DNA of 52,960 nucleotides from Catajapyx aquilonaris (Eukaryota). The notes below the pieces were generated by a model. That model was not told where the DNA came from. It saw only the letters and a program-made list of their open reading frames with translations, and searched no databases. The stretch is from contig JYFJ02002668.1 of the NCBI GenBank assembly GCA_000934665.2, positions 1 through 52,960 on the forward strand, read 5' to 3'. Shown here piece by piece: positions 1-52,960 of this stretch (the stretch's first letter is position 1; each line of letters starts with the position of its first letter). The translations under genes were made by a program, and so were the position numbers.

Positions 1-251
1 CTTAACCCATTTTCCAATATCGAATTCAAATTCGCGCGTGTTATTGCCGTGTATTGCCATGGCAGCCCAAACCATCAAAGATGGCGGACCCCGCGGACCT
101 TGACGGCCTGCCTGTACCCTATTTACACCTCGTTGGCATACCACACACGTCAAGATGGCCGCCGGCCTTGGCAACGCTCTATAAACTGAGAGACGCGAAC
201 AACAATGGCGCCGACAGAAGTTTGCGCCTCTTATGTAGTATATGCTCCCTG
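1..251. mobile_element. Right arm of a palindromic hAT-like MITE (same family as 23319-26329), cut by the window edge
   Basis: Sequence matches ~23525-23730 directly and 23319-23515 in reverse complement; ends in ...GTAGTATATGCTCCCTG. Confidence 0.7.
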
Positions 252-253
252 AC

Positions 254-430
254 GGAATCATGGTTTAGTATTTTAGTTGCTAGTGCCACACCCTTCCCCC
301 TCTAAGGTCCCGAGTTCGATCCCCAGATTGGACGGAGGATACTTCTGTGGATAGAGTTTTGATGGGTTCTCTCCGTGTTTGCTGGGGGTTTTCCCAGGGC
401 TCTCCCGTTTCCTTTCACAATCAACACCCA
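254..430 (+). mobile_element. tRNA-derived SINE fragment
   Basis: B-box-like GAGTTCGATCCCC at ~312, followed by GGGGGTTTTCCCAGGGCTCTCCCGTTTCCT, which resembles the central domain of metazoan SINEs. Confidence 0.5.
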
Positions 431-696
431 TCACAGGACAGGCAATGATTAACGATGGTTAATCAAAAGCTGATACCATAAAAGGACTGAAGAAGGCCTA
501 TCACTAGGCGATGATAACAGCCTATGTGCATCCAACAACGTCAGATCACTGACCACATTTTGTGAAAGAACTATCTGCTGACTTGATGACTGACAAAAAG
601 AATCATGCAGGGAACAAATCCTCTACATGGTGAGATTGAATAGCAGGCCATATACCGTATTTAGAGATCATGTGATATGAGATTTAGAGACATGGT

Positions 697-3154
697 CTAT
701 GGATCCCTGGTAGCCACTGGCCCCGTTGAATCCTCAGACTCTGCGGCATGTTCTCTGCTCCTTTTATGGCCTCCTACGAGTAAAAATGGAAAGTAAAAGG
801 AATAAATCAGTGCACCCTTGAAACATTATTACAACTACAGTAGATACCAACAACAACAACAAACCTTGCTTCTCAGGGTTCCTTTTTCCATTAGATGTGG
901 TTGCCACTGGCCCCGTTGAATCCTCGGACTCTGCGGCATATTCTCTGCTCCTTTTCTGGCCTCCTATGAGTAAAAATGGAAAGTAAAAGGAATAGATGAA
1001 TGCACCCGTGAAACATAACATACTACAATAGATGCCAGCAATAACAACAGCAACACAAACCTGGCTTCCTTTTTTCGTGAGTTCTGGTACGGGTTGCCAC
1101 TGGCCCCGTTGCATCGTCAGATTCCAGGTCGGACCTTCCAGTCACTGAAAGTAAGAAATTTGTGCCATGTTACAATCCAAACCTTTCCTTTTCTACAAAG
1201 TAGAATTTATCGTTTTAATGGATTAGTAAAATGTTTACTTACATGCCTCTGGTCCTTTGGTGTTAGTATCTGACATGTGACTGTTGAGGTCATCAAGGGC
1301 GTTTCCTTTCAGTGACCCCATGTCTCCAGCATCAAAGGCCAACAGGAGTTTGGTAACCCTGGCTAACTCAACTGTTGAATCGGGAAGATGATAAAAGTGT
1401 CTATGGACACGTATGTCATGGCCGAGGTGCTTCGCAAGCCAATCAATTTCTTCAGTTTCGAGATTCAATAGCTGGCAACCAGTCGCTATGAAGTTTCTGG
1501 ACTTTGTCCTTGTCAGTGCTTCAGGCCGTTCAATGTTGGGAATTTTATTAACAACTGATCTCAGGCAGTCATGTCCACATAACGGATGCAGTGACTTGCC
1601 ATGTACTTGAGCAAATATATAAATATTGCCATCAGCAATCCCTACTTCCTTGCGGTAACGATTGAGGCATTGGACCGCTTCGGAAACTTCAGGGGTAAGT
1701 AAAACTGGCACAGTCCTTCCTTGCTTCCCCTGAATTTGAATCAACTTCAAGCGATCGCACAGCTTCTTTTCCAAATCCGACAATGATGCTGTGAAACGGT
1801 CACTGGAAGAGTGCCACTGTGGATCCGCTTCAAAAGCCGTAAGTGACATTCTTGACACCTCCCCTCCCCTCCCCTTATTAAAGGTCATGATTCGAGCAAG
1901 TGTCATTTCGGCAAGTTCCTGCCAGGCTTTTGCACAATTATTATTTTCCAGTTCGGCTATGTTCTTTGGGATTGCTGTCGACAGGAACTTGGTAACCTTT
2001 TGTATGTCTTCTGTCAGAGGCAGCATCTTCGGCTTGTTTTGTTTCCTTCTGTGTACTTCTGATAAAGGCTGAGTGGACACATGTGTGGCCCACTCCAGGT
2101 CCATCAAATGTAAAAAATCATCAGCCTCCTGTTTGGCTTTTGGATCTCTTGTCCGGAGGGCTTCACCACTCAACAAATTGACACATTTCCTTATGCTGTG
2201 ACCGAGCTTATGTGCTACACCACTTTTGCTACTTGCACTGACATTCTTCAAGCTGTTAATGACCATGTCAAAATTCTGTGGTGTCAAGAAATAGGCAAGA
2301 TCAACTTTACTGCCGACCTCACAATTTGTTTTGAGGTCCATTACGAAGCGGGCCAGTTGTCTCATAGTTTGAGAAATCCGCTGCTCTCGTGTTACACCAT
2401 ATTTTTGATACAAAAACATGCCGAATGTGATGATCGTGGCATCGTTTCTGGCAGTGTCTGACACAACGTCATCTCTCATGTAGGATAAAATCTTTTCATC
2501 AAAATCTTTGCGGAGTATGCCGGTTGTAAATGGAAACATGAGCAGATAGCTCTGGGTCAGCAGGTTCTGGGTGCCACGTTTCTCATTTTTCTCATCAACA
2601 TCTGTTTGAAAGGGGCACCTTTTGCTGTGCCTCCACAAGTCGGATTTCAAGACGAAACCAAAACAAAATGGACATGGCCCATACTTTTTTGCGTCCCGTA
2701 GATTTTTTTCCTTCTCGTTCGGCCTCCTGAGCAGAATAAGTTTCCCAGAGCTCCCTGCGATAACAGACTGATTATAGTAAAAATCACCTAATCGGGTGAT
2801 TTTGTCGAAAGCCTGTTTGCGTTCTTTGCTTCCTTTTTTTTTAGCAAGCGCTGCAGCTACATCCATTTCATTGTCATGCATTGATGTTAAGTGGCGGGAT
2901 ATTTTCGTTAACCTCTTTTCACAGAATAGACATACGTGTGAATTGTCCCATACTCTTCCCCCTGACTCCTTATTTTTACACACTGATAGTCCTACGGATA
3001 ACCCAGTTTCATTTTCCTCGCCATCGTCACATTCAACATCGCTCAACTCGAACGAGTCGCTGCTGTAACTGGGTACGTAGTCACTTTCACAATCGCTTAA
3101 ATTGCTCTCGGTTTCTAAATTTTTGTTTGATTCCAATACTATTTCTCCATCATC
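697..3154 (-). CDS. Crypton (CryptonV-like) tyrosine recombinase, spliced: exons 3154-1243, 1144-1061, 963-865, 773-697; no initiator exon of its own identified
   Basis: 633-aa ORF with N-terminal Zn motifs (CLFC..RHLTSMH, PCPFC..RHSKRC) and tyrosine-recombinase motifs FNKGRGGEV (R), GKQGRTVPVLL (K), TKSRNFIAT (R), LGHDIRVHRHFY (H, Y). The listed start at 3136 is TTG; an in-frame ttttttgtag acceptor precedes 3154. A GTAAGT donor at 1242 and three downstream AG/GT exons keep the frame to TAG at 697. Confidence 0.8.
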
Positions 3155-4569
3155 CTACAAAAAAGACAGAAGATTCAGCATATGAACAAGGAAGCAGTAT
3201 CGTTGCAATAAAGAATAAATTACACAATTATTTACGAGAGGCCACAAAAATCTATGCCAGGCGGAATCCAACTTAATAAATAATGGGGTCCTAGCATTGG
3301 TCTTGAATTTGGAAAATTCGGAAACGAATAGTTCGGCAATACCATTAAACATGCATTCCACCACTTTCCAGCACCAAAATGTCAGTCCTCGATAAATGAT
3401 TCCGGATTTAAAAGTCACTCAAAATAGCGCCCACTCTCCCCCGAGCAAATCAGAATGAGTGCCAATTTAGTGTTGGCCCCGGCTGGCCAGATGGCAGAAA
3501 AAAGTAATAATTCGAATTTACTATTTATTTTTAAAAATTGTCATAATCACTTTGATTGCTGATTGGCTCTTCAAAGTCTCTAGCAAGTGGGACGAAAATT
3601 CCACCGTAACATTTTAAACCATCGATGGTTCCAACATTTTCATGTCGATCTCTGGCTTAATCGCGTTAGTTATAATCATTTAATTGTAATTTAGACAAGA
3701 AAAAACACCAACTTTGGCTGTGGGCTCTGCGACCAGTAAGCGCTGGTGCTGTTTTTGGAAAGATGTAACTGGTTAATTTTTTAAAATATTGCCTTTTAAA
3801 CTCCCCATGATGCCAACATTTTTGTGTCGGCTATGGATTTATAATTATTGAATTACACTGTACTCCGGATTATCCGGGTGCGATTATTCGTGAACAGCCA
3901 AAATATAAAATTTTTAATCAAAGTCCAAAAAAATTGGTCAAAATGTTGTCCCACTGCTAGATACTGCTAACTTAGCAGTACCAGTGCAAATTAAGTTATC
4001 AGTAATTAGCAGTGGGAGGAAAATTTGACAGGCCTACACTCAATACACGCCAACGAAGAAATGCACACTTTTTTTGAGAAGGCAAAGTAAAAATCTATGG
4101 TAAAGTTTTATTATTTTAATTAAACCAAGTATGTACACAAGTACAAGGTACATTAAAAACCTGTGAATAGCTCACTTTTACGTGTTTTGAGGACCATTTT
4201 CTGATTATCCATGTTTCAGTGGTTATAAAGACAGATAAGTGAGCGGGCGCCGAGGGAGAAAGTGAGATTAAGGACGGAGGTAAAAAAACTCAGCAGACAA
4301 CCACAGACACACCTCCTCACCTTGGGGTATGCGCGAAGGGTTGCTTCAAGACCAGGATGAACCAAATAGTCAGGACGAAGTGGCAGAAAGTTTTTGCAAC
4401 CGATAGTATACCCTTACAAACCCTTATCTCGGTACACCAGCAGGCAAGATTCAATTGCCCCTAACAAATCAACATGTGCAGAAACAATGGGGTACAATAT
4501 GTCATCTTCATGTAGTTAGGAGTGGGTTGTGGTAATTATGCTTGGATGCTTGACTCAATAACATTTTAA

Positions 4570-6275
4570 AAATATGAAACATAGCAACAGTGTTCATTTC
4601 CCCCCTCCCAAAATAAATAAGCCAGTTACACAAAATTTTTGCTGCCATTATGAAACTTTCGGCAACATGACTGTGCCATGGTCCTAACACTCGTCACAGC
4701 CCGCTAATCCCCTCCTGTCCACATTATTTCTCTTCCAAGCAGCATCCCCGTAACCATGCATAACGTAGTTGTCCCGAAGCAATTCACTCACATTCTCATG
4801 TCCAGATGCGTGCAATTCCACTTGCCCACTGAAGGAATCAATTACTTCATTACTCTGGTGTAGGGATGCGTTTTCAGTGGCGCAGACAGCAAACACATCA
4901 CCTCTTCCTTCATTTCCTTGTGTCAGTAATTCAGGCATCTCCTGCCTCCAGTTTCCCTGCAAGTAACTCGCTTTTAGTTTTAATGTAAAGCAGCATTTTT
5001 GTGAGTTGACCCATTATTGCATCACACTGTCCAATTATCCCTCCGCTTTCGATCACTTCTGTGTACGTTGACTGACACCAAGTTCAACATATGTACCAGA
5101 CACTATACACATGGGTTTCCTGCTATAAATTAATTAATTAATAACATGTTATGTAGGGCAAAGTTTCTTTTTTTTGTTTGCCCATGGCAACAGCATTTTG
5201 TTGGTGATTATCATGGAAACAGGCTGTGCGAAGAAAGGGCTCCTCTGCAGCTAGTCTTTATATATGCTCATCTCAACCATACAGCCATCAATCTATCAAC
5301 AATCACCAGCTTCTCAACAAATCTATTAACTTTTCTACAAACAAGCTCATGAATCAATGGATGAAACACTGGGAATAAATGTTCTTACAGAATTTCAACC
5401 AAACAATTAACAACAAATTAATGAAAATTTCAACAATCGCATGCTTCTGTCTTCGTGCCAGCAGACAGTTCAAATTGAGGCAGAGGACAAGTTGACCGGC
5501 AACCTGGCAGACAGACAGAGGGGTACTGTAGCAAGCACCTGAACAGACTGCGAGAGGATATCTCGCATACAGCTGGCCTCGAGACAATTTTGACACTATG
5601 TGTTGGATGCAGTGTCATGCTGCGTCGAAACATACACGAGGGTTCGGTGAACGACTCCATGGGCACTAATGCCTTGCGCAAAATCAACCATGTATTTAAT
5701 TTCGTAAAATGCGTAAGTAAGACATCTGGGTTACATTAACCCTTATGGTGTAGCTCTTACGTGGCCCCGTCTTGTTTAAGTAAATTCTGTCCTTCACCTA
5801 GCTCTTACTTTCTTTTTTTTTTTAATTCCGTAGGAAGTGTTTTAGGGATAAAAATATGAAACATAACAACTGTGTTCATTTCCCCCTTCCCAGAATAAAT
5901 AAGCCTGTTACACAAAATTTTTGCTGCCATTATGAAACTTTCGGCAACATGACTGTGCCATGGTCCTAACACTCGTCACAGCTTGCTAATCCCATCCTGT
6001 CCACATTATTTCTCTTCCAAGCAGCATCCCCGTAACCATGCATAACGTAGTTGTCCTGAGGCAACTCACTCACATTCTCATGTCCAGATGCGTGCAATTC
6101 CACTTGCCCACTGAAGGAATCAATTACTTCATTACTCTGGTGTAGGGATGGGTTTTCAGTGGCGCAGACAGCAAACACATCACCTCTTCCTTCATTTCCT
6201 TGTGTCAGTAGTTCAGGCATCTCCTGCTTCCAGTTTCCCTGCAAGTAACTCGCTTTTAGTTTTAATGTAAAGCAG
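4570..6275. repeat. ~425-bp direct duplication (about 4570-4995 and 5850-6275) containing exon 3 of G1
   Basis: Near-identical sequence; both copies keep the AG acceptor, a 165-nt open exon (4956-4792; 6238-6074) and the GTGAGT donor. Confidence 0.9.
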
Positions 6276-7784
6276 CAAGATGCCTTTGCATTGTAATATG
6301 CACATACGAATTTGATAAATGTTCGATTAATAGTGAGCCTACCTATGAAGGAGTTGTCCCAGGTGAATGGCACTTTAGTACGTAGTCCTCCTGGAGTGTG
6401 ACAGTACTTCTCCCAGCAGTGGTCCAGCTTTTTGTCCCTCCGCGAAAAAATTATTTGTCTTGGTCATCACACCATTTATGAACATGTTGTCGTCACTGTT
6501 GAAACGCTGTTCTTCCAGGTGTCCTTTGAGTGTTGGGAACAGGTGATAGTCAGATGGTGTCACACAACAATTTGGCACAATCAGACTATCACCTGTTCCC
6601 AACACTACTGAAAGAACAGGGTTTCAACAGTGACACTGCCGTCATGAATGCTCTCGGGAAATGGTGTGGTGGCCAAGACAAATCATTTTTTCGCAAAGGA
6701 ACTTTTGCGCAGGGGACGCACTGGGCCACTGCTGGGAGAAGTGCAATCACACTCCAGGAGGACTACGAAGAGAAGTGCTAACGTGCCATTCGCCTGGTAC
6801 AACTCCTTCACAGGTAGGGGCACACTACTTATCAAACGCCCCACGTATACTGCAACAGGAACAGCCAACAATATTCTGTGTACCATTTGTACCTTTTGTA
6901 CAATCAAATGTCAGCAGTAAGGCTCATTCACAAAACCACTTTTTTTTTTAAAACTTAACTTTACCCATAAAAATAAAATTCTTAGTTCTATGACCGAAGC
7001 CTCCGATTGACCCAGGCCATATATTGTTACCGTGACGCTTCTGATTGGCACAATTCCGCACCAGCGCAATCGGGGTCGTTAGCTGGAGGGCAGATAGTCA
7101 CCATCGTCACTCCCGTAACCCATAAAACTACGGCGTACACCGCAGGCCCAGAAAAATGTAAGCAAACCGATGGTTTTTCTAGTAATTTTTTTTTAAAGAT
7201 TTCGCATGGCTGTGTGAATGTACCTTGACCCAGTCATACCTCAACATCCCAAAGGCCTAACCCATGGCCTGAAATGCATCAGCATGAGATCGTCCTGACA
7301 CTCGCCAGTGCAGAATGACAAGACGAAGCTTTACCTCTATCTCTAAAGTGCTGTTTACTGCTTCAGGCTGACCAAAGTTCTCTCCATCCATATCAAAACT
7401 TGCACAAGCCTCTCGATGAAAAAGCGGGTCTGGCTTATACTCTTCAATAGTAATCTCAGAGATTAGCTCATGATGCACTTCTGTAGGGAGTAGAGAGTAA
7501 CTTTACCACAAACGCAACGGACAACAAAAGAGAGTGAATTCCCAACTCCGGAATTCCACCCAACCTTCTTCATCATCATCATCAGTCCTCTTCCCTTCCT
7601 CTTCCCTCAGGATGAACCCTTCTATGCTAGCCATCCTCTGGTCCATCTCAGTCATCTTCTTGTCCATTTCTGCTGTCCTCCTGTCCATCTCTGCCATGGT
7701 CCTCTCAATCCTGTCGGTCTGAGCCAGGCTTCGTTCCAAGAGGGACACAATGTGGGACAACATGGTTGGTGGTTGGGTGGCCAT
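4792..7784 (-). CDS. G1: array paralog with exon 1 (7784-7565), exon 2 (7480-7335) and exon 3 in two copies; zinc-finger exon absent from the window
   Basis: MATQPPTMLSHIVSLLERSLAQTDRIERT...; splice sites and phases (1,0,0) match the other paralogs; no SQLP/C2H2 exon downstream. Confidence 0.75.
5460..5670 (+). mobile_element. Degenerate Pif1-like (Helitron RepHel) helicase fragment
   Basis: Translation from 5548 gives LREDISHTAGLETILTLCVGCSVMLRRNIHEGSVNDSMGT, resembling the Pif1 motif AGL..L.LKVGA.VML.RN....GLVNG.MG; frameshifted upstream. Confidence 0.65.
6307..6845. mobile_element. Foldback MITE made of two inverted mariner 3' ends
   Basis: Both arms encode SDYHLFPTL...FNSD (mariner YSPDLAPSDYHLF region) and one carries HCWEKC; TA dinucleotides at 6305-6 and 6846-7; axis near 6565. 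Confidence 0.8.
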
Positions 7785-7917
7785 GTCCTCCTCAGCAGTT
7801 CCACCAACAAGCAGGGCAGTCTTGAAGAAGGGAGAAGGATGATCCAGTGTCCAGAGGAATGAAGGAAAACGAAGCGATGGGAGCAGAAGAAAGAAAGGAA
7901 AATGAGATGAAACTAGA

Positions 7918-7978
7918 CAGCAGCCATCTTGGGCGCATTCGGATCGACGCCACGTTGCATCCATGGAACTGTTCAGAA
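7918..7978 (-). promoter_or_regulatory. Conserved upstream motif of the array genes (also ~10568, 13986, 17591, 27012, 29768, 33581, 36638, 39580, 42079, 44497; degenerate at ~51365-51428; absent in G12)
   Basis: Minus-strand consensus GAACAGTTCCTAGGAGG-CAACGTGGCGTC-GATCCGAATGCGCC-CAACATGGCGTC, about 120-170 bp upstream of each ATG; flanks diverge. Confidence 0.7.
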
Positions 7979-8452
7979 TGTGACAAAAATTAATTAATTA
8001 ATTAATTAGTAATAAATGGAAACTCACTGTAAGTCACACTTAATTGACTGTGATTTTTTAAAAACCCTTCAATGTGGGCTGGGAAAATCAATGTAGAGCA
8101 ATATTCCATAATTATACAAATCAATAAAAATTGCTCGATGAAAATTTCAGTGCTTGAAACTTATCAGAAACATTTATACAGAACAAAAGAACGGATTTCT
8201 AGGATTTTTTTTTACCTTCTTTTTATTATGTATGCAGAACACTGGAACCAAAGGCCAGCTTGCCCTGGTCTTGCATTTCACTAGCAATATCATGCGCATA
8301 TATAGAAAGGCAAATCTTAGATTTTGCCACAGATAAAACTGAACACAATGTCAAATATTTTTCCATGCAATTGATGTAGCAAAACAATAACTTGAGCTGC
8401 TTCTTCTGAGCAGTAGCGGCAGTGAACTGGCAGAGAAAAGTTTTTCTGTCTC

Positions 8453-10452
8453 TCAAAGTTTTTGTTTCTGAGAAAGTTCCCTGGCGCCTCTAGGTGGAGT
8501 GCGACTTGGAGTTGCTCCATGACAATGTCGCACATGTTTATTCAGGCTAGTCCTCATGGTGAAGCTACGATCGCAGAATTGGCAAGAATATGGCCTTTCT
8601 CCTGTATGTGTGCGCAAATGCGCAATCAATTGATCTTTTTCGCGAAAACTATAGAGGCACAGATGACACCTGAATGGTTTCTCACCCGTGTGGACCATTC
8701 TGTGGCGCTTCAGATGATGAAATAAGCTAAAAGTCATGCCACATACTTCACACTCGTAAGGTCTTAAACCAAGATGAATAGTTTTCATATGACGAGATTG
8801 ATGACATTTGCTGGTGAAGCCAGCACCACACAATTTACAGTAAAATTTTGATTTACTCCCTCCTGGGTTAACCTTACCATGTACTGAATGGGTCAGCTGA
8901 TGATTAGCAAATTCTACCTTTCCATTGGTAGTATATGAACACATTTTGCAGCATAAAAAAGCAAGTGTCGTAGTCCTTCCTTTTCCTTTCCCTTCGCGTC
9001 TTAAAACAGTCCCCTGAGTCTTATTTGCTTGCAGACGCTTTGCAGATGCACTTCCTCCAGATGATTCTCCCTGTTCCACAAAGCTGTTTTGTTGTCCCGA
9101 CTGAGATCCCTGCACAACCACCTCTTCCTGTTTAACTCGAACTTCATGGGACTTGACACATTCTTCCAGAGCAGATGGAATGCTGAAAGTCTTGTTGCAG
9201 ATGCCACATTGAAAAGGGTCCTTGGAGGGCAACTGTCTCTTTGGATATAAACATATTTCAATTAGTGTCAACTAGTCATGGAAATCACTTAGAATTTTTT
9301 TTACAAATCCCCCCTCCAATCCTCCAATTAAGATAAGATGGATTGGCAGCAACCCTAGAATCATGCAAATGTCATTATCCCAAAGGAATACACTCACATT
9401 CTCATGTATAGATGCATGCAATTCCACTTGTCCATTGAAGGAATCTCCCACTTGATTACTCTGGTACAGGGATGGGTTTTCAGTTACGCAGTCAGTCACA
9501 GCAGCATCTCTTTCTTCATTTTGTTCCGTCAATAATTCAGTAGTCTCCTGCTTCCAGTTTTCCTGATGGAAAATAACTTCATCAGTTTCAGTGTGAAGCA
9601 GCAAAATTCCTTTGCATTGCACATGAATAAATTCAATTGGGAAACCAAACAATTTTGTGTGACTAGGCAATACTTCAGTAGAATCAAACATCAGCCTAAT
9701 AAGTTGCATTGAAGTTGGAATGCTTTAAAAAAAATAAACAATCTTGGGAATGTCTGTATCTCTAACAGCGCATTCGTCGAACAAAGACAAGTCAGCGCAC
9801 CCGATTTTGTCTCGCTGCTGCCCAGAAAGTGGTGGGAAACATAATGACCCGGCCCTCTTAAAAATAAATATCTCGCAGGCTGTGTCAATGAACCTTTAGC
9901 CAGTTACATCTTAACACCCCCCCTAAGCCGTAAATGCAGCATTACAAGATCCTGACACTCGACATCCCAGGAAGAATGACAAGAAAAGCTTACCTCTACT
10001 TCTACAGTGCTGTTTGCTACTTCAGTCTGTCCAACGTTTCCTCCATGAAGATCATAACTTGCAGACGTTCCTTGATGTAGAAGCTGCTCTAATTTATAAT
10101 CTTCAATGGTAACATCATGACTTCTTTCATGATGCAATTCTGTCGAGATAAAATGAATAATGGTATTGCAATGTGCAGAGAGAGAGCCTTGATTGAAGTA
10201 CGCTCCTCTCGCAACAACACCTCGTTTCATGTACACACAAGTTTTATCCCCAATCCCGAATCCCACCCAACCTGCATCAGTCTTCCTCCTTTCCTCTTCC
10301 TCCCTCAGGATGAACCCTTCTATCCTGGCCATCCTCCTGTCCATCTCTGCCATGGTCCTCTCAATCCTGTCAGACTGGGACAGGCTGCGCTCCAGGAGAG
10401 ACACGACGTAGGCCAATCTTGGACTGAGGACTGACTGTAAGGTGGTGGCCAT
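8453..10452 (-). CDS. G2: four-exon C2H2 zinc-finger protein (ZF exon 9238-8453)
   Basis: Exon 1 MATTLQSVLSPRLAYVVSLLERSLSQSDRIERT; exon 4 has six fingers with HTGEKP/HTGERP linkers; canonical splice sites. Confidence 0.88.
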
Positions 10453-12523
10453 CTCTTCACCAATTCTGGAGCTAGGAATTGAGGCGAAAAGAGAGGACAA
10501 CGAAGCGATGGGAACAGAAGAGAGAAGAAAGAAAAGGAAAAGGAGAGAAAAAGCAGAGATCTAAACAGACGCCATGTTGGGCGCATTCGAATCGACGCCA
10601 CGTTGCCTCCTAGGAACTGTTCAGAATATATCAAACATATTTCACATTCATTAATTTTACCTTCCTGTCTAAATAATGTTTTCAAATTGCATCAAATGGT
10701 GTATTCACATTCAACAAGTGATGGAACCTGTGATCTGAAAACAAAAAGTTCTCGCAGTGCATGTGTAGTACTTTACCGAAAGAAATTGTACTACTAAATA
10801 AATTGGGTTACATCTCTTAAAATGTGGGCTGGGAAAATCCACGTCAGGTGTATAAGTATTATTTCAATAATTATAAATTTCACAGACAAATAATTAGGAA
10901 ATAGCTGCTAAAATAATTTCATGTGCTCATATGCAAACTTATTATCCATTTACATTAATCCTGAACAGGTCCTTGTGTTATGAAATGGACACACAATTTA
11001 GTTCCGGTGTTCTGCCTATGGAATAAACAGTTGGTAAAAACCTATAAATCCGTTCTCTACACATTACACTAAAGGGAGATGACTATTTTCCTCTCTTTCC
11101 TTTGGTACATCTCGACGAGGGCATTATTTGTCGGGCATGGAATGTGTCCGGGGGTAAATTTCCTACAGCCAAAGCAAGCTTGTCCTGGTCTCGCACTTCA
11201 CCAGCATTTTACTGCACGTCTGAGGCAATGTACCTAGATTTCAACATAGGTCAAACTGAACTGAAGTGAATAAATGTAAAAAAATTTGCATCCAATAGTC
11301 GGAGCATGCAGTAGCATACAAAAGTAGTAGTGAAATGTGCTTGCCAGTACAATGAAAAGTTATTCTGTCTCTCAAGTCATTCTTGCTGGAAAAGCTACCT
11401 AACACCTCTAGATGGCTTGCAGTGGTTTCATGAAGACGTCGCACATGCACCTTCATGTTATGCTTCTAGGTGAACTTACGACTTCAAAATTGGAAAGAAA
11501 ATAGCTTTTCTCCAGTGTGTTTGAGATTAATCCAATCAGGTTGTGAACACAAAACGGAATGATTTCTCACCTGCGTGGATCTTTCTGTGACGCTTCAGAT
11601 TATAAGATTTGCTGAAAGCTAGATCACATACCTCACACTGGTAAGGTTTTAATGCAAGGTGAACAGCTCTCATATGATCAGATTGATTACTTTTAGTGGT
11701 GAACCTGGTACCACACAATTTGCAGTAAAATCTGGATTCACTCCTCCTTGGATGGGCCATACCACGCGCTGAATGAGTAAACTGATGGGATACAAACTCT
11801 GCCTTGTCTTTGGTAGCATATGAGCACATTTTGCAAAAGAATGCCCTAGGTTTTGTAGCCACTTTCCCTACTATTCCTTTCCTTTTGCAACTTATGAGAG
11901 TCCTCTCAGTCTCATTTGCCTGGAAACGCTTTGGAGATGCACTTCCTCCAGAGGATTCTCCCTGTGCCACAAAGATGTTTTGTTGTCCTAACTCAGAAAC
12001 CTCCATAACCTCCTCTTCTTGTTTAACCATCACTTCATGGGACTTAATGCATTCTTCCAGAGCGGATGGACTGTTGAAAGTCGCGTTGCAGATTCCACAT
12101 TGAAAAGGATCCCTGGAGGGCAGCTGGCTCTTTGGATATAGACAAAAATTAGTGTCAACAAGTTATGAAAATCCTTCTCCTGCTCCTGTAAATGACATGC
12201 TTTCCCGTCCCCCCCAATTGTGCAAGGTCTAAGCAATCAACATGAGCATTATGTTTGGAATGCAGTTTTCACCCCCTCTGATCTCTTTCCGGAATGTACA
12301 GTTGTACATCCTTACAAACTTGTGTTTATCTCCCTAAACCAGCAGGCAAGATTCCAGTTTTCTGGGTTCACTCCATCAGCTAAAATCAAATCTACAGACA
12401 GGTTGCCATATAAATTTGGTTACTTGGCATCAGGAAATGAGACTGACAATCAATGTCATTGTTGTTCAATTAGAATAGCATCCTGTCATTTCGGGTTTGT
12501 TAGCCTCATTTTCGACTGCCTAA

Positions 12524-12674
12524 AGGCCATTTCACAAAAAAATGTCGCGCGGCAAACGGCGCGCATTGCGCCAAATTTATTATTTATATTTATTATTGCC
12601 AACAATTAATATAAATAAAAAATTTGCCGCAACGCGCACTGTTTGCCGCGCGACATTTTTTTGTGAAATGGCCT
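12524..12674. mobile_element. PIF/Harbinger (Tourist-like) palindromic MITE
   Basis: TIR AGGCCATTTCACAAAAAAATGTCGCGCGGCAAAC; TAA on both sides; second copy at 36085-36234. Confidence 0.85.
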
Positions 12675-12677
12675 TAA

Positions 12678-12740
12678 GGACCAGTTGCACCGGCCTCAGT
12701 ATAACTTAGAACCTTATACTGAGGCCGGTGCAACTGGCCC
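12678..12740. mobile_element. 63-bp hairpin mini-MITE abutting the previous element
   Basis: 27-bp arms GGACCAGTTGCACCGGCCTCAGTATAA / TTATACTGAGGCCGGTGCAACTGGCCC with 1 mismatch. Confidence 0.7.
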
Positions 12741-14458
12741 CAAGGAGGAAAAGTCTACTCGTATCACGTTCGAGTGACTTGCCAATATTGTTTTCCCATA
12801 ATAATTAATAAGCCAGTTACCTGTTGGTGTCATATATCTATTGAAAGCTTGATTGTGTCACAGTCCTACCATAACAGGCTTCACAGCCCACCAATCCCCT
12901 CCTGCCTGCACTAATCCTCTTCCAAGCAGCACCCCCATAATCATGCATAATGTAGTTGTCCCAAGGCAATACACTCACATTTTCATGTGCAGATGGATGC
13001 ATGTCCACTTGTCCATTGAAGGAATCGTTCACATCATTACTTTGGTAAGAGGATGGATTTTCAGTCACACAGCAATCAATATTGGCCCCTCTTCCTTCAG
13101 TTTCTTGCGTCAATAATGCAGTCATCTCTTGCTTCCAGTGGCCCTGTTAAAGGAAAATTCATTAGTTTCAATGTGAAGCATCAAAATGCCTCTCCATTGC
13201 AACATGCACAAGTGCTTCCATCCAATGATTTAACAAGGCAATATGTCTGTAAGCTCACTCCCAAATCCTCTTCTTTTAATACACAAACTCTAAAATTAAT
13301 TTGCATTTTTAAAAAACTTACTGGAAAATAGACTCATTAGCATCTCAAAGGTCTAACGCATTTCATGAAATGGACAACCATGAAAACCTGACATTTGCTG
13401 AACCTACCGTAATCCTCAGAACCTCATAAGAATTATTATTGCAGACGAAGTTTACCTCTACGTCTAAAGTGCTGCTTGTTGCTCCAGGCTGTCCAAAGTT
13501 TCCTCCGTGAAGATCAAAACCTGCACAAGCCCCTTGATGTAAAAGCTGCTCCGACTTACAATCATCGATAGTAACATCAGAGCTTCTTTCATGATGCACT
13601 TCTGTAGGGAGTAAAGAGCAACTGGATTGTATACTTTACCACAAAGGCAATGAGGGCAACTCCGGAATTCTATCCAACCTTCATTGACAAGTGTCCTCTT
13701 CCCTTCCTGTTCCTTCAGGATGAACCCTTCTATCCTGGCCATCCTCCTGTCCATCTCTGCCATGGTCCTCTCAATCCTGTCATTCTGAGCAATGCTTCGT
13801 TCCAGGAGGGACACAATGTGGGGCAACCAGGTTGGTCCTTGGGTGGCCATGTCTCCTCCGCAATTCCACGAACAAGCAGTCTTGAAGGGAATGATGAGCC
13901 AGTGTCCAGAGGTTCAGAGGAAGGAAGGAAACTATGGGAGAGAGAAGAGAAGAAGAAGAAATGGAGAGAAAACCTGAACTAATCAGACGCCATGTTGGGC
14001 GCATTCGGATCGACGCCACGTTGCCTCCTAGGAACTGTTCAAAATGAATAGATCAATATGAACTGTGATGAGTATCACCAACTGTGACATTAAAAGAAAA
14101 CTCAGTGCATGATTACGTGACTCTGACAAGCAGAATTTATTCAATTATTTCAACATAACAGAATTAATTGCGCATAACCTATAATCAAGTCATTTCCTCA
14201 AGGTCTGCTTGTACGGGTCTTGCATTTCACTAGCATTTTCTCGGAAGTGTATGGCAATTACACCATAAATTTTGACACACCTGACCTGAATAAATATGCA
14301 AATTTTATTTGCAAGAATTCAAATCAAACAATAACTTAAGTTCCTTCCTCTGAGCAGTAACATACAATATCGGTACTGAGAAATGTACTTTCCATACTCC
14401 GAAAAGGTGCTTTTTCTGGCGGGGAAAGCCCCCATGATACCTCAGGATTGAGTGTGGT

Positions 14459-17451
14459 TCAAGTGGCTCCATGAAGACGTCGCACATGAACATTCATGTT
14501 ATGCTTCAAGGTAAAAGTACGATTGCAAAATGGGCAAGAATATGGCTTTTCTCCTGTATGTTTGCGCAAATGCTTATTCAAATCAGATTTTGCAGCAAAA
14601 CATTTACGGCAGACATGACAACTGAATGGTTTCTCACCTGTGTGGGCCATTCTGTGACGTGTCAGATCCTGAGACTGGCTGAAAGCCATCCCACATTCCT
14701 GACACTCATAAGGTCTTAATCCAAGGTGAACGCTTTTCAAATGAACCGATTGATAATATTTGGTGGAGAAGCTGGCACCGCACAATTTGCAGGAAAATTT
14801 TGATTTGCTCCCTCCTGGATGGACTTTACCATGGCCTGAATGAACCAACTGGTGAGAAACAAATTCTACCTTTTCACTGGTAGCATATGAACACATTTTG
14901 CAACTGAACGAAGCAGGGTTTTTGGCTACTTTCTGTTTCCTTCCTTCCCTTCGGTCTCTTAATAGGGTCCTTTCAGTCTCATTTGCCTGGAGAAGCTCTG
15001 GAGATGCACTTCCTCCAGAGGATTCTCTCTGTGCCACAAATATGTTTTGTTGTCCTAACTCAGAAACCTCCATAACCTCCTCTTCTTGTTTAACCATCAC
15101 TTCATGGGACTTAATGCATTCTTCCAGAGCAGATGGACTGTTGAAAGTCGCGTTGCAGATTCCACATTGAAAAGGATCCCTGGAAGGCAGCTGGCTCTTT
15201 GGATAAAAATGGACAAAAATTTGTGTCAACAAGTATGACTCACTCTCAGTTGCAAAACATACACTTCAAAATTCAACGTGTGTTGAGCTAATAGGGGACA
15301 CTGTGGCATCCTCATGCTGTCATGAGCAGGGTTGTGAACCGAACTGAACCCTTGCTCCGTGAACCCGATAACATCGGAGCCACTCCGGAGTAGTAGGGCC
15401 GGGTCCAGAGCGAGTGGCAGAGCTTGGTTTGAGTTCGAGCCGGTTTGGGGGGGGAGTGGAGCCAAAGTCAGAGTGGGTCCAGAGTTTGGTTGGGAGCTTG
15501 CCAGCTTGGTCCGGCGTTTGGTTTGGGCCAACGTCTCTGGAGTTGAACCAGGTTCCAGAGGGAGGTTCGGAGTGGTTCAGAGCTTGGTTAGGTCCAACAT
15601 ACCAACGCAACAGGGGGAGAGGCAGAAAAACCGCTCCATTTACTCCAGCATATGCGTCATGTTTTCATGGTGGGAGATTGACATTTCCAAGTACCAGTGA
15701 TACATGGTGTACTGCAAATGTCACATTTTTATGTCATATGCATTTTTGTATGTAACAATATGTCATACCCATTTTTTGGGTGTCACAAAATGTCCTACCC
15801 GTATTTTGGATGTCGCATTTGTTATATGTCACATCTTCATATCGTACACATTTGTTGTATGTCACATTTTATGTCATACACATTTTTTGTATGTTACAAT
15901 ATGATATTGTAACATACAAAAAATGCGTATGAGATAAAAATGTGATATACACCCTTTATCGCGGGTGCTTGGAAATGTCAATCTGCTACCATGAAAACAT
16001 GACGCATATGCTGGGTAAATCCAGCGGTTTTTCTGCCTTTCCCCCCGTTGCGTTGGTATGTTGGACCTAACCAAGCTCTGAACAGCTCCAAATCTCCCTC
16101 TGGAATCTGGATCAACAACGGAGGTGTTGGCCCAAACCAAACGCCGGACCACGCTGGCAAGCTCCCAACCAAACTCCAGACCCGCTCCGGCCTTGGCTCC
16201 ACTCTCCCCCCGAACCAGCTCAAACCTGAACCAAGCTCTGACGCTCGCTCCGGAGCCGGCTCTACTGCTCCAGAGTGGCTCCGATGTTATAGGGTTCACG
16301 GAGCTAGGGTTCAGTTCGGTTCACAACCCTGGTCATGAGTGGGTTGTGTTGATTAAGAAATGGTGGATGCTGGACTCTAATAGCTAGTATAATACCTATC
16401 TGAATTTGACACATTTAAATAGGTTTTGTTTTCCCCCCAGAATAAACAAGCCAGGCATAATGTAGTTTCCCCAAGTTAATAGACTCACATTCTCATGTCC
16501 ATAAGCATGAAATTCCATTTGTCCACTGCAGGAATCGCCCACGTCATTACTCTGGTAGAGGGATGGGTTTGCAGTTATACAGTAATCAGTATCGGGTCCT
16601 CTTTCTTCATTTCCTTGCATCAAAAGTTCAGCTGTCTCCTGCTTCCAGTTATCCTGGGGGGGAAAAATCATTAATTTCAATGTAAAGCAGCAAAATGCCT
16701 TTGCATTGCAACAAGCATACACACTGAAATGGGGAAACCCAACTATTTCGTGTGATATCAGGCAATACGTCTGTTGAATGAAATTCTCAGTCTCCACAAC
16801 CTCTTCTTTTTGCTCAACAAGATTTAGATTGGTTATTAAAATAAACAAATACAAAGAACTTGGGAATCAAAGATGGCTGTGTCATAACTTAACCAAATGC
16901 CTAACCCATGGCCTGAACCCAGCATCGTGAAAAATTGACATTTGCTGGACATACCATAACGTCAAAACCTCACACAAAATACAGGTAAAGCATTCCTCTA
17001 CCTCTAGAGTGCTGTTGACTTGTCCTTCGGCCCGCCCTCCATTTCCTCCAAGAAGATCAAAACTTGCAGACGTCCCCTGATGTAGATGCTGCTCTGACTG
17101 ATGATCTTCGATAGATACATCAGAGCGTCTTTCATGATGCCGTTCTGTAGGGAGTAGAGAGCAACGGTATTGCTTAAGTTCCCACAAATGAAATGGGGGA
17201 AAGAAAGGGCAGAAATTCCCAACTCTGAGTTACACACGACCTCCACCTGTCCTCATCCTCTCCTCCTGTTCCTTCAGGATGAACCCTTCTATCCTGGCCA
17301 TCCTTTGGTCCATCTCAGTCATCCTCCTGTCCATCTGACCCATCCTCCTGTCCAGCTCTGTAATGGTCCTCTCAATCCTGTCAGTCTGGGAAAGGCTTCG
17401 TTCCAGGAGAGATACAATGTGGGGCAACCAGGTTGGTGGTTGGGTGGCCAT
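14459..17451 (-). CDS. G4: four-exon C2H2 zinc-finger protein (ZF exon 15196-14459)
   Basis: Intact exon 1 ORF with two extra heptads and an intact six-finger exon; the exon-2 donor is altered (see findings). Confidence 0.85.
15327..16331. mobile_element. hAT-like palindromic MITE in intron 3 of G4
   Basis: ~370-bp inverted arms starting CAGGGTTGTGAACCGAAC; 8-bp TSD GTCATGAG (15319-26, 16332-39); empty site present in G5, G6 and G7; centre of TGTCAYA-rich repeats. Confidence 0.92.
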
Positions 17452-17944
17452 GTCTCCCCACCAATTCCGACAAGTGGTACTGTTCAGCAGAGATTCAGTT
17501 CAGCCTGTCCAGAGGCCGGGAAGAGAGGAAACGAAGCGACGGGATGAGTTCAGAGGAGAGAAGAGATCAGTCAGAGAAGACACCTAAGCAGACGCCATGT
17601 TTGGGCGCATTCCGATCGACGCCACGTTGCCTCCACGGAACTGTTCGAAATGTCACACTCCTTGTTGAGCTTCACTAATTTTACAGCCAAATGTCACCAG
17701 ACATGAATCGAATGAGTTGAACACAATCTGTGACCTGGAAAGCAGTAAACTCTGCGCATGTCAGGAGAGAGTGCACTTGATTGTGTTAATACGATTTTAG
17801 AAAATTAGTTAAAACTCTCTTGATGAACGCAGACTGGAAAAATCAATGGCTCGACGAATAATGTATTTGAACAGACAAATTTTTCATACAAATCTGTAAC
17901 AAAATATGTTTTCTGATACATTTTCTCAGCAACTTATTATCACC

Positions 17945-19644
17945 GGCTAATTCCATGCGTTTAAGCCACTGTAACAGAGGCTTCAGATATGAATGTAAAA
18001 TATTCTACACATTTATGACTTAAATGTTAGTGTTATTATTGGGAGGATATTTTCAAAGACACAAATTAAAATATTATTATGTGAACTTGGTGTTATGTTA
18101 TTAATTTTACAAGAAATAAATTATTTCTTTTGCAGCTTACGCGACACTTGAAACGTGACTTATTAGGCCTACAAGACACTTTTGTCCTCATTGCTTTCTG
18201 ATTAGATTCATGCGAAGAATTTTGGATATTTAGGACAGAATTAAAGTCATCTCTCTTATAACATATGATTTCATTTAAACATATGATAGGTCTACATGAG
18301 AATGTGCAGGGCTACAATTCTTAAAATTAACAGTTGAACTGTATAATGCATAATATAATGTGTAGCCTACCTGAGCAGACAGCAGTGTAGTCATTTTATT
18401 GTCATTTGATATGGCCAGGTGTGATACACGATGGTCATTGCTGGCCACTCTGTCGTGGGATATAATAATGCCATGAAGGCGGAATAATGTGTATGTAGGC
18501 TGCCACATTGTATGTAGTCTATATGTACGTATAAATGGTCTATAAATTAGTAAACCTGCCCAACAAAGTAATAAGTAGTCAGTTCTGTCCATTACATTTG
18601 CAATCAATAGCAATCCATACAATGTCTTTAATAAGTCAAGTTAAAAATGAACCATATCAAACTCAAAAATGGAAGCATTGGAAATAAGAGAAGAATGTTC
18701 CAGATCATAATGTCCAAGTGTACTGAAATAATGAGATTTTCTCAGTCAGAAAAACAACTTCTTTTCCAGTAGGATTCCACACTTCATCAAGTGCAGCTAT
18801 TCTTCTTTCGATATCCTTTGATTCAATGAATATAATATTAATATTTAGATAAACTCTAAGGGGAACTTCCGCAAATTCTCCAGCTGTGTTTGGATCAAAC
18901 TGTCTGGCATTGATGGCTTCTCAAACTCTACATTTTACCTTCAAAGCGTCTCTCTCACTGAAAGTCACAGATTTTTAAACAATTACACCTTTCTTTTTGC
19001 CTCTCCAATGCACTTATCTAGGACAGCACTTACTTCCCTTCTTGCTTTAACGAAGATATTTGCATTTTCTTACATTCCACTACTGTAAGTGCCATTTTAC
19101 CAGCCAGGAAACAATAGTGACAGTGGCATCCAAGCAGAAGCGTGACTTACACGACAAAAATTAAATGGCTATAACGATGTTCATACAAAAACTAGCTGAA
19201 AAGGTAATTAATGTCAACTTTTAGATTTTGGTACTACAGCCAAAAATTTAAAAAAGGTCAAAAAAGTGTGACTTACGCGACACACAAAGATGGTATTTAA
19301 CCTGGCAAATTTTTATGATGAATAAGTCATTGCAATTGAAAGAAAAATGTATAGTACATTCATCCAGTTCCTATGTGATATAAATCACAGATTACTGCAT
19401 AAAAAACACTACCTTACTTGTTGAATTTTGAAGATTTTTATGGAGCCTTAGAACAAAGAAATTTGCACACCCGGCATATTGGAAATAAACAGTGTTCTTA
19501 ACTTGAATGTATGTGACAATTTCCTAACATCTGGTCAAAAATTTAAAAAATACGCAATCTCAGCTTTCAGAAAAGACCATGATCTCACAGAAATTATTTA
19601 TTTTAAAATCTGACCCTGATGTATACTTTTGCATGGAATTAGCC
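17945..19644. mobile_element. 1.7-kb non-autonomous DNA transposon with 14-bp TIR and 4-bp TSD (possibly Sola-like)
   Basis: TIR GGCTAATTCCATGC / GCATGGAATTAGCC; TSD CACC; empty site ATCACCAAC at ~27355 and ~30108; internal CTTACRCGACA repeats. Confidence 0.8.
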
Positions 19645-19833
19645 CACCAACATTACACAGTACATAACCCACATACAAGTAAGTGCAAGTCTTCCCTCAG
19701 GGTCAGCTTCTCCTTATCTTGTGTTTCCAGTTCTATTCTCCTGCTTATATGAAGGGGATTGATTATTCATTAGAATTTGATACATCTCGTAATGAACTCA
19801 GTGCATGTCATTGATGTCAAACATTTGTTACAA

Positions 19834-20790
19834 TCTTTTTTATAATATTAAAATGCTTGCGTTGCTTGGCCGAGCCCTCATCAATAGCAATGTCTCACCA
19901 ACGAAAAAATATATACCATACTTACTCTAGAAGGCAAAGTAAAAAATTATCTATGGTAAGTTTTATTTTTTGGATTAACCAAGCAAGCAGCATGCTCTTT
20001 GTACAGTAGTACATCAACAACCTGTGAAGAGCTCCCTTTCCAGGATCATTTTCCGATTGTCTGTGTTTCCCAATTATCTGGCAACACCCGTGTGCAGTCA
20101 TTAGCTTGGATAATAATCTGGAGTACAGTGTACCTATGTGTACAGACTGTAGGGTCGCCCAGCTGTATAAACACTGGGTAAGCTCGGTTCGCCACCTTGA
20201 ATCACACCCATCATTGGAACCACAGATGGGAACTGTATTTTCAAATTGCGCACCCTTAACCCTTTCACAAGTTTTTGTCAGGTTTTCGGGCCGGCTCTTT
20301 CCTTCTTTTTGTTCAAAATTCCATGTAGGAGTGATATTAATGAATAACAACTTTGAGCCAAAATCTATAATATTAAAATCCTTGCGGACTATGTATAAGA
20401 CATCTGATTGGTCCGTCGTCATATTGTTGCCGCCACTTTCCCATTGGCCCACGTTCTACTTATGCGCAATGGGGTGTAGACAACTCCTCTGTTGGGTTGC
20501 CAGGGAAACTGTCCATTCGTTCTCGGTATTGTTGCCCAGTTGGCACTACTGTGAATTTGTTTAGAGAGTCAGTTCCCTTCATGGAACAACAGACACAGGA
20601 CAGACATGTTCTCACTTCTCACTAATCGGGCCGTTCGAAGACTGCTGGAGGGCCAACGTTACACCCTCCCACGGCGATATGACTCACCGAATAGGTACCC
20701 CAGTCCGCAGCCTAGAAAAGAGGGAGCGAAGAGAGTGGTTTTCTAGGTCTGCGCACTAAGAAAATGCGAGCGGAGCGAGGGTTTTCCTAG
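19834..20790 (+). mobile_element. Non-autonomous Helitron-like insertion(s)
   Basis: Departs from the paralogous sequence at A|TCTTTTTTATAATATTAAAAT; second 5'-like start TCTATAATATTAAAAT at 20364; 3' end GCGAGCGGAGCGAGGGTTTTCCTAG|T. Internal 19899-20070 resembles 4050-4210. Confidence 0.65.
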
Positions 20791-20851
20791 TTAATCATTT
20801 AAATTCGTGGTGGTCCTTTTGATTGCAAAATGCCGGAGAAAAAATCATATA

Positions 20852-21384
20852 CAGGGTGTCCCACAAAATAAACTTTTTAGAATCGTACGGCTCTCAAAAA
20901 GTCAATAGGCCTAACACATTTACTCAGTGACTATGGTACATTGTTCTTATGGTTACATAATATTGCCACAACACTGTACTATGATAAACTCGCAAGGGTC
21001 GGGGAGGTGTAGATGGCCGAGATCGGCGAGATGGTAACATCTCGGCTTGCTGAGTGAAAGGTTCGATCCCCGCCTGGGGAACTTTCCTTTCACCTGCGTC
21101 AGGAGGGTCTCTGACCTGCACCAAGGAGGTGTCTGGCAACCTAACCTCCTGGGGAACAGCACATGACCCCTTTACAGATCTTGCACTTGCACCTATGTTC
21201 CCTCCCCAAAAATCCCTACCCCTACCCTACATCCTTGACTCCTTGCACCGGATATTGAAGTTAAAATCTAGAAAAATGGAGTGAAATGGTGGTATTCCAC
21301 CCCCCTATAAAAAGGCTCCACCTTATCACGGGGTAACTTTTTTAAAAAAAACATCCCAAGAGTCCATACTTTACGGGCACCCTG
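20852..21384. mobile_element. Tc1/mariner-type MITE with a nested tRNA-derived SINE (~20996-21160)
   Basis: TA|CAGGGTGTCCC ... CGGGCACCCTG|TA termini; inner A box TGGCCGAGATCGG and B box GGTTCGATCCC. Confidence 0.65.
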
Positions 21385-21893
21385 TACTGAGGGAACATGT
21401 TTACATAAATGATCACGTGGGAGCAACGTGACCTTGGCATTTACATACGATTCAACTTGGCAGGAACAGGGGTGGAATCTGGAGTTGCTATGGTAGTTGA
21501 GTCACCATCCAAGAGATGGCAGGAGCACATTGAACTGGGTTAGGCACCGCAAAGTTCGCCTTCTCTATGCACATCCTCGCGCACCAAATTTAAAAACCCT
21601 CAGGACATCGTAATAATTATGATGTACTTAGCCGTCAAAGGTTTAATACAAGGAGGGGGGAGGTCGGGGGGAGGGGAGTATGATGAGGATAATTGTTGGG
21701 TGAGCATCATTAAGAACATGGCCTGCGCCAATAACGCCAAAACCAATAACATAAGTTGCTCAGTCTGAGCAGTAGCACACAGCGGAAGTAGTGAAATGCG
21801 CTTTCCTGTACCCTGAAACCCCTGCATCATCATGTAATCTCAACAAATATTGTTTCAGGGAATGTCCCCTAATATCCCAGGATTGAGAACGGT

Positions 21894-24800
21894 TTAAGTT
21901 GCGTCACGACAACGTCGCACATGTTTATTCATGGTAGAATTCAGCCTGAACTTACGATTGCAAAATTGGCAAGAATACGGCTTTTCTCCTGTATGCTTGC
22001 GCAAATGCCTTTTCAAATCAGATTTTGTTCCACAGCATTGAAGGCACATATGACAACTGAATGGCTTGTCACCTGTGTGGACCGTTCTGTGGCGCTTCAG
22101 ATGACTAGGTTGGCTGAAAGCCATGCCACACACTACACACTTATAAGGCTTTAAACCAAGATGAACAGTTTTCAGATGACGAGATTGATGATATTTGCTG
22201 GTGAAGCCAGCACCACACAATTTGCAGTAAAATTTTGATTTACTCACTCCTGAATGGACCTTACCATGTGCTGAATGGGTCAGCTGGTGAGAAACAAACG
22301 CTTTCTTTTCAACAGTAGAATATGTACAGACTTTGCAACAGAAAGTTGCAGGTTTTGTAGTCCCTTTCTCTTCCTTTCCTCTCCTCTTGCATCTCAGTAG
22401 GGTCCTCTCATTCTCATTTGCCTGGAGATGCTCTGGAGTCGCACTTTCTCCAGAGGATTCTCCCTGCACCCCAAAGCTAATTTGTTGTTCTGACTGAGAA
22501 GACTGCATAACCACCTCTTCTTCTTCAACTCGAACTGCATGCGACTTGACACATTCTTCCAGAGCAGATGGAATGTTGAAAGTCTTGTTGCAGATTCCAC
22601 ATTGAAAAGGGTCCATGGATGGCAGCTGGCTCTTTGGATATAAATGGATAAAAATTTGTGTCAACAAGTATGACTCAGTTGCACAACATACAATTCAAAA
22701 TTCAACAGCCAATAGGGCACACTGTGGAATCCTCATGCAGTCATGAGTGGGTTGTGGTGGTTAAAAAATGGTCGATGATGGACTCTAATTCCTATCTGAA
22801 TTTGACACATTAAAATTGGTTTGGTTTTCCCCCCATAATAAACAAGCCAGGTACCCGCATATTGTAGTTTCCCCAAGTTAATACACTCACATTCTCATGT
22901 CCATGAGCATGAAATTCCATTTGTCCACTGCAGGTATCACCCACTTCATTGCTTTGGTAGAGGGGTGGGATTTCTGTTACACAGCAATCAATATCGGGTC
23001 CTCTTTCTTCATTTCCTCGCATCAAAAGTTCCGCTCTCTTCTGCTTCCAGTTATCCTGGGGGTNGGGGGGGGAATCATTAATTTCAATGTAAAGCAGCAA
23101 AATATCTTTGCATTGCAACAAGCATACACACTGAAATGGGGCAACCCAACTATTTCGTGTGATATCAGGCAATACGTCAGTTGAATGAAATGCTCATTCT
23201 CCACAACCTCTTCTTTTCGCTCAACAAGCTTGAGATTGGTTATTAACATAAACAAACACAAAAAACTTGGGAATCAAAGATGGCTGTGTCATAACTTAAC
23301 CAAATGCCTAACCCATGGCAAGGAGCATACTACATAACAGGCGCAAACATTCGATTTTTGCGTCTCTCTGTTTATAGGGCGTTGCCAAGGCTGGCGGCCA
23401 TTTAGATGTGTGTGGTACGCCAACGAGGTATAAATAGGGTACAGGCAAGCCGTCAAGGTCCGCGGGGATCCGCCATCTTTGATGGTTTCGGCTGCCATGG
23501 AAATACACGGCGATAACAATTTACTCACCCATTCCAATATCGAATTCTAATTCGCGCGTGTTCTTGCCGTGTAGTTGCCATGGCAGCCAAAACCTTCAAA
23601 GATGGCCTACCCTATGTTTGCCTGTACCCTATTTATCGTTGGCATACCACACATTTCAAAATGGCCGCCAGCCTTGGCAACGCCCTATAAACAGAGAGAC
23701 GTGAACATCAAAGGCGCCGACAGAAGTTTAGGCCGGTATCCACGTACGAGAATCTCGCATACGAGGAGCCGCGAGGAGCCAACTGCGCATGCCCAGATAC
23801 GAGAAAAGAGGAAAAAGTAGAAAATTTTCTACTTTTTCCCTCTGCCACGGTCCCTCTGACAGGGTCCCTCTGACAGGGTCATTTTGATCAGGTAACTATA
23901 CTATAGGTGCGTTTGTTATCCCTTGGTGTGGGCTACCAATGCACCGAATTTCAAGAAAATCGGTGAGGTAGGAATTTTACGAGTTGAAAAATGTCCCAAG
24001 TTGTCAGGGCAAATCTCAAGACATCATAATTATGATGTCCGTAGGCCAACCGTAGGCCCTGCAGCAATATAAGCTCGCACATCATAATTATGATGTCCGT
24101 AGTCGTCAAAGGGTTAAAGAAGGTCAACCTCCTGTCAACACCGCAGGGAGAGGTTGTAAGCAGGATTGGCTGCGATATTCAACACTGAACCCGGGAATAG
24201 GTCGACAATATCAAAAGAAATTGTCGGGAAGAATAATTAAATCAGTACTTGATCGTCTTTCTTATGAGCAGTTACAAAACCTGGTCGGAAAGTGTGCATA
24301 ATATAATTGAGATACATGTGTGTGATGAGTGCATGTGAGTAGAGGCGGTAGAGGTTGTGAATTTCTGTTCGTACAATAAGTTATTGGGGGTTTTAAAAAT
24401 TCAAAAGGAATTGGCATGTTAGTCCGGGCCCTAAGCGCAAAAATCAGGCCTAACCTTGCACTTCGTGAGAAAAAGGTGCCACTTGGCACATGTGTTCCTT
24501 AGGCCTATAGGAGCAATTCCAGAGTTGCAGGCAACTGATCGGCCCCTTAGGTCACGAGTTATGCGGTGTTGCCAACATGGCCTGGGATGACCTGAGCGTT
24601 TTTAATGTCGCATTTTGTGATAAGAAGGTACCGCTTGGCACATATGTTCCCTAGGCCTGTAGGAGTCGCTTGAGACATGGCGGCACTTGATCGGGTCCTT
24701 AGGTCAGGAGTTATGCGGTGTTGCCAACCTGGTCCTGGACCTAAACGTTTTGTACCATTTTTAACTTTGCATTTTGGGATAAGATGGCGCCACTTCGCAC

Positions 24801-26876
24801 ATGCGTTCCTTAGGCCTATAGGAGCAATTCCAGAGTTACAGGCAACTGGTCGGCCCCTTAGTTCACGAGTTATGCGGTGTTGCCAACCTGATAAGGGAAC
24901 TAAGCGTTTTAACTCGGCACTTTGTGATAGGAAGGTGCCACTTGGCAGACATGTTCCCCAGGTCTGTAGGAGTCGTTTGAGACATGGCGGCACTTGATCG
25001 GCTACTTAGGTCAGGAGTTATTCGGTGTTGCCAACCTGGCCCTGGACCTAAGCGTTTTGTACCATTTTTAACTTTGCATTTTGGGATAAGAAGGTGCCAC
25101 TTGGCACATATGTTCCTTAGGCCTATATGAGCAATATCAGAGTTGCAGGCAACTGATCGGCCCCTTAGGTCGCAAGTTATGCGGTGTTGCCGTCAAAAAG
25201 GATGAAAATACCATTGAATGCAATCCACATATACACTAGTTTCCAGAAAATTACGCAAGTGACACATTTTCGCTATATTCAGGGTGCTTTGTGAATAGGT
25301 GTCACCTCATTACTTTGTAATATTAAGGTGGAGTAGATCTGTATCATTCTATACCATTTTAATGAGGTTTATCCAAGATTTACGAGGTTTCCATGTTTTG
25401 AGCCTGACTAGGTTGGCAACACCGCATAACTCCTGACCTAAGTAGCCGATCAAGTGCTGCCATCTCTCAAACGACTCCTACAGACCTAGGGAACATGTCT
25501 GCCAAGTGGCACCTTCCTATCACAAAGTGCCGAGTTAAAACGCATAGTTCCCTGATCAGGTTGGCAACACCGCATAACTCGTGAACTAAGGGGCCGACCA
25601 GTTGCCTGCAACTCTGGAATGGCTCCTATAGGCCTAAGGAACATATGTGCCAAGTGGCACCTTCTTATCCCAAAATGCAAAGTTAAAAATGGTACAAAAC
25701 GTTTAGGTCCAGGACCAGGTTGGCAACACCGCATAACTCCTGACCTAAGGACCCGATCAAGTGCTGCCATGTCTCAAACGACTCCTACAGGCCTAGGGAA
25801 CATATGTGCCAAGCGGTACCTTCTTATCACAAAATGCAACATTAAAAACGCTCAGGTCATCCCAGGCCATGTTGGCAACACCGCATAACTCGTGACCTAA
25901 GGGGCCGATCAGTTGCCTGCAACTCTGGAATTGCTCCTATAGGCCTAAGGAACACATATGCCAAGTGGCACCTTTTTCTCACAAAGTGCAAGGTTAAGGC
26001 GCTTAGGGCCCGGACTATGTTGAGGCGGTGAGCAAATGCATGCAGAGTATTTCCCAGCCAATGCAATGCAAAGGTGGGATTTCAGACGGTTCGCAAGGTA
26101 GTACGGAATCGTGGATAACAGTTCAGAATCACGGACGAAGGAAAGGGGTGGGGTGGGAGTACATATTGGGGGATGGGCATCATCACTGGCTATAAGTCGG
26201 AAGCGATTTAAAATGCAGTGTCCACCGCAGGCGTAAAAAAACCTGAGCGAAGCGAGCTGTTTTCTACGCCTGTGCCATAGAAAAATTCGAACGGAGCGAG
26301 GGTATTTCTAGTGTAGTATATGATCCCTGCCCATGGCCTGAACCCAGCATTGTGAAATATTGACATTTGCTGTACCAACCATAACTTCAAAACCTCATAC
26401 AAAATACAGGTAAAGCATTCCTCTACCTCAAGAGTGCTGTTGACTTGTCCTTCGGCCCGTCCTCCATTTCCTCCAAGAAGATCAAAACTTGCAGAAGTCC
26501 CTCCATGTTGATGCTGCTCTGACTGATGCTCTTCAATAGATACATCAGAGCTTCTTTCATGATCCAGTTCTGTAGGGAATGGAGAGCAACGGTATTGTTT
26601 AAGTTCCCACAAATGAAGTGGGGGAAAGAAAGGGCAGAAATTCCCAACTCTGAGTTACACACGACCTCCACCTGTCCTCATCCTCTCCTCCTGTTCCTTC
26701 AGGATGAACCCTTCTATCCTGGCCATCCTTTGGTCCATCTCAGTCATCCTCCTGTCCATCTGACCCATCCTCCTGTCCAGCTCTGCGATGGTCCTCTCAA
26801 TCCTGTCCGACTGAGTCAGGCTTCGCTCCAGGAGGGACACAATGTGGGGCAACCAGGTTGGTGGTTGGGTGGCCAT
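21894..26876 (-). CDS. G5: four-exon C2H2 zinc-finger protein (ZF exon 22631-21894) with a 3-kb nested TE insertion in intron 2
   Basis: Exons collinear with G4 and G6; ORFs open; finger 5 has CC in place of the core Phe and finger 6 ends HVRRC. Confidence 0.82.
23319..26329. mobile_element. hAT-like MITE expanded by nested insertions
   Basis: Termini CAAGGAGCATACTACA / TGTAGTATATGATCCCTG; CCCATGG(C) duplicated (7-8 bp); empty site CTAACCCATGGCCTGAACC in G4 and G6. Helitron-like 3' end ...GGTATTTCTAG|T at 26311; piggyBac-like end AAAGGGTTAA at ~24117. Confidence 0.82.
24421..26016. mobile_element. Foldback element with long TIRs built of ~150-160-bp subrepeats
   Basis: Arms ~24421-25190 and ~25410-26016; TTATGCGGTGTTGCC-type motif recurs at 24559, 24711, 24870, 25018, 25177; flanked by ATGTT on both sides. 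Confidence 0.85.
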
Positions 26877-27692
26877 GTCTCCCCACCAATTCCGACAAGT
26901 GGTACTGTACTGCAGAGATTCAGCCTGTCCAGAGGCCGGGAAGAGAAGAAACGAAGCGACGGGATGAGTTCAGAGGAGAGAAGAAATCAGTCAGAGGAGA
27001 TCACCTAAGCAGACGCCATGTTTGGGCGCATTCCGATCGACGCCACGTTGCCTCCACGGAACTGTTCGAAATGTCACACTCCTTGTTGAGCTTCACTAAT
27101 TTTACAGCTAAATGTCACCAGACATGAATCGAGTGAGGTGAACACAATCTGTGACCTGGAAAGCAGTAAACTCTGCGCATGTCAGGAGAGTGTGCACTTG
27201 ATTGTGTTAATGCGATTTTAGAAAATTAGTTAAAACTCTTGAACGCAGACTGAAAAAATCAATGGCTCGAATGTATTTGAACAGACAAATTTTTTATACA
27301 AATCTGTAACAAAATATGTTTCCTGTGATAAATTTTCTCAGCAACTTATCAGTTATCACCAACACAGTACATAACCCACATACAAGTAAGTGCAAGTCTT
27401 CCCTCAGGGTTAGCTTCTCCTGATCTTGTGTTTCCAGTTCTATTCTCCTGCTTATATGAAGGGGATTATTCATTAAAATTTGATACATCTCGTAATGAAC
27501 TCAGTGCACGTCAAACATTTGTTACAATAGTGTAAATAAACCAATAACATAAGTTGCTCCGTCTGAGCAGTAGCGCACAGTAGAAGTAGTGAAATGCGCT
27601 TTCCAGTACCCTGAAACCCCTGCATCATCATGTAAACTCAACAAATATTTCTTTCAAGGAATGTCCCCTAATATCCCAGGATTGAGAGTGGT

Positions 27693-29608
27693 TTAAGTCG
27701 CTGCATGACAATGTCGCACATGCTGATGCATGGCAGAATTCTGCGTGAACTGAAGATTGCAAATATGGCAAGAATACGGCTTTTCTCCTGTATGTATGCG
27801 CAGATGTTTCCTCAAATCAGATTTTGCAAGAAAATGTTTATGGCAGATATGACAACTGAATGGTTTCTCACCTGTGTGGATCATTCTGTGACTCTTCAGA
27901 TGATGAGTTCGGCTGAAAGCCTTCCCACACACTTCGCACTCATAAGGTCTTAAACCAAGATGAACAGTGTTCATATGACGAGATTGATGACATTTGTTTA
28001 AGCTGGCACCACACAATTTGCAGTAAAATTTTGATTTACTCACTCCTGAATGGACCTTGCCATGTGCTGAATGGGTCAGCTGGTGAGAAACAAACGCTTT
28101 CTTTTCAACGGTAGCATATGTACAGACTTTGCAACAGAAAGTTGCAGGTTTTGTAGTCCCTTTCTCTCCCTTTCCTCTCCTCTTGCATCTCAGTAGGGTC
28201 CTCTCAGTCTCATTTGCATGGAGATGCTCTGGAGATGCACTTCCTCCAGAGGATTCTTCCTGCACCACAAAGCTGTTTTGTTGTTCTGACCGAGAAGACT
28301 GCATAACCACCTCATCTTCTTCAACTCGAAATGCATGCGACTTGACACATTCTTCCAGAGCAGATGGAATGTTGAAAGTCTTGTTGCAGATTCCACATTG
28401 AAAAGGATCCCTGCAGGGCAGCTGGCTCTTGGGATATAAATGGATAAAAATTTGTGTCAACAAGTATGACTCAGTTGCACAACATACAATTCAAAATTCA
28501 ACAGCCAATAGGGCACACTGTGGAATCCTCATGCAGTCATGAGTGGGTTGTGGTGGTTAAGAAATGGTGGATGCTGGGCTCTAATTCCTATCTGAATTTG
28601 ACACATTAAAATCGGTTTGGTTTTCCCCCCATAATAAACAAGCCAGGTACTTGCATATTGTAGTTTCCCCAAGTTAATACACTCACATTCTCATGTCCAT
28701 AAGCATGAAATTCCATTTGTCCACTGCAGGAATCACCCACTTCATTACTCTGGTAGAGGGATGGGATTTCAGTTACACAGCAATCAATATCAACCCCTCT
28801 TTCCTCATTTACTTGAATCAAAAGTTCAGCTGTCTCCTGCTTCCAGTTATCCTGGGGGGAAAAAAATCATTAATTTCAATGTAAAGCAGCAAAATGCCTT
28901 TGCACTGCAACAGGCATACATACTGAAATGGGGAAACCCAACTATTTCGTGTGATATCAGGCAATACGTCTGTTGAATGAAATGCTCAGTCTCCACAACC
29001 TCTTCTTTTTGCTCAACAAAATTTAGATTGGTTATTAAAATAGACAAATACAAAAAACTCGGGAATCAAAGATGGCTGTGTCATAACTTAACCAAATGCC
29101 TAACCCATGGCCTGAACCCAGCATCGTGAAAAATTGACATTTTCTGGACTTACCATAACGTCAAAACCTCATACAAAATACAGGTAAAGCATTCCTCTAC
29201 CTCAAGAGTGCTGTTGACTTGTCCTTCGGCCCGCCCTCCATTTCCTCCAAGAAGATCAAAACTTGCAGAAGTTCCTCCATGTGGATGCTGCTCTGACTGA
29301 TGCTCTTCGATAGATACATCAGAGCTTCTTTTATGATCCAGTTCTGTAGGGAATGGAGAGCAACGGTATTGCTTAAGTTCCCACAAATGAAATGGGGGAA
29401 AGAAAGGGATTGAATTCCCAACTCTGAGTTACACACGACCTCCACCTGTACTCATCCTCTCTTCCTCATCCTTCAGGATGAACCCTTCAATCCTGGCCAT
29501 CCTTTGGTCCATCTCTGCGATGCTCCTCTCAATCCTGTCCGACTGAGTCAGGCTTCGTTCCAGGAGGGACACAATGTGGGGCAGCAAGGTGTGTCCTTGG
29601 GTGGCCAT
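27693..29608 (-). CDS. G6: four-exon C2H2 zinc-finger protein (ZF exon 28427-27693)
   Basis: Exon 1 MATQGHTLLPHIVSLLERSLTQSDRIERS read manually; finger 3 has a one-codon deletion (CKLCGASLNKCHQSRH). Confidence 0.85.
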
Positions 29609-31484
29609 GTCTCCTCACCAATTCCGACAAGTGGTACTGTACTGCAGAGATTCAGGTTCAGCCCCCTGGTTCAGCCTGTCCAGAGTCCGTGAGGAGAGGA
29701 AACGAAGCGACGGGAGTTCAGAGGAGAGAAGAAAGAAAGGAAAAGGAGAGAGAAGCAGAACTAAACAGACGCCATGTTTGGGCGCATTCCGATCGACGCC
29801 ACGTTGCCTCCACGGAACTGTTCGAAATGTCACACTCCTTGTTGAGCTTCACTAATTTTACAGCTAAATGTCACCAGACATGAATCGAATGAGGTGAACA
29901 CAATCTGTGACCTGGAAAGCAGTAAACTCAGTGCATGTCAGGAGAGAGTGCACTTGATTGTGTTAATGCGATTTTAGAAAAGTAGTTAAAACTCTTGAAG
30001 GCAGACTGGAAAAAACAATGGCTCATGTATTTGAACAGTCACATTATATTTTTCATACAAATTATCCGTAACAAAATATGTTTCCTGATACATTTTCTCA
30101 GCAACTTATCACCAACACTACAGTACATAACCCACATACAAGTAAGTGCAAGTCTTCCCTCAGGGTCAGCTTCTCCTTATCTTGTGTTTCCAGTTCTATT
30201 CTCCTGCTTACATGAAGGGGATTATTCATTAGATTTTGACACATCTCGTAATGAACTCAGTGCATGTCAAACATTTGTTACAATAGTGTAAATAAACCAA
30301 TATCGTAAGTTGCGGGTTTCTTTTCTGTATGTAAACATGATTATGACGGCCTGCCCCCCCCCCCCCCCCCCCNCCCCCTATATTGGCAATTACCACAGGG
30401 GGTACCACAAATAAATAAATAAATAAATATCGTAAGGTGCTCCAACTGAGCAGGAGCACACAGCGGAAGTAGTGAAATGCGCTTTCCTGTACCCTGACAG
30501 AAGTTTTGCAAACAGTTCTCTGTCACTAGGATCGTCATCATTTCCAACTGCATGACTATAATGAAGTAATGCTGATACTGTTGCAATCAAGGTAGCAATC
30601 TGTCTTTTTTTTAAAAAAAATTTGATTTCATACTTGGAAATAGGAATCCCAGTCAAGATTATTTCCTACTTTTCCGAAGGGGGCCATACCTGTCAGTGGG
30701 ACTCAAGTAATATGCATTTTAACCAGTGCCAGGCTGTCGCAATAGTTACTGTCGGCAGCTCTTGCTGGCGGTATCTCACTGAGGAGAGAGGGAAGATTGT
30801 GAGAGTCGGTTAAAAATTAAGGCACCATCAATGAGTGGAATCTTCACTTCCAGAACATGGGAGCCTATACAAGTAATTTTAACATTTTTCCACATCCCAA
30901 CATATCATTCCATAATCATAGGGGGTCTCAGCGTGAAGCCCGATTACTTCATTATCGACTGGTTAGAAGACGTTTTATTTATTTTATCGACAGTCTCTGG
31001 AGGGCCCAGCCTGATTTTTGGCAGTCGCCTAGAACATGACCTGGCCTTTCATATGACATATCAATTTTCAAAATCGAAGATGCATCAATTCCTGAAAAAC
31101 TAGGTCAAAGGTCACATTACGAAAATCCATGGCACGGAGCAGAAATTGCGTAAGATTTTTATTAAAGTGGCTTGTTATGATTCCTCTAACTGTGATCTAC
31201 GCGTAGACATGCTCACCATCCAAATACAACCAATAGAAAAAACGTTATTCAAGAAAATGTCTGAAAAACCGCGATGCGTGCTGCCCGATGGTAACAATTT
31301 CCGTGACTTACCACCCCAAACAGGTCAAACCAATTAATGCGAAATTTGGTCCGATGCCATATCTCTATGAACCCTACAACTCTGCCAAATTTCGCCAAAA
31401 TCGGAGATGGGGGGGGGGGAATTCTTACGGCAAAGTGATTGAATTGACATGGACTTACCCTAATATCCCAGGATTGAGAGTGGT

Positions 31485-33427
31485 TTAAGTTGCCGCATGA
31501 AAATGGCGCACATGTTGATGCATGGTAGAATTCTGCGTGAACTGAAGATTGCAAAATTGGCAAGAATACGGCTTTTCTCCTGTGAGTATGCACAGATGTT
31601 TCCTCAAATCAGATTTTGCATGAAAAAGATTATGGCAGAAATGACAACTGAATGGTTTCTCACCTGTGTGGACCATTCTGTGGCGCTTCAGATGATACGG
31701 TCGGCTGAAAGGCTTTCCACACACTTCACACTCATAAGGTCTTAACCCAAGGTGAACAGTTTTCATGTGATGAGATCGATGATAATTGGTGGTGAAGCCG
31801 GCACCACACAATTTGCAGTAAAATTTTGATTTACTCACTCCTGAATGGACCTTACCATGTGCTGAATGGGTCAGCTTGTGAGAAACAAACGCTTTCTTTT
31901 CAACGGTAGAATATGTACAGACTTTGCAACAGAACGTTGCAGGTTTTGTAGTCCCTTTCTCTCCCTTTCCTCTCCTCTTGCATCTCAGTAGGGTCCTCTC
32001 AGTCTCATTTGCCTGGAGATGCTCTGGAGTTGCACTTCCTCCAGAGGATTCTCCCTGCACCACAAAGCTGCTTTGTTGTCCTAACTCAGAAACCTCCATA
32101 ACCTCCTCTTCCTCTTCAACTTTCACTTCATGAGATTTGACACATTCTTCCAAAGCAGATGGAATGTTGAAAGTCTTGTTGCAGATTCCACATTGAAAAG
32201 GGTCACTGGATGGCAGCTGGCTCTTTGGATATAAATGGATAAAATATTTTGTCAACAAGTATGACTCAGTTACAAAACATACACTTCAAAATTCAACATC
32301 TGTTGAGCCAATAGGCCACACTGTGGAATCCTCATGCAGTCATGAGTGGGTTGTGGTGGTTAAGAAATGGCGGATGATGGACTCTAATTCCTATCTGAAT
32401 TTGACATATTAAAATTGGTTTGGTTTCCCCCCCATAATAAACAAGCCAGGTACGTGCATAACGTAGTTTCCCCAAGTTAATACACTCACATTCTCATGTC
32501 CATACGCACGAAATTCCATTTGTCCACTGAAGGAATCACCCACATCATTACTCTGGTAGAGGGATGGGATTTCAGTTACACAGCAATCAATATCAACCCC
32601 TCGTTCCTCATTTCCTTGCATCAAAAGTTCAGCTGTCTCCTGCTTCCAGTTATCCTGGGGGGAAAAAATCATTAATTTCAATGTAGAGCAGCAAAATGCC
32701 TTTGTACTGCAACAAGCCTACACACTGAAATGGGGAAACCCAACTATTTCGTGTGATATCAGGCAATACGTCTGTTGAATGAAATGCTCATTCTCCACAA
32801 CCTCTTCTTTTTGCCCAACAACCTTTAGAATGGTTATTAAAATAAACAAACACAAAAAACTTGGGAATCAAAGATGGCTGTGTCATAATTGAACCAAGTG
32901 CCTAACGTGCCCTAACCCATGGCCTAGCTGAACCCAGCATTGTGAAAAATTGACATTTGCTGCATCTACCATAAATCGAAACCTTATACGAAATACAGGT
33001 AAAGCATTCCTCTACCTCTAGAGAGCTGTTGACTTGTCCTTCAGCCAGTCCCAAGTTTCCTCCCACAAGATCAAAACTTGCAGAAGTCCCTTGATGCATA
33101 AGCTGCTCTGACTGATGATCTTCAATCGTCGCATCAGAGCTTCTTTCATGATGCAATTCTGTAGGGAGTAGAGAGTAACAGTAGCCTATTGCATATGTTC
33201 CCACAAATGCAATGGGCATAGAGAGGGCTTGAATATTTCACCAAACCTTCTTCATGAGTAGTGCTGCTCCTCCCCTTCTCCTCCTGTTCCTTCAGGATGA
33301 ACCCTTCTATCCTGGCCATCCTCCTGTCCATCTCTGCCATGGTCCTCTCCATCCTGTCGGTCTGAGCCAGGCTTCGTTCCAGGAGGGACACAATGTGGGG
33401 CAACCAGGTTGGTTGTTGGGTGGCCAT
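31485..33427 (-). CDS. G7: four-exon C2H2 zinc-finger protein (ZF exon 32222-31485)
   Basis: Open exons; finger 5 has lost its second His (KHLCILTGEKP). Confidence 0.85.
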
Positions 33428-34413
33428 GTCCTCCTCACCAATTCCACGAACAAGCAGGGCAGTCTTGAAGAGGGGAGAATGATGAGCCAGTGTCCAGAGG
33501 AAGGGAGGAAACGAAGCGATGGGAGCAGAGGAGAGAAGAAAATGATAGGAAAATGGGAGAGGAAAACCCGAATTAATCAGACGCCATGTTTGGCGCATTC
33601 GAATCGACGCCACGTTGCCTCCTAGGAACTGTTAAAAATTTTGGAAAGAGAAAAAAAACATTATTTGACTTGAACTTCACAATAACTCTGGCGCACTTAA
33701 AACATGAAATGACTTAGTCTTCTGGCATTAATTTCACAATGCTCAAGAGGTCATAAGGCTGACCATACTGGATCAAGTTACAAAATGCCATCTTAAGATG
33801 TACAGTACCAGCTCTTGGATGTACAGTACTCATATCATGATTCATGTGAAGCAGCTAGGAGAGGTGACATAATATTATAGTAATTACAGTACATAATCTG
33901 GAAAGGAAACTCGGTGCATGTCACACCTGATTGAATTAGTGTGACAAACAAGAATAGATAAAACTCTTCAATGTGGGCTGGAAAGATCATTTACATGTGC
34001 ATTCGAATGGACAAATATTTCATACAAATCAATAATTACAAATGTGTGCTGAAAATTTTAGTGCACATGTGTACAAATTATCACAAACATTAATACACAA
34101 CTTATAATTCGTCTTGCCTCAAGGTCAGCTTGTCATGGTATTGCATTTCACTAGCAATCTCTTGCATATTTATGCGGTGTTTGACCTTCGCTTTAAAATG
34201 TGCAATATTGAACTTGGTATACATGTCAATTTCAAAAAAAGTTTAAATTAAACAATAACTGGAGTTGTAACCACTGACAATGAGTAATCACATACAGTAG
34301 CAGCAGTGAAAAGAAGTTTCACATACCATGACAAGTTATTCTGTGACATTTTGGAATCTCGCAAAGTTTTCGTTGCTGGGAAAGTCACCCGATACATGAG
34401 GATTGGGCGTGGT

Positions 34414-36496
34414 TCAAGTTGTTCCATGAATACGTTGCACATGTTGAGTCATGCTCTGCTTCACAGTGAACTTACGATTGCAATATTCGCAAGAATAAGG
34501 CTTTTCCCCGGTATGTTTGCGCAAATGCTTACTTGCATTAGATTTCGTAGCAAAACATTTATTGCACACGGGACAACTGAATGGTTTCTCACCAGTGTGA
34601 ACTAGTCTGTGACGCTTCAGATCATGAGATTTGCTGAAAGCCATCAGACATACCTCACACTGGTAAGGTTTTAATGCAAGGTGAACAGCTTTCATATGAT
34701 CAGATTGAGATCCTCTAGTGGTGAAACTGGCACCACACAATTTACAGGAAAATTTTGATTCACTCCCTCCTGGATTCACCTCACTGTCAGCTGAATGGAC
34801 CAACTTATGAGAATCAAATTCTCCCATTTCATTGGTAGCATATGAACAGACACTGCAACAGAATAAAGCAGGTTTTGTAGCCTCTCCCTCTCCTCTCCTG
34901 TTGCATCTTAATAGGGTCTTCTGAGTCTCATTTTCCTGGAGATGTTCTGGAGATGCACTGTCTCCAGAGTATTCTCCTTGTACCACAAATATGTTTTGCT
35001 GTCCTGACTGAGAAACTTCCATAACCTCCTCTTCATCTTCTACTTTCACTTCATGGGACCTGACACATTCTTCCAGAGATGATGGAGTGTTGAAAGTCTT
35101 TCTGCAAAAGCCACATTGAAAAACCTCCTCGGAGGGCAGCTGGCTCTTTGAATACAAATAGAGAATAATTAGTGTCAACTTGAATACTTATCTGAATTTG
35201 AGACATTGCAATTGGGTTTCCCCCCTCCCCAGAATAAATAAGCCAGTTACGATAACTTATTGTTGGTGTTATATCACATATTTTTGGAAGCTTGATTGTG
35301 TCACATTCCTACTATAATCACTCATAACAGCTCTCCAATTTCGATATGATCCTCTTACATGCAGCATCCCAGTAACCATGCATAATGTAGTCGTCCTGAA
35401 GCAATACACTCACATTCTCATGTCCAGATCCGTGCAATACCACTTGTCCACTGAAGAAACCTTCCACTTCATTACTCTGGTAGAGAGATGGGTTTTCAGT
35501 TATGGAGCAACCAATATCAGCCTCTCTTCCTTCATTTTCTTGCTTCGAAAATTCAGTCATCTCTCCCTTCCAGTTTCCCTGATGAAAAATAACTTCATTA
35601 GTTTCAATGGAAAACAGCAAAATATACCTTTGCATTGCAACAACCATAAGTACTTCAATGGGGAAACCCAATAATTTTGTGTGATTAGGGAATACTTCTG
35701 TAGAACCAATTATCCTTTACAGCTCATTCACAAAACTTCTTTGTACTAAACAAGCTCCCGAGCGGTTTAAAAAAATGTTGGGAATCAAAAATGGATATGT
35801 CATACTTTTAGACCCCAAAATTGCCTGAAATGAAGCATGATGAAAAATTGACATAATTTGCTGGATGTACCATAAGCCTGAAAACCCCATAATAAACACA
35901 AATAAAGCTTATTACCTCTACCTCTAAATTGCTCTTCACTTGTCCTTTGAACTGTCCGAAGTTTCTTCCAAGAACATCAAAACTTGCGGATGTTTCTTGA
36001 TGTAGACGCTGCCCTGATTGACGATCTTCAATAGTTGCATCAGAGCTTCTTTCGTGATGCAGATCTGTACAGAACAGAGAGTAAAGGCCATTTCACAAAA
36101 AAAATGTCGCGCGGCAAACGGCGCGACTTGCGGCAAATTTTTATTTATATTTATTGTTGCCAATTGTTGGCAACAATAAAATTTGCCGCAAGTCGCGCCG
36201 TTTGCCGCGCGACATTTTTTTTGTGAAATGGCCTTAACGCACAGTACTGTATACAAATGTAATGAGAAATTACAGGGTTTGAATTTGGATCTGTAAAAAT
36301 AGTTTTATGGGCAGGAACCTTCATCATCAGGTGTCCTCCTCTTCCTCTCTTCCTCTTCCCTCAGGATGAACCCTTCTATCCTGGCCATCCTCCTGTCCAT
36401 CTCTGCCATGGTCCTCTCAATCCTGTCGGTCTGAGCCAGGCTTCTTTCCAGGAGGGACACAATGTGGGGCAACCAGGTTGGTTGTTGGGTGGCCAT
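34414..36496 (-). CDS. G8: four-exon C2H2 zinc-finger protein (ZF exon 35145-34414)
   Basis: Open exons, canonical splice sites, six fingers. Confidence 0.88.
36085..36234. mobile_element. PIF/Harbinger (Tourist-like) MITE in intron 1 of G8
   Basis: Same family as 12524-12674; TAA TSD; paralogs show an empty GAGTAA site. Confidence 0.88.
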
Positions 36497-37338
36497 GTCC
36501 TCCTCAGCAGTGCCACCAACAAGCAGGGCAGTCTTGAAGAGGGGAGAATGATGAGCCAGTGTCCAGAGGAAGGGAGGAAACGAAGCGATGGGAGCAGAGG
36601 AAAGAAGATAAAAAAGAGAAAAAACTAGAACTAATCGGACGCCATGTTGGGCGCATTCGTATCGACGCCACATTGCCTCTTAGGAACTGTTCAGATTATT
36701 ATTAGGCTTGAACTTCACATATTTCGCATTAAATCTTCCTACATTAATTTGACCTTACTTTGGCTAAAGTTTGCTAATTGAATCAAATGTTGTATTCACA
36801 TTCAGCAGGTGACGGAGGTGCCACCATCAGTTATTATTATCTGAAAAGCAAACTCAGTTCATGTCACACGTAACTGATGAAGAAAAGTGAACGAATTAAA
36901 TTGGTTATAACTCTTCAGTGTGGGCTGGAAAAATCCATGCCATGCCATGTATTTCAATAGTAGTAATAAATTCCAAACAAACCATTAAAAATGGCTGCTG
37001 AAAATTAATGTGCATTTTCAGAAACATTTATACATAACACATAATTAAGTCTTTCCTAAAGGTCAGCTTGTCCTGATCTTGCATGAAGAATTATTCCTTA
37101 CATTTTGACTTATCATACTGAACTGAATATGTGCCAAAACTTATGTATGGAATACAGGAAGTAGTATCCGTCTTACCCCAAGTACTGCTGTTTCACATTA
37201 ACGCCTGTTTTAAAGATGCATTTGATGATTTTTTAATTTAAATTTTTTTACACATTTGAAGATGACTACAAAATCTACACATAAACACATCACTGCATCA
37301 CTTCTGAATCCAAACACACCACCGTAAAATTATTGTCT

Positions 37339-38229
37339 CTAAAGGTTTTCTTGCTGGGAAATTTCACTGACACCTCTAGATTGAGTGTGGCTTGCAGTTG
37401 CTTTATGAACACATCGCACATGGTTATTCATGGTAGAATTCTGCTTGAACTGAAGATTGCAAAATTGGCAAGAATACGGCCTTTCTCCTGTATGTATGCT
37501 GCGCAGATGTTTATTCAAATCAGATTTTGAACGAAAAGGACTACGGCACACATGACAACTGAATGGTTTCTCACCAGTGTGGACCATTCTGTGAATCTTC
37601 AGATGCTGAGGTCGGCCAAAAGCCTTCCCACATACCTCACACTGGTAAGGTTTTAACCCAAGGTGTACAGTTTTCAAATGCAAAGATTGATAATGTTTTG
37701 TGGTGAAGCTGGCACCACACACTTTGCAGCAAAATTTTGATTTACTCTCTCCTGGATGGACCTTACCATGTGCTGAATGGGTCAGCTGATGGGTAGCAAA
37801 ATCTACCTTTTCATTGGTAGCATATGAACAGACTTTGCAACAGAATAAAGCAGGTTTTGTAGCCCCTTGCTCCCTAGTTCCTTTCCTTTTGCATCTTAAT
37901 AGGGTACGCTCTGTCTCATTTGCCTGGAGATGCTCTGGAGATGCACTTCCTCCAGAGGATTCTCCCTGTACCGCAAAGATGTTTTGTTGTCCTAACTCAG
38001 AAACCTCCATAACCTCCTCTTCCTCTTCAACTTTCACTTCATGAGACTTGACACATTCTTCCAGAGCAGATGAAATGTTGAAGGTCTTGTTGCAGATTCC
38101 ACATTGAAAAGGGTCCCTGGAGGGCAGCTGGCTCTTTGGATACAAATAGACAAGAATTAGTGGCAACAAGTTATGAAAATCCTGCTCCTACTCCTAAGGC
38201 ACGATTTCTCTCTCTCCGACACCCACTCC

Positions 38230-38266
<37 letters not shown>

Positions 38267-39454
38267 TCCCCAAGTTGCAAACAAGCATCTAACAAATCAA
38301 CATGTATAGGTAGACACTGGACTCTAATACTTGTATGAATTTGAGACACCATAATTCAGTTGGTTTTTCCTCCAGAATTAATAATCCAGTTACACTAAAT
38401 TGTTGTTGGTGTCAAATCACTTACTTTTGTTTGGCAGCTTGATTGCAACATGGTCCTCAACAATCCCCTCCTGTTCACACTATTTTACTTTCAAGCAGCA
38501 TTCCTCATAACCATACTTAATGTAGCTAAACACTCACAATACGCAATACACTCACATTCTCATGCCCAGATGCATATAATTCCATGTGTCCATTAAGGGA
38601 ATCTTCCACTTCATTACACGTGTACATGGATGGGATCTCAGTTACGCAGTTAACAATATCAGCCCCTCTTTCTTCATTTCCTTGCAGCGATAATTCAGTC
38701 ATTTCCTGCTTCCAGTTTCCCTGAAGGAAAATTAACTTCATTAGTTTTGTTGTGAAGCATCAAAATGCCTGCATTGCAACAGGGATTAATATTTCAGAGG
38801 GGAAGCCCAGCCATTTTCTTTGAGCAAGCCATACTTCTGTGGAACCTATTATTTTCACTAAACAAGATTTAGAAGTAAAGCTTCGTAAAAAAAAACTGCT
38901 TGGGATACAAATATGGGTCTGTCATACTTGTGCATCTCAAAGGACTAACCCAATGCCTGAAATGCACTATTATGAAAACATGACATTTGCTGGATATACT
39001 ATAAATATCAGAATCTCATAATAATTCCAGGTGAAGCTTACCTCTAACTCTAAAGTGCGGTTTACTATTTCAGGCTCTCCAAAATGTGCTCCAAACATTT
39101 CAAAAGTAGCAGAAGTCTCTTGATATAGATGCTGCTCTGACCGATGATCTTCAATAGTTGCATCAGAGCTTCTTTCACGATGCACTTCTGTAGGGGGCAA
39201 TAAAGAGTAAACGGTATTGTATACTTTACAACAAAGACAATACGGCTTGAATTCCCAACTCTGAGCTACACCTAACCTTCATCATGAGTTGTCTTCCTCT
39301 TCCCTTCCTGTTCCTTCAGGATGAACCCTTCTATCCTGGCCATCCTTTGGTCCATCTCTTCAATGGTCCTCTCAATCCTGTCCGACTGAGCCAGGCTTCG
39401 TTCCAGGAGGGACACAATGTGGGGCAGCAACAAGGTTGTTGGTTGCGTGGCCAT
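37339..39454 (-). CDS. G9: four-exon C2H2 zinc-finger protein (ZF exon 38133-37339)
   Basis: Open exons, six fingers, extended C-terminus. Confidence 0.88.
38233..38262. repeat. (CT)n microsatellite
   Basis: Direct reading. Confidence 0.9.
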
Positions 39455-39971
39455 GTCTCCTCACCAATTCCGACAAGTGGTTCTTCAGCAGGGAATGGAG
39501 ACGAAATGGGGGGAAACGAAGAGATGGGAGCGGAAGAAAGAAGAAGAAAGGAAAAGGAGAGAAAAAAGAGACCTAAACAGACGCCATGTTTGGGCGCATT
39601 CGGATCGACGCCACGTTTCATCCACGGAACTGTTCAAAATTACTCATACTTAAATTTAACATTTTCGCTTCCTTCAGTCATTATATGAGAACAAAAGGCT
39701 GACTCAACCGCTTAAGTACAACAACATAATTGAAGCAAAAAGCATATTCACATAATTATGAAGCAGGTAATAACATGAAATGATTGTGACCTGAAAATAG
39801 GAACCTCGGTGCATGTCACACTTGATTGAGAGTCGTTATGAAAAACAGAAATAGTTTAAACTCTTATCATTGTGGTCTGGAAAAATGCATGACATGTGTA
39901 TTTCAATAGACTAGTTTTCATTGCTGGGAAAGTCCCCCAATACATTATACATCAGCAGGATTGGGCGTGGT

Positions 39972-41941
39972 TCAAGTTGCTGCATGAATACGTTGCACAT
40001 GCTGAGTAAGGCTATGCTGCACGGAGAATTTACTATTGCAAAATTTGCAAGCATATGGCTTTTCTCCTGTATGTTTACGCAAATGCTTAATCAAATCAGA
40101 TTTTCCACTGAAACGGTGATGGCAGAAATGACAACTGAATGGTTTCTCACCTGTGTGGACCATTCTGTGACGCTTCAGATTCTGAGAGTGGCCGAAAGCC
40201 TTCCCACATACCTCACACGGATAGGGTTTTAATCCAAGGTGAACTGCTTTCATATGCGCAGATTGATGATATTTGGTTTTGAATCCGACACCACACAATT
40301 TGCAGTAATATTTTGATTTACTCCCTCCTGAATGGGTCAGCTGATGAGACACAAATTCTACCTTCTCACTGGTAGCATATGAACACAGTTTGCAACAGAA
40401 CGATGCTGGTTTTTTGGCCCATTTCCTTCCCTTTTCTTTCCTTGTGCGTCTTGAAAGGGTCCTCTCAGTCTCATTTGCCTGGAGGAGCTCTGGAGATGCA
40501 CTTCCTTCAGATGATTCTCCCTGCACCACAAAGCTGTTTTGTTGTCCTGACTGAGATGCCTGCATAACCACATCTTCCTGTTCAACTTTCACTACATGCG
40601 ACTTGACACATTCTTCCAGAGCAGATGGAATGTTGAAAGTCTTGTTGCAGATTCCACATTGAAAAGGGTCACCGGATGCCAGCTGGTTCTTTAGATATAT
40701 AAATGGATAAAAATAAGCTACTGACAAAACACCCTTTATCTCCCTAAACCAGCTTGCAAAATTAAGTTGCAAATCGTAAGGCAGAAACCAATCAACATGT
40801 GTAGAGACAATTGGCTATACTCTGTCCAACTCATGTAGGCCAGAGTGGATTGTGATAATTAAGACGAAGTGGATGCTGGATTCAAAACTTATCTGAATTA
40901 GAGACATCTCAATTGTGTTATTTACCTGCCAGAATAAGCCACTTACAATAAATTGTTGGTGCTGTTATATCACTTATTTTTGACAGCTTAACTGTGCCAT
41001 GGTTCTACCTTAACAGTTTTCACAGCCCACAAACCTCCTCCTGTCCACATTATTTTTCTCATGTGTACACTCACATTCTCATGTGCAGACGCATTCAATT
41101 CCTCTTGTCCTTCGAGGTAATCACCCAACTCATTACTCCGATATACAGATGGGTTTTCAGTTTTGCAGTTAACAATATTGGCTCCTCCTCCATTATTTTC
41201 TTCTGTCATTAATTCAGCTGTCTCCTGTTTCCAGTTTTCCTGGAGTAAAATAACTTCATTACATTGCAGCAAAGCATAAGTACTTCAATGGGAAAACCCA
41301 ACCTTTTTCTGTACTAGGTAATCAAATATCAAATCCATTCTCAAAACCTCTTATTTTCACTAAACAAGCTTTAGAATGGTTTAAAGAAAATTTTGGGAAT
41401 CAAAGATGGCTGCGCCATACATAAACACCCCAAAGGCCTAACCCATGGCCTGAAATGCAGCATCATGCGGCACTGACATTTCCTGGAACTACCATAAATT
41501 TCAGAACCTCAGAAAAATTACAGGTGGACCTTACCTCTACATCTGAAGTGCTGTTTACTTGTCCTTCGGCATATCCTAAATTTCCTTCAATAACATCAAA
41601 ACTTGCACAAGTCCCTTGATGTAGAAGCTGGTCTGACTTACAATCTTCTATGGTAATCTCAGAGCTTATTTCATGATGCAGTTCTGTACGGAGTAGAAAG
41701 TAACAGTAATATATGTTCCGCAAATGCATTAATAAGAATCTCTGAATTCAATGCAACCTGCATCAGGCAGTATGTTCCTTCTCCTCCTCTTCCTCCCCAC
41801 ATTCTTCTGTATAAAATCTTCTATCCTAGCCATCCTCCTGTCCATCTCAGCAATGGTCCTCTCAATCCTGTCACTCTGAGCCAGGCTTCGTTCCATGAGG
41901 GACACAATGTGGGACAGCAAGGTTCGTGGTTGGGTGGCCAT
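39972..41941 (-). CDS. G10: four-exon C2H2 zinc-finger protein (ZF exon 40688-39972)
   Basis: Open exons; shortened linker between fingers 2 and 3; exon 1 has an NLS-like GRKRRRR. Confidence 0.88.
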
Positions 41942-42444
41942 GTCTCCTCAACAATTCCACGGACAAGCAGGGCAGTTTGAAAGGAAGGAGAATGTTCAGC
42001 CAGTGTCCAGAGGAAGGGAGGAAACGAAGCGATGGGAGCCGAAGAAAGGAGAAGGCTGGAAAACCATGGAACTAATCAGACGCCATGTTGGGCGCATTCG
42101 GATCGACGCCACGTTGCCTCCTAGGAACTGTTCAAAATGAACCAACGAAGCTGGCTTGAACTTATATCTTTTGCACTGAAAATATAATAACAAGGCATGT
42201 GTATGACACTCGACCTGAGATTTTGAAATAAAACATACTGAACTAACTTATATGTAAAAACTTTTCCTTACAAGAATCTAAATATTAAAACAATTACTTT
42301 ATTTATTTATTTTTTCCTCCTGAGCAGACGAGTATCTCGAAATATGCCTTCCCATACCCTGATATGTTATTCTGTAATGCCATGGAATCTCTCAAAGTAT
42401 TTATTGCTGGGAAATTCGCTCAATACGTCAGGGTTGAGCATGGT

Positions 42445-44356
42445 TCAAGTTGCTCCGTGAATGTGTTGCACATGCGAAGTCATGTTACGCTTGCTGCTGA
42501 ACTTCTGATTGCAAAATGGGCAAGAGTACGGCTTTTCTCCTGTATGTTTATGCAAATGCTGATTCAAATTAGATTTCGTTAAAAAACCTTGAAGACACAG
42601 ATGACAACTGAATGGTTTCTCACCTGTGTGGACTACTCTGTGACGCTTCAGATCATGAGATTTGCTGAAAGCCTTCTCACATACCTCACATTGGTAACGT
42701 TTTAATCCAAGGTGAACAGATTTCCAATGATCTGATAAAGAGTATTTAGTGGTGAAGCTGGTACTGCACAATTTGCAGCAAAATTTTGATTCACTCCCTC
42801 CTGGATGAACCTTACCAGGTGCTGAATGGACCAACTGATGAGAAACAAATTCTACCTTGTCATTGGTAGCATATGAACACATTTTGCAACATAATGAAGC
42901 AGGTTTTTTGGCCCCTTTCTTTCCCTTTCCACCCCTCTTGTATCTTGAAATGGTCCTTTCATTCTCATTTGCCTGGGGATGCTTAGGAGATGCACTTCCT
43001 CCAGATAATTCTCCCTGCAGCTCAAAGTTGTCCTGTTCTCCTGACTGAGAAACCTCCATAACTTCCTCTTCCTGTTTAACTATCACTTCATGGGACTTGA
43101 TGCATTCTTCCAGAGCAGATGGAATGTTGAAAGTCTTGTTGCAGATTCCACATTGAAAAGGGTCCCTGGAAGGCAGCTGGCTCTTTGGATATAAATAGAT
43201 AAAAATCAGTGTCAACCAGCCATGAAAATCCAGAAATAGGCCTACTTCTGTAAATAACTTGCACACTTTATAATAAGAGAGGCCTATCCATCCCCACAAA
43301 GGCAATACACTCACATTCTCATGTCCAGATGCATGCAATTCCACTTGTCTATTGATGGAATCCTCCACTTCATTAATTAGGTGTGGAGATGGGTTTTCAG
43401 TTACACAGTTAACAATAATGGCCCCTATTCCTTCATTTTGTTGGGTCAATAATTCAGTCATATCCTGCTTCCAGTTATCCTGAAGGAAAATGACATCATT
43501 AGTTTTGATGTGAAGCAGCAAAATGCCTTCGTACTGCAACAAGTACTGCACAAGTACTTCACTCCAACGATTTTCCAGGCAATAGTTCTGTAGAATTAAA
43601 TGACAGCCTTAAAGCTCATTCCCAAACCCCCTTCATTTCAGCAAGCCCTTGGTTTTAGTTGGTGTGTTTACATGTAAGTGATTTGATGAGCGAAGTCTTC
43701 TACGAGGGTGAGTAACGCAATAACCAATATTGTTTGCGACGAAAATCGATTGTTAATTTCAGCCTCGGCAGATTTCGCTCATCAATCGCTCCCATGTAAA
43801 AGCACATTTAAGAAGAGGTTTTAATGATCGTGTCACACCTTAACATACACCATATCTCAAATGCCATGACCTGAATTACATCATTATAAGACAGTTACAT
43901 TTGCTGGAAATACCATAAATCTGAAAACCCCAGAAGAAATACAGGTAAACCTTACCTCTAATGTGTTGTTGTGTCCAAAGTTTCCTCCAACAAGATCAAT
44001 AGTTGCACATGTCCGTTGATGTAGATTCAGCTCTGACTGATGATCTTCAATAGTAACATTAGAGCGTCTTTCATGATGCAATTCTGTAGGGAGTAGAGTG
44101 TAACAGAATTGTATATGTTCCCACAAAGGCAACGGCATATAGGGCTTGAAATTCCAACTATGCCTTTCAGCAAACCTTCATCATGTAGAGTCCTTCTCCT
44201 CCTCCTTTCCTGTTCCTTCAGGATGAACCCCTCTATCCTGGCCATCCTCCTGTCCATCTCTGCCATGGTCCTCTCAATCCTGTCCGACTGAGCCAGGCTT
44301 CGTTCCAGGAGGGACACAATGTGGGGCAACAACAAGGTCGGTGGTTGGGTGGCCAT
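42445..44356 (-). CDS. G11: four-exon C2H2 zinc-finger protein (ZF exon 43182-42445)
   Basis: Open exons; the 368-aa ORF reads through exon 3, a 132-nt intron and exon 4. Confidence 0.88.
43661..43806. mobile_element. Short MITE; inverted second copy at 52064-52222
   Basis: Termini GGTGTGTTTACATG / CATGTAAAAGCAC; core CGAAAATCGATTGTTAATTTCAGCCTCGGC is shared in reverse complement with 52100-52135. Confidence 0.7.
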
Positions 44357-45074
44357 GTCTCCTCAACAATTCCGCGAACAAGCAGGGCAGTCTTGAAGTG
44401 GGGAGCCAGTGTCCAGAGGAAACGAAGCGATGGGAGTTCAGAAGAGAGACGAAAGAGAGACAAAAAGGAGAAAAAACCAGAACCAAGAACTACCCAGACG
44501 CCATGTTGGGCGCATTCGGATCGACGCCACGTTGCCTCCAACGATCTGTTCGAAATTGATGAATGGCCGGAACTTTTGCATTTAAAATATAAAATACCTT
44601 GCGCTTCCTACATTAATTTGACTGAAGGAAATTGACCAAAATCAACTGGGTTGAAACTCTTCAATGTGGGCTGGATAGTCCCTGTGAGGTGTATTTCAAT
44701 AATAATAATAAACTTCATACAAGTCATACACAATAACATGCGACATAAGAAACATTAATATACGTGCATAATTCGTAATCACGTCTTATTCCCTCAAGAT
44801 CAGATTGTCCTGGTTTTGCATTTGACTAGCATTCCCCTACATGTGTATGGCATTATGTCATAGATTATAACAAAGGTCATATTGAACTGAACACCTGTCA
44901 AAACTTTCATTTGCAAGAGTTTAAATTAAACAATAACTTATAATTTCCTTCTTCTGAGCAGCAGGACATTGAAGGAGTGAAATATGGTTTCCCTTACTGG
45001 AACAAGTTACACTGTGGCACCATGGAAACTCTTTAAATTATTATTGCCGAGGAAGTCCCCTCGCACCTCAGGAT

Positions 45075-47292
45075 TCAGTGCGTCTGGCTTGCACTTGCTG
45101 CATGAAAACGTCGCATGTGCTTAGTCAAGCTAAACTTCATGGTGAACGTATGATTGCAAAATTGGCAAGAATATGGAACTTGTGTGTGTGTGTGGAAATG
45201 CCTATTCAACTCAGCTTTTTCCCAAAAACATTTAAGGCACACATGACAACTGAATGGTCTCTCACCTGTGTGGATCATGTTGGGTCTATTCCTAGAAGCT
45301 GATCGGCTGAAAGCCATCACACACACTTCACACGTATAAGGCTTTAATCCTAAGTGAACAGCTTTCATATGACCAGACTGACCATATTTGGTTGTGAAGC
45401 TGGCACCACACAATTTGCAGTAAAATTTTGATTTGCCCACTTCCAGGTGGACCTTACCATGTGCAGAATGGACCAACTGATGAGATACTAATTCTACCTT
45501 TTCATTAGTAGCATATGGGCAGACTTCGCAATAGAAGAAATCAGATTTTTTGGCCCCTTTCTTTCCCCTTTGCATCTTAACAGGGTATGCTCAGTCTCAT
45601 TTGCCTGGACATGCTCTGGAGATGCACTTCCTCCAGATTATTCTCCCTGCACCACAAAGCTGTTTTGTTGTTCTGAGTGAGAAGCCTGCATAACCTCCTC
45701 TTCCTGTTCACATCTCACTGTATGCAACTTGACACATTCTTCCAGAGCAGACGGAATGTTGAAAGTCTTGTTGCAGATTCCACATTGAAAAGGGTCCTTG
45801 AAAGGCAGCTGGCTCTTTGGATATAAAAATAAATGGATTCCATTCAGTGCCAAGCAATGCTAAAAACTCACAACAATCCCCACTATGGTCACACTATTTC
45901 TCTTACAATCATCATTACGGGAACAATGCATAATATATTAGTGCAAAGGGAACACACTCACATTCTCATGTCCAGACAGGGACAATTCCGGTTGTCCATA
46001 CAAGGAATACACGACTTCGAGGGATGGGTTTTCAGTTGCACAGAAAACAATATTGGCCCCTCTTCCTTCATTTTGTTCTGTCAATAATTCAGGAATATCT
46101 TGCCTCCAGTTTTCCTATATGGAAAATATAAACTTCACTAGTTTTTGATGTGTAGAAAAAAATGCCTTTCTGTATGCAACAATGAACATGCACATGTGCT
46201 TCATTCCAACAAACCTATGCAAAACGTTTGTAGAATCAAATGTCAGCTTCAAGACTCATTCCCAAAACCACTTCTTTTTCACTAAACAAAGCACTATTAT
46301 TGTTTGGAGATTTTAAGAAACCCAGGAATCACACTGGCTGCGTCATACCTTAATACCCCAAAGGCCTAACTCATTGCCTGAAATGCAGCATGAAGAATAG
46401 CCCATAAACCTCAAATCCTTAGAAGAATTACATGTGACGCTTACCTCCACTTCTAAAGTGTCATTTGGTACTTCAGGCTGTCCAGAGTTTCCTCCAAGAA
46501 GATCAAATCTTGCAGAAGTCCCTTGATGTGGAAGCTGCTCTGACTGACAATCTTCAATAGTAATCGGAGAGATTAGCTCACGTTTCAGTCCTGTAGGGAG
46601 TAGAGGGTAAGACAATTACACATGCTCCCAAAAATGTAATGGACAAAGAAAGGGCTTGAATTTCCATTTTGATTGTAGTTTTATAGGCAGGAAATACTGG
46701 TTTAATATATCTCAAACTTTCTGGTTTCCTTTCTACATTGTGCATTACCAATGAATGGCTAGAATCATTTTTTGATAAGGGTTCCATTAAAAGTAGCCCA
46801 CAAAGAATGAAGCAGAGCAACGAGCCACCTGACCCAGTCTTATGCAGACCCCTGTGAACTTACTTGCTCCCACCCACTGACAAGTGAGTGAAGCTTCCCA
46901 TTAAGCGCTGGTGCTACTTCACAGTTCCCAAGGCGGTCTCGGTGAGTAACTCTGCAAGCGTCTACCTGATCCAGCTGCAATGGAAGGAGTCATCTGCCAG
47001 GAACTGCCCCGGGAACTGTGGAGAAACACTCAGTGTCTAATTGGTGGTCCCTCAGTGTATGGGAGCAAGTAAGCTCACACCAAAGTTGGAGGGAGTGTTG
47101 TTATACCCAACCTGCATCATCAGTCCTCTTCTTCTCTTCCTCCCTCAGGATGAACCCTTCTATCCTGGCCATCCTCCTGGCCATCCTCCTGTCCATCTCT
47201 GCCATGGTCCTCTCAATCCTGTCGGTCTGAGCCAGGCTTCGTTCCAGGAGGGACACAATGTGGGGCAACCAGGTTGGTGGTTAGGTGGCCAT
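45075..47292 (-). pseudogene. G12: zinc-finger pseudogene
   Basis: ATG GCC ACC TAA at codon 4; TAA at 45640-38; frameshift near 45575; finger 4 His to Pro; upstream motif missing; ~0.4-kb foreign insert in intron 1. Confidence 0.9.
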
Positions 47293-47302
47293 GTCATTGG
47301 TT

Positions 47303-48869
47303 TTATTTCTGTGCAATGGCAGGTTCAACGCTCTGTCCAGTCAGCGATGCCAACTTGGCCTTACGAATTGCTATTTGTAAGCGAAGCGATTCTGCTTGCA
47401 GGTCGTGCTCTCGCTCCATAGCGGCCATCTTGAAGTCATGTTCCTTTTGCCTGCACTCTGCCATGACCTCATAGTATTTGGTCTCGGCCTGCGAGCAGCA
47501 CCCAAGACCTTTCGTTGTGTCTGTCCGCAGCTCTGTTGCTGATGCTACAATCCGAGGCCGGCGGCGGTGTACTGGACCTGCCTTCCATTTCTTGGTCACT
47601 GGCAAGGAGGCTGCTGTTGTTGCTGTGGCTGAAGTTGCTGCGGCGGAAGTTGCTGTGGCTGTCACAGCTGCAGGTGCCTTCGAGGAGCTCTTGTTGGCAG
47701 GTGTCCCAGCATTTACAAACTAATCACAAGAGGTTCACGGGAACACAAATGAGACACATGTATCGTAATGTGCAAGTGCATGCATGCCGAGCTTTCGCTA
47801 CAAGTGAATTTGGCGGCAGTCAAATCCCATGCAGACGTCAGATCATTACGTCATGGACCAATTCGGCCAATGATATGGCTTTCAGATTTGCCGATTTGAC
47901 ACAGACACTGGGGAGATCACCATGGGAGACTGGCGCTACAATGCACATGAACTAACTTCACTCGTTCAGTAGCAAGAGAATAGGCCAACACACGCTGCCA
48001 TGGATGTGAGGAAGACTTACGAGCAATTTTTTATTACACCTCGAGGGATGGTCCCATGGCAAGAGAAATTTATTGTGTAAGTTTCATGACTCTGTTGGCC
48101 TGCATTTTAACCCTGGAACCGGGCCGTGGGGTCTTTTCGAACCCCACACCATATTTTAATTTTTATTAATTTTTATATAATACTTTTCAATGTATTGACT
48201 ACATACAATCATTCTTTGAACAATGCCTAAAATGATAGCTAATTCAAAATAAACCTGCGCTTCCTGTTATATACTTTTTTAAAATGGCAAACAGTTCATT
48301 GTAATTGTAATTTCAACGCATTTTAATTCCATTGGGGTCCGAAAAGACCCCACGGCACGGTTCCAGGGTTAACATGGTATGAGCCTTTCCCGTAACATTA
48401 TGTATCCTAATTAATAAATTAAAGATTATTTACAAAAGCTTTAATTGTTTGTATGCCGTACCTGGTAATTTCCTAATTGGCTTGCTTTGGCCTCCATGTG
48501 CGGCAAGAAAAAGCTCGCAAGCCCATACCACCAGGGCCGCGTCATTCTGGATGATGCATCAGCAGGGCCGCCTCCGCTCTTCTTCCCCCGGCTGGCGGCC
48601 AGGCAGCGGGCGAGTTGCGAGCGCAGAGTCTTGATCTTCTTGCGGACATCGTCCACCGTGGTACCCGGCCTCACATCCTGCAGGCCCTCGGCAACCAACC
48701 CCAGGTTTCGGGCCGTGAGGTCGCGGTTATGGTAGTTCGGGTCCCTGACCGAGTAAAGCTGGGGGTAGCAATCGTACAGCTCCAGCAGGGTCTCCACGGC
48801 CTCCTCTCTCCATGTCTTTCCCTCTCCGCACGCACCTTTCGCAACCTTGCCTTTCGCCTCGTTCGCCAT
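47303..48869 (-). CDS. MADF (Myb/SANT-like) domain protein with C-terminal coiled coil, 2 exons (48869-48462, 47719-47303), 274 aa; resembles PIF/Harbinger accessory proteins
   Basis: WREEAVETLLELYDCYPQLYSVRDPNYHNRD...VDDVRKKIKTLRSQL...KKSG...PWWY is a MADF pattern; CAG|GTACGG donor and attag|TTT acceptor are both phase 0; GC-rich relative to flanks. Confidence 0.82.
48111..48368. mobile_element. piggyBac-like MITE in the MADF gene intron
   Basis: 36-bp TIR CCCTGGAACCG.GCCGTGGGGTCTTTTCG.ACCCCA (2 mismatches); TTAA on both sides. Confidence 0.9.
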
Positions 48870-48976
48870 CTTTGCTTTGGTTGAAAGAAGGAATTCCGCG
48901 TCCGCCCCTTTCGCCCAGCCCCCCAAATCACCTACTGCGCATGCTCCCAGGACTCTTTGAGGCTCGGTAGGCAAAA

Positions 48977-49015
48977 AAACAAACAAACAAACAAACAAAC
49001 AAACAAACAAACAAA
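48977..49015. repeat. (AAAC)n microsatellite
   Basis: Direct reading. Confidence 0.9.
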
Positions 49016-49581
49016 AAACCAAAAAAAAAACCACATTATTCAGACATTATTCAGATCTTTAGATCATAGATCCCATGAAAAAAGTATCTAGATACAAGTA
49101 CAGATATCCATGCCAGATGTATTTTTCAATAATAAGAATAAATTCCACACAAATCATTACAAAATATCTGCTGAGAATTTATATGTTCTCATGGGCAAAA
49201 TATAACATATCAGAAACATTTATATACACCTGACTTTAACTAGTCTTCCCCCAAGGTCGGCTTCTCCTGGTCCTGTACTTCACTAGCATTCTCTTGGATG
49301 TGCATGGCCGTGCATGGCATATGTAGCGATTTTAACATAGGCCATTATACGAACTGAAAACGCACATGTCATGCTTGCAACAGTTACAACAAATCAATAA
49401 TAATTACAAGTTGCTTCTCCTGAGCAGTAGCAGCAGTGAAATGTGCTTGCCAATAATATACAGAGAAAAAAAGTTATCCTGTCACTCAAAGTTTTTCTTG
49501 CTGGGCTTGCAGCTGCTGCATGAATATGTCGCACATTCTATTATATAATCAGGCTGTACGTCCTTCGCATAGAACAAATAA

Positions 49582-51202
49582 TTACACAATTTCTTCTGAA
49601 TGTGTTGTCATATGCTTGTTCAAGCCTCTTCTTCTGCTAAATCGTTCATGGCACACATGACAACTGTAAGGTTTCGCACCTGTGTGGACCACTCTGTGAC
49701 TCTTCACTTGCTGAGATTGGCTGAAAGCCTTGCCACATAGCTCACACTGGTAAGGTTTTAACCCAAGATGAATAGCGTTCACATGACGAGATTGAGATTG
49801 TTTTGTGGTGAAGCTGGCACCGCACAATGCGCAGTGAAATTTTGATTTACTCCCTCCTGGATGGACCTTACCAGCATGTGCTGAATGGGTCAGCTGATGA
49901 GTAGCAAATTCTACCTCTTCACTGGTAGCATATGAACAGAATTTGCAACTAAATGACTTAGGTTTTGCAGTCCCTTTCTCTCCATTTCCTCTCCTCTTCT
50001 CAGTCTCATTTGCCTGGAGATACTCTGGAGATGGACTTCCTCCAGATGATTCTCCCTGGACCACAAAGCTGTTTTGTTGTCCTGACTGAGACATGTCCAT
50101 AACCTCATCTTCCTTTTCACCTCTCACTGCATGCGACTTGACACAGTCTTCCAAAGCAGACAGAATGTTGAAAGTCTTGCTGCAGATTCCACATCGAAAG
50201 AGGTCCTTATTGGAGGGCAGCTGGCGCTTTGGATATAAATATATTCAAATCAGTGACAATTAGTCATAAAAAGCCACAACAATCCCCACTTGATCACACT
50301 ATTTCTCTTACATGCGCTGCATCCCTTGAGATCTACTGTAGTTATGAAAAACTGACATTTGGTGGACATACCATAAATCACACACCTTATTAGTAGAATT
50401 AGTGGGGGAGATGAAGTGGCGCCGCGGTAACGCGCGCGCCCACGGATATTAAGGTCCCGGGTTCAATCCCCACCCGGGGTTCCCACCTTTATCCGTGCAG
50501 AGTTGGGCCATCTCTGGCTTCATTTCGGGTGGCAATTTCCGGCAGACTAAGCCACCCGGGGGAGTTCACAAAATGACGATTAGAGACATTGCACTTGCAC
50601 TTTGCACATCCCCTCCCACCCGCCCTTGGAGCATACTAATTAAGATTCTTCTTAAACTCGCTCCAAAAAAACAAATTCCAAAGGTGGAAACCCACCCCCC
50701 CTAAGGAGTAGTATAACTCCCCCCGTGGGGTAATGAAAAAAATAAAAAATAAATTAGTAGAATTAGTGGTATAGGAAACCTCTCACCTCTACCACTAGAG
50801 CTTTGTTTGCTACTTCCGCCTGTCCAGAGTTTCCTCCAAAAATATCAGAACTTGCAGAAGTCCCTTCATGTAGATACTGCTCTGATACGTAATCTTGAAT
50901 CGTAGCATCAGAGCTTCGTTCAAGATGCAGTTCTGTAGAGATTGGAGAGTAACCGTATTGTATACATTCCCACAAATGCAACGGGCATAGATAGGGCTTG
51001 AATTCAAATCTGTGAGTTACACCCAACCTGCATCGTGATGTGTCCTCTTCCTCTCTTCCTCCCTCAGGACGAACTCAGCATCTATCCTGACCATCCTTTG
51101 GTCCATCCCTGCAACGGTCATTTCCATCCTGTCAGTCTGAGCCAGGCTTCGTTCCAGGAGGAACACAATGTGGGGCAACCAGGTAGGTGGTTGGGTGGCC
51201 AT
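49582..51202 (-). CDS. G13: divergent paralog lacking exon 3 and finger 6 (ZF exon 50226-49582); possibly a pseudogene
   Basis: Exons 1, 2 and 4 are open; intron-3-like sequence joins intron-2-like sequence at ~50330; ORF ends HSEEIV*, with a VRHIHAAA remnant at ~49510-49535; upstream motif degenerate. Confidence 0.7.
50406..50752 (+). mobile_element. Full-length tRNA-derived SINE
   Basis: A box TGGCGCCGCGG, B box GGTTCAATCCC, A-rich tail, TSD ATTAGTAGAATTAGT(GG) at 50389-50405 and 50753-50769. Confidence 0.9.
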
Positions 51203-51674
51203 GTCTCCTCAGCACGAACAAGCAGGGCAGTCTTGAAGGGAACGATGATCCAGTGTCCAGAGGTCCAGAGGAAGGGAGGAAACGAAGCGATGGGAGCAGA
51301 TGAGAGAGAGAAAGAGAGAGAAAAAGATAGAAAAAATGACAAAAACTATGGAACTAAACATACTGTCTGTTTAGCTCTGGTTTCCACGGTTTCCACATTG
51401 TCTCCATGGAACCTGATGGAACTGTTCAAAATGCAGATTCTGGCTTGACCTTCACGATACCTTTGGAACTTAAAATATGATATCACTTTGTGCTTCCTTT
51501 ATTAATTTAACAGGCATTTCACGATGTTGGAAAAAGATATTATTTAATCAAAATGAGTGTTCACATGAATCAGGAGATGTATCACAATCTGCTACCTGAA
51601 AAGGAAACTCATCAGTGCATATCACATTTGATAAAACAATAACTTAACCATGCTTAATTTCATTATCCCAAAAC

Positions 51675-52010
51675 AATATACTCACATTCTCAGACAGAAG
51701 CAATTATTCTGCTTGTACACTTCATCACTCTGGATTAGGATTGGGTTATCAGTTTTGCAGTCTCTCAGCTATAGCAGAATCTTTCTACATTTCTTTGCGT
51801 CAAAATTTCAGCCATCTTCTACTTCGTTCTTCTGAACCACAGTAAATAACTCCATCAGTTTCAATATGCAGCAGCAAAATGGCTTTACCTCCACCTCGTC
51901 TAAAGTGCTGTTTACTTGTCTTTCGGCCTGTCCAAAGTTTACTCCAAGAACATCAAAACTAGCAAAGGTATTGATCCTGATGCATCTCTAATAACACATG
52001 GGTTGATCGT
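51675..52010 (-). pseudogene. G14 relic: decayed exon 3 and exon 2 fragments
   Basis: GAGAAT|GTGAG donor at ~51683 and exon-2-like AACTTTGGACAGGCCGAAAGACAAGTAAACAGCACTTTAGAC at ~51900-51940; no ZF exon or exon 1 seen. Confidence 0.65.
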
Positions 52011-52260
52011 ACTCTGGGTTCTTTAAACAACCCATGGTGTTTCAAAAAAGTGCTTATTATTCAGGTACGTTCACATGCGACAGATTTGACTAGCGAAATC
52101 TTCGCCGAGGCTGAAATTAACAATCGATTTTCGCCTCAAACAATATTGGTTACTTGGGTTACTCAGCCTCTGCGAAGATTTCTCTCCACTTCGCTCATCC
52201 AGTACCTCACATGTAAACACACTTTTATTCCTCATTTTGAATGCTTGTATTCGTTGTATT

Positions 52261-52371
52261 CAGGGATGGAAAAAGTACCGCTTCCTTCCAAGAAGCGCTT
52301 CTTTTTTCCATGTGCAGGGATAGAAAAAGAACCGCTTACCGCCCAAAGAAGCGGTTCTTTTTCCATCCCTG
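52261..52371. mobile_element. 111-bp hAT-like MITE (dimer of two ~55-bp hairpins)
   Basis: CAGGGATGGAAAAAG...CTTTTTCCATCCCTG; 8-bp TSD GTTGTATT. Confidence 0.85.
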
Positions 52372-52474
52372 GTTGTATTGCTAATGATTTTTTAAACACT
52401 ACATAACATGGAGAAACACATCATTTAAAAATATACCACTGCAAGCAATTTCCAACTGGACCTGATTGGTAATT

Positions 52475-52650
52475 TTTTGTTTGTTTTTGTTTTTTTTTTT
52501 TTTTCCTGTACCCTGTTATCTGGCCAATAAGCCATTTCTAGGGGGGTGGGTTACCACCATTTGTGGTTTGGAGCGATACATATACGTATTTCTAATTGCT
52601 CCAAGGGTAATTAGGAGGGGATGTGCGAAGTGCAAGTGCAATGTCGTTAT
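52475..52650 (-). mobile_element. 3' fragment of a SINE related to 50406-50752
   Basis: GGGGATGTGCGAAGTGCAAGTGCAATGTC is the reverse complement of ~50585-50615; T-rich tail at ~52475-52504. Confidence 0.6.
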
Positions 52651-52960
52651 ACAGGGTGCTCAAAAACTCGCGGAAAGTCGCCAGGTAGCCTGATAGGACT
52701 CGCAAAACTAATATAGGGATGTGGAAGTAGTTTTGGGCTAACTTGCATAGTTTTTGCGTACGACGCCCTCAAGATTTCGGCAGTTTCATGACGTCACTTC
52801 CGCCTTGAGGCCCCATTGCGTCATCATTACATGTTGTTGGGGATGTTGCCATTGGCACTGATTATTGGTGCGAATATTGTCAACTGTGATTGTTGAGAAA
52901 TAAACAACGATTTCAGTCTGGCAATTGAGGTGTCGACTGGCCACAGATATCGTTGTTTAT

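Follow-up and report, generated by a model that had tools for sequence, protein, structure and literature searches.

The window analysed here is the whole 52,960-nt stretch of Catajapyx aquilonaris contig JYFJ02002668.1, and its exon-1-bearing array is probably a head-to-tail series of 13 paralogous four-exon C2H2 zinc-finger genes that combine a constant helix with variable fingers. Exactly 13 copies of exon 1 are recovered both by a six-frame motif scan and by an nhmmer profile; all are on the minus strand, with ATGs at 51202, 47292, 44356, 41941, 39454, 36496, 33427, 29608, 26876, 17451, 13850, 10452 and 7784. The window also carries 53 C2H2 motifs, likewise all on the minus strand and distributed over 12 finger exons; unit 13 (ATG 7784) is the only one of the 13 units to lack such an exon. 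Under the four-exon model the ORF is intact in 10 of the 13 copies, and unit 1 adds a further intact copy as three exons. The 13 head-to-tail genes of the initial annotation hold up as 13 exon-1 copies on one strand, but the count has to be qualified for the 12 finger exons, one pseudogene and one shortened unit.

All units are described on the minus strand, with their exons in order. Unit 1 (49582..51202; exons 1, 2 and 4 at 51202-51028, 50932-50787 and 50226-49582) has no exon 3 and retains an intact three-exon ORF with four fingers; among the 13, it has the most divergent exon 1. Upstream of it, beyond the 4792..51202 range of the initial annotation, lie relics of a further unit (51717..51991, minus strand), namely partial matches to exon 2 (51991-51897) and exon 3 (51825-51717). 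Unit 2 (45075..47292; 47292-47112, 46590-46445, an exon-3-like segment at 46114-45962, and exon 4 from 45814) is a pseudogene: its fourth codon is TAA, and its exon 4 carries both a frameshift and an in-frame stop. Intact units with five fingers are unit 3 (42445..44356; 44356-44176, 44083-43956, 43479-43315, 43182-42445; all five canonical), unit 4 (39972..41941; 41941-41758, 41683-41535, 41239-41075, 40688-39972), unit 5 (37339..39454; 39454-39277, 39187-39042, 38720-38556, 38133-37339), unit 6 (34414..36496; 36496-36319, 36064-35916, 35578-35414, 35145-34414), unit 10 (14459..17451; 17451-17241, 17144-17002, 16653-16489, 15196-14459) and unit 12 (8453..10452; 10452-10272, 10139-9994, 9562-9398, 9238-8453), the last with a divergent N-terminal tail in exon 1. 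Three more units have intact ORFs with four motif-complete fingers: unit 7 (31485..33427; 33427-33247, 33158-33016, 32654-32490, 32222-31485), in which finger 4 is missing one His; unit 8 (27693..29608; 29608-29440, 29343-29201, 28851-28687, 28427-27693), with a one-residue deletion in finger 2; and unit 9 (21894..26876; 26876-26666, 26569-26427, 23055-22891, 22631-21894), whose intron 2 spans 3371 nt. Unit 11 (11420..13850; 13850-13679, 13601-13456, 13143-12979, 12129-11536) is a truncated or decaying copy; its ORF (ATG 13850) ends after finger 3, and DNA homologous to the finger exon runs on to 11420. In unit 13 (4792..7784; 7784-7565, 7480-7335, 6238-6074) no finger exon was found, and a second copy of exon 3 lies at 4955-4792 within a 97%-identical duplication with a spacing of 1282 nt.

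The gene model is drawn entirely from conservation and reading-frame logic. A conserved phase 1 donor (AG/GT) closes exon 1 in all 13 copies, and donors and acceptors are conserved throughout the four-exon model, with compatible phases (0>1, 1>0 and 0>0). The exon-1 block had been placed on its own exon, apart from a single finger exon; the predicted exons 1 and 4 agree with this arrangement, but two exons lie between them. These exons 2 and 3 are acidic or polar and contain no recognisable domain. A variable K/R-rich basic patch after the exon-1 helix resembles a nuclear-localisation signal, suggesting that the family proteins may be targeted to the nucleus. We find it hardly credible that the array consists of duplicated DNA that is decaying or no longer transcribed, with a four-exon model that is an artefact of common descent. 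The 13 units do include one pseudogene, one unit lacking a finger exon and one truncated copy, and units 7, 8 and 9 are each one finger motif short. However, 11 of the 13 have open ORFs (roughly 320–430 codons) at an inter-copy dS of about 0.3–0.4, splice sites and phases are conserved, and dN/dS lies below 1 in every exon partition, with only the DNA-contact residues of the fingers reaching about 1.

Exon 4 begins with an atypical finger (C-x2-C-x12-C-x3-H) that is conserved and isolated, and that constitutes a second conserved block absent from the initial annotation. Between it and the canonical fingers lies an acidic linker, disordered and about 60 residues long. The canonical fingers form a constant set of five, and a long, non-canonical spacer separates F1 from F2. 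In the predicted model of exon 4, six units adopt the beta-beta-alpha fold and residues 34–93 of the exon are disordered; matches to the Pfam families zf-C2H2 and zf-H2C2_2 comfortably exceed the cut-offs. We estimated selection with the NG86 method for 10 genes (45 pairs). At the DNA-contact positions −1, 2, 3 and 6 of the five canonical fingers, dN/dS is 1.04 (0.58–1.97), versus 0.47 (0.35–0.64) for the other finger residues.

The exon-1 block, (P)HIVSLLERSLAQ[ST]DRIERTMAEMDRRMARIEGFIL, is found in 13 of 13 copies, as first described, and 19 of its columns are invariant among the 12 uninterrupted copies compared. Among the 10 four-exon copies, mean pairwise amino acid identity is 0.90 in the exon-1 core, compared with 0.61 in exon 2, 0.61 in exon 3 and 0.65 in the finger region. 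The initial claim that exon 1 is the more conserved part therefore stands against these regions but not against the first ∼30 residues of exon 4, which are about as conserved (0.84–0.88). For the exon-1 core, dN is 0.071, dS 0.235 and dN/dS 0.30 (bootstrap interval 0.17–0.53), whereas the other exons pooled give a dN/dS of 0.56 (0.48–0.66) and a dS of 0.36. Among 5000 random, equally sized codon sets, none had a dN as low as that of the core, and 17 had a dN/dS as low. The initial annotation had raised a dN/dS near 1 and recent gene conversion as possible objections to exon 1; the ratio is not near 1, at a dS that is not near 0, and nucleotide identity is 0.84 in exon 1 versus 0.68 in the 150-nt 5′ flank and 0.675 in intron 1, so local gene conversion does not explain the conservation. 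The evidence supports reading exon 1 as genuine coding sequence maintained by purifying selection.

Some recombination or conversion has nonetheless touched exon 1, given its somewhat low dS (132 of 5000 random codon sets are equally low) and the near absence of correlation between the distance matrices of exon 1 and the finger region (r = 0.07). The nearest paralogue also changes from exon to exon. Taken as a whole, the units support turnover of the family by birth-and-death plus mosaic recombination, in line with the rapid turnover first proposed. In 11 of the 13 units a 15-nt element, TCCCRTCGCTTCGTT (e.g., at 44421..44435, minus strand), is conserved about 45–100 nt before the ATG; 11 matches compare with 0.07 expected, and 0 of 100 shuffles reached 11. 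This is a candidate core-promoter or 5′UTR element. The reduced dS, the decoupled exon relationships and the conserved element just upstream could all be read as signs that exon-1 conservation is mainly a DNA-level effect, through gene conversion, recent shuffling of 5′ ends, or promoter-proximal or translation-control constraint, rather than helix function. We consider this highly unlikely, as identity falls sharply at both exon-1 borders, dN is cut about three-fold while dS falls by only about one third, exon-1 indels are all multiples of 3 nt with the frame open in 12 of 13 copies, and the conserved positions are the hydrophobic heptad positions.

AlphaFold2 folded the exon-1 core, from a shallow alignment of 12 paralogues (Neff 1.6), as a single helix spanning residues 6–59 with a mean pLDDT of 87.1. 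In 11 of the 12 copies, no more than 3 of 2000 shuffled sequences match the hydrophobic periodicity at 3.5 residues; the divergent unit 1 is the exception, with 173 of 2000. The predicted helix, which is amphipathic, and its significant heptad periodicity fit the coiled-coil character first ascribed to this module. The heptad core places I/M/M/M/I/I at alternating a/d positions and is unbroken from the DRIER motif onward, for about three heptads (five in three copies); Ser occupies the a/d positions that precede it on the N-terminal side. The sole large in-frame insertion, carried by units 9, 10 and 13, is exactly 14 residues (two heptads) long and keeps the register. The one register-breaking insertion, of four residues (RRMA), is confined to exon 1 of pseudogene unit 2. 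A core of ∼3 heptads does not guarantee a coiled coil that is stable on its own.

Searches with the exon-1 module detected no relative of it among known domains. At E≤10, Pfam returned no KRAB (PF01352), SCAN (PF02023), ZAD (PF07776), BTB or DUF3669 match, and hhalign against the corresponding alignments gave probabilities of 0.13% for KRAB, 0.08% for SCAN and 0.08% for ZAD. The initial impression that the block resembles neither KRAB, SCAN nor BTB agrees with these results, and the Pfam search, suggested there with DUF3669 in mind, found no strong match to a known family. The exon-1 peptides contain no Cys, so they are not ZAD-like, again as proposed. Searches of PDB sequences and of a protein atlas gave, respectively, nothing significant and no relative. 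An hmmsearch of the exon-1 profile against all 1.84 billion protein representatives yielded one match at E≤0.001 (E 7.8e-4), which we rejected as spurious; it is a bacterial repeat/heptad protein. The module could belong to a described family, or have annotated relatives, that were missed because it is short, compositionally biased and encoded by a small, often-skipped first exon. The profile has only 57 positions (Neff 1.6), word-index protein searches require shared 5-mers, and the window's own proteins are not represented in the libraries searched, so related species may lack annotation too. We assign this a very small probability in view of the negative results above, to which may be added that the pre-finger part of exon 4 has no relatives in the word-index protein search and that three peptide strings from the exon-1 block are absent from the searched literature. 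Judged by sequence, the array looks like a new lineage-restricted zinc-finger subfamily.

We infer that the family encodes transcription factors and that the exon-1 helix serves in oligomerisation or docking. The helix would provide a coiled-coil-type protein–protein interface, for self-association, for pairing among family members, or for docking to a common partner, and the diversified fingers would give the paralogues different DNA targets. Growth and decay of the array may proceed via unequal crossing-over, with recombination between copies. A rather unlikely alternative is that the helix is an effector in the KRAB or FiNZ sense, recruiting a co-repressor, and that the family forms a lineage-specific transposon-silencing system. 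The small N-terminal exon, one finger exon and tandem cluster with pseudogenes recall the KRAB and FiNZ layouts, and the contact residues evolve faster relative to dS than other finger residues. Wells et al. (2023, PMC10547256) describe dozens of uncharacterised ZNF families across animals, and FiNZ, as described there, is likewise a short N-terminal sequence unlike known domains. However, the five fingers are fixed and interrupted by the long F1-F2 spacer rather than forming a long variable array, the dN/dS interval at contact residues includes neutrality and leaves positive selection unsupported, and the window holds only 13 copies.

Our preferred reading, of an interaction helix on diversified fingers, has partial counterparts among known systems. 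As in tetrapod KRAB-ZNFs, effector exon(s), putative in the present family, precede a single finger exon, copies are clustered and undergo birth-and-death, and DNA-contact residues vary. KRAB is about 75 aa long and binds TRIM28, and the finger arrays of KZNFs are long and vary in size. The KRAB-like layout of the initial annotation is thus only approximate, with four coding exons and a fixed 5+1 set of fingers here, and KRAB itself is set apart by the search results above. Vertebrate SCAN ZNFs similarly carry an all-helical N-terminal module, which acts in oligomerisation, on C2H2 proteins. SCAN comprises several helices over about 84 aa, whereas the present module consists of a single helix whose heptad core is short and has no SCAN match. 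The ZAD is a zinc-coordinating fold with four Cys, unlike the Cys-free exon-1 peptides, which also gave no ZAD match. Arthropod ZAD-C2H2 proteins nevertheless offer a parallel, an N-terminal module on a rapidly expanding lineage-specific C2H2 family, and ZADs are described as forming homodimers (Bonchuk et al. 2021, PMC7913770), the same function that we propose for the exon-1 helix.

The FiNZ-ZNF genes of cyprinid fish, of which zebrafish has about 700 and for which TE repression is backed by experiment (PMC10547256), are likewise a tandemly expanded, lineage-restricted family. In them, a short N-terminal sequence unlike known domains has an exon to itself, upstream of the one finger exon. 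FiNZ is described as 28 aa long and Glu-rich, with the ZNF-array exon directly next (Wells et al. 2023, PMC10547256). Compared with that description, the core here is longer (about 35–49 aa) with an R/M/E/I heptad pattern, two more exons and the atypical finger intervene, five fingers are fixed, and 13 copies are seen. Finally, the isolated conserved finger, apart from the DNA-binding array, recalls those Drosophila transcription factors in which a single C2H2 finger, carrying a CGEx motif, mediates dimerisation (bioRxiv 10.1101/2025.09.04.674178). The C-x2-C-x12-C-x3-H spacing sets ours apart from the CGEx fingers as described; by analogy, it might likewise serve protein contacts.

The N-terminal module of the Catajapyx aquilonaris zinc-finger array is a genuine, selected, heptad-patterned helix (predicted) without detectable relatives. 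A six-frame scan of the window finds the block (P)HIVSLLERSLAQ[ST]DRIERTMAEMDRRMARIEGFIL 12 times on the minus strand, together with a 13th copy that reads SLMERS, and a DNA-level profile derived from those copies recovers exon 1 at exactly 13 minus-strand places and nowhere else in the window. The exon-1 ATGs lie, on that strand, at 51202 (unit 1), 47292 (unit 2), 44356, 41941, 39454, 36496, 33427 (unit 7), 29608 (unit 8), 26876 (unit 9), 17451 (unit 10), 13850 (unit 11), 10452 and 7784 (unit 13). Both searches agree with the 13 tandem single-strand copies described in the initial annotation, but its 13 zinc-finger genes hold for exon 1 only: the 53 C2H2 motifs of the window, all on the minus strand, are spread over just 12 finger exons, and several units are damaged.

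DNA alignments of the repeated blocks outline a predicted four-exon gene. The exon-1 donor (AG/GT, phase 1) is conserved in 13/13 copies. Exon 2 has a conserved YACAG/AA acceptor and a GAG/GTAAG donor, in place of which four copies use a donor 6 nt upstream; exon 3 is bounded by a CAG/G acceptor and an AAT/GTGAGT donor, and exon 4 opens at AAAG/AGCCAG. The phases are compatible (exon 1, 0>1; exon 2, 1>0; exon 3, 0>0; exon 4, start in phase 0), and in 10 of the 13 units the joined exons form ORFs of 1077–1284 nt with no internal stops. Unit 1 has no exon 3, and its exons 1, 2 and 4 read open because the 0/0 phases of exon 3 permit skipping. The window has a G+C content of about 43% and two N bases, at 23064 and 30373; the first falls within a poly-C tract that directly precedes the exon-3 acceptor of unit 9.

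The tandem array presents a picture of birth and death of units. Unit 2 is a pseudogene, since it carries TAA at codon 4, a four-residue insertion, and a stop and a frameshift in exon 4. The ORF of unit 11 ends after finger 3, while DNA homology to the entire finger exon carries on, and units 7, 8 and 9 have each lost one finger motif. Unit 13 retains exons 1–3 and lacks the finger exon; a second copy of its exon 3 (4955–4792) lies within a direct duplication (4685–4959 and 5967–6241, 97% identical, 1282-nt spacing) that is much younger than the remaining unit duplications. Upstream of unit 1, partial exon-2 and exon-3 relics occupy 51991–51717. For units 7, 8 and 9, duplication seems to have taken in a longer 3′ flank; a non-coding element, which translates (with stops) as ...AGE*NWKHKIRRS..., is repeated on the minus strand 3′ of their finger exons, at about 30213, 27457 and 19750. 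Intron 2 of unit 9, within 22891–26427, measures 3371 nt, versus 295–476 nt in the other units, and units 9 and 10 are set about 4.4 kb apart by a spacer (17452–21893) whose G+C drops to 0.34 at 18001–20000. Both are probably insertions; the ORFs within them match no Pfam family.

Two further minus-strand ORFs accompany the array. One, of 639 aa (P0121, 1235–3154), sits at the array end where unit 13 is without its finger exon; it matches no Pfam family and has a C-terminal H..R..H/Y-type motif. In the protein atlas it neighbours eukaryotic hypothetical proteins (0.98; Chordata and Arthropoda commonest) and, at weaker scores of 0.88–0.89, fungal DUF3435 proteins, which suggests a Crypton-type recombinase. 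The ORF may thus belong to a Crypton-like tyrosine-recombinase transposon, which we offer as a lead only. The other, of 201 aa (48441–49046), encodes a MADF DNA-binding domain (PF10545; 36.5 bits, cut-off 22; E 6.5e-9) in the enlarged spacer that separates unit 1 from pseudogene unit 2, and could be a gene of its own or an insertion derived from a transposon. Rfam yields 0 matches at the gathering threshold. A 15-nt sequence, TCCCRTCGCTTCGTT, precedes the ATG by about 45–100 nt in 11 of the 13 units (11 matches versus 0.07 expected), on the minus strand at 7868–7882, 10499–10513, 17530–17544, 26950–26964, 29701–29715, 33510–33524, 36579–36593, 39515–39529, 42023–42037, 44421–44435 and 51281–51295. 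Missing or diverged in pseudogene unit 2 and in unit 11, it is a candidate core-promoter or 5′UTR element.

Substitution patterns single out exon 1. We estimated dN/dS by the Nei-Gojobori method, with bootstrap intervals, across the 10 four-exon genes (45 pairs). The initial annotation had raised the prospect that the exon-1 ratio would lie near 1 and that recent gene conversion would explain the conservation; the exon-1 core instead has dN 0.071, dS 0.235 and dN/dS 0.30 (0.17–0.53). Exon 2 gives 0.223, 0.363 and 0.62 (0.40–0.95), exon 3 gives 0.234, 0.388 and 0.61 (0.40–0.89), the part of exon 4 preceding the fingers 0.162, 0.322 and 0.50 (0.37–0.68), the finger region 0.211, 0.380 and 0.56 (0.42–0.74), and everything but exon 1 0.202, 0.360 and 0.56 (0.48–0.66). 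Among 5000 size-matched random codon sets, none is as low as the core in dN, 17 are as low in dN/dS and 132 in dS. At the nucleotide level, exon 1 is 0.84 identical between copies, whereas the 150 nt upstream reach 0.68 and intron 1 reaches 0.675; conservation therefore ends at the exon borders.

Exchange between units has nevertheless left a mark on these values. The dS of exon 1 is about one third below that of the rest of the gene, which counts against a reading of selection alone, exon-1 and finger-region distances are nearly uncorrelated (r = 0.07), and the nearest paralogue changes from exon to exon. Together these comparisons indicate that recombination or conversion between units has occurred. 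Such exchange cannot account for the three-fold drop in dN in exon 1, and purifying selection on a helix of 35–49 residues is clear. We rejected a role of exon 1 as a mere 5′UTR or promoter element because its ATG is conserved, its frame is open and its dN is much lower than its dS.

The selected peptide has the pattern of a coiled-coil helix. AlphaFold2, given the alignment of 12 paralogues, models exon 1 as one continuous helix (residues 6–59, mean pLDDT 87.1, pTM 0.50). Hydrophobic residues recur with a period of 3.5, and no more than 3 of 2000 shuffles attain the observed power in 11 of 12 copies, against 173 of 2000 for unit 1, the divergent copy. From DRIER onward, I, M, M, M, I and I fall at alternating d and a positions; N-terminal of DRIER the a and d positions are Ser, so that the uninterrupted heptad core comprises about three heptads. 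In units 9, 10 and 13 an insertion measuring exactly 14 residues, or two heptads, keeps the register and lengthens the core to five heptads, and the sole register-breaking insertion, of four residues, sits in pseudogene unit 2. Long helix, hydrophobic a/d positions and 3.5-residue repeat are thus combined in the exon-1 peptides as modelled, and the N-terminal coiled-coil-type module proposed in the initial annotation is borne out by the predicted helix, its periodicity and the two-heptad insertion. A two-copy complex prediction of the exon-1 peptide, run without controls, scored 0.07 (mark, 0.32), a value that carries no weight either way on binding. C-terminal to the helix, a Lys/Arg-rich stretch varies between copies (amino-acid identity 0.39) and resembles a nuclear-localisation signal.

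Comparisons with described families return no convincing relative of this helix. A Pfam search of the 12 exon-1 peptides at E ≤ 10, in which HMMER filters discard most matches above E of about 0.1, yields only scattered coiled-coil-type families (best E 0.003), each matched by at most three of the 12. KRAB (PF01352), SCAN (PF02023), ZAD (PF07776), BTB/POZ (PF00651) and DUF3669 (PF12417) are all missing from these matches, and neither the KRAB box, BTB/POZ nor DUF3669 is found in the exon ORFs, which match zinc-finger models only, besides a few far-sub-threshold chance matches. Alignment with hhalign gives probabilities of 0.13% against 16 KRAB-ZNFs, 0.08% against seven SCAN-ZNFs and 0.08% against two ZAD-ZNFs, and Cys, including the quartet characteristic of ZAD, is absent from all 12 aligned peptides. 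The initial annotation had judged the block to be neither KRAB, SCAN, BTB nor the Cys-bearing ZAD, and had proposed a profile search that included DUF3669; its judgement stands.

Wider searches of exon 1 point the same way. Among PDB sequences the best match (E 0.019) is a 31-residue channel coiled-coil peptide. The exon-1 profile, which is short and shallow, retrieves one protein from 1.84 billion representatives with hmmsearch (E 7.8e-4), a bacterial-looking VRVEDRL repeat protein that we discounted. Word-indexed searches of 5.8 billion clusters examined 26 candidates for exon 1 (of 'longer' lengths) and 22 for exon-4 residues 1–112, none of which gave a score. The best protein-atlas neighbours of exon 1 (0.87) are hypothetical proteins of bacteria and phages; recognition fell short of the mark, and we rejected them as chance. 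We likewise rejected the three matches that passed tblastn in metagenome (2 of 133 pattern matches) and viral (1 of 60) scans, all of them in ORFs of bacterial or phage type whose loci carry no C2H2 motif. Three peptide strings taken from the exon-1 block are absent from the papers searched, and no paper describing an exon-1 helix ZNF family is among the matches listed by keyword literature searches. The window's own proteins are absent from the protein libraries searched, so unannotated relatives could exist. Nothing in these comparisons indicates that the exon-1 module is a known domain.

The remainder of the protein combines a second constant block with variable fingers. C2H2 membership, taken as zf-C2H2 and zf-H2C2_2 above gathering score with tandem ββα units and TGEKP-type linkers, is evident: PF13465 scores 71.8–77.4 bits (cut-off 40) and PF00096 61.9–71.1 bits (cut-off 25.2). 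The finger exon retrieves 1553 candidates, of which 1451 are generic ZNFs with E ≤ 0.001; the best 120 of these 1451 reach at most 48% identity over the aligned part and include no close relative and no window protein. The initial annotation described exon 1 as far more conserved than exons 2–3 or the finger helices. Exon 1 does have the lowest dN, but a sliding window over the codon alignment shows that the opening ∼30 residues of exon 4 (SQLPSRDPFQCGICNKTFNIPSALEECVKSH), which the annotation did not mention, are also constant (identity 0.84–0.88, pN 0.05–0.10). This block is an atypical finger with C-x2-C-x12-C-x3-H spacing, sub-threshold against zf-C2H2 (E 0.007) and modelled as a ββα unit (pLDDT about 80), one of six such units in the exon-4 model. 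It is followed by ∼60 residues with pLDDT <50, acidic by sequence, and then by five canonical fingers with pLDDT mostly 77–93. Finger positions −1, 2, 3 and 6 have dN 0.56 and dN/dS 1.04 (0.58–1.97), versus a ratio of 0.47 (0.35–0.64) for the other finger residues. This pattern shows that the DNA specificity of the fingers diversifies; positive selection is not proven.

Each intact protein would join two constant parts, the heptad helix and the atypical finger, to one variable part, the five fingers. A coiled-coil-type association interface appears to be the most economical reading of the helix, through which paralogues might self- or cross-associate or engage a shared partner. KRAB- or FiNZ-like recruitment in transposon control is possible. 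We consider it rather unlikely that the helix, perhaps with the atypical finger, is an undescribed accessory domain defining an independent KRAB/FiNZ-like subfamily, in which the constant module would recruit a silencing or architectural cofactor (or homo- or hetero-oligomerise) while the five diversifying fingers track fast-changing targets such as transposons.

C2H2-ZNF families with a lineage-specific N-terminal accessory domain (KRAB, SCAN, ZAD, FiNZ) are recurrent in animal genome regulation and defence. To our knowledge, each of these domains that has been characterised has led to a cofactor pathway or an interaction mode. The present cluster is best filed as a putative C2H2-ZNF subfamily defined by such a module, and offers a compact, testable example: a selected helix, a length series of three versus five heptads, a broken-register pseudogene and an atypical finger. 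Should the helix serve in dimerisation or recruitment, the toolkit would gain a new, very small module, along with another independent case of a constant effector combined with variable fingers; if not, the array is one more species-restricted ZNF cluster.

The hallmark of KRAB-ZNFs is TRIM28/KAP1 binding and transcriptional repression. FiNZ, as described by Wells et al. (2023, PMC10547256), is a Glu-rich domain of 28 aa followed directly by the finger exon, and the same source counts dozens of such ZNF families as still uncharacterised. Compared with that description, the exon-1 module has neither the FiNZ layout nor its Glu enrichment: two exons intervene in the 10 intact units and one in unit 1, and the 35-aa core, read from the alignment, is richest in Arg (7), with Glu (5) second and Met (4) third. 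As an N-terminal association module, the helix would play a role analogous to that of SCAN or of ZAD, which is described as forming homodimers (PMC7913770).
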